Assembly: GCA_965222075.1 (NCBI GenBank)
Contig: OZ244937.1
Span: forward strand, 160,001 to 224,000
Origin: Candidatus Latescibacterota bacterium
GTDB taxonomy: Bacteria > Latescibacterota > UBA2968 > GCA-2709665
Direction of reading: 5' to 3'
Length of the DNA stretch: 64,000 nt
A program made the translations under genes and the position numbers. Shown piece after piece: positions 1 to 64,000 of this stretch; position 1 is the stretch's first letter; each line of letters opens with the position of its first letter. The notes below the pieces were generated by a model. The model worked only from the letters and a program-made list of their open reading frames with translations, was not told the DNA's origin and ran no database searches.

Positions 1-966
1 GAGCGCGTCACCGGGCTCACCCTCAAGCGTTGGTGGGACCCCATCCAGGGCCTGCTAAACCGGCACGGCGGCAACGGCCCCCACGGGCGGTTCGAGTCCA
101 AGGGCCTGGAGCTTTCGGTTTACAAGCCCTTCTCCGAAAACTTCTCGTTCCAGACCTCCTTGGACGTCGGGTGGAGCTTCTACAACATCGCCTCCGGGAT
201 CGGGGTGCCCCGCGGGCACTACTTCTACCCCGACTCGACATTTATCGCCAGCCCCCACTACTTCCTGACGGACAAGGATGATAACCCGGTGGCGCTCACG
301 GATGCACAGGTCCGAGACATCGGCCACGCCGCCAACGAGCAACTCAAGTCCCTGGGCAGATCGCTCGAGAACCAGACCAACACCCGGGTCCGGACCGGCC
401 CGCTCACGCCCCTCAGGGACTACCCCGACTTCACGGATGAGGAGCGGAACCGGTCGGATATCCAGGGGATCTGGTTTACCGAACGGTATCTGAATGACCA
501 GCGGGTCCGCATCTTTGCGCCCCCGGTGGCCAACGCCTCCTTTCAGTTCCTCTGGTCCACTCCCCCCGACTGGGGTCCCGGGCCGCTCGTGGGCGGCGCC
601 AGGCTGCTCGGAGGCATCCAGGCCAACCTGGTCTGGCGCTACGACAGCGGGCAGGTGATCAAGTTCACCCCGGCAGGGGCTTCGACCGAAGTCTCCCGCA
701 GGGGCCCGCAGTTCGTCCGCACGGACCTGAACTTCCAGAAGAGCCTCGCATTCGGGATCGTCCGACCCACCCTTTACGCGGAGGTCTTCAACCTGTTCAA
801 CTCCCAGGTCGACCGGGAGCGCAGCTATCCCGGGGTCAACTACCTCCGGTGGGGGCTCTACAGACCCGCCCCCAACGACAAGAACCTGCAGAAGTTCGGC
901 GACCCCAGGCCCTTCCGGGGCGGCGATGCCCGCTACGTCAACCTGGGGGTGCGGGTCCGATTCTAG
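1..966 (+). CDS. TonB-dependent outer-membrane receptor, C-terminal part (5' truncated by window)
   Basis: Frame is open from base 1 (ERVTGLTLKRWW...SKGLELSVYK) through ORF 160..966. Amphipathic beta-strands, 'LYAEVFNLFN' motif, terminal 'RYVNLGVRVRF' with C-terminal Phe. Confidence 0.8.
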   Translation, partial: ERVTGLTLKRWWDPIQGLLNRHGGNGPHGRFESKGLELSVYKPFSENFSFQTSLDVGWSFYNIASGIGVPRGHYFYPDSTFIASPHYFLTDKDDNPVALTDAQVRDIGHAANEQLKSLGRSLENQTNTRVRTGPLTPLRDYPDFTDEERNRSDIQGIWFTERYLNDQRVRIFAPPVANASFQFLWSTPPDWGPGPLVGGARLLGGIQANLVWRYDSGQVIKFTPAGASTEVSRRGPQFVRTDLNFQKSLAFGIVRPTLYAEVFNLFNSQVDRERSYPGVNYLRWGLYRPAPNDKNLQKFGDPRPFRGGDARYVNLGVRVRF

Positions 967-989
967 CCTTCCCTGAATCCAATCGAATC

Positions 990-1024
990 GGTGGTTGGGT
1001 GGGCAACCGGCTCACCCCGCCACC
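990..1024 (+). other. GC-rich intergenic stem-loop without U-tail (possible mRNA stabiliser/processing site)
   Basis: GGTGGTTGGGTGGGC-aaccg-GCTCACCCCGCCACC: 15-bp stem with G:U pairs and one mismatch. Confidence 0.4.
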
Positions 1025-1048
1025 CCGATATTTCGAGAGAGGACCGAT

Positions 1049-3577
1049 ATGCGCATGAAAATGCTCGTCATTTCGGCGGCTGTCCTCGTGGTGGGGACGC
1101 TCGCTGCCTGCGCGGACGCGCAGGACGTCATCGGCGGAACGGCCAACCAGCTCCTCGAACCCCGGCAGCTCACCCGGGGGCAGCTTTGGCTCTCTTACTT
1201 CAACACCGGCGCCTCGGGCTACCGGCACCCCGAGCAGGCCACCGGAAATCTCTTCGCCGACCTCAACTACCCGGGCACCTACATCCCGGGCGGGGACGAC
1301 TTCCAGGAGCACTTCGGGGCCCGCTCCTTCCTCTACGACCAGATCGACATCCAGACTCTCCAGGCCCGCGGCCACGGCTGGTACACCGCCGTCAAGGTGG
1401 ACGGCCAGGAGTCCGTCAGCTACGCCAGCTCCCTCGTCAAGGCCAAGGAGGAGAGCGATGACGTCCTGATGATGACGGTCGACCCGACCGTCGACTTCGG
1501 GGGGCGCTTCGCCAGCGTCGGCAACGACGTGATCAACCCCCGGTCCAGCCGGTCCATGGGCACCTGGTGGCCCGGTACCGGCGTCGTCAACGACGCCAAG
1601 AAGCCGGTCGAGATCCTGAACTACCGGTCCGGGCAATACAACAGCGCCGCCACGGACAACTTCCCCGAGAATATTATCCTCTCCAAGTGGACGACCAAGA
1701 CGGGCATCACCGGCCACAAGGCCGCCTACGCCTGGAACCACCCGGAATACGACGACTTCATCATCGAGGAGTGGATCTGGGAAAACACCGGGGATACGGA
1801 CGGCGACCGGGTGGCCGACCTGCCGGGCGGGGGTCACGACCTGCAGAACGTCTACTTCGGCCTCCACAACCGATTCACCACCTCCTCCTCCGGTTACCGG
1901 GGCAGCCACACCGCCTGGTACTGGGACTGGGGACCGCTGGATTCCTGTTTCAGCCGCTTCCAGCCCAACGCCGATAACGGGCAGGACGACAAGATCAAGT
2001 ATACCGAGTCCCCCAACTACGACGGGCCGGCCTCGGCCGTCGGATTGAAGCTCACCTACCAGTACGACTGGAACAACTTCTGCCTCACCGGGTCCCTGGC
2101 CGACGACGTCGGGGACCCCTGGCGCTCCGTGCTCAAGGCCGCCACCCGCCCGGTCCCCGACTTCACCGACGATGGGGACCTGCTTGGCATCGCTTACGTG
2201 GGCGTCGCGGATATCGACACCGACCCAACCGACGGGTTCATCGGGGACAATGAGGTCTACATCGCCCCCGACGTCGCCCAGCAGCCCTTCGCGCACAACT
2301 TCTTCCACCACGTCCACCGCCAGCAGGACGGCAACACCCGCTCCGACCTGGTCACCGACGAGCCCAATCCGTTCGAAATGAGCGACGCGGTCATGTACCA
2401 GCTCATCACCCGCTCTCCCCCGCTCTCCTACTTCGAGCCGTTCACCTCCCACGACGCCGCCCTGGCCCGCCCCACCCGCGCCTCGGGCGACGAGAATCTG
2501 GGAGTGCCCCTGCTCCCCCTCCCGGACGACCCGACCGAGCCGATGCCCGTCGGACCCATCCCGGAATGGGAGTGGGTCAACCGGCACGGGATCGCGGCCG
2601 CCTACTCGGTGATAGACACCTACGGCCCCTACGACATGGCGCCCGGCGACAAGGTCAAGCTCGTGATCGCCTACGTCGCCGGAGCCCCCGTGGAGCACAG
2701 CTTCAGGACCTACCGCCGGCAGCAGGACAACAGCGAACTCAAAAAGGAGGAGGGCGGCGCCGCCTTCACCAACCTGATCAAGCACCTGAACAAGGCCAAG
2801 GAGGCCTACGCCCTCGGGTTTGACCTCCCCAACCAGCCGCCCGACGTGAACGCCACCCTGCAGTCCTCTGAAAACGCCCGCTCCGAGCTGGTCTGGTCGA
2901 ACGACGCGGACGGGGCCATCAACCCGGACACCGGGCAGCCCGACGTCGCCGGCTACCGCGTCTATCGGTCGGAGACCCTTCCGGACATGTGGGTCCAGTT
3001 CGCCGACGTCAAGGTCGGGACCGCGAGTTCCGGGACCTACCGGGTCGAAGACCCGGAATCGGTCTCCGGCTTCCAGTACCTCTACCAGGTCCGCTCCTAC
3101 CAGGGCAGCGCCAACTCCGGGTTTGTCAGCCGGGTCACGGGCGCCACGGTGGCGGGCGGCGTCTCCGCCTACGAATCGGGTCCGGGAGACCCCTCCACCT
3201 TCTACTACCCTGACGGCGGCGTGAACGGACTCAGCCCGGTGCAGGTCGCCTCGGCCGACGCGGACCGGATGGAGAAGCAGGTCGCGGTGGTCCCCAACCC
3301 CTACATTGATGATGGTATCCATAGCTATGAAGGCACCGTCAAGCTCCGGATCATAAACCTGCCGAGGCGGGCCAAGCTCCGGATCTATTCCATGGCGGGC
3401 GACCTGGTCGGTGCCCTGGATCACGAGTCCGATACGGTGGGGGAACGGAGCTACTACCAGCTCAACAGGCTGATAACGAATGAGATCCAGTTCGGCACCT
3501 ACATCCTGGTCGTCGAGTCGTTGATGCCCGAGAGCCTGGGTCAGACGCAGTTCACCAAATTTGTGATCATTCGCTGA
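1049..3577 (+). CDS. Exported protein with FN3-like segment and C-terminal T9SS-CTD-like sorting domain
   Basis: RBS GAGAGG before ATG 1049. Signal peptide MRMKMLVISAAVLVVGTLAAC/ADA-Q. 'DVAGYRVYRS...YLYQVRSY' FN3-like. Tail 'VAVVPNPY...LRIINLP...LRIYSMAGDLV...GTYILVV...KFVIIR'. Confidence 0.7.
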   Translation: MRMKMLVISAAVLVVGTLAACADAQDVIGGTANQLLEPRQLTRGQLWLSYFNTGASGYRHPEQATGNLFADLNYPGTYIPGGDDFQEHFGARSFLYDQIDIQTLQARGHGWYTAVKVDGQESVSYASSLVKAKEESDDVLMMTVDPTVDFGGRFASVGNDVINPRSSRSMGTWWPGTGVVNDAKKPVEILNYRSGQYNSAATDNFPENIILSKWTTKTGITGHKAAYAWNHPEYDDFIIEEWIWENTGDTDGDRVADLPGGGHDLQNVYFGLHNRFTTSSSGYRGSHTAWYWDWGPLDSCFSRFQPNADNGQDDKIKYTESPNYDGPASAVGLKLTYQYDWNNFCLTGSLADDVGDPWRSVLKAATRPVPDFTDDGDLLGIAYVGVADIDTDPTDGFIGDNEVYIAPDVAQQPFAHNFFHHVHRQQDGNTRSDLVTDEPNPFEMSDAVMYQLITRSPPLSYFEPFTSHDAALARPTRASGDENLGVPLLPLPDDPTEPMPVGPIPEWEWVNRHGIAAAYSVIDTYGPYDMAPGDKVKLVIAYVAGAPVEHSFRTYRRQQDNSELKKEEGGAAFTNLIKHLNKAKEAYALGFDLPNQPPDVNATLQSSENARSELVWSNDADGAINPDTGQPDVAGYRVYRSETLPDMWVQFADVKVGTASSGTYRVEDPESVSGFQYLYQVRSYQGSANSGFVSRVTGATVAGGVSAYESGPGDPSTFYYPDGGVNGLSPVQVASADADRMEKQVAVVPNPYIDDGIHSYEGTVKLRIINLPRRAKLRIYSMAGDLVGALDHESDTVGERSYYQLNRLITNEIQFGTYILVVESLMPESLGQTQFTKFVIIR

Positions 3578-3587
3578 GGAGGTCGCC

Positions 3588-4556
3588 ATGCGAAACCTAT
3601 TTCTGTTTGGATGGGCAGCGGCCTTCGCCGCGATCCTCATCTCTTCGCCGGCCGCGGCGGGGATCTCGGGCCAGACGCCCCTGGGCGAGAGCTACGCCAG
3701 CTTCTTAGAGGTGGCCCAGGGGGCCAGACCCGCCGGGATGGGGGATGCCTACGTGGCCGTGGCGGACGACATCACGAGCGTCTTCTGGAACGTGGCCGGA
3801 CTGACCAAGATGGCCAGGAACCGGTTCCAGTTCACCTTTACCAACACCCAGTGGATAGCCGACACCCAGTTCAACTCCGGGGCCGTGGGAATCAACACCA
3901 ACTACGGGGCGATCGCCTTCAGCTTTGTCGCCCTCGACCCCGGCGACATCGAGGAGCGGACCATCTTCCAGCCGGATGGGACCGGCCGGATGGTCGACAA
4001 CGGGAGCTGGGCATTCGGCCTCGCCTACGCCAAGCAATTCACCGACCGGATGTCCGTCGGCGGACAGGGCCGGATCTTCGAAGAGCGGCTCGACACCGAC
4101 TACGGCTACCGCGTGTTCGACCTGGCCGTGGGGGGGATCTACCACACCGGGTTCCGCAGCCTGCGAATCGCGATGTCCCTCCGCAACTTTGGGAAGGACA
4201 AGGTGCTCCTCTCCGATGAACAGAGCCGGAGCAAGATGCCGGTCATCTTCAACGTTGCCGCGGCCGCAGAGGTGCTGGGCACCAAGGAGGATCCGGTCTA
4301 CCTGACCGGCGCCTTCGAGGCCCTCTACAACGTGGCGGTGGAGAAGCGCATCCACGTCGGCGGCGAGCTCTGGCTGCGCAACATCCTGGCGCTCCGGGGC
4401 GGCTACAAGTGGAACTACGACGCCCAGGATTTCACTGTGGGAGCCGGCCTGAAGCTGCAGCGAGGCGTCCACTACCTCCAGGCCGACATCGCCTGGGTGG
4501 ACTTCGGAAAGGACTTCGGCGCCCCCCTCCGCGTCTCCGTGACGGGCTCCTTTTGA
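3588..4556 (+). CDS. PorV/PorQ-family (UPF0164-like) outer-membrane beta-barrel
   Basis: Signal peptide; 'FLEVAQGARPAGMGDAYVAVADDITSVFWNVAGL' signature; 'LALRGGY'; C-terminal Phe; RBS GAGGAGG. Confidence 0.8.
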   Translation: MRNLFLFGWAAAFAAILISSPAAAGISGQTPLGESYASFLEVAQGARPAGMGDAYVAVADDITSVFWNVAGLTKMARNRFQFTFTNTQWIADTQFNSGAVGINTNYGAIAFSFVALDPGDIEERTIFQPDGTGRMVDNGSWAFGLAYAKQFTDRMSVGGQGRIFEERLDTDYGYRVFDLAVGGIYHTGFRSLRIAMSLRNFGKDKVLLSDEQSRSKMPVIFNVAAAAEVLGTKEDPVYLTGAFEALYNVAVEKRIHVGGELWLRNILALRGGYKWNYDAQDFTVGAGLKLQRGVHYLQADIAWVDFGKDFGAPLRVSVTGSF

Positions 4557-4769
4557 CCCATCGTCCAACCTCACGACAGAGTGAGGACAGACTCTACGTC
4601 CTTCGAGGGAAACTCAACGATATTAGGGTAACCGGGTTAGCGGTTCAGACCCGCACGGCCTCAGGGGCGCAGCGAATTTCTCGGTTGGTCCAGTGGACGG
4701 AATCCGGGCCATTTTGTGCTGCACCCCGCCGACGGTGCGGGTCTTTCTTTGCCCATTTGGGACATCCTA

Positions 4770-5804
4770 ATGCGCCCATTGATCTTCGAGGATGACCTCT
4801 CCCAGCTCATCGACCGGTCCCGGCCCGCCATGCTGTTCCAGGGTAACACGGTCGAGGAGCTCCAGGAATGGCAGGTTCGCTTCAGATCGGTCCTGACCCG
4901 ACTCCTCGGTTCTCGTCCCGACCGGACGGAGCTCGATCTCCAGGTTCAAACGAAGAGCGACTGTGGGACGTTCGTGCGTCAGCGGGTGCGATACCAGACC
5001 GAACCCGGGGTCTTCGTCCCCGCCTACCTTCTCGTTCCCAAGAATATCCCGAAGGGGCAACGGGTCCCCGGGCTGCTCTGCCTGCACGGTCACAGCCATT
5101 GGGGCAAAGACAGCGTCTCCGGGATCGACGACACGCCCGAGCGCAGGGCCCAAATCGAGCAAAAGGGCTACAACTACGGTCAGAAGTTCGCCGAGCAGGG
5201 CTACGTTGTCCTCGCGCCCGACATGCGGGGATTCGGCGAGCGCCGGCCCGGCTACCCCGGCCCCCGGACCGACCACTGCACCCGCAACTACCTCTGCGCC
5301 ACCCTGATGGGCACAACCGTCGTGGCTTTAAATCTCTGCGACCTCGAGGCCGCCCTCGACGTGCTCCAGTCGCTGGAATACGTCGACGGTGAGCGGCTCG
5401 GCTGTGCCGGGCTCTCCTTTGGGGGTCGGATGACGATGATGATCTCGGCGATGGATGAAAGGATCAAGATCGCCGTCGCCTCCGGATGTATGAGCCTGTA
5501 TCAGGAACGGTATCAAGCGCTCAAACGATGTGGAGCCCAACTCATCCCAGGACTCCTCCGCTACGGTGACACCCCCGAAATCTTTTCCCTAATCGCCCCT
5601 CGGCCGCTGGTGATCGAGTGGGGATTGAAGGACCGCCTGGCCCCGCACGACTGGGCCGAGCGGGGGCTGGCCCGAATCCGCAGGGCCTACGAGGCCGGCG
5701 GCGTTCCGGAACGCCTCGTCCTCGACCGGTTCGACGGCGGGCATCTCTTCCACATGACAGTAGCTCGGGAGGTCCTTCAGCGGTGGCGCGCGGACGTGCT
5801 CTGA
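4770..5804 (+). CDS. Alpha/beta hydrolase (dienelactone hydrolase/acetylxylan-esterase-like), paralog of 50579..51613
   Basis: 'CLHGH', 'APDMRGFGER', nucleophile elbow GLSFGG, 'LIAPRPL', His in 'GGHLF'. Confidence 0.85.
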   Translation: MRPLIFEDDLSQLIDRSRPAMLFQGNTVEELQEWQVRFRSVLTRLLGSRPDRTELDLQVQTKSDCGTFVRQRVRYQTEPGVFVPAYLLVPKNIPKGQRVPGLLCLHGHSHWGKDSVSGIDDTPERRAQIEQKGYNYGQKFAEQGYVVLAPDMRGFGERRPGYPGPRTDHCTRNYLCATLMGTTVVALNLCDLEAALDVLQSLEYVDGERLGCAGLSFGGRMTMMISAMDERIKIAVASGCMSLYQERYQALKRCGAQLIPGLLRYGDTPEIFSLIAPRPLVIEWGLKDRLAPHDWAERGLARIRRAYEAGGVPERLVLDRFDGGHLFHMTVAREVLQRWRADVL

Positions 5805-5907
5805 TTCCGGTACCTTGAGTCACTCAGAATTGACACGGAAGTGCCCCTTAACCGGTCTGAATGACAATCTGACTTCAGTCCAGTTGACGAGAAGACGGAG
5901 TACCAGA

Positions 5908-6747
5908 ATGGTCGCCGAGCGGGACACCATACACGAAGATTATGTTAGAGAATTCATCAAGCTCAGCCTCTGGTACGTCCATCGAACCCTGCGCAATGGC
6001 GAGGCCGACTTTGAAGACCTCATCAACGTTCGCGTCAACATCTACAGAAACACCTCGCTTTACACCGGCGGCCTCTACAGCCAGGCGGGGAAGAGGCGTC
6101 ATCCAGCCTTTCAAGACGTCGGACCCCAATGGAGGGCTATCCTCGAAGACCTCCGAGCCATCTGCGATCGTCATCGTGACAATCCCTCTTCGACCCCAAT
6201 CGAAAAGGTGGGGTTGGAGATGCTGTGGCCCTATCTGGAGGCTCGACTCCGGCAGCAGGGCCCAGACCCGATGCCCGACATGAAAGACCGCCCCTACGAA
6301 TGCTGGAGGCTCGATCCGAGAAATGACCGGATCAACCTCCACATCATCAACATGTACCGACCCAAATCCCCCCTGAGCGAAATGTGGATCGCCTTCGCCG
6401 CCGCGCTTATCCGTCTGCTCAGGGACGCCCGGGCGCGGCACCCCGAGATCCAGTTGGCCAGATGCAACAGCTGGCTGAACTCCGCCCCACGATTCCAGGA
6501 GCTCTTCCCGGAATCCTGGGTGCGGTCCACGCAGCCCAGCCCCTCCATCAGGTTCAGCATGGGCCACTGGGGCCAGTTCACGGACCGGAGGGGGAGCTTT
6601 CACGCCGCCAACGGTCAGCGCTTCCGGCAGACCGGATCGTTTCCGTTTCCTTGCGTGAGCTGCGAATGCCCTGTTGAGGAGATCCAGACCCACCTGGAGG
6701 CTTCCGTCCCCGAGGCGGTCGACTACAACTTGGCCCTGAGCGCCTGA
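5908..6747 (+). CDS. Hypothetical protein (~280 aa)
   Basis: Long ORF with RBS GGAG before ATG 5908; 'SWLN...F..LFP..W' and 'GHWGQF' look like conserved motifs; no family recognised. Confidence 0.6.
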   Translation: MVAERDTIHEDYVREFIKLSLWYVHRTLRNGEADFEDLINVRVNIYRNTSLYTGGLYSQAGKRRHPAFQDVGPQWRAILEDLRAICDRHRDNPSSTPIEKVGLEMLWPYLEARLRQQGPDPMPDMKDRPYECWRLDPRNDRINLHIINMYRPKSPLSEMWIAFAAALIRLLRDARARHPEIQLARCNSWLNSAPRFQELFPESWVRSTQPSPSIRFSMGHWGQFTDRRGSFHAANGQRFRQTGSFPFPCVSCECPVEEIQTHLEASVPEAVDYNLALSA

Positions 6748-6776
6748 ATCCTGGATCACGATCAGGACAGAACGAG

Positions 6777-8378
6777 ATGCCCGGATACAGACAGATTGAT
6801 CTTCGAACGATCGCCGGATTGAGCGGCATCATCCCCTCCTGGTGGATCTCCCCTGCACGCGGGGAGACCGGCGGAGCGGACGCGTGGCTCTCATTCAAGA
6901 GCGAGCTGGATCCGTCCGGCGAGACTCGAGACGAGCTGCGGTGGTTTCCGTTCGACAACGGCGAGCACTACGGGCTGATGCCCGCGAAGATCTGGGAGAA
7001 GATCGGGCGTCCCGATCACCCCAGAATCTTCGCCGCGGCGGGCGTCTACGCCCCGGGTCCCGTAGAGGCCCTGTATCGCTTCGATTTCCTCTGCAACTAC
7101 CGGCTCTGGGTCAACGGCGAACGGGTTGCCGACCGATGGGAGGACGACATCCCACTCCTGGATAAGGGTCAGGTCGAGGTCAGACTCAACCAGGGACTCA
7201 ACGGGATCATCCTCGAACTGCCTCTGCCCATCTTCAAAGACAAGATCCTCTTTTGCGGCCGAATCAGTGGCCCTGACGAGACTGACCTTAATGGCCTCAA
7301 GATCCTCGCCTCCGGCAGGGAGAACGCGACAACATCCAAAGACGAGGAGCTGACGCGCTCCTTTTCCGCCTTCGAAATCTTCAACCGCTTCGTCTCCAAA
7401 GAGCCCGCGATGCGGTTCACGGGCGATGGACCTGACGACTTCAGGGCGTGGAAGGCGCACTTCAAAGGAAAATTCCTGGAGCTCATCGGGGACTTTCCGG
7501 AACCCGTGCCCCTGGACCCCAGGATCGTCGACATCAGCCACAGAGAGGGAATCACCCGCGAAAGGGTCTTCATCCAGACCCAGGACGGCCTCTACCTGCC
7601 CCTCCACCTTCTCATCCCGGACAAAAGGCGCGACGGACAGGCCATCGTCTGCGTGCACGGGCACGGAGGTCGACGCGGGAAATACGGCAAGGAGCAGGTC
7701 ACGGGGGAGGTGAACGGTGACCCTACCCTTCAGTGGAACGTATGGAAACTGGATTACGACTACGGCCTGCGCTTCGCGCGGGAGGGATACATCACGATCA
7801 CCCCCGACTTCCGGGGATTCGGCGAGCGTGCGGAGTCCCTCCCCTTCTCGAGTCACGATGACTGCGCGGTAAACCTGATGAGGTACATCTGCTACGGAGA
7901 GAACTTCCTGACGTACCAGATCTGGGATGGCATCCGGGCGGTCGATTACCTGGTCAGCCGACCGGAGGTGGACCCCGACCGGATCGGATTGACCGGCCTC
8001 TCCTACGGGGGCCGCATGACCCAGTACATCGGGGCTGTGGACGAGAGAATGAAGGTCTGTGTGGCCAGCGGAACCATGAGCACGCTCAGAGAGCGGAAGA
8101 CCGTGGGCCGCGCCTGCGGCTCCCAGACCCTGCCCGGGCTCCTGACCTACGGGGATGCCACGGAAGTCTTCGGGCTTATCGCCCCCCGGCCCCTGATGAT
8201 GCAGCTTGGCACGAACGACGCCACCGCGCCCGTCTTTTTCGCTCCCGAGATCGACCGGGACTTGAGACGGATCTACGCCAGCGCCGGTGATGAATCCAGG
8301 TATTCACTCGACGTCTACCACGCCAAGCACCGCTACAACTTCCCCACGGCGCTCAAATGGTTTGAAAGGTGGCTCTAG
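6777..8378 (+). CDS. Alpha/beta hydrolase with an N-terminal beta-sandwich-like domain
   Basis: 'CVHGHG', 'PDFRGFGER', GLSYGG, 'LIAPRPL'. N-terminal 'LWVNGERV...VRLNQGLNGIILE' resembles carbohydrate-enzyme sandwich domains. Stop TAG coincides with the IS end. Confidence 0.8.
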   Translation: MPGYRQIDLRTIAGLSGIIPSWWISPARGETGGADAWLSFKSELDPSGETRDELRWFPFDNGEHYGLMPAKIWEKIGRPDHPRIFAAAGVYAPGPVEALYRFDFLCNYRLWVNGERVADRWEDDIPLLDKGQVEVRLNQGLNGIILELPLPIFKDKILFCGRISGPDETDLNGLKILASGRENATTSKDEELTRSFSAFEIFNRFVSKEPAMRFTGDGPDDFRAWKAHFKGKFLELIGDFPEPVPLDPRIVDISHREGITRERVFIQTQDGLYLPLHLLIPDKRRDGQAIVCVHGHGGRRGKYGKEQVTGEVNGDPTLQWNVWKLDYDYGLRFAREGYITITPDFRGFGERAESLPFSSHDDCAVNLMRYICYGENFLTYQIWDGIRAVDYLVSRPEVDPDRIGLTGLSYGGRMTQYIGAVDERMKVCVASGTMSTLRERKTVGRACGSQTLPGLLTYGDATEVFGLIAPRPLMMQLGTNDATAPVFFAPEIDRDLRRIYASAGDESRYSLDVYHAKHRYNFPTALKWFERWL

Positions 8379-9650
8379 TGCCTTGTCAAGTCTTAATTTT
8401 AGGGTAAACAGACTTGAGTTTGCAGCGTGCGTCGTCGATCTTCATCTGCCAGTCCACACCGCGTTGACGCCTGTTGACATCAACAGACCAAGCACACAGC
8501 TCAGACTGTAACCTCTCCAAATCGCCAATGCGACGACCACTGACACATTGGCTTGTCATCGCACTCAATTCATTTTCCGCAATGTTAAGCCAACTGCCAT
8601 GTTTAGGCGTGTAGCAAAACGCGATGCGACGCACCAAAGCACGCGCCCTATAAGGCGCAAACATTTCGTAAAAGGCCCCCTTCGTATGCGTATTGAGATT
8701 GTCGCAGACCAGCGTGACCCGCTCACAGTATGCATAGCGGCCTTCCAGTAACTGTGCCACCTCTGCTGCCCAGTCGGTCTTTGTGCGCTGTTTCCGCGCT
8801 GTGGCACGCCGCCAACCAACCAAAGGCTCACTGAACATAAAGATTGACGCCGTGCCGGCACGTTCGTATTCATAGTCAACCCGCCGCGCATGGCTTCGGG
8901 TGGCTTTGACCGGGTGGCGGGTCTCTCGGACCAACTGAACAGGCTGCTCATCCATACAGATAACCGGATGGTGCCGCTGATAGGGGCGTTCATAGGTCTC
9001 CAAGACCGCTTCCATGTTCGCCACGAATTCGGCATCTTCCTCGGGTGGGATCACCCAGTATTGGATTTTGCGCCGCGTCATCCCGTTTTTTTTAAAGTCT
9101 GTCGCACGGTCTCGTAGCTGATGGAAGCCACGATTTCCAGTTCCACGGCCTTGTCTGCCAAGAGGCGTAGCGTCCAGTTGGCATAGCCCGTGGGCGCAGG
9201 GCCTAAACGCAGGGCGATGATTTGGGCTTCCTGCTCGCCATCAAGAAGCTTCTGTGTTGGAGGAGACTGGCGTTTCTTGCGCGAGAGGGCATGCTCAAAC
9301 CCTTCCAGCACGCAGCGCTGGCGGATGTTTTCCACCGTCTTGATCCGACATGAGAACGCCTCGGCGGTCTGCTGATCTGTCCATGCAGGCCCGTCTGCGT
9401 CTGTCTTTAGAAGAATCTGTGCACGGCGAACCTTCTGACTGGTGCCTTTGAGTTTGTCTATTGTCTCGCGACACAGCCCCCGTTCTTCTGGCATGAGTCG
9501 CACGACGTATTTTTTCGGCATGGAAAGCCTCCACTCTCCTGTCTGCGTGCGTGCATCCGCACGCACAGGCAGGTCTGTGTGTCTTGATCATTAGAATTGT
9601 TCGCTATGAGAACATCATAACCATAATTTTTAGATTTGACAAGGCACTAG
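8375..9650 (-). mobile_element. IS630-family insertion sequence with terminal inverted repeats and TA target duplication
   Basis: Ends CTAGTGCCTTGTCAA (8375) and TTGACAAGGCACTAG (to 9650): 15 bp perfect, imperfect to ~31 bp. TA at 8376-77 and 9648-49. Lower GC than flanks; carries the split transposase. Confidence 0.92.
8386..9521 (-). CDS. IS630 transposase in two ORFs (HTH ORF 9078..9521; DDE ORF 8386..9081), probably joined by -1 frameshift
   Basis: ORF A 'RRAQILLK..WTLRLLA..SYETVRQTLKK'. ORF B 'CMDEQP...DNLNTH...YTPKHGSWLNIAE'. A8 run (T8 at 9086-9093 on +) at the junction. Confidence 0.88.
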
Positions 9651-9755
9651 CGGCCTTTAGAGCGACATCGAGCTCCATCAGAAAAGCGAGTGGAATGCGC
9701 TGATCTGTACAGGCAGGAACAACAGACGCCAAGCAGAATGGAGAGCAGATAGGAA

Positions 9756-10568
9756 ATGGCACGCGATCAGGTTCAATCGGCCGCACTTCTAAGCGATACC
9801 CAATGGCAGCAATACCTTGAAGAAGGTCACGTCCGCCTTGGAAAGGTGACGGAAGAGGGCGAGGTTGAGGCCCTCTGCCAGCGGATCGACGACATCATGC
9901 TTGGGAAGGCCACGATCGACTATGACCGGATGCTCATGCAGCTGGACAGCAAGACCGGCGAGGCCTTCACGGCGGGGCCCCAGACCAAGGGCCACAAGGG
10001 TGCCACCCTGGACTACCGGAAGATCCAGGATCTGGAGCTCGACCCTCTCTTTCTGTCCTACATGCAAAAGCCCCTCTTCCGAGAAATCTGCGCGCGCGCC
10101 TACGGCAAAGACACCCCCATCTCCTGCTTCCGGGCGATGTTTATGAACAAGCCGGCCAAGAGGGGAACCCACCTGACCTGGCATCAGGACGTCTTTCGAG
10201 ACCTAGATGGTAACCCGACGGTCACGATCTGGATGGCCATGGACCGCGCGACGACCGAGAACGGATGTGTCAAGATCATCCCCGGGTCGCACAGATCCCT
10301 CCTGGATCCGGAAAGCCGCAAGGCCTTTCTGCCCGATGAGAAGGTGGAGCCCTATCTCAAACAGTCTGGATTCCTGACCCTCGAGGCCGGAGCCGGCGAG
10401 GGCTTCCTCTTGCACAACTGGATGATCCACGGCTCTGAAATCAACAAGACCGACCACCCCCGCCGGGCGTTCAGCGTCTGCTTCATGGACGCTGCGACCA
10501 AATCTGACAAGGGTCAGGAATTCTCCATCATTTTCGGTGAGGGTGCCCTGGAACCCGATTTGCCGTAG
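9756..10568 (+). CDS. Phytanoyl-CoA dioxygenase (PhyH)-family Fe(II)/2OG oxygenase, canonical HxD
   Basis: 'WHQD', 'ENGCVKIIPGSH', 'HGS', 'RRAF'. Confidence 0.9.
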   Translation: MARDQVQSAALLSDTQWQQYLEEGHVRLGKVTEEGEVEALCQRIDDIMLGKATIDYDRMLMQLDSKTGEAFTAGPQTKGHKGATLDYRKIQDLELDPLFLSYMQKPLFREICARAYGKDTPISCFRAMFMNKPAKRGTHLTWHQDVFRDLDGNPTVTIWMAMDRATTENGCVKIIPGSHRSLLDPESRKAFLPDEKVEPYLKQSGFLTLEAGAGEGFLLHNWMIHGSEINKTDHPRRAFSVCFMDAATKSDKGQEFSIIFGEGALEPDLP

Positions 10569-10699
10569 CTCGAATGCCTCTGCCGGATCGTCAAGAGTGG
10601 CGATTTAGGCGACAGCTGGCAGCAGGTGGACCTCCCTGAGGCCGCGGGTATTTCATCACAGCCTTTTGCACGGGAGTTCCCCAAATCTGGAATGGAACG

Positions 10700-11569
10700 A
10701 TGAGCGAAATTGTCGTCTGCTCACCGGAAGAACTGACGAGCCATTGGGGCGGTGACCAGAACTTCTTGATCAGTCCGAAGTTCTGGCGCTTCGACGTGGC
10801 CTTTCCGCCTGTGGAAGAGGTCGTCGACCACGTGAGGAAGGACAATGGCGCCCACATTCGAATCGACGGGGATCACGACGAGGCCGAAAAGGCCGAACTG
10901 ATCCAGAGGTTCAGGACCGGTCCTATCGATGAGGTCATCGACTATCCCTTCAGGCTCGGTCACTACCATCTGAGCCAGTTCTATGGTCCGGACTATTGGC
11001 GCGTATCAGGAAGGGAATCCGCTGAATCCCTGCAGCCCCCTCGGGAATCTTCCGGGAACGGGACGGTTCCCTTCCTGAGGGACCTCCAGGACAAAGTCAT
11101 GAACCCCTGGCGGGGTTTCCTATCCAGTTTGGGTTTCACCTGGCAGCGCTGCCATCCGATCATCTTCATCTCGGGAAAGGGTTGCGGATCCGGCTACCAC
11201 GTCGACGTCTCCCACGTCGTGGCATGGCAGGTCTGGGGGACAAAGGTCTTCAATGGCTTCAGAAACCCGGAACGGTATGCCCCCCTCGAGCAATGCGTCA
11301 AAGCGAAGAACAGCCTGAGGCGGGAAAAGCCTCCCGACCACCCTGACGAGGATCTCGTCAGGTGTGAGATGAATCCGGGAGACCTTTTGTGGAACCAGAT
11401 CCTGACCCCGCACTGGGTGGATGCCACAAAGGATGAAGTGGCGATGAGCCTCAATATCGCCCACGGTGGGCTCCGGTACCGGGGGGCCTTCTGTCCCAGA
11501 GAGGCCCGGCTGAGAGAACACTGGGCCGAACACCCCGAAGAGGCCAAGCTGACGAACTTGCGGTATTAG
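10700..11569 (+). CDS. JmjC/cupin-like Fe(II)/2OG oxygenase
   Basis: 'GYHVD.SH..AWQVWGTK', 'MNPGDLLW....PHWV', 'SLNI'. Confidence 0.7.
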   Translation: MSEIVVCSPEELTSHWGGDQNFLISPKFWRFDVAFPPVEEVVDHVRKDNGAHIRIDGDHDEAEKAELIQRFRTGPIDEVIDYPFRLGHYHLSQFYGPDYWRVSGRESAESLQPPRESSGNGTVPFLRDLQDKVMNPWRGFLSSLGFTWQRCHPIIFISGKGCGSGYHVDVSHVVAWQVWGTKVFNGFRNPERYAPLEQCVKAKNSLRREKPPDHPDEDLVRCEMNPGDLLWNQILTPHWVDATKDEVAMSLNIAHGGLRYRGAFCPREARLREHWAEHPEEAKLTNLRY

Positions 11570-11640
11570 TGTGGCCTGGCGGCCCCGTATACGAGTGATA
11601 ATGCAACCAGGTGATGCCCAAAACAGATGAAAGGGCTCCG

Positions 11641-13110
11641 ATGAACGTCCTCCTGATTCAGACCGATCGGCACAATCCCCAGTTTTCGGGATGCTACGGC
11701 AGTCCCATCACCCGCACCCCGAATATCGACAGCCTCGCCGAACGGGGCACACGTTTCGACCGCGCCTACTGCATCAGCCCTCTGTGTGCGCCCACCCGGG
11801 CCGCCGTCATGGCCGGAAGGTATGTCCACGAGATCGGGACCTGGTCGAACGCCTTTCCCTACACCGGTGTCCCGAAAGGTTGGGGCCACTACTTCAAAGA
11901 GCAGGGCGTCCATCTCACCACCATCGGCAAGCTGGACTACGACCCGGAGGCCGACCACGGCATCGCCGATGTCCGCCAGTCCAAGCTTCGCCAAAACCTC
12001 AACGTCCTCTCCTGCTTCCGCGAGCAGGACATGCCGCCCCGTTACCTGCTCCTCCACCGGCTGCGCAAGACCGGTCCGGCTGATTCGCCCCAACCCTTCA
12101 AGAGCGATGACGACGTCGCGGAGGAGGCGACGCGCTGGCTGGCCGACGAGCACCCCACCGACCGGCCCTGGATCCTCAGCGTCAATTTCACGAGTCCACA
12201 TCCCACCTGGAACCCACCCAAGGAGCTGTGGGACCACTACGATCCGCTGATCAAGATCGAAGACTTCGACGAACGCTATACCGAGGACCTCTCCCGTCTT
12301 CACCCCCACCACCGGACCTTCATTCGTCACGTCTGCGGGGACCTGGTGAAGCCTGAGGAGCTTCGCCTCGGGCACGTGGGCATGCACGCCACCACCGAAG
12401 CGGTGGACGGCAACGTGGGTCGTGTCGTAAATGCACTGGATGGGGCCGGTCTGATGGGGAAGACGGTCGTCGTCTATACCTCCGATCACGGGGGGTGTTG
12501 CGGGGAGCACAGAGACTGGGGCATCGGCTCCATGTATGAAGACTCCATCCGGGTCCCCATCATCGTCGCAGGACCCGGCGTCTCTTCCGGGGCGGTCCAG
12601 AACACACCCATTTCCCATCACGACCTGTACCAGACCATCTGCGAGGCCACCGGAGCGGACCTGCCCATACACACGCGTGGCCTGTCGCTCTGGGGCCTGC
12701 TGCGGGGCGAAAAGGACGCCTCAAGACCCCGATTCACGCTCTCCGAGTACCACGCCGTCGGATTTCCCGCCAGCATCTTCGCCATCCGTTCGGGCCATCT
12801 CAAATACGTCGAGTATGTGGGCGAAAGGCCTTCGCTCTTCAATCTTGAGGATGACCCTCTCGAGATGCACGACCTCGTCCTCGAACGCCCTGACGACCCC
12901 GAAACGCAGGCGAACATCCGCCGGCTGCGGAGGATGCTCTGCGAAGTCTGCTCCCCCGAGGCCGTCGACGCCCGGGCCAAGGCCGATCAGCGCGCCCTCC
13001 GAAAAGAGGTCACCGAGAGCGGTCGCATCCTCCGGGAGCTGTGGAGGCGCGGCTTCGAGCGGAATCCCGACGAGCTGATACCCCGAGAAGACATCATTCC
13101 AGAGCTCTGA
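11641..13110 (+). CDS. Sulfatase-family hydrolase, choline-sulfatase-like clade A, copy 1
   Basis: 'TDRH', 'TPNIDSLAERGTRF', CAPTR (CxPxR), 'TSDHG', 'LFNLEDDPLE'; no signal peptide. Confidence 0.9.
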   Translation: MNVLLIQTDRHNPQFSGCYGSPITRTPNIDSLAERGTRFDRAYCISPLCAPTRAAVMAGRYVHEIGTWSNAFPYTGVPKGWGHYFKEQGVHLTTIGKLDYDPEADHGIADVRQSKLRQNLNVLSCFREQDMPPRYLLLHRLRKTGPADSPQPFKSDDDVAEEATRWLADEHPTDRPWILSVNFTSPHPTWNPPKELWDHYDPLIKIEDFDERYTEDLSRLHPHHRTFIRHVCGDLVKPEELRLGHVGMHATTEAVDGNVGRVVNALDGAGLMGKTVVVYTSDHGGCCGEHRDWGIGSMYEDSIRVPIIVAGPGVSSGAVQNTPISHHDLYQTICEATGADLPIHTRGLSLWGLLRGEKDASRPRFTLSEYHAVGFPASIFAIRSGHLKYVEYVGERPSLFNLEDDPLEMHDLVLERPDDPETQANIRRLRRMLCEVCSPEAVDARAKADQRALRKEVTESGRILRELWRRGFERNPDELIPREDIIPEL

Positions 13111-13366
13111 TCCGGAAAAGGGAGAGATATGGCAGGCCCCTCCGGAAGGCCGAATTCACGTACTCTACTCGGTCACGGACCCGTCGGTCGATCCCACTCT
13201 GGCGGTGACCCACGACAATGGCGACTCGTGGGAACTCATCGATATCGTCTCGGAGATCGCCAAACGACCCGGTCACCGGGTCTACTGGAACACCGCCATG
13301 TCGCGCCTCTCCAGGGAGGGTTGGGTCTACTCCGCCTGCACTGAATCCAAACTCGAACGGATCTGA
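13109..13366 (+). pseudogene. Start-less remnant of an Asp-box/BNR (sialidase-like propeller) gene
   Basis: Frame reads DPEKGEIWQAPPEGRIHVLYSVTDPSVDPTLAVTHDNGDSWELIDIVSEIAKRPGHRVYW...*. THDNGDSW fits the Asp-box S/TxDxGxT/SW. Confidence 0.5.
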
Positions 13367-13375
13367 GGAACAGAA

Positions 13376-14371
13376 ATGAACCAGCCCCCAGAAACCTTCA
13401 TCAGGGTCTCCCACCGGGACCTGCAGGCCTTCGTCTCCAGGGCCGCACAGACCGTCGGCATGCCCGAAGAGAAGGCCGATCTCCTCGCCGAATTGCTCAC
13501 CGCCTGCGACCTCCGGGGTAACGTCAGCCACGGCAGCCGACAGATCGCCCGGTATGCCACCTGGATGCGGGACCGAAAGATCAACCCGAATCCGACCGTG
13601 CGCGTGGTCAAAGAGACCCACGTCAGCCTAATCGTGGATGGAGACGGCGGCCTGGGTTACTTCCCGATGGTCGAGGGGACCAAGCGCGCGATCGAGAAGG
13701 CGAAGGCCGAGGGGATGGCCGTGGTACTGACCCGAAACCACGGTCACTTCGGCGCAGCGGGTCTCTATTCCCGGATGCCCCTCGCGCACGACCTGCTAAC
13801 ACTCGTGACCGAGGGCTTTCGGCCGAATATTGCGCCGGGCATGCCCATCCACCTCGCCGCGGGGGGCTCCCCTCCGATCTCCTTCAGCGCGCCTGCCGGA
13901 GAAGAGCCCCCGCTGGTCCTGGATTTCGGGACGATGCACGACCTTCACCCCGGCTCTCCTCACCGGGAGGAGATCTCGAGGATGGCGCCCGGCATCCTCT
14001 TCCGATCGCTCGGACTGGGGGCGATCTGCCAGGCCTGGGCCGCCTTTCTATCTGGTGCGGGCGAATCGGAGTTCCCTGCGGATGTCCCGAGACCCGGAGC
14101 GCAACCCAAGTCCAAAGGGGGACTGCTGATCACGTTCCAGATCGGCCTGTTCACGGACCCGGCTCGGTTCAAAAGAGAGATGGACGACTACGCGCGCCAG
14201 GTGCGGTCGCTCGAACCGCTTGGGGGATTCGATGGGGCCTGTCTGGCGGGTGGACCGGAGGCGGCACGCGAGCGCATCTACCGAAAGGAAGGCATCCCCG
14301 TGGGGACCGAGCACCAGCAGCGGCTTGAAAAGCTGGCTGCCGAGTTGGAGATTGAAGTGCCCTGGGCGTGA
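13376..14371 (+). CDS. Ldh_2-family (malate/L-lactate/sulfolactate-type) dehydrogenase, copy 1
   Basis: 'DLRGNVSHG', 'VDGDGGLG', 'NHGHFGAAG', 'PLVLDFG', 'GIPV'. Confidence 0.9.
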   Translation: MNQPPETFIRVSHRDLQAFVSRAAQTVGMPEEKADLLAELLTACDLRGNVSHGSRQIARYATWMRDRKINPNPTVRVVKETHVSLIVDGDGGLGYFPMVEGTKRAIEKAKAEGMAVVLTRNHGHFGAAGLYSRMPLAHDLLTLVTEGFRPNIAPGMPIHLAAGGSPPISFSAPAGEEPPLVLDFGTMHDLHPGSPHREEISRMAPGILFRSLGLGAICQAWAAFLSGAGESEFPADVPRPGAQPKSKGGLLITFQIGLFTDPARFKREMDDYARQVRSLEPLGGFDGACLAGGPEAARERIYRKEGIPVGTEHQQRLEKLAAELEIEVPWA

Positions 14372-14463
14372 GCATAAATTGCGGGATGAGCGTTTTTCTG
14401 AGATTCCCTCACGGCCCAACTTCCTGAATCGACCCAGAATGGCCAATCCAAAAGGGAGTTGAA

Positions 14464-15483
14464 ATGACCTATCTCGCCTGCGTATCCGTTCACGGGGAAA
14501 ACAAGATTTCGACATTCAGAATAGACCCTGAAACCGGGGCGCTCCAAAACCGGACCGAAGTCCCACTCGACGCCGCCCCCGGGTCACTCGTTTTCGGCCC
14601 CGAACGAAGTGTCCTCTATGCCGTTATCCGGCAGCCACACCTCCAGATCCTCAGCCTGCGAATCGATCCAGACGGAGGGGGGTTTTCGCCCGTCGGCACG
14701 GTATCCCTCGAGGCGAATCCCTGTTACGTAACCTTGGATCAGACGCGCCGCTTTTTGTTCTCCGCCTACTACTTCGACGGTCTGGTCGCGGTACATCCCA
14801 TCGACGAAAATGGGGCAGCCGGCGGCCCGCCCGTCGAATGGCGCTCTACGGCCGTGAAGGCCCACTGCTTCCGGACCGACCCGTCCAACCGGTATGCCTT
14901 TGTCCCCCACACCGGCGAGTCCAACTTCATTGCTCAGTTCAAATTCGATGGGGAAACAGGCGCCTTGACTCCCAACGACCCCCCCAGGGTCGAAGCCGAT
15001 GAGGGCGCCGGTCCCCGCCACTTCCTCTTCCACCCTGACAAGGATGTCGTCTATTTCTCCAACGAGCAGGGGGGCAGCGTCACAGCCTACCGATTCGATC
15101 CGTCCGCCGGGACGCTCGCGGCCTTCCAGACCGTTTCGACCCTGCCCGAAGGCTTTACCGAACATAACCACTGTGCCCAGATCAACATCACGCCCTCCGG
15201 GAGGTTCCTCTACGTCTCCAATCGGGGCCACGACAGCATCGCCTGCTTTGCGATCGACGGTGACACCGGTGAGCTAACCGCTCTCGGGCAGCAGCCCACG
15301 GAGCAGAGGCCGAGGGCGTTCACCGTCGATCCGACCGGGAATTTTCTGCTCGCCGCCGGCCAGGAATCCGGGAGACTGGCCTCCTACCGAATCGATGCTG
15401 AAACCGGCAAGCTCGAGCCCTTGAAGATTTACGACATCGGCGACAATCCGGCCTGGGTGCTCGCTCTCGCCTTGCCGGAATAG
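14464..15483 (+). CDS. Lactonase family (6-phosphogluconolactonase-like beta-propeller)
   Basis: 'AHC..DP', 'GAGPRH..FHP', 'SNE', 'FLYVSNRGHDSIA', 'PR.F.VDPTG'. Confidence 0.9.
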   Translation: MTYLACVSVHGENKISTFRIDPETGALQNRTEVPLDAAPGSLVFGPERSVLYAVIRQPHLQILSLRIDPDGGGFSPVGTVSLEANPCYVTLDQTRRFLFSAYYFDGLVAVHPIDENGAAGGPPVEWRSTAVKAHCFRTDPSNRYAFVPHTGESNFIAQFKFDGETGALTPNDPPRVEADEGAGPRHFLFHPDKDVVYFSNEQGGSVTAYRFDPSAGTLAAFQTVSTLPEGFTEHNHCAQINITPSGRFLYVSNRGHDSIACFAIDGDTGELTALGQQPTEQRPRAFTVDPTGNFLLAAGQESGRLASYRIDAETGKLEPLKIYDIGDNPAWVLALALPE

Positions 15484-15523
15484 ACATCGCGGCACCCTGC
15501 GCACATCAAGTGGAGAAAAGCAA

Positions 15524-16441
15524 ATGGAGTCAGAGGATTGGCGGGGGATCTTCACGATTCCCCAATCCGTATTCCACGATGACGGAAGGTTCGACGAGGC
15601 CGGGCTGGAGGCCGAGCTTGAATTCTGCCTCGGGGCGGGGGCACACGGCATCGTCTGGCCGGTCATGGCCAGCCGGTTCGCCATCCTCTCTCACCAGGAG
15701 CGGAAACGGACCGCCGAGATCGTCATCCGGAAGGTAGGCGGAAGTGCCCCAGTCGTCATCGGCGTGGCCACGGTCTGGTCTGAGTCTTCGGTCGACCTGG
15801 CCCGCCACGCCGAAACGGAAGGCGCGGACGCCATCATCTCTCTCCCGCCCTGGGAGGTGAAACCGACACGAGAGCAGGCCTTCGATTACTACCGCGCCCT
15901 CTCCGAGGCCGTCACGATCCCGATCTTCATCCAGAACGCCGGGGGGAAGTTTGGGATGGCGCTCCCGGCTGAGCACGTGGCTCGGATGGTCCGGGAGCTC
16001 GACGGTGTGGACTACGTCAAGCAGGAGATCGCGCCCTTCGGCCAGCACATCACGCAGGTCATCGACGCCTGCGGAGACTCGGTCAAAGGCGTGTTTGGAG
16101 GCGCCAACGGCAGACACATCGTCGACGAGTTCAACCGGGGTGCGGTCGGCAACATGCCGGCTTGCGCGATCACCGACGTCCTCGTCGAGCTCTACAAGCG
16201 ATATGCGCGTGGAGACGAGCCCGGTGCTCGGGAGGTCTACCACGCAATCATGCCTTACCTCAATTTCCTCAGACTGTTCGGCATGGGGCTCATCCTGGAG
16301 GTCCTCCGACGCAGGGGGGTGGTCCGGTCCACGTCGCCCCGGATCGGGAAATTCGAGCAGCTTGATGCCAATGACCACCGTGAGCTGGATCTCATCCTTG
16401 AGGGGCTCCGTCCTTATTTCCGGCTCCAACCCCCTGCTTGA
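15524..16441 (+). CDS. Dihydrodipicolinate synthase/N-acetylneuraminate lyase family aldolase
   Basis: 'GAHGIV', 'PVVIGV', 'GADAI', 'PIFIQN', Schiff-base Lys in 'YVKQE'. Confidence 0.85.
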   Translation: MESEDWRGIFTIPQSVFHDDGRFDEAGLEAELEFCLGAGAHGIVWPVMASRFAILSHQERKRTAEIVIRKVGGSAPVVIGVATVWSESSVDLARHAETEGADAIISLPPWEVKPTREQAFDYYRALSEAVTIPIFIQNAGGKFGMALPAEHVARMVRELDGVDYVKQEIAPFGQHITQVIDACGDSVKGVFGGANGRHIVDEFNRGAVGNMPACAITDVLVELYKRYARGDEPGAREVYHAIMPYLNFLRLFGMGLILEVLRRRGVVRSTSPRIGKFEQLDANDHRELDLILEGLRPYFRLQPPA

Positions 16442-16479
16442 CTGGGCGCCGGTCTAGGGACAGGATTGAGGACTCGACC

Positions 16480-17966
16480 ATGAATACCATTTCAAATCCA
16501 TACGAAAGAATCGGTGTGCGCAGCTTCATCAACTGCTGCGACACCCGAACGGTCCACAGCGGCACGCTGATCCTCCCCGAAGTGGCAGATGCGATGGTGG
16601 CCGCCTCCAAGCATTTCGTGAACATGGAAGAACTAAAGGCGTGAGCAGGCGGCTCGCGGAACTCACAGGCGCAGAGTGGGGAATCGTAACCGCGGGGGCC
16701 GCGGCCTCCCTCTTTCAGGCCACGGCGGCCTCCATAGCCGGCGCCGACCCGGAGTTGATGATTCGCCTGCCGAATACGGAAGGCCTCAAAGACCGGGTCA
16801 TCACGTGGAAGGGAGGGCGATACACCTTCGACCACGCGGTCCGAATGGCCGGTGCCCGGATTGTGGAGGTGGAGACCCGTGAGGAATTGATCGCCGCCCT
16901 GGATGAGCGGGCCGCGATGTTCCTCATCCGGGCGAGCCAGGAGAAGCAGGGACCGCTCTGCCTTGAAGAGATCGCAGAAATCACGCGTCCCCGGGGGATC
17001 CCCATCACCATCGATGGCGCGGGCCATCACCTCGTCTTGCCCAACCCCTACCTGACCCGGGGCGCCACGATGATCGCCTACAGCGGCGGAAAGTACTTCC
17101 GGGGGCCGCAGTGCACCGGATTGCTCTTGGGCGACAAGAAATGGATCCGTGCCGCCTGGCGAAACGCCTCCCCGCATCACACCCTCGGGCGGGCGATCAA
17201 GGTCGGGAAAGAGGAGATCGTGGGGCTCCTGGCCGCGGTGGAACACTGGGCGGCCGTGCGGGACCCGGAGGCGGAGCTTCGGCAGTGGGAGGCCGACCTG
17301 GCCACGATTGCGGACGAAATCGGCAAGGTGCCGACTGTGGAGACCGAAGTTATCCAGGCGGGGGTGCCTTTCATGCCCGTGCCCCGGCTCAGAGTCCGTT
17401 GGGACGGCAACCGGATCGGGCTGACCGGCCTGGAGCTCCGGGAGCGTCTCCTGGAAGGAGAACCCCGAATCATGCTCGACGACCGCAGGGCCACCGACTC
17501 CTCCCTGTTCATCCTGCCCTATTCGTTGCAGCCTGGCCAGGCCTCCGCCGTGGCCTCCCGGCTCCGGGAGGCGCTGGCGAACGCCCCGATGCGCAGCCTA
17601 AGCAAACCCGACCCCCCTGCCGTTAAAATCACCGGTGTGTGGCAGATGGACGTCGAATTCGTCAAGGGGACCTCGGCCCACGAGGTCGTCCTGGAGCAGC
17701 AGAGAGGCGAACTGACCGGGCTCCACCGCACCCGGTTCCTGGAGAATCCCCTCTCCGGCAGCGTGAGGGGAAACGAGGTCACGTTTAGAAGCTGGCAGCC
17801 GCTCGAAGGCATCAATCTCTCGTATTGCTTCACGGGTACGGTAGATGGAGATACCATGGAGGGCCTCGTGGAACTCGGGAATTCCAGTTCTTCCACCCCG
17901 GGACCGCTCAACCAGCAGGAGTTTGGCCACGCACGATGGCAGGCCAGACGAAAGGACGGGACCTGA
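16480..17966 (+). pseudogene. SelA/DgaE-like PLP-dependent enzyme, frameshifted near 16640
   Basis: 16480..16644 encodes the family N-terminus (NPYERIGVRSFINC..T.T..SG...PEV..AM..AS..FVNMEEL). 16641..17966 continues (RRLAELTGAE, 'YSGGK.FRGPQ.TG', 'KVGKEEI'). Real lesion or assembly error. Confidence 0.7.
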
Positions 17967-19414
17967 TGAACATCCTTCACATCCAGAGCGATCGGCACAA
18001 CGCGGAGTTCGCCGGCTGCTACGGTAACCCCATCACCCGCACACCCCACATCGACAGCATCGCGGAGCGGGGAACGCGGTTCGACAGCGCCTATTGCCTC
18101 ACCCCCCTCTGCTCACCCACCCGGGCCGGTGTCGTGTCCGGACGGTATCCACACGAGATCGGCTCCTGGTCCATCTCCTTTCCCTACACCGGGGTCCCTC
18201 GCGGATGGGCACATTACTTTTCCCATCAGGGCGTCCACGTCACAACGATTGGGAAGGTGGACTTTCATCCCGATTCCGATCACGGCATCGCGGACACGCG
18301 TCTGGTTCAGCACCGTGACTCGCCCGAGCCTCTCTCTCTGTTTCGAGAGCAGGAGATCCAGCCGCGATATGGCTATTTGGACAGGCTCCGGGCCAGCGGC
18401 CCGGCCGACTCGCCTTTCGCCAGCGACGCCCGGGTGGCCGAGGAAGCGGTCCACTGGTTCACAGAAGCGAGGCCGACCGACCGGCCCTGGTTCCTCAGCG
18501 TCAACTTCCTCAAACCCCTCCCCTCCTGGACACCGCCCAGAGAGTTGTGGGACTACTATGACCCCCTGGTCCGACTCGAGGACCTCGATGAAAGGTATAC
18601 GGAAGACCTGTCCAACCTCCACCCTTTCAATCAAACGTTCGTCAAACACGTCTGCGGCGACCTGATGCGCCCAGAAGATCTACGGCGGGCCCACGTCGGG
18701 ATACACGGCACTTGCGAATCGATGGATGGACACGTGGGCCTCGTTCTGGGCGCGCTGGAGCAAGCAGGTCTGCCGGACGAGACCCTCGTCGTCTACACCT
18801 CCGACCACGGCGGGGCCTGCGGGGAACACAGAGACTGGGGCATTGGATCGATGTACGAAGGCTCCATCCGTGTGCCCCTCGTCGTGGCCGGATCCGGCCT
18901 CCGATCAGGCCGCGTCGAGACCGCACCGGTCTCCCACCACGACCTGTTCCAGACCTTTTGCGATGCCCTGGATCTGGAGCACCCGGTCCATATGAGAGGC
19001 ACCCCGCTCTGGGACCTCCTCCAGGGCAAGAAAGATGCCCCGAAACCGGCATTCACCCTGTCCGAGTACCACGCCGCCGGGTTCCCGTCCAGCATCTTCG
19101 CCATCCGCTCCGGGCACGACAAATATGTCGAGAACGTCGGAGAACGTCCCTCGCTCTTCGACCTGGAGCAGGATCCCCTCGAGATGCACGACCTGGCCCT
19201 CGAGCGACCGGAGGACCCCGACGTCAAGGCCACGATCCGTCGACTCAGAATGATGCTCTGCCAGGTCTGCTCTCCGGAGGCGGTGGATGCCCGGGCCAAG
19301 GCGGACCAGAGAAGACTCCGCAGGGAATTGACGGATAGGGGGGAGATTGTCGACATGATGTGGAGAGCGGGATACGAACGGAATCCGGAACGGCTGATTC
19401 CGCGCAAGGAATGA
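17966..19414 (+). CDS. Sulfatase-family hydrolase clade A, copy 2
   Basis: Start overlaps upstream stop (TGATG); 'SDRH', CSPTR, 'TSDHG'. Confidence 0.9.
   Translation: MNILHIQSDRHNAEFAGCYGNPITRTPHIDSIAERGTRFDSAYCLTPLCSPTRAGVVSGRYPHEIGSWSISFPYTGVPRGWAHYFSHQGVHVTTIGKVDFHPDSDHGIADTRLVQHRDSPEPLSLFREQEIQPRYGYLDRLRASGPADSPFASDARVAEEAVHWFTEARPTDRPWFLSVNFLKPLPSWTPPRELWDYYDPLVRLEDLDERYTEDLSNLHPFNQTFVKHVCGDLMRPEDLRRAHVGIHGTCESMDGHVGLVLGALEQAGLPDETLVVYTSDHGGACGEHRDWGIGSMYEGSIRVPLVVAGSGLRSGRVETAPVSHHDLFQTFCDALDLEHPVHMRGTPLWDLLQGKKDAPKPAFTLSEYHAAGFPSSIFAIRSGHDKYVENVGERPSLFDLEQDPLEMHDLALERPEDPDVKATIRRLRMMLCQVCSPEAVDARAKADQRRLRRELTDRGEIVDMMWRAGYERNPERLIPRKE
18540..19262 (+). repeat. Highly similar DNA segment shared with 23497..24219 (sulfatase copies 2 and 4)
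   Basis: Identical runs, e.g. AGAGTTGTGGGACTACTATGACCCCCTGGTCCGACTCGAGGACCTCGA at ~18541 and ~23498; ~120 bp with one mismatch at ~19140 and ~24097. Confidence 0.85.
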
Positions 19415-19562
19415 TCGTTCCAACAGGAAGAGTTCGGCTCGACTGAGGAAGGATGAATCGCGGCCCTTGAAAAGAAAGCCGTATCGGCACTTCTTGCTAT
19501 GGCCTGTCTGAATCTAACTTCAGTCACGATCAAGCCGATCGGTGATTCAATGGGAGGCATAA

Positions 19563-20420
19563 ATGGACGAATATGAAAAGTACCTCTTCGACCTCAACGG
19601 CTATCTGGTCCTGGAAGATGTCCTGACCCCCGAGGAGGTCGCAGCTTGCAACGAAGCGATCGACCAGAATCAGGACCGCGTCCAGAGGCGCCCCTCGGAC
19701 CGAGCCAGGTCAAGAGGCTCGGAGGCCCTCCAGGGCAAAGTTCGAGGGGATCTCCTGGGGATGCTCGTCTGGCCCAAGCCCTGGTGCCAACCGTTCCGTG
19801 ACCTCCTCTCCCATCCCAGGATCATGGCCTGCTTGCTCGAGTTGATTGGAGAAGGCTTCCGCCTGGACCACCTCTACGGAATCGTCATGGACAAAGGTAC
19901 CGAAGGGCACAGGCTGCACGGGGCCAAAGCCAACAGCTTTTTTAACTTCTACGGATTCATCAACGGCCGGATCCGCTGTGGGGTCGTCGTCGTCTCCTGG
20001 GTGCTCACCGACTGTGGCCCCGGAACCGGCGGGTTCATGGTCATCCCGGGGAGTCACAAATCCAACTTTCCGCTGCCCCGCGATCTGGACCGGCTGCAAA
20101 GCGAGCTGGGCTTGGCCAGGCAGGTGGAGGCGAAGGCCGGATCGGTCATCATCTTCCCCGAGGCCCTCGCCCACGGCGCGCTCCCGTGGAGGGCCGACCA
20201 CCAGCGTCGTTCGATGCTCTACAAATACGCACCCGGCCCCCTGGTGCACAATGCCCCTGACGCATTCGAGGATCCAGGATACACCACCGACACGAAGAGC
20301 TACCGACCGGAAGGCGTCGAAGAGGTGATGGACGAATTCACCCCGCTGCAGCGGGCGCTCCTCGAACCCCCCTACTACCCGAAGCGACCCAGCATCTCGG
20401 AATATCTCGCAAATGGGTAA
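19563..20420 (+). CDS. PhyH-like Fe(II)/2OG enzyme, 'MDEYEKYLFDLNGY' clade, copy 1 (HxA motif)
   Basis: 'LHGA', 'GGFMVIPGSHKSNF', 'EALAHG', 'RRSMLYKY'. Confidence 0.85.
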   Translation: MDEYEKYLFDLNGYLVLEDVLTPEEVAACNEAIDQNQDRVQRRPSDRARSRGSEALQGKVRGDLLGMLVWPKPWCQPFRDLLSHPRIMACLLELIGEGFRLDHLYGIVMDKGTEGHRLHGAKANSFFNFYGFINGRIRCGVVVVSWVLTDCGPGTGGFMVIPGSHKSNFPLPRDLDRLQSELGLARQVEAKAGSVIIFPEALAHGALPWRADHQRRSMLYKYAPGPLVHNAPDAFEDPGYTTDTKSYRPEGVEEVMDEFTPLQRALLEPPYYPKRPSISEYLANG

Positions 20421-20443
20421 GAAACCAACAGAGAGACGAATCG

Positions 20444-21907
20444 ATGAACGTCCTCTTCATTCTGAGCGATCGGCACAACCCGGAGTTCACAGGCTGCTAC
20501 GGCAACCCGATCACCCGGACGCCGCACATCGACAGCATCGCTGAACGGGGCACACGGTTTGAAGGCGCCTATTGCATCAGTCCCCTCTGTGGGCCCACTC
20601 GCGCGGCTATTATCTCCGGACGATACCCGCACGAAATCGGCGCATGGTCCAACGGCTTTCTCTACACCGGAATCCCGAAGGGATGGGGTCACTATTTCAA
20701 GGAACAGGGCGTTCACACGACGACCATCGGCAAGGTGGACTTTCATCAGGAGGCGGATCACGGCATCGCCGACACCCGTCTGGTCAGGCATCGCGACAGG
20801 CCGGATATCCACGGTTTATATCGAGAGGATGAGATCGTTCGCCGGTACACGCTCCTTCACCGAATCCGCTCCATCGGTCCCGCCGATTCACCCGATCCCT
20901 ACGCGGACGATGACGAGGTGGCGAACGAGGCCGTTCGCTGGCTCACGGAGGAGATCCCGTGCGATCGACCCTGGATCCTCAACGTCAATTTCCTCAGGCC
21001 CCTTCCCCCCTGGACTCCACCCAAGGACCTGTGGGACCACTATGACGAGCGGGTCCGGCTTGAAGACCTGGACGAAAGATATTTCGAGGATCCGACCCGG
21101 CTTCATCCTTATAACCAGACCTTCGTCCGGCACCTCTGCGGGGACCTGATCCGCCCAGAGGAACTGCGGCGTGCCCACGTGGGCATGCACGGCACCTGTG
21201 AAGCGATGGATCATAACGTTGGCCGCGTGCTGCGTGCCCTTGAGCAGTCAGGCCACACGGATGAGACACTCGTCGTCTACACTTCGGACCACGGCGGGGG
21301 CTGCGGCGAGCACCTGGACTGGGACGTCGGCGGTATGTACGAGGCCTCGATTCGGGTCCCCTTCGTCATCGCCGGCCCGGGGGTAAAGTCGGGGGCGGTC
21401 GAGTCGAACCCGGTCTCCCATCACGACCTGTTCCAGACCTTTTGCAAGGCGCTGGATCTTGAGCCTCCGGTTCATACCAGAGGCGATTCCCTCTGGGGCC
21501 TCCTTCAGGACGAAAAGGGAGCCACGAAACCTGCCTTCACCCTCACCCAATTCCACGCGGGCGGGTTTCCGGCCAGCACATTCGTAGTCCGTTCGGGAAG
21601 CTACAAATATGTCGAATGTGTAGGTGAGCGTCCGCTCCTGTTCGACCTGGCGCGAGACCCTCTGGAAATGCACGACCTCGTCGTGGAACAACCTGAAAGT
21701 GTCCAGGTGAAGGCCACGATCCGGCGCCTGCGCGGCCTGCTCTGCGGGGTCTGTTCTCCAGAGGCGGTGGATGCCAGGGCCAGGGCAGACCAGCGAAGGC
21801 TTCGGCGAGAACTCACCGAAAACGGCCAGCTGGCCGAGATGATCTGGAAAGCCGGCTATGAGCGGAACCCGGATCGGCTGATCCCCCGTCAGGACCTCAT
21901 TCCGTAA
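20444..21907 (+). CDS. Sulfatase-family hydrolase clade A, copy 3
   Basis: 'SDRH', CGPTR, 'TSDHG'. Confidence 0.9.
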   Translation: MNVLFILSDRHNPEFTGCYGNPITRTPHIDSIAERGTRFEGAYCISPLCGPTRAAIISGRYPHEIGAWSNGFLYTGIPKGWGHYFKEQGVHTTTIGKVDFHQEADHGIADTRLVRHRDRPDIHGLYREDEIVRRYTLLHRIRSIGPADSPDPYADDDEVANEAVRWLTEEIPCDRPWILNVNFLRPLPPWTPPKDLWDHYDERVRLEDLDERYFEDPTRLHPYNQTFVRHLCGDLIRPEELRRAHVGMHGTCEAMDHNVGRVLRALEQSGHTDETLVVYTSDHGGGCGEHLDWDVGGMYEASIRVPFVIAGPGVKSGAVESNPVSHHDLFQTFCKALDLEPPVHTRGDSLWGLLQDEKGATKPAFTLTQFHAGGFPASTFVVRSGSYKYVECVGERPLLFDLARDPLEMHDLVVEQPESVQVKATIRRLRGLLCGVCSPEAVDARARADQRRLRRELTENGQLAEMIWKAGYERNPDRLIPRQDLIP

Positions 21908-22077
21908 GAGCTCCTTCGTTTTCCCTTTTCGTTCTATGCCGGGGAAAACGGCCGACACTTCGGTTGCGGCATCATAAACGCCGAAGCCTATCGTTGCAAC
22001 TTTTGCTGTAAACGTTCTCTCCACTGCGAGGGAAATCCGATCATCCAGACCGACCAGCCACAGCCAGGGGACCAGAA

Positions 22078-22920
22078 ATGGATGAATACGAGAAATACCT
22101 CTTCGATCTGAACGGATACCTGATTCTGGAAGACGTACTCTCCTCCGAAGAGGTGGCCGCCTGCAACGAGGCCATCGACAGCAACGTGGACACCTCTGGA
22201 AGAAAGCAAGATCTGAGCTATTTCACGGGGATGCTCGTCTGGCCGGAGCCGGCCTGCAGCCTCTTCAGGGAGATCATGGCCTTTCCAAAGGTGATCTCCT
22301 GCCTCCTCGAACTGCACGGCGACGCCTTCCGCCTGGACCACATCTATGGGATCCTCGTGCCCCGGGGCGCGGGCGGCCTGATCCACAGCGGCGGCCATCT
22401 CCGTCACCAGCCCGCCTGCTATTACGGTTTCCACAACGGCCGGATCTGCTCTGGCGTCACAGTCGTCACCTGGCTGCTCACCGATTGCCGCCCCGGGGAC
22501 GGAGGGTTCGGATGGATTCCGTGCAGCCACAAATCCAACTACACGCTTGCCAAAGACGTGGCCAGCCACGAAAAAGACCTCGGGGTGATCAAACAGGTGG
22601 AGGCGAAGGCCGGGTCGGTCGTGATCTTCCCCCACGCGCTTACCCACGGCACCCTCCCCTGGGTGCCGGACCACGACCTCCGGAGCATACGCTGCAAGTA
22701 CTCCCCCGGCCCGATGACCCACCACCCTCCCGACTCCAGTAAGCATCCCACGGTGGTCGCGGACACGCGAAATTATCTGCCCCACGACATCGAGAAGGTC
22801 ATGGACGACCTCACGCCTCTCCAGCGGGCGCTGCTCGAGCCTCCTTATCATCCCAACAGGCCCAACATAAAAGAACACTTCGAGCGCCAGTCCGCAAATG
22901 GGCAGAGGGAGATTCCGTGA
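22078..22920 (+). CDS. PhyH-like enzyme, 'MDEYEKY' clade, copy 2 (HxG motif)
   Basis: 'IHSG', 'GGFGWIPCSHKSNY', 'HALTHG'; same N-terminus as copy 1. Confidence 0.85.
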   Translation: MDEYEKYLFDLNGYLILEDVLSSEEVAACNEAIDSNVDTSGRKQDLSYFTGMLVWPEPACSLFREIMAFPKVISCLLELHGDAFRLDHIYGILVPRGAGGLIHSGGHLRHQPACYYGFHNGRICSGVTVVTWLLTDCRPGDGGFGWIPCSHKSNYTLAKDVASHEKDLGVIKQVEAKAGSVVIFPHALTHGTLPWVPDHDLRSIRCKYSPGPMTHHPPDSSKHPTVVADTRNYLPHDIEKVMDDLTPLQRALLEPPYHPNRPNIKEHFERQSANGQREIP

Positions 22921-24404
22921 ATATCGTCTACATCCTGAGCGATCGACACAACGCGGAATTCGCCGGCTGTTATGGGAGCCCGATCACCCGAACTCCGCAC
23001 ATCGACAGCATCGCAGAACGCGGCACGCGGTTCGAACACGCCTACTGCATCAGTCCCCTCTGCACCCCTTCCCGGGCAGCCCTGTTTTCCGGGCGATACG
23101 TACACGAAATCGGCACCTGGGACTGTGCCTTTCCCTACACCGGAACCCCGCGCGGGTGGAGCCATTTTTTCGCCGAGCAGGGCGTGGATCTCGTCACCAT
23201 CGGCAAGCTCGATTTCCATCCTGATCCCGACTACCGCATCGCGGATGCCCGTCTCGCCTCCTACCGCGAGAACCTCAACGTCTTCTCCCTGTTTCGGGAG
23301 CAGGACATGCCGCCCCGCTACCTGCTCATCCACCGACTGCGCGCCAGCGGTCCCTCCGATACCCCTCAGCCCTTTGAGGAAGACGACAGGGTGGCTGAGG
23401 ATGCGGTCCGCTGGCTCACCGAGGAGGCGCCGACGGACAGGTCCTGGATCCTGAACGTCAATTTCCTCAAACCGCTTCCCGTGTGGACGCCCCCCGGAGA
23501 GTTGTGGGACTACTATGACCCCCTGGTCCGACTCGAGGACCTCGACGAGCGGTACCGGGAAGACCCCTCCCGACTCCATCTTTACCACAGGGCATTCATC
23601 CGGCACACCTGCGGTGACTTGATGCGCCCCGAGGATCTGCGGCGGGCCCACGTCGGGATACACGGCACCTGCGAGGCCGTGGATCGGAATGTCGGCCTCG
23701 TGCTGCACGCCCTCGAGCAGTCGGGCCTCGCGGATGAGACCCTCGTTGTCTACACCTCCGACCACGGGGGATGCGCTGGGGACCACGGGGACTGGTGCAT
23801 CGGGTCGATGTACGAAGGTTCCATCCGCGTGCCCCTCGTCGTGGCCGGACCCGGCCTCCGATCGGGCCGCGTCGAGACCGCACCGGTCTCCCACCACGAC
23901 CTGTTCCAGACCTTTTGCGATGCCCTGGACCTGGAGCACCCGGTCCATATGAGAGGTACCTCGCTCTGGGACCTCCTCCAGGGCAAGAAGGATGCCTCGA
24001 AACCGGCATTCACTCTGTCCGAGTACCACGCCGCCGGGTTTCCGTCCAGTATCTTCGCTATCCGTTCGGGGCACGACAAATATGTTGAGAACGTGGGAGA
24101 ACGTCCCTCGCTCTTCGACCTGGAGCAGGATCCCCTCGAGATGCACGACCTGGTCCTCGAGCGACCGGAGGACCCCGACGTCAAGGCCACGATCCGTCGA
24201 CTCAGAATGATGCTCTGCGAGGTCTGCTCTCCCGAGGCGGTGGACGCACGCGCCAAGGCGGACCAAAGAAGGCTCCGCAGAAAATTGACCGATAACGGTC
24301 GGATGGTCCAGGCGATGTGGAGGCTCGGTTTTCAGAAGAATCCTGAATATCTGATCCCCCGGGAGGAATTAAAGCCTGAGGATGGTCAAGAACCAACTCC
24401 CTGA
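22917..24404 (+). CDS. Sulfatase-family hydrolase clade A, copy 4 (apparent mosaic)
   Basis: GTG start overlapping the upstream stop; 'SDRH', CTPSR, 'TSDHG'. Confidence 0.9.
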   Translation: MNIVYILSDRHNAEFAGCYGSPITRTPHIDSIAERGTRFEHAYCISPLCTPSRAALFSGRYVHEIGTWDCAFPYTGTPRGWSHFFAEQGVDLVTIGKLDFHPDPDYRIADARLASYRENLNVFSLFREQDMPPRYLLIHRLRASGPSDTPQPFEEDDRVAEDAVRWLTEEAPTDRSWILNVNFLKPLPVWTPPGELWDYYDPLVRLEDLDERYREDPSRLHLYHRAFIRHTCGDLMRPEDLRRAHVGIHGTCEAVDRNVGLVLHALEQSGLADETLVVYTSDHGGCAGDHGDWCIGSMYEGSIRVPLVVAGPGLRSGRVETAPVSHHDLFQTFCDALDLEHPVHMRGTSLWDLLQGKKDASKPAFTLSEYHAAGFPSSIFAIRSGHDKYVENVGERPSLFDLEQDPLEMHDLVLERPEDPDVKATIRRLRMMLCEVCSPEAVDARAKADQRRLRRKLTDNGRMVQAMWRLGFQKNPEYLIPREELKPEDGQEPTP

Positions 24405-24482
24405 AGGCCTGCTCTTCCTGACCGGGTGCTCCGAGGCTCTACCCATAAATGAGACGCGGACTACAGAGCACGGAATCAAGAG

Positions 24483-25481
24483 ATGAACCGACCGCCTGAA
24501 ACCTTCATCAGGGTCTCCCACCGGGATCTGCAGGCCTTCGTCTCCAGGGCCGCGCAGACCGTCGGCGTGCCCCAGGAGAAGGCCGAACTCCTCGCCGAAA
24601 TGCTCACCGCCTGCGACCTCCGGGGTAACGTCAGCCACGGCACCCGACAGATCGCCCGGTATGCCCGCTGGATGCGAGACCGTGAGATCAACCCAGACCC
24701 GAACGTGCACGTGGTCAAAGAGACACGCGTGAGCTTGGTCGTGGACGGAGACGGCGGCCTGGGCTACTTCCCGATGGTCGAGGGGACCAAGCGCGCGATC
24801 GAGAAGGCAAAGGCCGAGGGGATAGCCGTGGTACTTACCCGAAACCACGGTCACTTCGGCGCGGCGGGACTCTACTCCCGGATGCCCCTCGAGCACGACC
24901 TCCTGACACTCGTGACCGAGGGCTTCCGGCCCAATCTTGCGCCGGGGATGCCGGTCTACCTCTCCGCCGGGGGCTGCCCCCCGATCTCATTCAGCGCCCC
25001 TTCCGGAGAAGAGCCCCCGCTGGTCCTCGATTTCGGGACGACGCACGATTTTCTGCCTGAATCCCCACACCGGGATGAGATCATCAAAATGGCGCCCGGC
25101 ATCCTCTTCCGATCGCTCGGACTGGGGGCGATCTGCCAGGCCTGGTCCGCCCTCCTGGCAGCGACGCCACTCTCTGAACCCCCGGCGGACGACCCGAATC
25201 AATTGGTGGTTCCAAAGCCCAAAAGTGCCCTCCTCCTCACGTTTCAAATCGGACTATTCACGGATCCGGTTCAATACAGACGTGAAATAGACGAATACAT
25301 CCGCCAGGTGCGGACCCTCGAACCGCTCGAGGGATTCGATGGGGCCTGTCTGGCGGGCGGACCGGAGGCTGCGTGTGAACGGCTGTACCGGGAAGCTGGT
25401 GTCCCTGTGGAACCGGGGCATCAGCAAGCCTTGGAGGGCCTCGCAGCTGAACTCGCGATAGACGTCCCGTGGAGGAGATAA
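24483..25481 (+). CDS. Ldh_2-family dehydrogenase, copy 2
   Basis: N-terminal half near-identical to 13376..14371. Confidence 0.9.
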   Translation: MNRPPETFIRVSHRDLQAFVSRAAQTVGVPQEKAELLAEMLTACDLRGNVSHGTRQIARYARWMRDREINPDPNVHVVKETRVSLVVDGDGGLGYFPMVEGTKRAIEKAKAEGIAVVLTRNHGHFGAAGLYSRMPLEHDLLTLVTEGFRPNLAPGMPVYLSAGGCPPISFSAPSGEEPPLVLDFGTTHDFLPESPHRDEIIKMAPGILFRSLGLGAICQAWSALLAATPLSEPPADDPNQLVVPKPKSALLLTFQIGLFTDPVQYRREIDEYIRQVRTLEPLEGFDGACLAGGPEAACERLYREAGVPVEPGHQQALEGLAAELAIDVPWRR

Positions 25482-25599
25482 TCCCCTTAAGCCGCCTGCA
25501 GAAGTCCGAATGATAGTTCACGCCAGATTCCTGACGTTTGCTCAAGCCCGACATCGGCTCCACGCGAGGCTCAGATCGGTTCAAGAAAGGTGAGGAATA

Positions 25600-26592
25600 T
25601 TGGAATACCGCTTCCTGGGAAAATCGGGCCTCAAGGTCTCGGAGATCTGCTTCGGACCTGGACACAGCAACATCACGGAAGATAAGGAAGGCGTAGCCAT
25701 TCTCGAGGCCGCCCACGACATGGGCGTCACCCTATACGATACCTCCAATGGCCAAAAGGGAGGGAAAGTCGAGGAATGGCTGGGGAAGGCCTTTCACCGC
25801 CGGCGCGACGACGTCGTCATTGCGACGAAGTTCTCGGGAGACGCCACCCGAAAGCACATCCTGAGGGAATGTGAAAAGAGCCTGAAGCGGTTGAAGGTCG
25901 ACTACATCGACGTCTACCGGTTCCACTTCTGGCACCCGACCGTGGCGATCGAGGAGAGCCTGGAGGCATTGACCGTGCTGGTTCAGCAGGGCAAGATCCA
26001 CTACGCCGGTTGCTGCGGATTCACGACCTACCAGATGGCCAATGCCCTGCGGATCTCCGAGCGGTACGGTTTCACAAAACTTGTGGTGGTAGGGGCCAGG
26101 TACTGCCTCCTGGGCCAGGATCCCGTCGCGCGAAGGCGTTATCCGCTGATGGAGGTGCAGGAGTTCGACCTGATTCCGTTCCTCGAGGAGGAACAGCTCG
26201 GGTTCATCCCTTTCAGGGCGCTTGCGGGTGGGCTGATGACGGGAAAATACCGACCCGGTGAACCGCCCCCATCGGACGGCCGGTACGCGGGTTCGAAATA
26301 CGGTTGGCCCGACTTCGCGCAGAGGGCGAAGCCGTCGCTCGAAGTCGTGGAGAGGCTTCGTCCCCTGGCCGAGAGACGCGGGGAGACGCTGGCCCAGTTT
26401 GCGATCGCCTGGGCACTCACGAGCCCTGTTGTCTCCAGCCTCTTGCTCGGTGCGAACACGGTGGCGCAGTTGAAAGAATGTCTGGGTGCCAGCGGCCACA
26501 GGCTGAGCGAGGAGGAATTGGAGGAGGTGAACGAGATTCGGAGCACCCTGCCCGGGTGCGTGACCGTCCCGGACGCGAGCGTGGAGCGATGA
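25600..26592 (+). CDS. Aldo/keto reductase family, copy 1
   Basis: TTG start after GAGG; 'LGKSGLKVSEICFG', 'DTSN', 'IATKF', 'SLKRLKVDYID', 'LAGGLMTGKY'. Confidence 0.9.
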   Translation: MEYRFLGKSGLKVSEICFGPGHSNITEDKEGVAILEAAHDMGVTLYDTSNGQKGGKVEEWLGKAFHRRRDDVVIATKFSGDATRKHILRECEKSLKRLKVDYIDVYRFHFWHPTVAIEESLEALTVLVQQGKIHYAGCCGFTTYQMANALRISERYGFTKLVVVGARYCLLGQDPVARRRYPLMEVQEFDLIPFLEEEQLGFIPFRALAGGLMTGKYRPGEPPPSDGRYAGSKYGWPDFAQRAKPSLEVVERLRPLAERRGETLAQFAIAWALTSPVVSSLLLGANTVAQLKECLGASGHRLSEEELEEVNEIRSTLPGCVTVPDASVER

Positions 26593-26798
26593 CGGAAGGG
26601 CGACCTTTCCTGCACCCCCGGCGAAAGGCCGTGGCGACAGAACGGCCGGGGCCGGGAGTCTTATCGATGGCGCGTTTGCACCTGCGGATGACCAGACCAG
26701 ATTGGATCACGGCCGGATATTCAGATACCCCTTCAGGTGGAGTCGACAGGACTTGACATTGAGCACGGCCACATAATCACAAAGAGGGAATACGGGCA

Positions 26799-28331
26799 AT
26801 GTCTCCCTATCTGAGGTTCGCAAAGTCCGCGGTTGAGACGCTCCTGGAACATCAGTCCGCCCGTGTGGGCGGCCCGCCCGATGGGACGCTGTGCATCACG
26901 ATAACCACGCACTCCAACAGGACCAACCGGCGCGTGAGGAGGGGGAGAGATATCCAGAAAGGACAGGTGGAAGAGTACAATTTCTCAGGCCTCCAGGAAG
27001 AGCAGCCGGTGGTGGAACATCCCTGCCGGATGGATCTGCAAATCTGGCCGGTCCTGGAACTCTACTCGGACGTGACGGGCGACCCGGAGTACCGTCAGAT
27101 GGTTGTGGAGATGGCGTCCGTTCTCGGTCGCCACGGGTTTGAGCCGTCGTCGGGCCTGGGCTACCTGGGGGCGACGGCCGAGTTCGACGTGCTTCGGCTC
27201 CAACCGGTATCCGAGTCGGGCCGAAAGCAGCCGCTCTTCAAGCCAATTGCCGGGCTTCCGCTGGACCGGCTCTGGTCGGAGGCGCCCGAACAGACGGGGC
27301 GGATGATCAAATCGGCTTACTACGGGCTGATCACCGGACCCGAGGCGATGGACTACAACCGGTACTGCTACTACGGGTACGACGATTCGGTGAAGGCGCC
27401 GTCTATGGAGATCCGGTCCGGCCACACGGCCTTTGCGCAAACGGGGTCCATCTTGATCCACTGGTGGGGGTATCACTTGGCCTGTACGGGGGACGAGGAA
27501 TGCCTGGGGTGGGCGCAAGCGATGGCGGACAAGTGGCACGCGGTGCAGCACCCGGAGTCGGGGCTATTTCCGCACGCGTTCCGCGTTGATGAGGGGGACG
27601 AGGAGACAACCATGCAGCCGTGGCCGTACGTCACCAGCAACGAAACCAATACCGCGATTGTGTTGCTGAAGGCGGCCGGTGAGTTCAAAAGACGTCGGGA
27701 AGGGATGGCGTTGTCCGATCAGGTGGCCGGTATGGGGCGGCGGCTGTTGAAGGCGATGGCGCGATATCATTACGATGCCCGGCAGCGGCTGTTTCCGCAG
27801 TGGCTGCGCCTGGACGGGGAGGCCTGCCAGGAGTGTGTGAATTATACGTTCCACTCCCAGGCAGAAAAGGATGAGGCCCTCAAGCGGCATCCCGAAGCGG
27901 CAGAGGTGGATGTCTACCCCGGATCCGGTTTCTACCAGGCGGGACCCTGGAGCCTCGGGGCGAAGAACCCTTGTCCGTATGAGCTGGCGCTGGGGGCGAG
28001 CCTGACGGGCGAGGCCGAGGTGCTGGATCGCGTTCAGGAAATGGCCGTCGATCTGATGGAGGAGGCCGGGAAGCTCACATCCGAGTTCAATGCGTGGGGA
28101 CAATGGACCTATCCGGCCAGCGCGTCACACATCAAGACGATGCTGCTTTTACATAAGATGACGGGAAAAGACCGATTCCTGGACTCGGCCAGGCAGCTGG
28201 CAGATATGGAACTGGAGCTACTGGGCCGGGCTTTGCCCGCAGGTAAGCCCGAGTGGTGGCGGATGCCGTTCAGGAGCGATCTGTTGGAGGCGCTGCTGCT
28301 TTTGCACCGGCAACCGGATGGTGCCGAATAG
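26799..28331 (+). CDS. Alpha/alpha-barrel protein, possibly a distant PL2 (periplasmic pectate lyase)-like fold
   Basis: Order of motifs 'TGDPEYRQ...SGLGYLG..FD...AF..TG..LI......W...A..W...HPESGL' recalls PL2 lyases; helical repeats '..TGKDRFLDSARQLAD'; no signal peptide. Confidence 0.45.
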   Translation: MSPYLRFAKSAVETLLEHQSARVGGPPDGTLCITITTHSNRTNRRVRRGRDIQKGQVEEYNFSGLQEEQPVVEHPCRMDLQIWPVLELYSDVTGDPEYRQMVVEMASVLGRHGFEPSSGLGYLGATAEFDVLRLQPVSESGRKQPLFKPIAGLPLDRLWSEAPEQTGRMIKSAYYGLITGPEAMDYNRYCYYGYDDSVKAPSMEIRSGHTAFAQTGSILIHWWGYHLACTGDEECLGWAQAMADKWHAVQHPESGLFPHAFRVDEGDEETTMQPWPYVTSNETNTAIVLLKAAGEFKRRREGMALSDQVAGMGRRLLKAMARYHYDARQRLFPQWLRLDGEACQECVNYTFHSQAEKDEALKRHPEAAEVDVYPGSGFYQAGPWSLGAKNPCPYELALGASLTGEAEVLDRVQEMAVDLMEEAGKLTSEFNAWGQWTYPASASHIKTMLLLHKMTGKDRFLDSARQLADMELELLGRALPAGKPEWWRMPFRSDLLEALLLLHRQPDGAE

Positions 28332-28484
28332 GCAGGAAGTATCGCGATCCACGATCCGAACCGAAGGACTGCCCGGGTCCCGGCCGCGATACATGCAGGG
28401 TCGAGGTATTTCACCGGTCGGACATCTGGTCGGGTGATACGATCCTCGTCCAGAGAATCTCTACCGACGACAGGAGGATATCCG

Positions 28485-29969
28485 ATGAATGTGGTCCTTA
28501 TTGTAGGCGATCGACATAACCCCGACTTCGCAGGGTGCTACGGCAACCCGATTACACGCACCCCGTATATCGACAGCATCGCCGAACGGGGCGCACGTTT
28601 CGACAGCGCCTACTGCATCAGTCCTCTCTGCACGCCGTCCAGGGCCGCCTCGATCACCGGCCGCTACGTCCACGAGATCGGAACCTGGGACTGCGCCTTT
28701 CCCTATACCGGAGCACCCAGCGGGTGGGGCCACTACTTTGCGGACCAAGGCGTGCAGATGACCACAGTGGGCAAGCTGGACTTCCAGCCGGGAGTGGGCC
28801 ACGGGATTGCCGATGAACGCATGCCCTCACACCGGTCGAGTCTGGCGCCCCACTCCCTCTTTCGGACCCAGGAGGTCCCTCGAAGGTACCACCACCTCAG
28901 CCGGCTGCGCAAGGCCGGGCCGGCCGACCCATCCAAAGGGGAATCCAAGGACCACAGGTGGGCGGAAGAGGCCGTCCGCTGGATTCAGGAGGATCGCCCG
29001 ACGGACCGCCCCTGGGTCCTGAGTGTGAACTACAACAACCTGCACGGCTGGGTACCCCCGCAGGAACTCTGGGACCACTACGATCCCCTCGTCAAGCTGG
29101 ATGACCTGGACGAACGCTACTTCGAAGACCACACCCAGGTTCATCCCTACCACCGCGACTGGGTCAACCGGACCTGCGGGGACTGGATTCAGCCGGAGGA
29201 GCTGCGACGTGGCCTTGTGGGCTACCACGGCATGTGCGAAAACATGGACCAGAGCGCTGGCCGGGTGATTCGAGCCCTGGAGGAAATCCGCATCCTGGAA
29301 GAGACGCTCGTTATCTACACCTCCGACCACGGGGGGAGCTGTGGGGCGCACCGGATGCTGGATTACGGCACCATGTACAACGACTCCATTCGCGTTTTCT
29401 TCGTCGCCGCCGGCCCCGGAATCCAACCCGGCGCAATCGAACCTACCCCGGTCACTCACCACGACATGTATGCCACCATCTGCGAGGCGGTCGGTTTGGA
29501 CCTGCCCGTGCATATGCGCGGCGTCTCCCTGCTGCCCCTCCTGCAAGGGGTAGAGGGTGCGCCGAGGCCCGGCTTCGCCCTCTCAGAGTACCACGGGGAC
29601 GGGTTTCCCAGCAGCATCTTCTCGATACGCTCCGGACCCTACAAGCTGATCGAATGCGTGGGCGAGAGACCGATCCTCTTCAACCTGCAGCAGGATCCCC
29701 TGGAGATGCACGATCTTGTCCAGGAGCGGGGGGGCGATCGAGAAGTCGAGGCCACGGTCCGGCGACTCCGGAACATCCTCTGCAACATCTGCTCCCCCGA
29801 GGCAGTGGACGCCCGTGTCAAGGCCGACCAGCTTGCCCTCAGGCGTGAACTGACCGAAAGCGGGCGGCTATTCGACGAGCAATGGAGGCGCGGGTACGAG
29901 CGGAATCCGGATGCCTTGATCCATCGTCCCGAATTCGTCCTCGAAGAGCCGAAGACGGTGATGAAATGA
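28485..29969 (+). CDS. Sulfatase-family hydrolase clade A, copy 5
   Basis: RBS AGGAGG; 'GDRH', CTPSR, 'TSDHG'. Confidence 0.9.
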   Translation: MNVVLIVGDRHNPDFAGCYGNPITRTPYIDSIAERGARFDSAYCISPLCTPSRAASITGRYVHEIGTWDCAFPYTGAPSGWGHYFADQGVQMTTVGKLDFQPGVGHGIADERMPSHRSSLAPHSLFRTQEVPRRYHHLSRLRKAGPADPSKGESKDHRWAEEAVRWIQEDRPTDRPWVLSVNYNNLHGWVPPQELWDHYDPLVKLDDLDERYFEDHTQVHPYHRDWVNRTCGDWIQPEELRRGLVGYHGMCENMDQSAGRVIRALEEIRILEETLVIYTSDHGGSCGAHRMLDYGTMYNDSIRVFFVAAGPGIQPGAIEPTPVTHHDMYATICEAVGLDLPVHMRGVSLLPLLQGVEGAPRPGFALSEYHGDGFPSSIFSIRSGPYKLIECVGERPILFNLQQDPLEMHDLVQERGGDREVEATVRRLRNILCNICSPEAVDARVKADQLALRRELTESGRLFDEQWRRGYERNPDALIHRPEFVLEEPKTVMK

Positions 29970-30082
29970 AAGACGCCGCTTCAAAGCGGGTGAGAATCAC
30001 GATCCAATCGGTGCCGGGGAATGAGCCGGATACGCCTTTTCGATCCACCGCCCATTTGCGCACAGATCCAGCACGACGGTAG
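29966..30082 (+). pseudogene. N-terminal stub of a DUF3604/PHP-like gene
   Basis: MKDAASKRVRITIQSVPGNEPD matches MIPKSRPERVRITIQPVPGNEPD at 32848, then the match stops. Confidence 0.75.
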
Positions 30083-30130
30083 CGTTCTGATCCAGGACAG
30101 TATTCTGGATCACCTATGGAGGATGGACCG

Positions 30131-31120
30131 ATGGAATTCCGATTGATGGGAAAGACGGGCCTGAAGGTCTCCGAGTTCTGCTTCGGGCCGGGAAACAACA
30201 ATGTGACCGACGACCGCGAGGGGATGGACATGATCCGGGCGGCGTTCGATCTGGGGATTACGCTCTACGATACGTCCAATGTGGAGAAGGGCGGCAAAGT
30301 GGAGAAGTGGCTGGGGAAGGTGTTCGAGGGCCGGCGGGACGAAGTGGTCATTGCGTCTAAGTTTTCCGGAGACGGGACCCGAAAACATATTATGAGGGAG
30401 TGCGAGAAGAGCCTCAAACGGTTGAAAACCGACTATATCGACCTCTACCGGTTCCATTTCTGGCAGCCGGGCGTGGCTATCGAGGAAAGCCTGGAGGCTC
30501 TGACCGTACTGGTGCAACAGGGGAAGATTTTGTACGCCGGGTGCGGGGGCTTCAAGACCTACCAGATCGCCAATGCCCTGCGGACCTCGGAACAGTACGG
30601 ATATACCAAACTGGCGGCCGTTGGCGCCAGGTACGGCATCGCACGGACCCGGTATCCGCTAATGGAGGTGCAGGCGTTCGATTTGATTCCGTTCCTGGAG
30701 GAGGAGAAACTGGGGTTTATTCCCTTTATGGCGCTGGCTGGGGGGCTTCTGACGGGCAAATACAGGCCGGGCGAACCGCCACCGCCGGGCAGCCGATTTG
30801 CCGGTTCCAAGCACGGGCGAGACGATTTTGTGGAGAAGGCGAAGCCCGTGCTGGAGGTGGTGGAGAAGCTGCGGCCGCTGGCCGAGCGGCGGGGGGAGAC
30901 GCTGGCCCAGTTCGCGATTGCCTGGACGCTGTCCAAGCCGGTCGTGTCCAGTATTCTGATCGGGGCGAATACTCTGGACCAGCTCAATGAACTCGCGGCT
31001 GCTTCGGGCCACACCCTGAGCGCGGAGGAACTTCGGGAGGTAGACGAGATCCGGAGTGTGTTGCCCGGCTGCGTGACGGCTCCGAGTATACTCGACATCC
31101 GCATGCGCCAGCGAGCGTGA
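30131..31120 (+). CDS. Aldo/keto reductase family, copy 2
   Basis: Paralog of 25600 and 35122; alternative start 30116. Confidence 0.9.
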   Translation: MEFRLMGKTGLKVSEFCFGPGNNNVTDDREGMDMIRAAFDLGITLYDTSNVEKGGKVEKWLGKVFEGRRDEVVIASKFSGDGTRKHIMRECEKSLKRLKTDYIDLYRFHFWQPGVAIEESLEALTVLVQQGKILYAGCGGFKTYQIANALRTSEQYGYTKLAAVGARYGIARTRYPLMEVQAFDLIPFLEEEKLGFIPFMALAGGLLTGKYRPGEPPPPGSRFAGSKHGRDDFVEKAKPVLEVVEKLRPLAERRGETLAQFAIAWTLSKPVVSSILIGANTLDQLNELAAASGHTLSAEELREVDEIRSVLPGCVTAPSILDIRMRQRA

Positions 31121-31153
31121 AAGCACTGATCATCATCACCAGGAGGTTGCCAG

Positions 31154-32623
31154 ATGAATGTTGTGCTTATTGTAGGCGATCGGCACAATCCGGAGTTCGC
31201 CGGCTGTTATGGAAACTCGCTCACGCGGACGCCCCACATCGACAGCATCGCCGGGAGGGGCACACGCTTCGACAATGCCTACTGCCACAGTCCGCTCTGC
31301 GCGCCGTCTCGGGGTGCGGCCATGAGCGGGCGTTATGTACACGAGATCGGGACGTGGGACAATGCGTTTCCTTACACGGGCGTGCCCAGGGGATGGGCGC
31401 ATTATTTTTCCGACCAGGGGGTGCATTTCGCCACAGTCGGCAAGCTGGACTTCGAGCCGGGGGCGGACTGCGGGGTCGCGGAGGAGCACCTGGGCGTACA
31501 GCGCAAGAGCCTGGACCCCCATTCGCTTTTCCGAGAGCAGGGCATCAACCGGCGGTTCCGCCACCTGCACCGGTTGCGCGCAGCAGGCCCGTCCAATAAG
31601 ACGGAGGAGGGAGGCCGGGACGTTCAGATCGCGAAGTACGCGGCCCGGTGGATTGCAGAGGAACGCCCCTCCGACCGCCCCTGGGTGTTGAGCGTCAATT
31701 TCAATCACCTCCACCAGTGGAATCCATCACAAGAACTCTGGAACCACTACGATCCCCTGGTGAGGCTGGAGGACCTGGATGAACGCTACACCGAAGAGCT
31801 GTCGCACCTTCATCCCCATCACCAGGCCTGGGCCCATCGGAGCTGCGGTGATCTGATCCAGCCCGAAGAGTTGCGGCGGGGACTGGTGGGTTATCACGGC
31901 ATGTGTGAGATGATGGACCGGAACGTGGGTCGTGTACTCAAGGGTCTGGAGCAGGAGGGGTTTCTGGAAGAGACCCTTGTCATCTACGCTTCAGACCACG
32001 GAGGGAGTTGCGGGGCGCACGGCATCCTGGACTACGGGTCGATGTACAACGATTCCATCCGTGTCCTGTTCGTTGCCGCCGGCCCGGGCATTCGTTCCGG
32101 GGCGGCCGAGTCCACGCCCGTTTCCCACCACGACATATACGCTACCGTTTGCGAAGCCCTGGGCCTGGACCTGCCTGAACGAATGCGAGGGGTTTCCCTG
32201 ATGGGTCTGCTTCGGGGCGATCCGGATGCGCCGAAGCCCGAGTATACGCTCTCGGAGTTTCACGGAGACGGCTTCCCCAGCGGGATTTTCGCCATCCGTT
32301 CGGGGCCGTACAAGTTGATCGAGTGCGTGGGAGAGCGTCCAATGCTATTCGATCTGGACAAGGACCCCCTCGAGATGCACGATTTTATCCAGGAGCGTGG
32401 GGACGATCGAGAAGTTGAGGCCACGGTCCGGCGGCTCAGGAAGATCCTCTGCAGCATCTGCTCCCCGGAGGCGGTGGACGCCCGTGCCAAGGCCGATCAG
32501 CGTGCGCTGCGGCAAGAACTGACCGAAAGCGGACAAATTTTCAACGAGCAGTGGAGGCGAGGCTACGAGCGGAACCCCGACGCGCTGATCCCTCGGCCGG
32601 AATTCGTCGTCGAAGAGCCATAG
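31154..32623 (+). CDS. Sulfatase-family hydrolase clade A, copy 6
   Basis: RBS AGGAGG; 'GDRH', CAPSR; closest to copy 5. Confidence 0.9.
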   Translation: MNVVLIVGDRHNPEFAGCYGNSLTRTPHIDSIAGRGTRFDNAYCHSPLCAPSRGAAMSGRYVHEIGTWDNAFPYTGVPRGWAHYFSDQGVHFATVGKLDFEPGADCGVAEEHLGVQRKSLDPHSLFREQGINRRFRHLHRLRAAGPSNKTEEGGRDVQIAKYAARWIAEERPSDRPWVLSVNFNHLHQWNPSQELWNHYDPLVRLEDLDERYTEELSHLHPHHQAWAHRSCGDLIQPEELRRGLVGYHGMCEMMDRNVGRVLKGLEQEGFLEETLVIYASDHGGSCGAHGILDYGSMYNDSIRVLFVAAGPGIRSGAAESTPVSHHDIYATVCEALGLDLPERMRGVSLMGLLRGDPDAPKPEYTLSEFHGDGFPSGIFAIRSGPYKLIECVGERPMLFDLDKDPLEMHDFIQERGDDREVEATVRRLRKILCSICSPEAVDARAKADQRALRQELTESGQIFNEQWRRGYERNPDALIPRPEFVVEEP

Positions 32624-32764
32624 ACCGCGATACGCGATATTCCGGATCGACAACGCCGGAGATCAGCACCGAACCCAGAATCCTGAAGCATGACCCCACC
32701 ACAACTGTCGATACAGGATCCCAGCCGCGTGCACACCAACTGAAATGCTGGGTGCGCAGCAGGT

Positions 32765-32840
32765 CTGTGGCGAGGATAGGGGCGGCACGAACGGAATCCC
32801 GACCGACCGCCTGATTTCCCGGCAGGAATTCCTGCCTTAG
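32765..32840 (+). pseudogene. Eroded C-terminal remnant of another clade A sulfatase
   Basis: 'LWR...ERNPD' plus a 4-bp CGAC duplication, then 'RLISRQEFLP*'; compare 'ERNPDRLIPRQDLIP*' of copy 3. Confidence 0.6.
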
Positions 32841-32847
32841 GACGGAT

Positions 32848-35103
32848 ATGATACCAAAGTCAAGGCCCGAGCGCGTCAGGATCACGATCCAGCCTGTCCC
32901 GGGAAACGAACCGGATAGGTTCGAGGCCCTCTTTCAGGGATCCGATGGCTCGGAGACAGGCGGGCTCGATCTGACATTGCCTGCAGGCAAAGTGGGGACG
33001 TGGAAGATCACCGCCACGGCGGCAGAATCCGTACCTGCCGGCGGCGGCTTCCTCTTTCAGCGTCACTCGTTTCTGTTTTCGCACCGTATCCAGGACTACA
33101 ACCCAAAGGGACGTGACTTCGTCACACTCGAGACCCGCTCCGATGCGAGGTTGCGGCTCATCGTCAACTCCGCCCGACAATCACACCAGCCGGGTTTCGC
33201 CCAGGTGCTGGTCGAAGAGGGTGAGATGAAAGCGGGCGACGCCTTCACGATTCGGATCGGCGACCGTAGCCACGGGGGTGCGGGGAGTGCGGTCTACGAT
33301 GGTTCGACCCTGGGTCGGATCGTCGCCGCCGTGGACCGGGATGGAGGTGGTGTCTACCGTGAGTTGTCCTGCAACCCGTGCAAGATCCTCCTCACCTCCA
33401 ATCCCATCCCGGCGCTACTCCGTCTGCTGGGACCGTCTATCGTCTCCCCCGATGAGGCTTTTTCACTGCACCTGATGGCCTTCGATGCGAACCACAACAT
33501 ATGCGAGCAATTCGAGGCCCGAGTAGTACTCTCGGGGCCGACCGCCGCGGTGGCGGATTTGCCCAAAACGATCTCAATGGGGTCCGATCACAAAGGGCTT
33601 ATCATTCTGGATGGTATCCGCATACCCCAACCCGCCCTGATTCGGCTGATCGCCGAGGACGATCACCACGGCCTCAAGGCCCTGAGCAATCCCATCCTCT
33701 GCAAGGAAGACCCCGACCGCCGTCTCCTCTGGGGGGACCTCCACTGCCACGGATGGGGAGACATAAACATGGCGCTGATGGACGATCCCACCTTCAAGAT
33801 CCATCCGGAACGGAGGCACGAGCAGCTGCGCCGGGTTGGCCGGCTGGACTTCGGGGCCCCGGGGCCGGCCGTACCCCCCAACCAGGAGGACCGGCCGGAG
33901 CTGTGGCGTGCCTACCAGCAGGCCTATCGGAACAACGACGAACCCGGAGCCTACGTCCCCTTCCTCGCTTCGGAGGTCCACCCGAGACCTGGCGGGGATC
34001 GGAACGTCATCTTCCGCGAATGGACCGAATCCTATCACCCCACCTATTGCACCATCGACGAAGTGATGGCCGAGTTCGGAGATCGAGAGGATGTGATCCT
34101 GGAGGCCCACATCGGCGGCGGCCCCCCTCAATGGGACATCTATCGACCCGACCACGAACCGCTTCTCGAGGTCGCCAGCGGACACGGCAGCTTTGAATGG
34201 GTGCTCCAGTGGGCCCTCCACTGCGGCTTTCGCCCGGCCATCATCGGTTCGGGAGACACCCATCTTGCCACGATGGGCGCCCCGATCGCCGCCAAGGCCT
34301 ACTTTGGGAGGTGGCAGAACATCGGCCTGAACTTCCGCGACACCGGGTTCGGAAACGGGCCCATCGCCGCAGTCTGGGCAGCACGCTGCGAGCGTGACGC
34401 AATCTGGGAGGCGATTCGGGACCGGCGCACCTTCGCCACCACGGGGGCCCGCATCATCCTGACCGTGGATGTCAACGGACTCGCCGCGGGCCGCGAGGCC
34501 GAAATCACCTCCCCCGCCAGGATCACGATCAACGCGCACGCCTGCGCCCCCGTACAGCGGGTAGACCTGATCCGGAACGACCGTTGCCTCCGCTCCTGGC
34601 AACCCGATGCGCTCGATGTCGATCTGACCCACGTCGACGAACATCCCCTTCGGGATGGCGCCTACTACGTCCGCCTCCGGCAGATCGACGGCGAATACGC
34701 CTGGTCCACGCCAACCTGGACCTTCTGTCGGGATGGAACTGAGCATCCTTCCGACGATCTACCGATGTGGAACGCGCACGAACCTCTGGATCTGTCCGGC
34801 CTCAGGCCCAACCGGGCCGAGTCCCACGAAGCCGACCTGCGCCGGTACCTGGAGGTGGAAGAAGACATCGATCAGTTCCACAGCCTCACCCCTTTGGACG
34901 TCATCGACGAGATCACGGGGAAATCCGCGCTCTTCCTCGGCTTTTTCGGCACCGACCGGGACCCCATCAGCATTCGCTGGTACTTTGAGTTTGACATGCC
35001 CAAGATCCACGTCGACTGGGGGTGGAGGGACTTCGGACTCCGGCCGACCCCCCGCGGGGTGGAGGAACAGTTCACCGAGTGGCGCAGGGGCTGGATCCCC
35101 TGA
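32848..35103 (+). CDS. DUF3604-like / PHP-fold metallohydrolase, copy 1
   Basis: 'WGDLHCH', 'GGDRNVIF', 'EVASGHG', 'GSGDTH', 'AAVWA...R.AIWEAIR.RRTFATTGARI', 'YYVRLRQ.DG..AWSTP'. Confidence 0.75.
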   Translation: MIPKSRPERVRITIQPVPGNEPDRFEALFQGSDGSETGGLDLTLPAGKVGTWKITATAAESVPAGGGFLFQRHSFLFSHRIQDYNPKGRDFVTLETRSDARLRLIVNSARQSHQPGFAQVLVEEGEMKAGDAFTIRIGDRSHGGAGSAVYDGSTLGRIVAAVDRDGGGVYRELSCNPCKILLTSNPIPALLRLLGPSIVSPDEAFSLHLMAFDANHNICEQFEARVVLSGPTAAVADLPKTISMGSDHKGLIILDGIRIPQPALIRLIAEDDHHGLKALSNPILCKEDPDRRLLWGDLHCHGWGDINMALMDDPTFKIHPERRHEQLRRVGRLDFGAPGPAVPPNQEDRPELWRAYQQAYRNNDEPGAYVPFLASEVHPRPGGDRNVIFREWTESYHPTYCTIDEVMAEFGDREDVILEAHIGGGPPQWDIYRPDHEPLLEVASGHGSFEWVLQWALHCGFRPAIIGSGDTHLATMGAPIAAKAYFGRWQNIGLNFRDTGFGNGPIAAVWAARCERDAIWEAIRDRRTFATTGARIILTVDVNGLAAGREAEITSPARITINAHACAPVQRVDLIRNDRCLRSWQPDALDVDLTHVDEHPLRDGAYYVRLRQIDGEYAWSTPTWTFCRDGTEHPSDDLPMWNAHEPLDLSGLRPNRAESHEADLRRYLEVEEDIDQFHSLTPLDVIDEITGKSALFLGFFGTDRDPISIRWYFEFDMPKIHVDWGWRDFGLRPTPRGVEEQFTEWRRGWIP

Positions 35104-35121
35104 TACCAGGAGGGCGACGAG

Positions 35122-36135
35122 ATGGAATATCGGTTCCTCGGCAAGACAGGGCTCAAAGTCTCCGAGATTTGCTTTGGGCCGGGTAACAACAACATCGTGG
35201 AAGACGGCGAAGGAATCCGTCTCCTCGAGGAGGCCTTCGACACGGGGATCACTCTTTACGACACCTCCAATGTCGAAAAGGATGGCAAGGTTGAGACCTG
35301 GTTAGGCAAGGTGTTTGGTGGCCGCCGTGATGGAGTCGTGATTGCCAGCAAGTTCTCCGGCGATGCCACCCGAAAGCACATCGTACGGGAATGCGAGAAG
35401 AGCCTCAAAAGGCTGAACACAAACTACATCGACATCTACCGGTTCCAGGGCTGGACCCCCACCGTGGCCCTTGAAGAGAGCCTGGAGGCGCTCACCACCC
35501 TGGTTCAACAGGGCAAGATCCTGCACATCGGCTGCTGTTCATTCAAGACCTTTCAAATCGCCACCGCGCTGCGGGTCTCAGACCGGTACGGATTCACGCC
35601 CATGATGGTGATCGGGGCGAGATACTGTCTGCTCGGCCAGGACCCCTTCACGCGGTATCCCCTTATGGAGGTCCAGGAGTTTGATCTACTCCCCTATCTG
35701 GAAATGGAACAACTCGGGTTTGTCCCCTATCGTGCCCTGGCCGGGGGTATCCTGACGGGCAAGTACAGCCCGGGGGAGACCCCTCCCGACGGGAGTCGGT
35801 ATGCCGGAACCAGATATGGGCAGCCCGACTTCGTGGAAAAGGCACGACTGCAGATCGAGGTCGTTGAAAAACTTCGTCCCCTTGCCGAGCGCCGGGAAAT
35901 GACGCTGGCCCAGTTTGCCCTCGCCTGGGTCCTCTCCAAGCCGGCAGTCTCAAGCATCCTCGTGGGAGCGAACCGCCCGGAACAGCTCAGGGAACTCGTA
36001 GCCGCCAGCGGTCAAACACTCAGTCTGGACGAGCTCCGTGAAGTGGACGCCATCCGCGAAGTCCTGCCCGGATGCGTCACCATCCCCAGCAAGCGGGAAA
36101 AGCAGTGGATGGATCTGGGCTACCGGCTGGTATAG
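35122..36135 (+). CDS. Aldo/keto reductase family, copy 3
   Basis: Paralog of 25600 and 30131; RBS AGGAGG. Confidence 0.9.
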   Translation: MEYRFLGKTGLKVSEICFGPGNNNIVEDGEGIRLLEEAFDTGITLYDTSNVEKDGKVETWLGKVFGGRRDGVVIASKFSGDATRKHIVRECEKSLKRLNTNYIDIYRFQGWTPTVALEESLEALTTLVQQGKILHIGCCSFKTFQIATALRVSDRYGFTPMMVIGARYCLLGQDPFTRYPLMEVQEFDLLPYLEMEQLGFVPYRALAGGILTGKYSPGETPPDGSRYAGTRYGQPDFVEKARLQIEVVEKLRPLAERREMTLAQFALAWVLSKPAVSSILVGANRPEQLRELVAASGQTLSLDELREVDAIREVLPGCVTIPSKREKQWMDLGYRLV

Positions 36136-36260
36136 TGAGAGAGGTGGCGTCTGAGGGGAGGTGGTCGGGGAATTCGGGATTGAGGTGCCGTGGAAGGGAC
36201 AGGCAGCCTGAACCCTCTGGACGATAGGCGTGAGGTCGAAATCACAATACTGCGAACATT

Positions 36261-36340
36261 TTTTATAAGCCATTTATTTTCAACAACTTATGAAATCGTA
36301 TTTCAGTTAACAAGCTGTTGTTTTTTAAAGGCTTATAAAA
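36261..36340. promoter_or_regulatory. AT-rich imperfect palindrome with IHF-like boxes, upstream of 36399
   Basis: TTTTATAAGCC(36261)...GGCTTATAAAA(36340) perfect 11-bp arms; inner CAACAACTT/AAGCTGTTG; central TGAAAT-cgt-ATTTCA. Confidence 0.5.
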
Positions 36341-36398
36341 TTCAAGGGATCAATTTCGTAAAAACTGTTCACCATATTGAATCAAGGAGGCTGGAAAA

Positions 36399-37931
36399 AT
36401 GGGTTCTGACGTCGACGTGGCCATCATCGGGGCCGGTCACAACGGGCTGGTTGCGGCGGCCTACCTGGCGAGAAGCGGCCTGAAAGTGGCCCTGTTTGAA
36501 CGACGCTCGTTCGTTGGGGGCGGCGCGGTCACCGAGGAGCTATGGCCCGGCTTCAAATTCTCAACCTGTGCACACTCGGCGCACGGGATCCATCCCAAGA
36601 TCATCCGGGAACTCAGACTCTACGAAAGGGGATTCGAGGTCCTCCCGAGGGAACCCCGTATTGCGATCAACGCGGACGGCACCTACTGGGCGGCCCAGGA
36701 GATCGACTCACCCAGAAACGTGACGAACCTCCGGACGAGTGAAGAGCGGGAGCAGGAAAGCCGTTACAGCCGATTCAAACAGACACTGATAGACATCTTT
36801 GCCCCGTATCGCCTCGGGCCGCCCCCCAGCCTCGCCGACGTGAGGAAAAAAGTAGAAGGGACTCCAGCCTCGGAGGTCATGGAAAAGGCAATGACCACCC
36901 GGATCTTCGAGCTCCACGACGAGATCTTCAAAACAGAAAGGATAAAGGACAAACACGCGGCCGAAGGCGGCCATTTCGGCCGCGATCTGCTCGTATTCGC
37001 GACCGCTGCCGGGGCCATGAACCGCCCGGAGGAGGGCACCGGCGAAAGGCCGCCTCGGGGCTACATCCGGGGTGGAACGGGGACGTTCACACGTCTGCTT
37101 CGGGAGGCCGCCGAAGAGGCCGGTGCGGAGGTCCACGTCAACAAGTCCGCAGAAACCATCATCGTCGAATCCGGTCGTGTGCTCGGGGCCAGGTTTTCCG
37201 ATGGGAGCGAAGTGCGAGCCAAGGTGTCCGTCTCCAACCTGGACCCCAAGCAGACCTTTCTCCGCCTGGTCGCCCCAGAGCACCTCCAGCCGAAATTTCG
37301 AAGGCGAGTCGAAGGCCTGACCTCCGACATCAGCGCCTACAAGCTCCTGGCGGTCATCTCAGAACTCCCCAGATGGAAAGACTGGGACGGCGACCCGGAC
37401 CTGCTCAGCAAGGGCATGGTCGGTCTGGGCCGGTCTCGTTCCGTGGTCCAGACGGCCTTCGATGACATCGCGGCAGGTCGACCGACGATGGAGCCCACCG
37501 TGAACTTCTCCGTCCCTTCAACGGTGGACCCCAGTCTGACGAAGCCCGGCTACCATACGGCCTCTCTCTGGATCTGCCCCGCCGCATCAAGACTGCGCGA
37601 AGGAACGTGGGACGACGTGAAAGAGCAGGTGGCCGAACGGATCATCGACAACATCACCCGGTTTGCGCCAAACTTCCGGAAATCGATCGTCCACTACCGA
37701 CTCCGCACGCCCCTGGACCTTCAAAGGGAAAACGGGTTTACCGATGGCTGCATCCACCACGTGCAGCATACCCCCGACCAGCTTTTCTGGAACCGGCCGC
37801 TGCCGGAGCTTTCAGACTATCGGGCGCCACTCAAAGGGCTCTATCTGAGCGGGTGCGGGCAGCACCCCGGCGGCGAGATGACCGGCGTTCCCGGGCACAA
37901 CGCGGCTCACGAGATCCTGAAGGATCTGTAA
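36399..37931 (+). CDS. Phytoene desaturase-like FAD-dependent oxidoreductase
   Basis: 'IIGAGHNGLVAAAYLAR.G..V..FERR..VGG.AVTEE..PGF', 'TPLDL', 'GLYLSG...HPGG..TG.PGHNAA'. Confidence 0.9.
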   Translation: MGSDVDVAIIGAGHNGLVAAAYLARSGLKVALFERRSFVGGGAVTEELWPGFKFSTCAHSAHGIHPKIIRELRLYERGFEVLPREPRIAINADGTYWAAQEIDSPRNVTNLRTSEEREQESRYSRFKQTLIDIFAPYRLGPPPSLADVRKKVEGTPASEVMEKAMTTRIFELHDEIFKTERIKDKHAAEGGHFGRDLLVFATAAGAMNRPEEGTGERPPRGYIRGGTGTFTRLLREAAEEAGAEVHVNKSAETIIVESGRVLGARFSDGSEVRAKVSVSNLDPKQTFLRLVAPEHLQPKFRRRVEGLTSDISAYKLLAVISELPRWKDWDGDPDLLSKGMVGLGRSRSVVQTAFDDIAAGRPTMEPTVNFSVPSTVDPSLTKPGYHTASLWICPAASRLREGTWDDVKEQVAERIIDNITRFAPNFRKSIVHYRLRTPLDLQRENGFTDGCIHHVQHTPDQLFWNRPLPELSDYRAPLKGLYLSGCGQHPGGEMTGVPGHNAAHEILKDL

Positions 37932-37939
37932 ATTCGATC

Positions 37940-38380
37940 CGCGAGCCGGCAGGATTCAGTTTTTTTGACGACGGGCTGCCGAACCCCGACGGGAGCTACG
38001 GCTATACCAAGGCGGAGGCTTTCTTCAACCTGGGCAAGGGACGGATGTACGCCAGCGGAGGCAATGGTTCAATTTATCGCATCGACACCGAGACGGGCAC
38101 GGGAACCTGCCTGGGGACCCCAATTTCGGACCGACGCAGCCGGCTGACGTCACTCCGGCCGGACGGTGCGGCCTACGGTGTGACGGGGCGAGACGGGAAG
38201 TGTGAGGTGATCCGGTTCGACCCTGACCGGGAATCGTATGAATTGCTCGGTCCGGTTTCGGATGGAACGATTGATTGCTGGCAGGTGCACGACGTTTCCG
38301 TGACACCCGACGGCACGATCTACGCGGGCGAAAACGACTGTCCGAACCGGAGCGGTTACCTCTGGGAAATTCGATTGTAG
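37940..38380 (+). pseudogene. C-terminal fragment of a beta-propeller protein lacking its 5' part
   Basis: Protein-like frame 'GRMYASGGNGSIYRIDTETG...DGAAYGVTG...FDP...HDVSVTPDGTIYAGE...GYLWEIRL*'. No convincing start or RBS; the upstream part of ORF 37607 is a shadow of the previous gene. Confidence 0.6.
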
Positions 38381-38422
38381 CCAGAGGGTCTGCTTTTACG
38401 GCAAAGCCCAAAGGGAAGACGA

Positions 38423-39895
38423 ATGGGCGAGCAACCCAATCTGTTGTTCATTTTTACCGATCAGCAGCGGTACGACACCATGCGGTGCTATGGGAATGAG
38501 TTGATCCAGACCCCAAACCTCGACGGCCTCGCCGAGGAGAGTTTTGTCTTCAGGAATGCCTATGTGTCACAGCCCGTCTGCACGGCGGCTCGTTCCACGA
38601 TTATGACGGGCCTCTACCCCCACACAAACGGCTGCTATTCCAATCATATCCATCTGCGGCCGGAAGTCCCCACCCTCGCCGAGATGGTCTCCAAAGACTT
38701 CCTCTGCGGATTTTTCGGGAAGTGGCACCTGGGCGACGAAATCGTGCCGGTCCACGGCTTCCAGAGGCGGGTTGTCCTCGAGGACCGCACCTATCGCCAC
38801 CATTACTCGAAAAAGGAATACCTCGCCAAGCTCAGCGACTATCACTACTTCCTTATGGAAAACGGATTCACGCCCGACATCGAAGTCAGAGGCGCCCGGG
38901 TGTTCAGCCGCCCCATGGCCGCAAAACTTCCGGAGCCCTACACCAAGGCCACGTTTCTCGGTCAGGAGGCGGCTCGATTCATTCGGGAGAACCGGAAAAA
39001 CCCCTTCATACTCTACGTCAGTTTTCTCGAACCCCACGGTCCATTCACCGGCCCGTTCAACGATCTCTACCCGCCTGAAAAGATCCCCACTGGCCCCGGC
39101 TTCCTGAAAAAACCCCCTGAGGATGCACCCGTGCCCAACCGGCTACTCGCCGAACACTACACGCAGCGGGAGGACTATGAGGGGCTCGACCTGAGGACCG
39201 AGGCAGGCTGGCGGAAACTCAGGGCCCAGTATCTGGGGTTGGTCACGCTCGTGGACCGGGCGGTCGGGGAGATCCTCGGGGCGCTGGATGAAAGCGGTCA
39301 GGCAGATAACACCATTGTGGTCTTCACCAGCGACCACGGTGAAATGATGGGTGACCACGGGCTGGTGGCGAAGTGCGTTCAGTATGAAGAGGCGATCAAA
39401 GTTCCCCTCCTGATTCGCGCCCCCTGGCTGGGCCGCGGCCAGAATGTCGTGGACGGCCGAATCAGCCAGGTCGATCTGGTGCCCACCCTGTTGGACCTGC
39501 TGGGCGAGCCGGTCCCTGAAGGGCTGGAGGGTAGGAGCCGGGCCGGCCTCTTGCGCGGCGAGGAGACGCTTGAAGGCAACGACGTCTTCGTCGAATGGAT
39601 CGGTCACAACGGTCGCCACGCCGGAAACCGTCCGGGTTTCCCACCTGACCTTTCCGATGTGAAAACGAACCGTCTACTGGGCCTGCACTGGCGCACCATC
39701 GTCTCCGCGCAAGGGTGGAAGCTGAATCTGAGCCCGGAGGACCGCTGTGAACTCTACGACCTGAACACCGATCCGTTCGAGCTGGAAAATCGGATCGACG
39801 AACCAGGTCAGCAGACCCGGATTCGGGACCTCGCGCACCGTATCCGCCGATGGCAGGAGCGGACTGAAGACGAAGTACCGCTTCCTTCATTCTAG
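38423..39895 (+). CDS. Sulfatase clade B, copy 1 (canonical active site)
   Basis: 'TDQQR', CTAAR, 'GKWH', 'EPH', 'SDHG', 'AKC'. Confidence 0.9.
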   Translation: MGEQPNLLFIFTDQQRYDTMRCYGNELIQTPNLDGLAEESFVFRNAYVSQPVCTAARSTIMTGLYPHTNGCYSNHIHLRPEVPTLAEMVSKDFLCGFFGKWHLGDEIVPVHGFQRRVVLEDRTYRHHYSKKEYLAKLSDYHYFLMENGFTPDIEVRGARVFSRPMAAKLPEPYTKATFLGQEAARFIRENRKNPFILYVSFLEPHGPFTGPFNDLYPPEKIPTGPGFLKKPPEDAPVPNRLLAEHYTQREDYEGLDLRTEAGWRKLRAQYLGLVTLVDRAVGEILGALDESGQADNTIVVFTSDHGEMMGDHGLVAKCVQYEEAIKVPLLIRAPWLGRGQNVVDGRISQVDLVPTLLDLLGEPVPEGLEGRSRAGLLRGEETLEGNDVFVEWIGHNGRHAGNRPGFPPDLSDVKTNRLLGLHWRTIVSAQGWKLNLSPEDRCELYDLNTDPFELENRIDEPGQQTRIRDLAHRIRRWQERTEDEVPLPSF

Positions 39896-39909
39896 GGAAG
39901 TAAAGCCCC

Positions 39910-41370
39910 ATGCCCCCCACCACACCGGATCGACCGAACGTTCTTCTGATCTGCACGGACCACTGGAGCGGGCTGATCACGCGGCAGGCGGGACATCCGG
40001 TGGTAATGACGCCAACCCTCGACCAATTCAGTCGAAACGGCGTGACGTTTACCAACGCCTATTCCGCCACCCCCTCCTGCATCCCGGCTCGCCGGACGCT
40101 GATGACGGGCATGAGCAATCGCTCCCTCGGAGGACGGGATCTGACCAGCCGGGATAGGCTTCCTGATGTGCCCACGATGGCCCAGTGTTTTCGGGACGGG
40201 GGGTATCAGGCCTATGCGGTGGGGAAGCTGCACGTCTATCCCCAGCGCAATCGTATCGGGTTCGACGACGCGATCATAGACGAGCAGGGCCGCCAGCACC
40301 TGGGCGGAGGGGCAGATGACTACGAACTGTTCCTGGTGGATCAAGGGTATCCCGGGCTGGCGTACGGCACCGGCATGGTCCACAACGATATGATCACCCG
40401 CCCCTGGCACCTTCCCGAGTACTGCCATCCGGTCAACTGGGCGGTTCGTGAAATGTCGCGGACGATCCGCAGGAGAGATCCGCAAAAACCGGGCTTCTGG
40501 TACCTCTCCTTCAGTCCCTTGTCAGCGTCGATGACTCCACTGCAGGCCTATCTGGACCTCTATCGTGATATCGAGATCGACCGGCCCTCCACGGGCAACT
40601 GGTCCTCTGACCCGGATCGCCTCCCCTATGCGCTCAAGGCAAAAAACGTGAACAAAAGCTCGCTCGTGGACGCCCCGTGGCACGATCAGGAACTGGCCCG
40701 ACGGGGGTTTTACGCCATCGCCACACAGATCGACCATCAGATCCGGTTGATGGTTGGCATGCTGCGCGAGGAGGACCTCCTGGACAATACCGTGATCGTC
40801 TTCACGGGCGATCACGGCCATATGCTCGGAGACCACGGCCTCTGGTGCATGACGCCCTTTTACGAGATGGCGGCGAAGATCCCGCTGATCATCGTGCCGC
40901 CTGCTGCGGATACCCGCTTTCAGCGGGGCGCTGTCGACGGGCGCCTCGCGGAGTTCGGCGACATCATGCCGACGCTGCTGGACCTCTGCACCCTGCCGAT
41001 CCCCGACACGGTGGAGGGGATTTCCCTGTGGAGCGACCGGCGGCGGGACGTTCTGTTTGGGGAGATGGCCAAAGGGAAACAGGCCATGCGCACGATCCGT
41101 GCCGGACGATACAAGCTGATTTATTACCCGACCGGGAATCACGTCCAGCTCTTCGACACCGAGGACGATCCCCGGGAGACGACCGATCTGTCAGGGGATT
41201 CCCGGTACGCCGAAGAGCGGGAGCGTCTGAAGGACCTGCTGATCCAGCATTTGTACGGAGGTGACGAGGAGTGGGTACAGGACGGGGAGCTGGTGGGCCT
41301 GCCGGAGGTGAAATTCGTCTCGCCCGACGCGCGGGACCTGGGAAATCAAAGAGGGCTCCGATTCTTGTAG
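39910..41370 (+). CDS. Sulfatase clade C
   Basis: 'PNVLLICTDH', CIPAR, 'GKLH', 'GDHG'. Confidence 0.9.
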   Translation: MPPTTPDRPNVLLICTDHWSGLITRQAGHPVVMTPTLDQFSRNGVTFTNAYSATPSCIPARRTLMTGMSNRSLGGRDLTSRDRLPDVPTMAQCFRDGGYQAYAVGKLHVYPQRNRIGFDDAIIDEQGRQHLGGGADDYELFLVDQGYPGLAYGTGMVHNDMITRPWHLPEYCHPVNWAVREMSRTIRRRDPQKPGFWYLSFSPLSASMTPLQAYLDLYRDIEIDRPSTGNWSSDPDRLPYALKAKNVNKSSLVDAPWHDQELARRGFYAIATQIDHQIRLMVGMLREEDLLDNTVIVFTGDHGHMLGDHGLWCMTPFYEMAAKIPLIIVPPAADTRFQRGAVDGRLAEFGDIMPTLLDLCTLPIPDTVEGISLWSDRRRDVLFGEMAKGKQAMRTIRAGRYKLIYYPTGNHVQLFDTEDDPRETTDLSGDSRYAEERERLKDLLIQHLYGGDEEWVQDGELVGLPEVKFVSPDARDLGNQRGLRFL

Positions 41371-41397
41371 ATGACTGATTCGTTTGGAGGCAATGGA

Positions 41398-42318
41398 ATG
41401 GCGCGAACACCCCTTTACGTCTGTATGACTATGGACGTGGAAAGAGCCCGCGAATCCGGAGTAAGGGTGGGGCCGCCCACGTGGGCGTTCGCCGAACGGT
41501 CGGTGCGCGCCTACTGTGGCCTGCTGGCCGAACACGGTCTGCCCGCCACGCTGTTTGTCGTGCCGGATACGGCGACCGAACAGGGCAGGATGCTCAGGGA
41601 GGTCGCCGAGGAGACCGGGGCAGAGTTGGGGATGCACTTCCACCCCCAGTTCTGGAGGGACAACCATGAAAACGAGGCGGCCTACGACTGCCTGGGCGGC
41701 TATACCGGGGAGGAGCAAAAGGCGATCCTCTCGGAGGCGCTGGGCCAGGTGGCCGAGGGACTGGGGATGCGCCCGAAGGCATTCCGTCCCGGGAACGTTT
41801 CGGCGAACGACGAAACCTTCCAGGTGCTGGTCGATCTCGGATTTACCCACGGGAGCGTAAGCCAGCCGGGACGGGCGGTCTCTCGGGTAAGGGCGGTGTG
41901 GCGGGACGCATGCCTGGACGTGCACCGGGCGCACCGGGCGTTCAGGATGGTGCCGGGGGATCTCGATTTTGTCGAAGTTCCGATCACGAGCGACCAGGAT
42001 CGGAGCGACACCAGGTGGGGGGTGGGCGACGTGCGATTCGAGAAGGCCACACCTGAGCAAGTGGAGAAGGCGGTGAGACAGCACGTGACCCGACAGGTGG
42101 ACGAAGGCATTCCCATCAAGAACATCTGTCTGTTTACCCACAATACGGTAAATCTATGGTCTGCCGATGAGTCGGAGCAGGGGAGGCGTGGGGTGGTGGA
42201 GGAATCGATCTCCAGAATCCGCAAGATTGCGGACGATTTGGGGCTGGAGGTCAAGGGGGCGACGGTGGCGGAGGTGCGAGAAGCGTTCCTGGCAGCGGAG
42301 CGATCGGACGGGACCTGA
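41398..42318 (+). CDS. Polysaccharide deacetylase (NodB/CE4-like) family protein
   Basis: 'TMDVE', 'ATLFV', 'ELGMHFHP', 'FRPG', 'EVPIT', 'THN'; alternative start 41371. Confidence 0.75.
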   Translation: MARTPLYVCMTMDVERARESGVRVGPPTWAFAERSVRAYCGLLAEHGLPATLFVVPDTATEQGRMLREVAEETGAELGMHFHPQFWRDNHENEAAYDCLGGYTGEEQKAILSEALGQVAEGLGMRPKAFRPGNVSANDETFQVLVDLGFTHGSVSQPGRAVSRVRAVWRDACLDVHRAHRAFRMVPGDLDFVEVPITSDQDRSDTRWGVGDVRFEKATPEQVEKAVRQHVTRQVDEGIPIKNICLFTHNTVNLWSADESEQGRRGVVEESISRIRKIADDLGLEVKGATVAEVREAFLAAERSDGT

Positions 42319-42457
42319 GACCCTTCTATCGGCGACCCGTCTGCACAGGGGCAGGTGCATACTCGGATGGCCCGCTAAGGTCGGGATGGCCAGATATGAG
42401 GGCAAGGACGTCATCCTGACGTTTCAAGCCCATAGTGAATCCCATTGAGGAGATCCC

Positions 42458-44746
42458 ATGCCAAAAGCACGACCGCAGCGCGTCAGCATCACGATCCAGC
42501 CCCTGCCGGGGAACGAGCCCGACGAGCTCGAGGTCGCGTTTAAGGATGTGGACGGTTCAGAAGCCCGTGGGCACGACCTCACCCTCACCGCCGGCAAGGT
42601 CGGGACATGGGAGATCACGACGACCGCGGCCGACACGGTGGCTGCAGGCGGAGGGTTCCTCTTCCAGCGGCACACCTTCCTCTTCTCCTTTCGCATACAG
42701 GACTACAACCCGGAGGGCCGCGACTTCGTGACTTTCCAAAGCCAGACCGACGCCCGGCTGAGGCTGATCATCAACTCCGCCCGGCAGTCTCACCAGCCCA
42801 GTTTCGCGCAGGTGGTCGTGGAGGAGGGCGAAATGAAGGCCGGGGACCGCTTTACGATCCGGATCGGAGACCGCAGCCGGGGAGGCGCGGGCAGCGAAGT
42901 CTTCGACGTCACCGCCCTCGGTCGGATCCTGGGGGCCGTGGATCGAGACGGCAGCGGGACCTTTCGGGAATTCGCGTCCAATCCGTCCAGGATCCTGATT
43001 ACTTCGGACCCCAGACCCGCCTTGTTGCGGGTACTCGGGCCCTCGATCGTCCCGCCCGGCGAGCCCTTCCCGCTCAATCTGGTCGTGTTTGACGCGCATC
43101 ACAACGTGTGCGAGCAGTACCAGGGCGAGGTCGCCCTCTCCTCAGACGCCTCTGCGGTCACCGGCCTGCCCGATATCGTCTCATTCGGTCCCGAACACAA
43201 AGGGATCGTCATCCTGGAGGATCTCCGGATATCTGAGCCCGGTCTGCTCCGGCTGAAGGCAAAGGACGAGCGGAGGGGAATCCAGGCCTTGAGCAATCCG
43301 ATCCTCTGCAGGCAGCATCCAGAACGGCTGCTGCTGTGGGGAGGGTTCCATGGGCACACCTATGGCGACGCCGCAAACGCCCTGATCGATGACGCGAACT
43401 TCAAACTCAATCCGACCAGTCGGCACGACCAGGCCAGGCGGGTGGGTCGGTACGACTTCGGATCCCCCGGTCCCATGGCGCCGCAGCACCCCTCCGAGCG
43501 GTCCGGAATCTGGGAGGATCACCAGCAGGCCTACCGCAAAAACGACGAGCCCGGTCGTTACGTCCCCTTCCTGGCTTTGGAAGTCCACACCCGACCCGGG
43601 GGCGACCGGAACATGATCTTTCGCGAATGGGCGGACGCCTATTACACCCCCGCGTACGGTGACTGCCGCATGGAGAAGGTCATGGCCGAATATGCCGGCC
43701 GGGAGGACGTCATCCTGGAGGCGCACATCGGGGGCGGTCCGCCGGACTGGGTGGCCTACCGTCCGAAGCACGAGCCCCTGCTGGAGATCGCCAGCGGACA
43801 CGGCACCTTCGAGTGGGTGCTCCAGCTCGCCCTGGACTACGGCTACCGCCCGGCCGTCATTGGATCCGAAGACACCCACCTGGCGACGATGGGGGCCCCG
43901 ATGTCCGCCAAATGTTACATGGGAAGGTGGCAAAACATCGCCCTGGATTTCCGGGACACCGGCTTTGGCTGCGGACCCGTAGCCGCGGTCTGGGCGGAGC
44001 GGTGCGAGCGGAATGCCATCTGGAAGGCGGTCCGGGAGCGGCGCACCTTTGCCACCACCGGCGCCCGCATCATCCTGGATGTCTCCGTCAACGGCAGCCC
44101 AGGGGGCAGCGAGATCCAGTTCTCCGGCCCGGCCAGGATCGCCGTCAAGGCCCACGCCTACGCCCCCGTCCAGCGAGTGGACCTGATCCGAAACGACCGC
44201 TGCCTGCGCTCCTGGCATCCCGGAGAACTGGACATCGACCTGGAGCACGTCGACGAACAGCCGCTGCGGGAGGCGGCCTACTACGTTCGGCTGCGCCAGG
44301 AGGACGGGGAATACGCCTGGAGTACCCCGGTCTGGGCGGACTGCGCCGACGGCGCGGAGCAACCGGATGCGGACCTGCCCATGTGGAACGCCCACGAGGA
44401 GGTGGACCTGTCCGGGCTGCGCCCGAACGACGCCGAGACCTACGAGGGAGACCTGCGACGGTATCTGGAGGTGGAGGAGGACATCGATCAGTTTCACGAC
44501 ATCGCCCCGGTGAAGATCGTGGAGGAGGTCCCGGGTCGTTCCGCCCTCTTCTATGCCTACTTCGGCCCGGCCCGCGACCCGATCAGCATCCGGTGGTATT
44601 TCGAATTCCACATGCCCAGGATTCACCTGGACTGGGGCTGGCGGGACTTCGGGTTCCGGATTACGTCGCTCAGCCTCGAAAAAAAGTATCAACAGGCGGG
44701 GCGACCATTGGGGGTCCCACGGTCGCGAGGGCCTTCTGATGATTGA
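42458..44746 (+). CDS. DUF3604-like / PHP-fold metallohydrolase, copy 2
   Basis: Full-length paralog of 32848..35103 ('WGGFHGH', 'GSEDTH'). Confidence 0.75.
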   Translation: MPKARPQRVSITIQPLPGNEPDELEVAFKDVDGSEARGHDLTLTAGKVGTWEITTTAADTVAAGGGFLFQRHTFLFSFRIQDYNPEGRDFVTFQSQTDARLRLIINSARQSHQPSFAQVVVEEGEMKAGDRFTIRIGDRSRGGAGSEVFDVTALGRILGAVDRDGSGTFREFASNPSRILITSDPRPALLRVLGPSIVPPGEPFPLNLVVFDAHHNVCEQYQGEVALSSDASAVTGLPDIVSFGPEHKGIVILEDLRISEPGLLRLKAKDERRGIQALSNPILCRQHPERLLLWGGFHGHTYGDAANALIDDANFKLNPTSRHDQARRVGRYDFGSPGPMAPQHPSERSGIWEDHQQAYRKNDEPGRYVPFLALEVHTRPGGDRNMIFREWADAYYTPAYGDCRMEKVMAEYAGREDVILEAHIGGGPPDWVAYRPKHEPLLEIASGHGTFEWVLQLALDYGYRPAVIGSEDTHLATMGAPMSAKCYMGRWQNIALDFRDTGFGCGPVAAVWAERCERNAIWKAVRERRTFATTGARIILDVSVNGSPGGSEIQFSGPARIAVKAHAYAPVQRVDLIRNDRCLRSWHPGELDIDLEHVDEQPLREAAYYVRLRQEDGEYAWSTPVWADCADGAEQPDADLPMWNAHEEVDLSGLRPNDAETYEGDLRRYLEVEEDIDQFHDIAPVKIVEEVPGRSALFYAYFGPARDPISIRWYFEFHMPRIHLDWGWRDFGFRITSLSLEKKYQQAGRPLGVPRSRGPSDD

Positions 44747-46820
44747 AAAGACGAAAGCCGCGTCCATTTCCATCTCTGCGAAAACCAGGATCGAAGCCGC
44801 CTACCGTGCCTACCTCACCGGCCTGATCGAGGGCCTTGAGCGCGCCTACGGACGCGTAAACGACACCTTTCCCGAATCGCGGGAGGAATGGGAATCCTGG
44901 GCACCACGACTTCGCAGGAAGCTGCGCCGGGACGTCCTGAAGTTTCCACCTGAGGACATACCTCTCAAGCCGCAGGTCCTGGACAGGCGGGAATACGAGG
45001 ACTACGCCATAGAGAAGCTCATCTATCAAACCGAGGAGGACCAGTTTATCACGGCCAACCTCTATCTGCCAAAGGAGGTCCAGTTCCCTGTACCGGGCAT
45101 AGCGGTCGGGACCGGCCACGGGGGAAGCAAATCTACCGATTACAACCAGTATGGTGGCCAGATCTACGCCCGGGCCGGATGCGTTGTGCTGATCCCCGAC
45201 AACATCGGGGAGGGAGACCGGCGATTTGGCGGAGGGCACTGGAGCCTGGCCGACTCAGGGACCCTCGTGGGCCGCCCGATTCAGGGGAAAATCATCTGGG
45301 ATTTCATGCGTGCGATCGATTACCTGTGCACGCGGCCCGAAGTCGACAGGGAGCGGATAGCCTGCATCGGCCACTCGCTGGGTGGGTTCATCTCTTCGTA
45401 TGCCGCGGCCCTCGACGAGCGCGTGAGCCTCGCCATTCCGGCCTCGAGTGCCGCCGTCAGCCACCTGGGCGAACAGTTCCGCGCCGTCTGCTGTTTTATG
45501 CCCTTCCGTGTCAACTGCTACGCCGACAGACCCGAGATCGTCAGCCTGATCGCCCCGCGGCCCTGTCTCCTCAACGCCGGGGCCCTGGACGGGGTGCGCA
45601 TCGAGCGGGTCAGAGAGACATACCGGGTGGCCGGCAGGGTGTATGGCCTGTTGGACGCCCGGGATAATCTGGCTCTGAACGTCGTCGAGAATGACGGACA
45701 CGCGCCCCTGCATCTGAACAAGGCGTCATTCGCCTTCATAGGAAAACACTTCGGGTTTCCCAGATTCGGAGCCGAGGAGATCCAGGGCCTGGGAGAAAGG
45801 ACCAACCCGGAGTTTCGCCAGTATCGGGAGACCCGGCTGGTCGATCTCCCGGTCGTCTATGAAGCGACTGAAACCGAGGAGGAGGGTCTGCACAAAAGCA
45901 CCGTCTGCCCTGCCCTCGACTGTCTCTCCCCGGATGAAGTCCGGGACCCCAGGTTCTCCACCTCGGGATGGCGGGAACGCGTGACCCGGGGCCTCCCGCC
46001 CGAATTTCAAATACCGGACTCAGGCGAACGGTGGAACCGGTGGCGTGAGGAGGGACGACAGAAGGTCCGAAAACTCCTGCGGATCCCGGGCTACTCCCCC
46101 ATCAACGCCAACCCGGACCGGATGCGGGCCCGGGTGCTCGAGAAAACCGGCCTGGAAGGGGGTCTGTCCCGCGAAGTGATTTGTCTGGGCGACCTGGAGA
46201 TCCTGGCCTTTCTCTGGCTCCCCCCCGCCGATGGACCGGTCCCGCTCGTCTTCTACCTGCACGGGAGCCGGACCGGCGAAGGGGCGTTCACGCCGGAGGT
46301 CCGTCAATGGCTGGACCGAAACGAAGCAGTCATCTCCCTCGACCTGGTTACGCTGAGCATGGGAGCGGGCAGCGATCTGGGCTGCGGGACCTCCGCCACC
46401 GCCGTGAACGTCGGCCAACTGAGATGTGCCCTGGAATTTGTCCAAAGCCGTGCGGAGATCGATCAATCTCGGTTCCGCTGCGTGGGAGAGGTGGACGACG
46501 TCGCTCTCTACTGGGGAATCGTGGAAGACCGGATCGACGATATCGTCCTGAGATCCAGAGGCGGGATGGAGCCCCAGGAAGTCTATCACATCACCAGCAG
46601 GTGGGGAGCCAAAGGCGGAGAACGCTACGAAGGGATCGTTCCCGAGGCGTGGATCCACTTCTCCAGGGCCGAACTCCTGAGCCTGTTGGCCCCCCGAAAT
46701 CTGACCCTCCAGTCGAAGGAGACCTCGGAGGATCTGGTAAAGGTCCGCCGGGTCTATGCCCTTCTGGGGGCCGAGGATCGGCTTCGAACATCCGGGAATG
46801 GCAGCGGTATCGACTGCTGA
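44739..46820 (+). CDS. Acetylxylan-esterase-like alpha/beta hydrolase with a degenerate second domain
   Basis: 'ITANLYLP', 'GHG', GHSLGG, 'LIAPRP'. Second half has 'LHG' and 'LLAPRNL' but no GxSxG. Confidence 0.8.
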   Translation: MIEKTKAASISISAKTRIEAAYRAYLTGLIEGLERAYGRVNDTFPESREEWESWAPRLRRKLRRDVLKFPPEDIPLKPQVLDRREYEDYAIEKLIYQTEEDQFITANLYLPKEVQFPVPGIAVGTGHGGSKSTDYNQYGGQIYARAGCVVLIPDNIGEGDRRFGGGHWSLADSGTLVGRPIQGKIIWDFMRAIDYLCTRPEVDRERIACIGHSLGGFISSYAAALDERVSLAIPASSAAVSHLGEQFRAVCCFMPFRVNCYADRPEIVSLIAPRPCLLNAGALDGVRIERVRETYRVAGRVYGLLDARDNLALNVVENDGHAPLHLNKASFAFIGKHFGFPRFGAEEIQGLGERTNPEFRQYRETRLVDLPVVYEATETEEEGLHKSTVCPALDCLSPDEVRDPRFSTSGWRERVTRGLPPEFQIPDSGERWNRWREEGRQKVRKLLRIPGYSPINANPDRMRARVLEKTGLEGGLSREVICLGDLEILAFLWLPPADGPVPLVFYLHGSRTGEGAFTPEVRQWLDRNEAVISLDLVTLSMGAGSDLGCGTSATAVNVGQLRCALEFVQSRAEIDQSRFRCVGEVDDVALYWGIVEDRIDDIVLRSRGGMEPQEVYHITSRWGAKGGERYEGIVPEAWIHFSRAELLSLLAPRNLTLQSKETSEDLVKVRRVYALLGAEDRLRTSGNGSGIDC

Positions 46821-46923
46821 TCGGCCTGGCAGCCCGTCGCGAACGGCCTGTCGCACCGCTCTGAGCGAGACCCACGCGGTTGCATTCAATCGAGTCTACG
46901 GAACTCTGTAAAAGGATTGCGCA

Positions 46924-48954
46924 ATGACGGAGAAATCGAGGCATCCATCCTGGTTTTCCGAGGGAATCGTATTCACGGGAAATTGGGAACCGCTTTTTAT
47001 GCGAAGACGAGCGGGACGAGCAAGATACAATGAAAGCGAACTCTATCTGGAAGAGCACAGCGAGTCCACCGTCAAAGAGCTGGCCGAAGCGGGCATCAAT
47101 CTGATCATCACGCACTTCACCAAGGGGGGCTCCGCCGAAGAGGAGGCTGAAGAGGTCGAGATGACCAGGCTCCTGGCCCAGCGCTGTCATCGATTCGGGA
47201 TCAAGCTCGGCACCTACATCCGCTATGATACCCTCTACCCAGACCTGCTGGGCGATCGCCCGGAAGCGTTGGGATGGGAGCGTCGCATGTGGGACGACTC
47301 CCGGCCCACCTACAGCCGGCAGTCGTTCAGAAAGCTCGCCTGCCCCACCTGTGAGGAACACCTGAAGTGGGTCGAGGAAAAGGTCGAGCTCGCGATCCGA
47401 TACGTCGAGGCGGACCTGATCCACTTCGACGGGTTCGAGGTCGGAAACGAACCCGCCTCCTGCCAGTGCACGCGCTGCCGTGAGGCGTTTCATCGGTTTC
47501 TGGTGGAAAAGTACGATGACGACCGTGAGCGGATGAAGGAGCGATTCGGACACACCCACCTCGATCGAATCGACCCCCCACACTATCACCCGGTCACAGC
47601 CCCGTTCGTTCCGGCCAACCCGGTGCCACAGCCCGTTGCGCAGGACTGGGCGGAGTTTCGCTGGTCCCTCACCGCCAGGATCCACCGACGTCTCTCGAAC
47701 CTGATTCGCAGCCTCAACCCGGAGGCGGCCGTGGAGGTGAACGGCGGGTTTTCCGTAGACCGCAACGCCTATGTAAGCCGCGGCGGAGACGTCGCCATAT
47801 ACGCCTCCAACAACGATGCGGTGTGGACCGAAGATCAGCACTGGCCCGGCATCCAGGACGGGGTCCTCGTCTCTCGGGTCCGGCAGTTCAAGTGCGTCCA
47901 GGGACTGGGCAACGTCGCATTCTCCTACATCAGGGGGGACACCGAACGCCAGCTGCGGCTCAGCTTTGGACAGGCCATGGCCTTCAACAACGGATCGCTC
48001 GGGCACGTCGGATCCGGGCTGCCGATGCAGGAGCCCTACTGGCCCGTCATCCGAAAGTGGCTCCGGTTCTTCCGATCGAACGAAGGCCTGCTCCAGGGGA
48101 CGACCGGACTCGCCCGCGTGGCCGTCCTCCGGCACCGCGCCTCGCTCGCGTTCGGCGGCGGCGAAGCCTACCGCAGTGCCGGAGTGGCCGAGCAGGTCTT
48201 GATCCAGTCGCACATCCCATTCGACATCCTCTACGATCAGCATCTGCCCGACCGCATCGGCAACTACGCCGCCATAATCCTCCCCAACGCCGTGTGTCTA
48301 TCCGATCAGGAGGCGGACCGGTTTCAGCGCTATGTTTCCGAAGGGGGTGGGCTGGTGGTGACCGAGCGGTCCGGATTCTTCGATGAGGTCCGGAGGGAGC
48401 GGGAAGATACCGTCCTGCGGCCCCTGGTCGGAGACCGGGCCCACCCGGCCTGGCTTGCCCGAAATGAAGGCCTGTTCGGGGGCAACCGGCGGATTCTCAC
48501 GCCCGAACAGAAGCTGGAGACGATCCAAAGGGAATTTGGGGAAGGGCGCGTCGCCTATCTCCCTGGAGCGACCTACCAGAACCAGGGCGCCCACATCTGG
48601 TCCCTGCCGGAAGACTGGAGAGAGCTGGAAGAGGCCGTGCGCTGGGCCGCCAACTCTCCCATGCCCATCCTCACCGACGCCCCGCCGACGGTGGTCTGTG
48701 AGCCGTTGTCCACGCACGATCGCCACCGGGTGGTCCATCTTGTGAATTATGACTTGACACACCCAGCGCAGAACATTACCCTAGATGCGGAGATTCCTGA
48801 GGACCGAACAGTTCGGCGCGTGAGACGGCATGACCTGGATGCGGACGCCCATCAGGATCTGTCTTACAACCTTCGAAACGGCCGCTGTCAGGTCCGGATC
48901 CCCGACCTGGACATCTATGCCCTGGTTGAGATTGAACTGGGAGAGCGCACGTGA
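46924..48954 (+). CDS. Putative glycoside hydrolase-like TIM barrel with class I GAT/beta-galactosidase trimerisation-like domain
   Basis: 'AC..C', 'DLIHFDG', 'CQCTRC..AF', 'HIPFDIL', 'ILPNAVCLSD....F..YV..GG.LV', 'VVHLVNY'. Confidence 0.65.
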   Translation: MTEKSRHPSWFSEGIVFTGNWEPLFMRRRAGRARYNESELYLEEHSESTVKELAEAGINLIITHFTKGGSAEEEAEEVEMTRLLAQRCHRFGIKLGTYIRYDTLYPDLLGDRPEALGWERRMWDDSRPTYSRQSFRKLACPTCEEHLKWVEEKVELAIRYVEADLIHFDGFEVGNEPASCQCTRCREAFHRFLVEKYDDDRERMKERFGHTHLDRIDPPHYHPVTAPFVPANPVPQPVAQDWAEFRWSLTARIHRRLSNLIRSLNPEAAVEVNGGFSVDRNAYVSRGGDVAIYASNNDAVWTEDQHWPGIQDGVLVSRVRQFKCVQGLGNVAFSYIRGDTERQLRLSFGQAMAFNNGSLGHVGSGLPMQEPYWPVIRKWLRFFRSNEGLLQGTTGLARVAVLRHRASLAFGGGEAYRSAGVAEQVLIQSHIPFDILYDQHLPDRIGNYAAIILPNAVCLSDQEADRFQRYVSEGGGLVVTERSGFFDEVRREREDTVLRPLVGDRAHPAWLARNEGLFGGNRRILTPEQKLETIQREFGEGRVAYLPGATYQNQGAHIWSLPEDWRELEEAVRWAANSPMPILTDAPPTVVCEPLSTHDRHRVVHLVNYDLTHPAQNITLDAEIPEDRTVRRVRRHDLDADAHQDLSYNLRNGRCQVRIPDLDIYALVEIELGERT

Positions 48955-50426
48955 TGCCTGACAGGCCCAATCTCTTGTTTATCTTTACCGACCAGCAGCG
49001 ATCTGACACGATGTGCTGCTACGGCAACACCTACATCCAGACCCCAAACCTGAATGCCCTGGCCGATAAAAGCTTCGTATTCGAGCACGCCTATGTCACC
49101 CAACCCGTCTGCACCCCGGCGCGTTCGACGATCATGACCGGCCTCTACCCCCACACGAACGGCTGCACCACAAACAATACGCCGCTCCGACCGGATACAC
49201 GGACCCTTGCCGAAATGGTCTCCGATGACTATCACTGTGGCTACTACGGCAAGTGGCACCTCGGCGACGAGGTGGTCCCCCAGCACGGCTTCGAGGATTG
49301 GGTCAGCATTGAGGACAACTATCGACAGTACTATTCCAAAAAGGAGTATCTCTCCCGACTCAGCGATCACTGCCGGTATCTGCTCGCCAACGGCTTCGAG
49401 CCCAACGCGCAAAAAGAGGGCGCCAGAGTCTTCAGCCGCCCCGTGGCGGCCCGGCTCCCCGAGCGGTTCACCAAGGCCGCCTTTCTGGGGCGGGAGTCCG
49501 CGCGCTTCATCCGCGAAAACCAGGACCGACCCTTCGTGCTCTACGTCAACTTCCTGGAGCCCCACTCCCCCTTTACCGGGCCGCTCGACGACCTCTATCC
49601 CCCCGACGAGATCCTCGTGGGGCCCCATTTTCTGCAAAAGCCCCCGGAAGATGCGCCCCTGCCCCACCGGATGCTCGCCGACCACTACACGCAGCAGTCC
49701 GACTACGAGGGTCTCGACCTGAGGACCGAGGCCGGCTGGCGCAAGCTTCGGGCGCAGTATCTGGGACTGGTCACGCTGGTCGACCGCGCAGTCGGCGAAA
49801 TCCTTTCCGCCCTCGACGAATCCGGCCAGGCCGACAACACCATCGTGGTCTTCACCAGCGACCACGGCGATATGATGGGCGACCACGGCATCGTTGCCAA
49901 GTGCGTACTCTACGAGGAAGCCGTCAAAGTGCCGCTGCTCGTGCGCGTGCCCTGGCTTGGGCGAGAGCATCGAATCGTGGAGGGACGTGTCAGCCAGATC
50001 GACCTGGTGCCCACGCTGCTCGACCTGATGGACGAGCCTGTCCCGGAGGGCCTGCAGGGGGAGAGCCGTGCGTCGACCCTTCGGGGGGAGGCCACGCTGG
50101 AGGACAACGACGCGTTCATCGAATGGATCGGTCACAACGGGCGGTTTCCTTCCGGGAACCGTCCTGGGTTCCCTCCGGACCCCTCCGATGAAAGGGTGAA
50201 CCGCCTGCTGGGGCTGCCGTGGCGGACGGTGGTCTCAGCGGAGGGTTGGAAGCTCAACCTGAGCCCGGAGGACCGGTGCGAGCTGTTCAATTTGAACGCC
50301 GATCCGGTTGAGCAGGTCAACCTCTTCGACGATTCGGCGCAGCGGGATCGGGTCCGAGACCTCACCGAACGGATCCGCCGCTGGCAGCAGCATACAGAAG
50401 ACAATGTCCCGCTTCCTTCAGTGTAA
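48954..50426 (+). CDS. Sulfatase clade B, copy 2
   Basis: CTPAR, 'GKWH', 'EPH'; paralog of 38423..39895. Confidence 0.9.
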   Translation: MPDRPNLLFIFTDQQRSDTMCCYGNTYIQTPNLNALADKSFVFEHAYVTQPVCTPARSTIMTGLYPHTNGCTTNNTPLRPDTRTLAEMVSDDYHCGYYGKWHLGDEVVPQHGFEDWVSIEDNYRQYYSKKEYLSRLSDHCRYLLANGFEPNAQKEGARVFSRPVAARLPERFTKAAFLGRESARFIRENQDRPFVLYVNFLEPHSPFTGPLDDLYPPDEILVGPHFLQKPPEDAPLPHRMLADHYTQQSDYEGLDLRTEAGWRKLRAQYLGLVTLVDRAVGEILSALDESGQADNTIVVFTSDHGDMMGDHGIVAKCVLYEEAVKVPLLVRVPWLGREHRIVEGRVSQIDLVPTLLDLMDEPVPEGLQGESRASTLRGEATLEDNDAFIEWIGHNGRFPSGNRPGFPPDPSDERVNRLLGLPWRTVVSAEGWKLNLSPEDRCELFNLNADPVEQVNLFDDSAQRDRVRDLTERIRRWQQHTEDNVPLPSV

Positions 50427-50578
50427 GGAAGCCGCCCAACAACGTTACCGCCGAAGGGCGCTTGGGGACGGCGAAACTTCGGCGAGTACCCTGCCCCTGG
50501 CAACCTTTGCCGAAAGCTACCCGTAAGGGCCCAGGTAAAAGGGGCCTGTCCATATCCATCATCGAAGCGAGGAAGCCG

Positions 50579-51613
50579 ATGCGAACTCTATCTTTCGAAG
50601 ACGACCTTGCTCAGCTCATCGATCAAGCCGAACCGTCTATGCTGTTTGAGGGGTCAACGCCGGAGGAGCTCGAGTCGTGGCAGGGGCGGTTCCGATCCAC
50701 ACTAAATGACCTGCTCGGCATCTGTCCGGAGCGGGCCGATCTCTGCCTCGAATACCTGGTGGAAGTGGACTGCGGGAACCACACACGCTACCGAATTCGG
50801 TATCAGACCGAACCCGAGGTTTACGTACCCGCTTACTTGCTCGTACCCAAGGACATCCCATCGGGTGAGCGAGTCCCCGGGCTGATCTGCCTGCACGGCC
50901 ACGGCCAATTCGGAAAAGACAGCATCGTGGGCATCGACGATTCACCGGAGCGAAAACAGGAGATCGACAGACTCCAGTACAACTTCGGTCAGAAGTTTGC
51001 GGAGCAGGGGTATGTGGTCCTGGCGCCCGACCTGCGGGGGTTCGGGGAGCGCCGACCCGATTACCCCGGTCCCCGGACCGACCACTGCCTCCGCGACTAC
51101 CTCTGCGCCACGCTGCTGGGCACATCGGTCGTGGCCCTGCATCTGTGCGACCTGGGGGCGGCCCTGGATGTCCTCCAGTCGCTGGAATACGTGGACGGGG
51201 AGAGGTTGGGCTGTGCCGGTCTGTCGCTGGGGGGCAGGATGACCATGATGATTTCTGCGATGGACCACCGCATCAAAATCGCCGTTCCCTCCGGTTGCAT
51301 GAGCCTGTATCAGGAGCGGTATCAGGCGTTATACCGGTGCGGCGCGCAGTTGATTCCCGGACTTCTGCTGTACGGCGACACGCCTGAAATCTTCTCGCTG
51401 ATCGCCCCCCGTCCGATGGTTATCGAATGGGGACTCAAGGACAGACTCGCCCCGCACGAATGGGCGGAGCGCGGTCTGACACGCATCCGCAGGGCCTACG
51501 AGGCCGCGGGTGTTCCGGATCGCCTGTTTGTGGACCGCTTCGACGCCGGGCATATGTTCCACATGGACGTCGCCCGGGACGTCTTGCAAAAGTGGCGAAG
51601 CGGCCTCCTCTGA
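50579..51613 (+). CDS. Alpha/beta hydrolase, paralog of 4770..5804
   Basis: GLSLGG; long identical peptide stretches with the 4770 protein. Confidence 0.85.
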   Translation: MRTLSFEDDLAQLIDQAEPSMLFEGSTPEELESWQGRFRSTLNDLLGICPERADLCLEYLVEVDCGNHTRYRIRYQTEPEVYVPAYLLVPKDIPSGERVPGLICLHGHGQFGKDSIVGIDDSPERKQEIDRLQYNFGQKFAEQGYVVLAPDLRGFGERRPDYPGPRTDHCLRDYLCATLLGTSVVALHLCDLGAALDVLQSLEYVDGERLGCAGLSLGGRMTMMISAMDHRIKIAVPSGCMSLYQERYQALYRCGAQLIPGLLLYGDTPEIFSLIAPRPMVIEWGLKDRLAPHEWAERGLTRIRRAYEAAGVPDRLFVDRFDAGHMFHMDVARDVLQKWRSGLL

Positions 51614-51765
51614 GTTCTCCGGGCGTGTCTTGAAAGGAGCGCGAGGTAGTATTGGTAACTTGCCAATCGGCGAGAGAAAAAGGTGACTCGATAGCTCTGT
51701 AAAACTGCACTTTCTTTTTCTGTTCAACCTGGCGTTTCAAAATAAACAACCACAGGGAGGATTTC

Positions 51766-53034
51766 ATGGGTAGCTCGAATCTCGCCCTCAAGGGGGGACC
51801 GAAGGCGATTACCATCGACGACCTGGAGGAGTGGCAGGTATTTGGAAAGGCGGCGGCCGACCGGGTGGAAGACCGGGCGGCCGCCGCAGAGCTTTCAGCA
51901 CACGGGTTGGGGGTCACCAGGGAGTTTGAGCAGGCGTTTGCCGAGATGGTAGGCCAGCCCTACGTGCTGTCCCAGATGAACGGCACCTCCACCCTCTGGG
52001 GAGCCTACTTTGCGGTGGGGGTGGGTCCGGGAGACGAGGTGATCCACCCGACCTATAGCTGGATCGGGTCGGTTGCACCGGCGGTGTTCTTAGGCGCCCG
52101 TCCGGTCTTTTGCGAGGTGGACCCGGAGACGCTGACCGCCGATCCGGCAGACATCGAGCGTCGGATCACGGCGCACACGCGCGCGATCTGCGTGGTGCAC
52201 CTGTTTGGCAATCCGTGCGATATGGACGCGATTATGGAGATCTCCCGCCGCTACGGCATCCCGGTGGTCGAGGATTGCTCGCACGCGCACGGGGCGGAGT
52301 GGGATGGGAAGAAGGTGGGGGCGATCGGGGACATCGGGTGTTTCTCGCTTCAGGGGGAGGGGAGAGGCGCGATGAGCGTGGGAGAAGGAGGGGTGGCGGT
52401 GACGGCCGTGCGCGAGTATTACGAGCGGCTGTTGATCTGCGGGCATCTGAACCGTCGGGGGATCACAGAGGAACTGACGCGGCCGGAATACAAGGCACTG
52501 AGGAACACCTGTCTGGGGGTCAAGTTTCGGGCGCACGCGCTGGGGTTGAGTCTTGGAGTAGAGCAGGTCCGAAAATTGGACGAAGTCAACCAGAAGCGGC
52601 GAGCGGTACATCAGAAGTTCAACCAGATCGCCGAGGAGATTCCGGGTCTGGAGCCGGTAAAGGCCCTTGAAAAGGCAACGCTTGGAGGATTTTATGGATA
52701 CCGGTTGCTCTACAACGCCGATGAATTGGACGGGCTGTCGGTGGAGACGTTTATCGAGGCGCTGCAGGCGGAGGGAGCAGAGGTGACGGGGTGCGATTTT
52801 CCGCTGCTGCACACCCTGCCGCTGTTTGCAGAGGGGTTCGATCTCTACGGGGGGGACCGGGGGCCGCTGGCCGGGGACTATCCCGGCTACCGCGAGGGGG
52901 ACCTGCCGGTTTCGGAGGCGGTGCACAGACGGGTGTTGGCGCTGCCGGCGTTTACGGACCCCAAGCCTGGGGTGCTGGACCAGTACATGGAGGCCTTTCG
53001 GAAGGTAGTGGCGAATGCGGGGACGCTGAGATAG
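51766..53034 (+). CDS. DegT/DnrJ/EryC1/StrS-family PLP protein, copy 1 (Schiff-base Lys apparently absent)
   Basis: 'NGTS', 'GPGDEVI', 'VHLFG', 'EDCSHAHG', 'CFSLQGEGRGAMSVGEGG'. Confidence 0.85.
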   Translation: MGSSNLALKGGPKAITIDDLEEWQVFGKAAADRVEDRAAAAELSAHGLGVTREFEQAFAEMVGQPYVLSQMNGTSTLWGAYFAVGVGPGDEVIHPTYSWIGSVAPAVFLGARPVFCEVDPETLTADPADIERRITAHTRAICVVHLFGNPCDMDAIMEISRRYGIPVVEDCSHAHGAEWDGKKVGAIGDIGCFSLQGEGRGAMSVGEGGVAVTAVREYYERLLICGHLNRRGITEELTRPEYKALRNTCLGVKFRAHALGLSLGVEQVRKLDEVNQKRRAVHQKFNQIAEEIPGLEPVKALEKATLGGFYGYRLLYNADELDGLSVETFIEALQAEGAEVTGCDFPLLHTLPLFAEGFDLYGGDRGPLAGDYPGYREGDLPVSEAVHRRVLALPAFTDPKPGVLDQYMEAFRKVVANAGTLR

Positions 53035-53063
53035 ATTGCAATCCGAAATCGGAGGATAAGGCG

Positions 53064-54383
53064 ATGGCAGGCAAAGACGGAAAGCTGGCGGTTCTGGGCG
53101 GTCCAAAGGCGGTGGCGATCGACCAACCGGACAGGTGGGAGAAGATGACGGACGAGATGGTCCAGCGGGTAAAGCAGATGGTGGAGGAGGCAGATATATC
53201 GTCGCAGGGGGAGAAGGTCGCCCGGGACCTGGAGGATAGATTTGCGGAGTTCATCGGTGCAAACCACGCGGTATTGCAGCACAATGGCACCTCCACCCTG
53301 TGGGCATCCTACTTTGCGCTTGGGGTTGGACCGGGTGACGAGATTCTCCATCCCAATTTTACCTGGATCTGTTCCTTCGGTCCGGCGGTCTACCTGGGTG
53401 CCCGACCGGTCTTCTGCGAGATCGATCCGCGGACCTTCCTGATCGATCCGGAGGATATGGAGAAGCGCATCACGCCCCGGACCAAGGCGATTTCGGTGGT
53501 CCACTGGGGAGGCAATGTGTGCGACATGGGAGCGGTGATGGATGTGGCCAACCGGCACGGCATCCCGGTGATCGAGGACTGTTCCCACGCCCACGGGGCG
53601 AGTTACGACGGGAAGATGGTGGGAACGATCGGCGCGATCGGCGGGTTCAGCTTCCAGGGGGTGCCGGGGCAGGGGAAGCCGATTTCCGGGGGGGAATGCG
53701 GGATGGTGGCCACGATGGACCGCCACCTGTACGAGCGGGTGATGGTGTTCGGTCAGGCAGGGCGGCCGGACATGGCGGACAGGCTGGAGGACCCTGTACA
53801 CAAACGGCTCGCGCCCTTCGGGCTGGGGCTGAAGTTCCGGGCGAATCCGCTCGGGGCTGCGATTGCGCACGTGCAGTTTGGCCGAATACGGAAACAGAAT
53901 GAGGGTCGGTGGGACTACGTGATGGCCCTGAACAAGGGTCTGGAGGAGATTCCGGGGGTCGATCCGCTCACCATCTATCCGAAGGCCAAACCGGGGGGAT
54001 GGTATGCCGGACTGCAGGCCCGGTATCGGCCGGAGGATCTGGATGGGTTGCCCAGGGAGCGGTATTGCGAGGCGCTGCAGGCGGAGGGGGTCAACGTGCG
54101 TGCGGGCGCCTACTCCGATGCGTTCGGCCCTCGGGCAGGGGCGCGGCATATTCCGTATCACCTGGTGCCGCCGTATTCCAGGGGGTTCGATTTCTACACC
54201 CACGGGCGGGGACCGCTGTGGGAGGGGTATGAGGGGTATTCCCCAGAGGATTACCCGCAGACCCGGAGGGCGCTGTCGCGCATGCTGCAGCTTCCCGTAT
54301 TGACGGACCCCGAAGAGGGCGCTGTGGAACAGTTCTTGGACGCGTTCCGCAAGGTGGCCGAGAACTATAAGGCACTCCTCTAA
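53064..54383 (+). CDS. DegT-family aminotransferase, copy 2
   Basis: RBS GGAGG; 'EDCSHAHG', 'FSFQGVPGQGKPISGGECG' with Lys. Confidence 0.85.
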   Translation: MAGKDGKLAVLGGPKAVAIDQPDRWEKMTDEMVQRVKQMVEEADISSQGEKVARDLEDRFAEFIGANHAVLQHNGTSTLWASYFALGVGPGDEILHPNFTWICSFGPAVYLGARPVFCEIDPRTFLIDPEDMEKRITPRTKAISVVHWGGNVCDMGAVMDVANRHGIPVIEDCSHAHGASYDGKMVGTIGAIGGFSFQGVPGQGKPISGGECGMVATMDRHLYERVMVFGQAGRPDMADRLEDPVHKRLAPFGLGLKFRANPLGAAIAHVQFGRIRKQNEGRWDYVMALNKGLEEIPGVDPLTIYPKAKPGGWYAGLQARYRPEDLDGLPRERYCEALQAEGVNVRAGAYSDAFGPRAGARHIPYHLVPPYSRGFDFYTHGRGPLWEGYEGYSPEDYPQTRRALSRMLQLPVLTDPEEGAVEQFLDAFRKVAENYKALL

Positions 54384-54446
54384 CGGCCCATTTCGTAAAT
54401 TCGCATACGGCAGACGGCCTGCGGAGATCGCAAGGGAGGGAGAATA

Positions 54447-57374
54447 GTGCCAAAACCTGCAACCGACCGTGTCTCCGTTTTCATTGAGCCGATTCCCGGC
54501 AGGGAACCGGACGGGTTCGCCGTTGCCTTTCGTGGTGCCGACGGCTCCGAGGCAACCGGCGCCGAGTTCTCACTGCCCGCCGGAAAAGTGGGCACCTGGG
54601 AACTGACAGTGACGGTGGCCTCCGAGGTCGCAACCGGCGGCGGATTCCTCTTCCAGCGGCGCGGCTTTCTGCTGGGACACCGAACGGTAGTAGGCGTGAT
54701 CCTGCTCGCTGTCGTTTGGAGCTTGAGGTCGGTCACTGGCGTGGCCGCCCAGGAGCTATCTGCGGCGGCCGTTGACTCCATCTACAAAAGCGGGTTGAAA
54801 GCCAGGGATGCCAGAGGTGTGCTGGCAGCGGCCAGCAGGTTGGAGGCAGCCGTTCCCGGCTTCCCCGAACCCGCCAAACTGCTGAGCCGGATCGGCATGC
54901 TCTACCTGCGGACCGGAGCGACTGACAAGGCGCGGTCGGCCTTTCACCGGGCCATTCAACACAGCGCTGGACAGGTGGACGCCCACGTCGGATTGGGACG
55001 CATCGCCCTGGAGCTGGAGGATGATCCGGAGCAGGCGCTGGCCCACTTCAGGGCGGCCATGGCGGCCGATTCCACCTACAAATGGGCCCCCTACTTCGCC
55101 GCACGGGCCGCGTCCCGCATCGGCCTTGCGCTGATCAAGGAGGGCGTGGCCGACAGCGCCAGGTCGATGCTGCAGGAGGCCATTTCGCACGATCCGGACC
55201 TGGCCAGTTCGCACATCGGGCTCGGGCGTGTTGCCCTGGAATTGAAGCGAGATCCAGATATGGCCCTGTCCCACTTCCAGGCGGCTGCGAAGCTCGACTC
55301 TACGAATGCTGAGGTCCATTATCTTCTCGTCCGGACCTACGAAAAGCTGAAGGATCACGTTGGGGCCAGAAAGTCTGCGGACCGAACGATCCGTCTCGAC
55401 CCCGCTCACGCCCAGGCCTATCTCCTGCTGGCACGGTCGCATCGAGCAGAAGGCAACCGAAAGGCGGCCCTGGTCTATATCAAGAAGTACCTCGAGCAAA
55501 AGCCGTCGGACCAGGAACCGGCCTACGCCTTTGCATTGGAGTTGATGGAGGAGGGTCGATTCAGGGAGGTCGAGGAAATCACCTCCAGGATGACGAACGA
55601 CGAGGCCCTGCCCCTGCTGGCGCAGTCGTTAATGAAGAGGGGTGACTTCGAGAGTGCCGCCGCCGCGTTCGAACTCTTTATGAAGGGCTTGTCCACAGAA
55701 GAGCGAAATCAGTATACCGACATCTCCCTGGTGGCGTTACCCCACGAGCTCGAAGCCTACCAAGAAACGCCCGAGGAAAAGCGCGCCGATTTTTTACGCC
55801 AGTTCTGGCTGCGCCACGATCCCTTAAAGGCTTCCGGGGGCTGGATGCGCCGCGCCGAGCACTATCGAAGGGTCTGGTACGCGCGCACCTTCTTTGGAGA
55901 AGGGAAATGGCCTTGGGACCGCCGCGGGGAGGTCTACATTCGCTACGGTGAACCGGACTACCGTTCCACTTCGGAGAAGATCAACGCCCAGGTTCCCCCG
56001 GCGGTCCAGCAGGTGCAGGACAAGATGGCCTATGAGCTTTATGGGCAATCGGCGATCGGGCTCTCTTTCCAGGGGCCCGTCTTTCCGATTCGAACGGGCC
56101 TCGGATTTCACGACGATCCCCCCCAGGAATTCATCGAGGAGGCGGAAGGCTTCTTTGCCGCGGAGGAAGGGTTGAGCCTTGAAGCCCTGGAGGAGCCGTT
56201 TCCTGAGGCAAGGGTCCATCTGGACCCCGAATTCACGATCGGATTGACCAACTGGAAGCCGGTCGTCGGGGGAAACAACTGGGCGGCGATTCCGTGGGAG
56301 GTCTGGATTTACGCCAACGTGGGCACCGGACTGGAAGTGGCCTTTACTGATGAACGTCGATCCAATGCCTTCGACTACGCGCCTGTCCCTGGAGTGACGA
56401 AACGCGACCTGGACCAACTGGACGAAGATCGCTACGCGGGACAAACGGCCTATATGCGACTCGTCCAGCGTTTGACGGAGTATGCCCCGGGCGTTCGAGT
56501 CCAGACCGTGGCCAGCAGCCAGCCCGAGCACTATGACGTAGCTGAGTTTGAACCGTTGGATTTCTACTACGACGTTGTCTCATTCCGGGGCAGGGCCGGG
56601 AAGACGGACCTGCAACTGAATATCGGAATCCCGATCGAAAGCGTGATTCTGGAGCCAGATACGGCAAAAGTCGTGAAGTTGAACCGCCGGGTCGCGCTAC
56701 TAGACGCCGCGGAGTCCTGGGCCGTACCGATGCAGAGGGACCTGCAGGTCCCCATATCCGGCCAGAGAGCGGGCAGGGCGCTGCTGGACAGGGTAGACGT
56801 CATCGATTTCCAGCCAGGAGATTACAAGGTTGCGGTTCAGGTGCATCGGTACGACACCAACCGCCTCCAGGCTTACGTGCAGGAGCTTTCCCTCGAAGAC
56901 TATTCGGGTGCGGACCTGATGCTGAGCGACCTGTTCGTGGCAAAGGAGGTGTCCGAGGCCGCGTCCACCTCAGATCCCAATTTTGTGCGAGGGAAGTGGA
57001 GAATCATACCGCTGCCGTCCCACGTCTTTCACGTAGGACAGCACGTGTTCATCTATTTCGAGATCTACAACCTGACGCGGGATGAGTTCGGGGGCACGCG
57101 CTACAGGGTGACCTATGAGGTCCGTGGAACCGATGAGACCGGAATCAGCAGCGCACCCCTCCTCACCAGGATCCTCGGGCGGCAGGCGGGGGCGACGGTA
57201 ACGGTCAGCTATGAACAGACCGGCACAGAAGAGTCCGTTTCGGACTACGTGGGCCTCGACATCGGGGACGCCTCTCCGGGACGCTACACGGTCCAGATGA
57301 CCGTAAAGGACCTGCACAGCGGCCAGGAGGCGACCAAAGAAAGGACGTTTTGGGTCAAGAGCCGCTCCCAGTAG
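54447..57374 (+). CDS. TPR + GWxTD-type domain protein carrying an N-terminal DUF3604-gene fragment (chimeric ORF)
   Basis: TPR repeats; 'FW...DP', 'EHYRRV.YA...F', 'WDRRGEVYIRYGEPD', 'WEVWIY', 'YFEIYNL'. First 79 aa match the N-terminus of the 32848/42458 proteins. Confidence 0.8.
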   Translation: MPKPATDRVSVFIEPIPGREPDGFAVAFRGADGSEATGAEFSLPAGKVGTWELTVTVASEVATGGGFLFQRRGFLLGHRTVVGVILLAVVWSLRSVTGVAAQELSAAAVDSIYKSGLKARDARGVLAAASRLEAAVPGFPEPAKLLSRIGMLYLRTGATDKARSAFHRAIQHSAGQVDAHVGLGRIALELEDDPEQALAHFRAAMAADSTYKWAPYFAARAASRIGLALIKEGVADSARSMLQEAISHDPDLASSHIGLGRVALELKRDPDMALSHFQAAAKLDSTNAEVHYLLVRTYEKLKDHVGARKSADRTIRLDPAHAQAYLLLARSHRAEGNRKAALVYIKKYLEQKPSDQEPAYAFALELMEEGRFREVEEITSRMTNDEALPLLAQSLMKRGDFESAAAAFELFMKGLSTEERNQYTDISLVALPHELEAYQETPEEKRADFLRQFWLRHDPLKASGGWMRRAEHYRRVWYARTFFGEGKWPWDRRGEVYIRYGEPDYRSTSEKINAQVPPAVQQVQDKMAYELYGQSAIGLSFQGPVFPIRTGLGFHDDPPQEFIEEAEGFFAAEEGLSLEALEEPFPEARVHLDPEFTIGLTNWKPVVGGNNWAAIPWEVWIYANVGTGLEVAFTDERRSNAFDYAPVPGVTKRDLDQLDEDRYAGQTAYMRLVQRLTEYAPGVRVQTVASSQPEHYDVAEFEPLDFYYDVVSFRGRAGKTDLQLNIGIPIESVILEPDTAKVVKLNRRVALLDAAESWAVPMQRDLQVPISGQRAGRALLDRVDVIDFQPGDYKVAVQVHRYDTNRLQAYVQELSLEDYSGADLMLSDLFVAKEVSEAASTSDPNFVRGKWRIIPLPSHVFHVGQHVFIYFEIYNLTRDEFGGTRYRVTYEVRGTDETGISSAPLLTRILGRQAGATVTVSYEQTGTEESVSDYVGLDIGDASPGRYTVQMTVKDLHSGQEATKERTFWVKSRSQ

Positions 57375-57434
57375 ACAGGGAAAATCGTTCAACAAAAGCT
57401 GCAGAAAAACTGGAAGGATGAGACCGGAGGACAG

Positions 57435-58595
57435 ATGAAAATTACCGATATCAAGACGACAATCGTTTCTATCCCCTTCACGGAGGTGGAAATCTGGTCT
57501 ATGGGCCACAGGCCCGGCGTAACGAATATCATCCTTGAGATCTGCACCGATGAGGGAATAACGGGTCTCGGAGAGGCTATGGGGTTTCCCTCGGTCGCCG
57601 TCGTGCACGACATCGTCGAGCTATCCAAACCCAGGCTCATCGGCCAGGACCCTTTTAACGTGGAGAAGGTTATGGATCTTCTCTACAGGTCCGGGGGATG
57701 GCAGAGCTTCCTGAACACAGGAAACATAGCCCTGGGCGGGATCGAGATGGCCCTTTGGGACATCATCGGAAAGGCGTGCGGAAAACCCCTGTATCAACTG
57801 TTCGGAGGGCTGGTCAGAGAAAAGATCCCCTTCATGTACTTCCTGCCCAGGACAGACCAGGATCAAATGGTGGAAAGAGCAAAGAAAGCCGTAGAAAGGG
57901 GCTTTCGAACCATCTACATGAAGGTCGGGATCGACCCGGAAGAGGATGTTCGACTCGTCCGGGCGGTGAGGGAGGCCGTCGGTTCCGGTCCCAACCTCCG
58001 CGTCGACGCCAACGAGGCCTGGTCCCCTTCTCAGGCGATCAACATGATCCGAAAAATGGAGGAATACGATCTCGAGTTCGTGGAACAGCCCGTCCATTTC
58101 AGGGATTTCGACGGCATGGCCACCGTCAGACGCTCCGTGGACGTCCCCATCGCGGCCAATCAGACCTCCTGGACCCAGTTCGATGTCCTGGAAGTGATCA
58201 AGCGCGAAGCGGCCGACATCGTGCTGACGGACCCCCATCAACTCGGCGGGCTCTTTATCTTCAAAAAGGTGGCCGCGATGCTCGAATTTGCAGGCATTCC
58301 CATCGTCAAACACACCTTCTGCGACCTGGGCGTGTCAGCCAACGCGGCCATGCACGTGGTGGCTTCGAGTCCGAACTTCACCTACGCGAATCAGACTTAT
58401 GGTGATTACCTGAGCGACGACATCATCCAGGGAGGGCTGCCCAACTTCGAGGGAGATTGTGTTTCGGTTTCGCAAAGGCCCGGTATTGGCGTCGAGCTGG
58501 ATCCTGAGAGGATGGAGAAATATTCGAAGCTCTATAGAGAGAAGGGAGAGTTTTCGGCCTTTACACCCAATATGGGAGCGGTAGAAACCCGGTGA
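57435..58595 (+). CDS. Enolase superfamily (mandelate racemase/MLE; glucarate-dehydratase-like) enzyme
   Basis: 'EMALWDI.GK....PLY.L.GG', 'RVDAN', 'EQP', 'AAN', 'DPH', 'PGIGVELD'. Confidence 0.88.
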   Translation: MKITDIKTTIVSIPFTEVEIWSMGHRPGVTNIILEICTDEGITGLGEAMGFPSVAVVHDIVELSKPRLIGQDPFNVEKVMDLLYRSGGWQSFLNTGNIALGGIEMALWDIIGKACGKPLYQLFGGLVREKIPFMYFLPRTDQDQMVERAKKAVERGFRTIYMKVGIDPEEDVRLVRAVREAVGSGPNLRVDANEAWSPSQAINMIRKMEEYDLEFVEQPVHFRDFDGMATVRRSVDVPIAANQTSWTQFDVLEVIKREAADIVLTDPHQLGGLFIFKKVAAMLEFAGIPIVKHTFCDLGVSANAAMHVVASSPNFTYANQTYGDYLSDDIIQGGLPNFEGDCVSVSQRPGIGVELDPERMEKYSKLYREKGEFSAFTPNMGAVETR

Positions 58596-58623
58596 CAGCA
58601 ACCAGATGGAGGGAGGGAGTACC

Positions 58624-59502
58624 ATGGGCGGTCTGAGTCCCCGGCGAACTGCGTCTTTCCTGGAGAACGGATACCTGGTGCTGGAGCATCTGCTCTCCCC
58701 GGAGGACCTGCAGCCCCTGATCGACGAAATCGAAGCAGTGATCGACCGGAAGGCCCGTGAGGCATACGCAGAGGGGCGTCTGAGCGACCTGTTCGAGGAC
58801 GAGCCGTTCGACCGTCGCCTGGCCTGTCTCTGCGAGACGATAGAGAGTCCTGGGGACATCAGAACCGCGGTTATGGGGAGAAACCTGAAGGCTGGGATGT
58901 TTGGGAGCGCAGGAATGTTCCGGGTGATTACCCACCCGAAGGTTCTGGACATCGTCGAGTCGGTGATAGGCCCCGAGATCCTCGCCCACCCCCAGTTCAA
59001 TCTGCAGGCCAAGATGCCCCGAGAGGAAATGTCGAAAGTCCCGTGGCATCAGGACCTGGAATTCCTGGAGTCCGACGCGAAAGAGACGTTTATGGTCAAC
59101 GTCTGGATTCCGCTCGTCGATGCGACGGTCGAGAACGGATGTTTGCAAGTCATTTCCGGCAGCCACAAGGCCGGGCTGATCTCCCACGGCAAACTGCCCA
59201 ACTACCGGACAAGGGGAGTAAAGGTGGATAACTTCCCGTGTGGAGCAATCCAGTCCTGCCCGATTTTGAAAGGCGGAGCGGTCGTATTTCAAAACGTAAC
59301 CGTCCACCGCTCCTTCCTCAACCGGACCGAGGGCATCCGATGGACCGTGGACCTTCGCTACTCCGATCCGGGATTGTCCACCGGCCGAGATGAAATCTCT
59401 GGCTTTACCGCGCGCAGCAGGGCTCACCCCGAAACGGTGATCAAGAACCACGAGGAGTGGGCCAGCCTGATGCCCGATCGGGCACTGCTGCACAGATCAT
59501 AG
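58624..59502 (+). CDS. PhyH-family dioxygenase, canonical HxD
   Basis: 'PWHQD', 'WIPLVDA..ENGCL...GSH', 'HRS..N....RW'; alternative start 58606. Confidence 0.9.
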   Translation: MGGLSPRRTASFLENGYLVLEHLLSPEDLQPLIDEIEAVIDRKAREAYAEGRLSDLFEDEPFDRRLACLCETIESPGDIRTAVMGRNLKAGMFGSAGMFRVITHPKVLDIVESVIGPEILAHPQFNLQAKMPREEMSKVPWHQDLEFLESDAKETFMVNVWIPLVDATVENGCLQVISGSHKAGLISHGKLPNYRTRGVKVDNFPCGAIQSCPILKGGAVVFQNVTVHRSFLNRTEGIRWTVDLRYSDPGLSTGRDEISGFTARSRAHPETVIKNHEEWASLMPDRALLHRS

Positions 59503-59581
59503 TCGGGAGTGGGCACCTGCGCTCCGCTGCATCCGGGCGTAGGTGGCACCCTGATCACCGACAAGCTGTGGGGAGGTCGCC

Positions 59582-60355
59582 ATGCTTTTGGACGGTCGCG
59601 TGGCCATCATCACCGGCGGGGCCAGCGGGATCGGCCTGGCCACGGCCCGACGCTTCGGCAAAGAAGGTGCCAGACTCTGTGTGGCCACGATCAATCAAGA
59701 GAAGATCGACCGGGCGGTACCGGAGCTACAGGTCGAAGGAGTCGAGGTGATCGGCCAATGGGTCGACGTTCGGAAGATGGAGGCCGTAAAGGCGATGGTC
59801 GCTGCCGCCATGGAGGCGTTCGGCCGCATCGACATCCTGATCTGCTCTCACGCCTTTTCCGCCTTCGACAATGTCGTCGACCACGACGATGCCCTTTGGG
59901 AGCAGGTCATCGACGTTGATCTGACCGGCTGCTATCGCTGCAGCAAGGCCGTGCTTCCCGCCATGCTGGAGCGGAAGTGGGGACGGATCATCTACGTCTC
60001 AGCAACATCGGCGTTTAGAGCGCAGGCGGCCTGGACGGCCAAGTGCAGTGCCAAGACGGGGCTGCTCGGACTCACCCGCGGGCTGGCCCTGGAAGTGGCC
60101 CAAGACGGCATCACCGTCAACGCCATCTGTCCCTCCTGGGTTCGGACGAAACTCGCCGAAGTGGATGCCCGCGCCCAGGCGGAGCGGGAGGGCAAGTCCT
60201 ACGAACAGTTCTGGGAAGAGACCCTCGCCACGTACCCGATGAAGCGTATAACGGAACCGGAGGAGCAGGCGGATCTGATGCTTTATCTGGCCAGCGATGC
60301 GGCGCGCGGCATGACGGGGCAGGCCATCGCGTTGACGGCCGGTGCCGACTGGTAG
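59582..60355 (+). CDS. Short-chain dehydrogenase/reductase with atypical catalytic motif
   Basis: 'TGGASGIG', 'FGRIDIL', 'WGRII', 'ITVNAICP', 'TGQ'; 'AKCSAK' in place of YxxxK. Confidence 0.88.
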   Translation: MLLDGRVAIITGGASGIGLATARRFGKEGARLCVATINQEKIDRAVPELQVEGVEVIGQWVDVRKMEAVKAMVAAAMEAFGRIDILICSHAFSAFDNVVDHDDALWEQVIDVDLTGCYRCSKAVLPAMLERKWGRIIYVSATSAFRAQAAWTAKCSAKTGLLGLTRGLALEVAQDGITVNAICPSWVRTKLAEVDARAQAEREGKSYEQFWEETLATYPMKRITEPEEQADLMLYLASDAARGMTGQAIALTAGADW

Positions 60356-60537
60356 CGATGTGATGGGGATCGGTTGCACACCACGTCCGTGCGATGGCCG
60401 AGGCGCTGGGGCGGAAGCCTGCGGCCAGCGAGGCGACCGCCGATCTGGCGAAGCATCCCATCCTTGGGACGGACGCGCCGAGGACGTGGTGAGGAGATCT
60501 GTTTCCCCAAATTATTTCTTCGAAACAGGAGGCAGAA

Positions 60538-61407
60538 ATGGACGAGTATGAGAAATACCTCTTCGACCTCAACGGCTATCTGGTCCTCGAAGACGTGCTC
60601 ATACCCGAAGAGGTCGCGGCCTGCAACGAGGCCATCGACCACAACCCGGCGGGCGTCACCAAGAGACCCGACCATCGCTTCAGATCGGGCGGCTCGGAAG
60701 CGTTAAAGGGCGAAGTCCGGCGAGACCTGACGGGAATGCTGGCCTGGCCAAAGCCCTGGTGTCTGCCTTTCAGGACACTCCTCTCACACCCCAGGATCAT
60801 GGGCTGTATGCGAGAGTTGCTGGGTGACGGCTTTCGGCTGGATAGCCTCATGGGCATCTTGATGAGCAAAGGTACAGAAGGTTTCACGCTCCACGGAGGC
60901 GGCACCAAGCGCAACAGCTTCGTTCACTTCTACGGATTTGTCAACGGACGGATGCGGGGCGGACTCACCGTGGCCTCTTGGGCCCTGACCGACAGTTGCC
61001 CGGGGGACGGTGGTTTCGCCTGCATCCCCGGCAGTCACAAGGCCAATTACCCGCTTCCCCGGGACGTGGCCCGCCTGGAGAGGGACCTGGGGGTGGTCAG
61101 ACACGTTCCAGTCAAAGCCGGGTCCGTTATCATCTTCACGGAAGCCCTCACGCACGGTACCCTCCCGTGGAAGGCCGATCACGAGCGTCGGGCCGCTCTC
61201 TTCAGATATACCCCCGGTCCCATTGCTCAGAATCACCCCGAGGCCTATCGCAGATCCGACGTGACCGCCGACACCAGAAATTATCGGCCCAACGGCGTCG
61301 ATGAGATGCTGGAGGAATTCACACCCACGCAGCAGGCGCTGCTGGAGCCCCCATACCATCCCGGGAGACCCAAAATTCCCGCTGGCTGCGGGGCCTGCGC
61401 CACCTGA
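60538..61407 (+). CDS. PhyH-like enzyme, 'MDEYEKY' clade, copy 3 (HxG motif)
   Basis: 'LHGG', 'GGFACIPGSHKANY', 'EALTHG', 'RRAALFRY'. Confidence 0.85.
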   Translation: MDEYEKYLFDLNGYLVLEDVLIPEEVAACNEAIDHNPAGVTKRPDHRFRSGGSEALKGEVRRDLTGMLAWPKPWCLPFRTLLSHPRIMGCMRELLGDGFRLDSLMGILMSKGTEGFTLHGGGTKRNSFVHFYGFVNGRMRGGLTVASWALTDSCPGDGGFACIPGSHKANYPLPRDVARLERDLGVVRHVPVKAGSVIIFTEALTHGTLPWKADHERRAALFRYTPGPIAQNHPEAYRRSDVTADTRNYRPNGVDEMLEEFTPTQQALLEPPYHPGRPKIPAGCGACAT

Positions 61408-61442
61408 GGCAGAACCGGTAATAAAAAAGGAAACACGACGCC

Positions 61443-63518
61443 ATGAGTGCCGATACTTCAGGGGAAGCTGGACCCAGATTCGATCGATCCTTTCTGCCAG
61501 ACGCCACCTTTGAATTCGTCGTCATCGGTGACACCCACTATATGCTCGACCCGAAAGCCTTTGCGGCGGAATTTGATTCTGTCCGTCACTGGCCCAGGCG
61601 TGCCGAGTGGGCCCTCCGGCTGGCGGCCGCTCTAAAGGGCGCCTTTGTCGTCCACCTGGGCGATCTCGCGCAGGAGTACGTGGAGAAGGAGGGTTTTTCC
61701 GGAGCGAGGGAGAAGGCGCTGGACCAGATCAGGCGATGTGGCATGAAGCCCCACCACGTTGCGGGAAACCAGGATGTCGGAGACAAGCCCGATCCCACCA
61801 TGCCGGCGGAGTGGGTAACGTTCGACACGCTGGGTGAATATCACCGCGTGTTCGGTCGGTCCTGGTACAGCTTTGACAACAACGGGGTCCACGGCATCGT
61901 CCTCAATTCCCAGATCATGAACGGGCCTCTTCCTGAGGCGGAAGAGCAGAAGCAGTGGCTTGAATCAGACCTTTCCGAGCACGCGGGGCAGCGCATCTTC
62001 GTCTTTATCCACATGCCCCCTTTCTTTGTGGACGAGGATGAGCCGGGTCTCAGTTTTTACAACAGTATCGACGAGCCGGCGCGGGGATGGCTGCTGGGCC
62101 TGCTTCGCAAATACAGGGTCGAGCTCCTGTTTTCGGGCCATACCCATTTCGCAGCGTTTAACCGTGTGGACGAAACCCGCCTTTTTGTCGTTCCGTCCAC
62201 CACGACTTCTCGCGCAGGATTCTATGAGGCATTCTCCGTTTGTCCTCCCACCGAGCAGGGCAGAAACGACGTGGCAAAGATGGGTTTCTACCTCGTCCGC
62301 GTGCGAGAAGATGGAGCCAGGGTCCATTTCATACGGACAAACGGCGAAACCGGGCCGACACAGCCCGACAGGACGGGAAGTCGGCTTATCACCCGGATCT
62401 CACCAGACCTGCCGGAGTCCCCCGTGGGTCTCTTTCTCAGGCTGCCCCTCGCCCAGATCGCGCTTGGATCCGTTGCCTGGCCCGGGGCGATCCGCCAGCG
62501 GGTTCGGGATGACCATCCGTTCCGTGCGTGCCTTGAGCTCGGCGCCCGTCACGTGCGGATCCCAGCCCCCGACCTGGACGATCCACTGCAGAGCCGGCGC
62601 TTGAGCATGCTTAGAGACGAGGGAGTCTGCATCACAGCCTTCTGGATTCAGTCCGATCGATTGGGACTCTACGATACGGTGTCTAAGGTGGCAGACAGGA
62701 TCGATGCCGTCGAGGTGCAAATGCCGGGTACGCCCTTTCCCGACGAGGCCGTCCGAAGGGACCTCGAACGTCTTCAGGAGAGCGCGGCCCTGCCGGTTAC
62801 GCTCTCACCGCTCTTTCCCAAGGAGCGGATGCCCGGGAAGTTCCACCCAAGGATGCGGATCGGCTATCACCCGTCCGAGCTGCCGGAAGTGAACAAACAG
62901 CTGTCCCGGACGGACACACGGGTGGATCGGCTGCTCTGCCGGCTCGGACCGGAGCGGCGGCCGTGGGAGGCCATCCAGGAATTCATGTCACTCCTACCCC
63001 TGAGCCAGATCGAAGGCCTGGACTTCTTATTGGAACTCCCCGGCACGGATGAGGCCCCGCAGGTTATCCGCGCCACCGAGGGCCTCTTTGCCTCCTGCCT
63101 GCTCCCCGGCTGCCGTCTCTTTCTCGATCCGCTCGTGGACCTGGACCGGACCAATGACATCAACCACGGCCTTTTGGACCGCCTGTCCAACCCGAGGCCG
63201 GCGTTTCACGCCGTGCGATGTCTCAACACGATTCTATTCAGTCATCCAGAGTCGTTCCGTCTGTTTGGAGCAAAAGAGATGGATGGAGGAAGGGCGATCG
63301 GGATCAGTGGAAGCGGAAAATCTCTGTGGTTACTCCTTCCTGAAGGGAAACTTTCTGTCCGTTCACAGGAGCTCGAGGGCCTGGATCCGAGCAAAACGGA
63401 CGTACACGCCTTTCATCTCGTCCAAGGATTCAGCCGGCGACATCCCGCGGGCGACAGCGATCTCGCTCCATCGATCTCCGGCATCGTCGACCCCGTCCTC
63501 CTGATGTCCACAGCATGA
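61443..63518 (+). CDS. Calcineurin-like metallophosphoesterase fused to an uncharacterised C-terminal domain
   Basis: 'GDTH', 'HLGD', 'GNQD', 'IHMP', 'SGHTH'. Confidence 0.8.
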   Translation: MSADTSGEAGPRFDRSFLPDATFEFVVIGDTHYMLDPKAFAAEFDSVRHWPRRAEWALRLAAALKGAFVVHLGDLAQEYVEKEGFSGAREKALDQIRRCGMKPHHVAGNQDVGDKPDPTMPAEWVTFDTLGEYHRVFGRSWYSFDNNGVHGIVLNSQIMNGPLPEAEEQKQWLESDLSEHAGQRIFVFIHMPPFFVDEDEPGLSFYNSIDEPARGWLLGLLRKYRVELLFSGHTHFAAFNRVDETRLFVVPSTTTSRAGFYEAFSVCPPTEQGRNDVAKMGFYLVRVREDGARVHFIRTNGETGPTQPDRTGSRLITRISPDLPESPVGLFLRLPLAQIALGSVAWPGAIRQRVRDDHPFRACLELGARHVRIPAPDLDDPLQSRRLSMLRDEGVCITAFWIQSDRLGLYDTVSKVADRIDAVEVQMPGTPFPDEAVRRDLERLQESAALPVTLSPLFPKERMPGKFHPRMRIGYHPSELPEVNKQLSRTDTRVDRLLCRLGPERRPWEAIQEFMSLLPLSQIEGLDFLLELPGTDEAPQVIRATEGLFASCLLPGCRLFLDPLVDLDRTNDINHGLLDRLSNPRPAFHAVRCLNTILFSHPESFRLFGAKEMDGGRAIGISGSGKSLWLLLPEGKLSVRSQELEGLDPSKTDVHAFHLVQGFSRRHPAGDSDLAPSISGIVDPVLLMSTA

Positions 63519-63596
63519 TGTCGGAAAGAAGAAATAAGCGGACTATGCGCGAACTCAGAAAGGTTGAACCGCTTCAATTTCCCAAGGGGGTCATTC

Positions 63597-64000
63597 ATGA
63601 ACGTTGTCCTGATCGTCGGTGACAGACACAACCCGGAGTTTACCGGGTGTTACGGCAACCCCATCACCCGGACGCCCCAGATCGACAGCATCGCCGAGCG
63701 TGGCACGCGCTTTGAGAACGCCTATTGTCACAGCCCCTTGTGCGTGCCGGCCCGGGCAGCGATGATGAGCGGACGCTACGTGCACGAAACAGGGACATGG
63801 GACAATGCCTTCCCCTACACCGGCGTTCCTCGGGGATGGGGTCACTACTTTGCCGAGCAGGGGGTGCACCTGACCACGACCGGGAAGGTGGATTACGCGC
63901 CGGGGGGGGACCACGGCATCGCGGAGGAGCGTCTGGCCGTACACCGGGAGAAGTCGGATATCCACTCCCTTTTCCGGGAGCAGGAGATTCCCCGGCGATA
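63597..64000 (+). CDS. Sulfatase-family hydrolase clade A, copy 7 (3' truncated by window)
   Basis: MNVVLIVGDRHNPEFTGCYGNPITRTP...CHSPLCVPARAA; read directly from the DNA, absent from the ORF track. Confidence 0.88.
   Translation, partial: MNVVLIVGDRHNPEFTGCYGNPITRTPQIDSIAERGTRFENAYCHSPLCVPARAAMMSGRYVHETGTWDNAFPYTGVPRGWGHYFAEQGVHLTTTGKVDYAPGGDHGIAEERLAVHREKSDIHSLFREQEIPRR

Follow-up and report, generated by a model that had tools for sequence, protein, structure and literature searches.

The variant catalytic residues of this locus mark separately conserved subfamily lineages, some of them already known, and probably not one jointly rewired pathway. The window, a 64,000-nucleotide stretch of a Candidatus Latescibacterota genome, is the core of a paralogue-rich, single-strand island of roughly 140 kb (genome 141–281 kb). 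On balance, this island is probably a mosaic of conserved subfamilies, enlarged via tandem duplication and devoted to the intracellular degradation of glycans or glycosides that contain sugar acids or amino sugars and are sulfated and esterified. The initial annotation had listed seven substitutions of canonical residues in intact genes, and all seven are present, as confirmed by alignment to solved structures or family members. The variant set was chosen there after the sequence had been seen, and because of tandem duplication its 14 genes collapse to about seven independent lineages, each variant being fixed within a clade of homologues. The NCBIfam cut-offs were reached by none of the 18 window proteins tested. 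All features are listed in Table 1.

Table 1. Features of the window, with coordinates, strand and basis of assignment.
Feature	Coordinates	Strand	Basis
PhyH-family 2OG oxygenase, canonical HQD	9756..10568	+	Pfam PF05721 89.8 bits; translation
289-aa protein of no family	10700..11569	+	no Pfam or NCBIfam match
Clade-A sulfatase copy 1; CxPxR, GKLD, no Lys, PH His kept	11611..13110	+	Pfam, motif table
Ldh_2 dehydrogenase copy 1	13376..14371	+	Pfam PF02615; under every NCBIfam cut-off
7-bladed propeller lactonase	14464..15483	+	Pfam PF10282 283.8 bits
DHDPS-family, Gln at Tyr of YNxP; like L-2-keto-3-deoxyarabonate dehydratase	15524..16441	+	PDB alignment
DgaE/SelA-like PLP enzyme, start codon uncertain	16641..17966	+	TIGR01437 124.7 bits, below cut-off
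Clade-A sulfatase copy 2, start likely near 17966	17825..19414	+	Pfam, motif table
HygX-like PhyH oxygenase, H-G-A … E-A-L-A-H	19563..20420	+	translation, alignments
Clade-A sulfatase copy 3	20444..21907	+	aligned to choline sulfatase 6fny; motif table
HygX-like PhyH, H-S-G … H-A-L-T-H, His replaces relocated Glu	22078..22920	+	translation, alignments
Clade-A sulfatase copy 4	22917..24404	+	Pfam, motif table
Ldh_2 dehydrogenase copy 2	24483..25481	+	Pfam; 79% identity to copy 1
AKR-E, Gln at Tyr position	25600..26592	+	structure and homologue alignments
Distant PL2 (pectate lyase family 2)-like protein	26799..28331	+	Pfam PF06917 35.7 bits
Clade-A sulfatase copy 5	28434..29969	+	Pfam, motif table
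AKR-E, Tyr→Glu	30116..31120	+	alignments; model pLDDT 85, TM 0.82 to MtmW
Clade-A sulfatase copy 6	31154..32623	+	Pfam, motif table
DUF3604/CehA-McbA-type metallohydrolase copy 1	32848..35103	+	Pfam, NCBIfam; orthologue adjoins clade-A sulfatase in relatives
AKR-E copy 3, Tyr→Glu and His→Gln	35122..36135	+	homologue alignment
FAD oxidoreductase, phytoene-desaturase/CrtO type	36399..37931	+	Pfam, NCBIfam
Clade-B sulfatase, canonical residues	38423..39895	+	Pfam 178 bits, motif table
Clade-C sulfatase, Lys→Met, His→Ser	39910..41370	+	aligned to 9koq, 7oz8
Polysaccharide-deacetylase-like protein	41371..42318	+	Pfam PF01522 34.2 bits
DUF3604 metallohydrolase copy 2	42458..44746	+	Pfam; 67% identity to copy 1
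Abhydrolase_7/glucuronoyl-esterase-like esterase, GHSLG	44553..46820	+	Pfam; real start probably near 44740
GH42-like protein, weak match	46924..48954	+	Pfam
Clade-B sulfatase, canonical residues	48951..50426	+	Pfam, motif table
Abhydrolase_7 esterase	50462..51613	+	Pfam; G030 orthologue adjoins DegT-DUF3604-sulfatase A
DegT1, full-length DegT-family, no Schiff-base Lys	51766..53034	+	PDB and family alignments
DegT2, Lys-bearing aminotransferase, DegT1 tandem partner	53067..54383	+	Pfam, alignments; listed ORF starts 52791
TPR protein, N-terminus DUF3604-like	54447..57374	+	Pfam; 86 bits to DUF3604 query
Enolase-superfamily enzyme, YxK, second Lys kept	57435..58595	+	PDB and relatives alignment
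PhyH-family oxygenase, canonical HQD	58606..59502	+	Pfam, translation
SDR-K, classical-SDR fold; Tyr→Lys, Ser→Ala, Asn→Asp, NNAG→CSHA	59582..60355	+	alignments
HygX-like PhyH oxygenase, H-G-G … E-A-L-T-H	60538..61407	+	alignments
Two-domain metallophosphoesterase, GNQD	61443..63518	+	Pfam, family alignment

The three aldo-keto reductase variants (AKR-E) carry Gln, Glu and Glu at the Tyr of D-T-A-x-x-Y when aligned to MtmW (6ovq) and AKR6D1 (8hw0), as originally described; their next homologues have Tyr in 34/34 cases, and identity to any Tyr-bearing homologue is at most 43%. AKR-E homologues form roughly 26 clusters, and among the clade members covering the Tyr site (n = 24), 23 have Glu and one Gln. 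The window proteins resemble the NAD(P)H-dependent AKR families 6, 11 and 14 and MtmW (Pfam 175–189 bits), retaining the Asp and Lys, with His kept in most AKR-E. However, the loop following the Lys is ∼11 residues shorter, and a comparison of 22 clade members with 94 canonical sequences revealed that the Ser, Asn, Gln, Arg and C-terminal Asn (canonical conservation 1.00, 0.88, 1.00, 0.99 and 0.93, respectively) are replaced. The Ser, Asn and Gln positions presumably form the nicotinamide anchor, as in aldose reductase. The modeled fold is intact (TM 0.82–0.85 to MtmW and Kv-beta), and AKR-E is probably a cofactor-independent acid/base enzyme that would employ Glu, Lys, His and Asp.

SDR-K, for which alignment likewise bore out the reported change of YxxxK to KxxxK, aligns over its full length with 3-hydroxybutyrate dehydrogenase and actinorhodin ketoreductase (167 bits). 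It shares with these TGxxxGIG and the Lys of YxxxK, but differs by the substitutions given in Table 1, which are fixed in ∼60 homologue clusters. Lys occupies the Tyr site in 58/60 full-length clade members and Ala the Ser site in 60/60, the latter call hinging on the alignment being gapless, Ser residues lying at −1 and +2; a sister clade has Gln at the Tyr site (12/12), and the listed canonical sequences (n = 30) have Tyr. Homologues fall in roughly 68 clusters, with named members from Bryobacterales. With the nucleotide-binding motif retained and the catalytic environment rebuilt, SDR-K probably catalyzes a related but non-canonical reaction.

The loss of Lys and His from the clade-A and clade-C sulfatases was also confirmed. 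The genome encodes 11 clade-A copies, six of them in the window, along with about 20 FGE-domain genes. In both PDB and NCBIfam, clade A best matches choline sulfatase BetC (6FNY), an S1 formylglycine sulfatase, with a score of 222 bits against an equivalog cut-off of 433 bits. Common to both are CxPxR, the first metal-binding Asp, the DH pair, the GK Lys and, by eye, the lack of a signal peptide. In contrast, in clade A the His of GKxH is Asp, the second Lys (that of the choline-sulfatase WFK) is replaced by I, V or Y, the PH His is variable (missing in three window copies), and a conserved D-R-H-N stands in place of D-Q-L-N. The clade-A proteins of related genomes all show DRH[NT], C-x-[PA]-x-R and GK[LV]D, and no Lys. 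The formylglycine and metal residues are retained in a rebuilt catalytic environment, and clade A probably performs a related but non-canonical reaction. Of the 12 clade-A sulfatase loci in genus g6, 11 have a DUF3604 gene no more than 1.5 kb away, and in the related genome G030 the gene order is esterase-DegT-DUF3604-sulfatase-esterase, the sulfatase being of clade A.

Three PhyH-family oxygenases have HxA or HxG for HxD, as had been pointed out. Among 120 homologues of this type (PhyH-G), HxG is found in 109 and HxA in four; the named ones are from Chloroflexi, Latescibacteria and Gemmatimonadetes. An HxG/A motif, present in 113/120 homologues, is a hallmark of SyrB2/WelO5/BesD-type halogenases, which raises the very improbable reading that these proteins are Fe/2OG halogenases, with halide in place of the missing carboxylate. 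AspH, a further two-His oxygenase, reportedly hydroxylates (PMC10947486), which counts against this reading, as does a Glu that precedes the distal His by four residues (E-x3-H) in 119/120 homologues. This relocated Glu is the ligand in the non-halogenating HygX, a PhyH-type fold acting on a glycoside, whose site is H-X-G…E-X3-H according to PMC13374393. HygX, the hygromycin B orthoester-forming Fe/2OG oxygenase (4XC9/4XCA/4XCB), for which Lys137 has been proposed, is the top PDB match of the protein at 60538, with the same motifs (EALMHGT in HygX, EALTHGT here), although the alignment spans the C-terminal 100 residues only (E 1e-8). Other differences are that HygX belongs to a biosynthetic cluster, whereas PhyH-G is found here in a predicted catabolic setting with at least 13 copies in the genome, and that the relocated Glu is His in the copy at 22078. 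PhyH-G is shown, at the sequence level, to retain a full predicted iron site with its acid ligand relocated; in this part of the variant set the canonical residue has shifted to a nearby position.

DegT1 has Arg or Gly at the Schiff-base Lys position in three PDB alignments, in line with the earlier description, and DegT2 retains the Lys. A Lys-less DegT always adjoins a Lys-bearing one: this genome has three such tandem pairs, and the related genomes G001, G004, G078 and G079 have one apiece. According to PMC11726168, the heteromeric sugar-type aminotransferase SerTA (Ser4/Ser5, Serratia sp. ATCC 39006) is likewise encoded by tandem DegT-type genes, one without the Schiff-base Lys, and has one active site per dimer, the inactive chain being needed for activity. 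Because of these conserved pairs and the SerTA precedent, DegT1 may, by analogy, be a non-catalytic partner completing the DegT2 active site in a heteromer. However, Ser4 is truncated (24.6 kDa) while DegT1 is full length (422 aa), and the context here is a predicted catabolic one, with no amino-group carrier protein seen.

The enolase-type protein at 57435 has Y-M-K in place of KxK, as reported. Its top PDB match (208 bits) is 2PGW, a structural-genomics 'muconate cycloisomerase' that is not known to have an assigned function. YxK is common to 2PGW (FYLKVG) and to four 40%-identical relatives, and the His after strand 7 is also shared, but 2PGW has Gly before the GG motif where 57435 has Asp. 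Asp and His occupy, in 57435, the two positions that form the MR-type dyad. The reported change of GNHD to GNQD in the metallophosphoesterase, for which phmmer returned no PDB match, was verified in a family alignment of 113 sequences, where GNH[DE] occurs 94 times and GNQD seven times, sporadically. Judged from these alignments, YxK and GNQD represent normal variation within their families. Several of the variants, namely PhyH HxG/A (as in HygX), Lys-less DegT (SerTA-type), YxK (2PGW) and the sporadic GNQD, characterise subfamilies that are already known or solved.

The most likely role of the island, as predicted from its genes, is the intracellular breakdown of such sulfated, esterified glycans or glycosides. 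The pathway is sketched here from family names, the window having yielded no identifiable substrate, transporter or regulator. Sulfate would be removed by formylglycine sulfatases, predicted to be cytoplasmic as their N-termini, inspected by eye, bear no extensions. Other substituents would be taken off by the glucuronoyl-esterase-like hydrolases, the deacetylase-like protein and the DUF3604 metallohydrolases, the glycan cleaved by the PL2-like and GH42-like proteins, and sugar C-H bonds oxidized by the HygX-like oxygenases. The lactonase, enolase-type dehydratase, KDA-dehydratase-like enzyme and Ldh_2 proteins may then funnel products into central metabolism, as may the DgaE-like ammonia-lyase and DegT transaminase. 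The DHDPS-family protein has IQNAG where its top PDB matches (7c0c/3fkk) have VQDAP, and retains the Schiff-base Lys. The PL2-like protein, whose low-confidence model (pLDDT 60) has YePL2A as its top structural match, is encoded after an AKR-E gene both here and in G079, where an Opp-type transporter accompanies them.

The initial annotation had proposed a single co-evolved pathway, with the chemistry of its enzymes rewired together to suit an unusual class of substrates. I consider this unlikely, although its points that the scaffolds are conserved and that the variants are not decay were both upheld. In its favour, the variant families, at least seven in number, share a single strand over 54 kb (9756..63518), and all are under purifying selection; the island holds all four AKR-E copies, 10 of the 11 clade-A sulfatases and eight HxG-type PhyH genes; and G079 possesses AKR-E and clade-A sulfatases as well as a DegT1/DegT2 pair, albeit spread over different contigs. 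However, the variant families do not travel together in relatives: in a survey of 167 genomes of the same small phylum, with the best 9–15 candidates per genome scored, SDR-K was found in none, AKR-E in one, Lys-less DegT in five (one with an internal stop) and clade-A sulfatase in 20. At the G079 AKR-E locus, neither the 12 kb upstream nor the 6 kb downstream contains a sulfatase or PhyH gene, the named homologues of PhyH-G and SDR-K are from different phyla, and several variants are the ordinary subfamily traits described above. AKR-E and SDR-K may co-occur elsewhere, among metagenomic homologues. It is these differing distributions, together with the separate conserved gene modules, that give the island the appearance of a mosaic grown through tandem duplication.

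It is quite unlikely that the variants are pseudoenzymes, or that redundant duplication left them as genes starting to decay. In favour of such a reading, a fourth AKR-E copy (genome 233408–234138), which lies beyond the window, is interrupted by stops, DegT1 is probably non-catalytic alone, AKR-E copy 3 also lacks the His, and the lost-Lys position of clade A varies (H/Y/M/I/V). Against this, every window gene is full length, and the substituted residues are nearly invariant in distant homologues, unlike drifting dead sites. Paralogue dN/dS is 0.09–0.28 in 26/26 pairs, with dS mostly saturated, and not near 1 as under relaxation. Purifying selection acts on the scaffolds as well as on the new residues, and the variants are not decay, as first argued.

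For the AKR Tyr→Glu, the SDR Tyr→Lys and Ser→Ala, and the sulfatase His→Asp with loss of Lys, no characterised counterpart was found. Within these conserved subfamilies, AKR-E, SDR-K and the clade-A sulfatases are good remaining candidates for altered chemistry.

The genes of the cluster (37, tightly packed and all on the forward strand) belong mostly to enzyme families, present in several copies or singly. The window corresponds to C1:160001-224000 of the host genome, a single contig of 5.36 Mb. These families continue beyond it without a change of strand and cover ~141 kb to ~281 kb of that genome, and this paralogue-rich region is hereafter referred to as the island. Its GC content is 0.62, compared to 0.59 for the genome. 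Neither a transporter nor a regulator was found in the window, and none of the 18 island proteins tested reached a curated NCBIfam cut-off. Genome-wide, the corresponding paralogues amount to about 33 sulfatase, 33 SDR, 26 enolase-superfamily, 24 DegT, at least 19 PhyH, 16 AKR and 15 Ldh_2 ORFs, and some related genomes contain more than 200 sulfatase candidates.

Features of the cluster and its upstream flank, with window-based coordinates (a single number is a gene start).
Feature	Copies	Position	Strand	Remark
IS630-type transposase (DDE_3 and HTH_32 ORFs)		8386-9566	-	immediately 5' of the cluster's first gene
Abhydrolase_7 esterases, further upstream	two	4716; 6777		
Abhydrolase_7 esterases, within the cluster	two		+	
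Sulfatases	nine	clade A, six copies; clade B 38423, 48951; clade C 39910	+	from gene calls and families
PhyH-type oxygenases	five	9756; 19563; 22078-22920; 58606; 60538	+	from gene calls and families
AKRs	three	25600-26592; 30116-31120; 35122-36135	+	
Ldh_2 proteins	two		+	
DUF3604 metallohydrolases	two and one partial		+	
DegT pair	one	51766-53034 (DegT1); 53067-54383 (DegT2)	+	
Lactonase	single		+	
DHDPS-like protein	single	15524-16441	+	
DgaE-like PLP protein	single		+	
PL2-like protein	single		+	
GH42-like protein	single		+	
Deacetylase-like protein	single		+	
FAD oxidoreductase	single		+	
Enolase-type enzyme	single		+	
SDR	single	59582-60355	+	
Metallophosphoesterase	single		+	
TPR protein		54447-57374	+	
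Protein of 289 aa		10700-11569	+	no family match
Long ORF		44553-46820	+	one of the two Abhydrolase_7 esterases of the cluster; overlaps the preceding gene; true start probably near 44740
Long ORF		52791-54383	+	longest ORF of DegT2; overlaps the preceding gene; true start probably near 53067

The overlaps of the two long ORFs are 190-240 bases. The 289-aa product has an H-V-D … H pattern, read by eye, and could be a cupin/JmjC-type oxygenase. The first ~100 residues of the TPR protein match the start of the DUF3604 proteins (86 bits) and are followed by an apparent hydrophobic segment. This protein has three copies in the island (paralogues at genome positions 141790 and 243222), and G079, a related genome of the same phylum, has an orthologue close to its DegT pair. 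A paralogous enolase - SDR - SDR … PhyH(HxD) - Ldh_2 group is found at genome C1:1200825-1210979; of its two SDRs, one is canonical and the other carries Asn/Arg instead of Tyr/Lys. An odd SDR resembling the latter is also encoded at genome position 3985031.

All three AKR copies match PF00248 at 175-189 bits (cut-off 24), placing them in the (beta/alpha)8 AKR fold. HMMER alignments, with MtmW (6ovq) and AKR6D1 (8hw0), show that the Asp-Tyr-Lys-His tetrad is broken, with Tyr replaced by Gln, Glu and Glu in the three copies and, in the third, His also replaced by Gln. They belong to a clade of 26 clusters sharing 52-100% identity (AKR-E), all other homologues being at or below 43%. Glu occupies the Tyr site in 23 of the 24 clusters that cover it, the remaining one being the window copy with Gln, and Tyr is present in 34/34 of the next homologues beyond the clade. 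Five columns conserved in 94 canonical homologues (Ser 1.00, Asn 0.88, Gln 1.00, Arg 0.99 and a C-terminal Asn 0.93) are replaced in 22 clade members; the canonical Ser and Asn sit after the GK(V/I)RY(I)G strand, and the Ser/Asn/Gln columns read C/W(G), G/S in the clade. In aldose reductase, Ser, Asn and Gln anchor the carboxamide of the nicotinamide. The AlphaFold model of AKR-E has a pLDDT of 85 and a TM score of 0.82-0.85 on MtmW and Kv-beta (0.82 to MtmW). From the Tyr to Glu change, the replaced Ser/Asn/Gln and the confident, intact fold, I infer that the AKR-E barrel is whole and has lost the usual mode of NAD(P)H binding. Its active site would place Glu, in lieu of Tyr, beside the kept Lys, His and Asp, with the nicotinamide pocket dismantled.

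A metagenome search with a single AKR-E protein as query gave one close locus only (L031, 5.9 kb, 71% identity), flanked by DUF3800 and DUF499 and including none of the island genes, and a scan of genome contigs with the AKR-E alignment found, among the matches listed, only canonical AKRs at ≤40% identity, which is weak evidence for rarity. A fourth copy in this genome (C1:233408-234138), 82-83% identical to that at 30116-31120, is broken by TGA and TAG stops and runs into the 5' end of a clade-C sulfatase ORF. No other clear decay was seen in the island.

The SDR keeps the nucleotide-binding motif TGxxxGxG, as TGGASGIG. Alignments to 3-hydroxybutyrate dehydrogenase (6zzq) and to the actinorhodin ketoreductase actKR indicate that the Asn-Ser-Tyr-Lys tetrad has become Asp-Ala-Lys-Lys, and NNAG has become CSHA. 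Its clade (SDR-K) consists of 60 full-length clusters at 63-100% identity, with Lys at the Tyr position in 58, Gln in one and Ile in one, and Ala at the Ser site in 60/60. A sister clade (12 members, ~50% identity) has Gln at the Tyr position, and the 30 canonical SDR sequences listed have Tyr. The catalytic centre of SDR-K has been rebuilt and is almost invariant ('SATSAF..WTAKCSAK').

The sulfatases possess the C-x-P-x-R signature and metal-binding Asp residues of the S1 family, and the genome encodes FGE (~20 FGE-domain genes); no anSME was found in the genome. The active-site Lys/His set of this family corresponds to K123, H125, H229 and K302 in ARSA. Clade A keeps CxPxR and the first Lys, and has Asp at the His of GKxH, no Lys at the 'WFK' position and a variable 'PH' His. 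The equivalents of the lost His and Lys act on the sulfate and the leaving group in arylsulfatase A. Every clade-A copy examined, here and in relatives, shows DRH[NT], C-x-[PA]-x-R and GK[LV]D, and is missing the Lys. The closest alignment is to choline sulfatase, which differs in having D-Q-L-N in the first motif, where clade A has a conserved D-R-H-N (Arg-His). The clade-C copy has Met for the 'WFK' Lys and Ser for the 'PH' His, and the clade-B copies of the window are canonical. A third clade-B sulfatase, just outside the window (genome C1:229428-231026), has GKWD, with His replaced by Asp as in clade A.

In the PhyH proteins, the H-x-D/E … H triad is present (HQD) in the copies at 9756 and 58606 and absent from the other three (HGA, HSG, HGG; referred to as PhyH-G), where the initial annotation took the acid to be lost; a candidate acid is found shifted nearby, an outcome that the initial annotation itself had named as refuting its interpretation. 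The only PDB matches of PhyH-G are the orthosomycin oxygenases HygX and AviO1. A 2026 review (PMC13374393) gives the iron site of HygX as H-X-G…E-X3-H, with the acid relocated and Gly in its usual position. This site is shared by the copy at 60538 and, with Ala, by that at 19563; the window proteins read 'EALTHGT' or 'EALAHGA' at the place of the relocated acid, and E-x3-H is found in 119/120 of the top homologues, which suggests that the metal triad is most likely intact. A reading as Fe/2OG halogenases, which would have no protein carboxylate at the iron, was rejected as very unlikely, the putative carboxylate ligand of E-x3-H being present at the sequence level. A MAFFT alignment of the five PhyH copies misplaced the HxD region, and was excluded from these residue-equivalence calls. 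The copy at 22078-22920 has His for the relocated Glu (H-S-G … H-A-L-T-H), the sole case in 120 homologues, and could have a 3-His metal site. The clade is large: 2078 proteins match at E<=1e-5, the named ones being from MAGs of Chloroflexi, Latescibacteria and Gemmatimonadetes, and this genome has at least 13 copies.

Other substitutions also have precedents. The enolase-type enzyme has Y-M-K for KxK at strand 2, with the second Lys kept. In the alignment, strands 6 and 7, which bear the acid/base residues in the MR/MLE type, have Asp and His; the metal ligands were assigned by eye only. The second Lys of KxK is the catalytic base in MR/MLE subgroups. Y-x-K is common to the closest solved homologue, 2pgw ('FYLKVG'), and to four 40%-identical proteins of relatives. 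The metallophosphoesterase, for which phmmer found no match in the PDB, has DxH, GD, H and GHxH in place and GNQD for GNH[DE]. Its 113 aligned family members include GNH[DE] in 94, GNQD in 7, GNMD in 4-6, GNTD in 3 and GNVD in 3; the nearest relatives are mixed at this motif, making GNQD a recurrent, tolerated change. The DHDPS-like protein, absent from the initial list, has Gln at the Tyr of YNxP, as does the characterised L-2-keto-3-deoxyarabonate dehydratase (7c0c, 3fkk), and its Gln is, as judged by alignment, explained by that subfamily.

In the DegT pair, both proteins have the DegT/DnrJ/EryC1 fold-type I scaffold (Pfam 238 and 253 bits, over the cut-off). In three alignments the Schiff-base Lys falls on Arg/Gly in DegT1, and DegT2 keeps the Lys. 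The Lys-less site, 'RGAMSVGEGG', is identical in two other copies of this genome and in four related genomes (G001, G004, G078, G079). The Lys-less gene is always immediately upstream of a Lys-bearing paralogue, ~48% identical, with three such pairs in this genome and four in relatives. SerTA of Serratia (PMC11726168) is a published case in which a Lys-less partner, encoded in tandem, joins a heteromer that has a single active site per dimer and is inactive without that partner. The tandem arrangement, with one gene lacking the Lys, is shared here, and DegT1 and DegT2 may form a comparable heteromer. While the inactive partner in SerTA is truncated, DegT1 is full length (422 aa, residues 4-418 aligning to 8gyh).

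The substitutions reported by the initial annotation, in the AKRs, SDR, DegT1, PhyH, sulfatases, phosphoesterase and enolase, are all real, as judged from alignments and motif reads. It had interpreted them as a co-evolved pathway with rewired chemistry, and not as decay. General decay of the variant genes can indeed be rejected: dN/dS (Nei-Gojobori; AKR, clade A, PhyH-G, Ldh_2, DUF3604 and clade B) is 0.09-0.28 in 26/26 paralogue pairs, although dS is mostly >1 and the ratios are rough, and, more tellingly, the new residues are conserved in homologues elsewhere. The interpretation is partly supported: purifying selection agrees with it, but a single rewired pathway does not fit the distribution of the variants. 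The phylum is represented by 168 species genomes in the collection, many of them incomplete, and in the 167 others (scoring the best 9-15 candidates per genome) SDR-K was not found (E<=1e-70), AKR-E was found in one (G079), the PL2-like protein in three, the Lys-less DegT in five (one with an internal stop), and the clade-A sulfatase in 20, with 1-2 copies each versus 11 here.

Conserved neighbourhoods are also smaller than the island. DUF3604 and the clade-A sulfatase (with an esterase and a Lys-bearing DegT in some) form a module at 11/12 loci of genus g6, seen in detail in G030; DegT1 and DegT2 form another, joined by the TPR protein in G079. AKR-E and the PL2-like protein are adjacent in this genome and in G079. 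In the latter, the two genes come after an Opp-type ABC transporter, and neither a sulfatase nor a PhyH gene lies close by; AKR-E accompanies only 2/5 PL2-like loci. The island contains all four AKR-E copies (of 16 AKR-family ORFs in the genome) and 10/11 clade-A sulfatases, a concentration that is due to tandem duplication and not to independent events. From the differing distributions, the smaller neighbourhoods and this clustering, I conclude that the island is probably a mosaic, assembled from modules with separate histories, although the metagenomic homologues of AKR-E and SDR-K may co-occur elsewhere.

As to novelty, four variants of the seven represent known or ordinary traits of their subfamilies, and AKR-E, SDR-K and the clade-A sulfatase stand as conserved, uncharacterised variants, for which a search of open-access papers found no description, including none of an AKR with Tyr replaced or of KxxxK for YxxxK in an SDR. 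The same open-access search found no paper joining PhyH, sulfatase and Poribacteria, and two that mention DUF3604, neither apparently concerned with its function.

Judging from family membership, the island probably degrades, inside the cell, a glycan or glycoside that is sulfated and esterified and contains uronic or amino sugars. Three sulfatase clades would remove sulfate, a further step would de-esterify and deacetylate, PL2-like and GH42-like proteins would cleave the glycan, and HygX-like oxygenases would oxidize C-H bonds; the sugar acids may then pass through the lactonase, enolase-type dehydratase, KDA-dehydratase-like protein, Ldh_2, DgaE-like ammonia-lyase and DegT transaminase. The model of the PL2-like protein is poor (pLDDT 60, 5 sequences), and its PL2 match (E 1.5e-7, TM ~0.5) weakly confirms Pfam. 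In a speculative reading, which I consider rather unlikely, AKR-E would be a cofactor-independent acid/base enzyme, perhaps a keto-deoxy-uronate isomerase that takes up what the PL2-like lyase next to it releases, SDR-K and the clade-A sulfatase would catalyze new reactions, and the three would jointly form an undescribed intracellular route for sulfated uronate/amino-sugar glycans.

The PhyH result illustrates, with the HygX-type E-x3-H, that lists of missing catalytic residues drawn from sequence should be screened for residues that have moved. This one island encodes three conserved, uncharacterised subfamilies: an AKR with Tyr to Glu, an SDR with Tyr to Lys, and a sulfatase with His to Asp and no second Lys. 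Annotation pipelines name these scaffolds as ordinary reductases and sulfatases; if the chemistry of the three differs, genes of this kind are misannotated automatically in metagenomes from the sea and from soil. AKR-E, if true, would be a rare AKR barrel turned to non-redox work. The Lys-less DegT partner, being full length, would bring heteromeric sugar-type aminotransferases, of which a single case is published, into a catabolic context.
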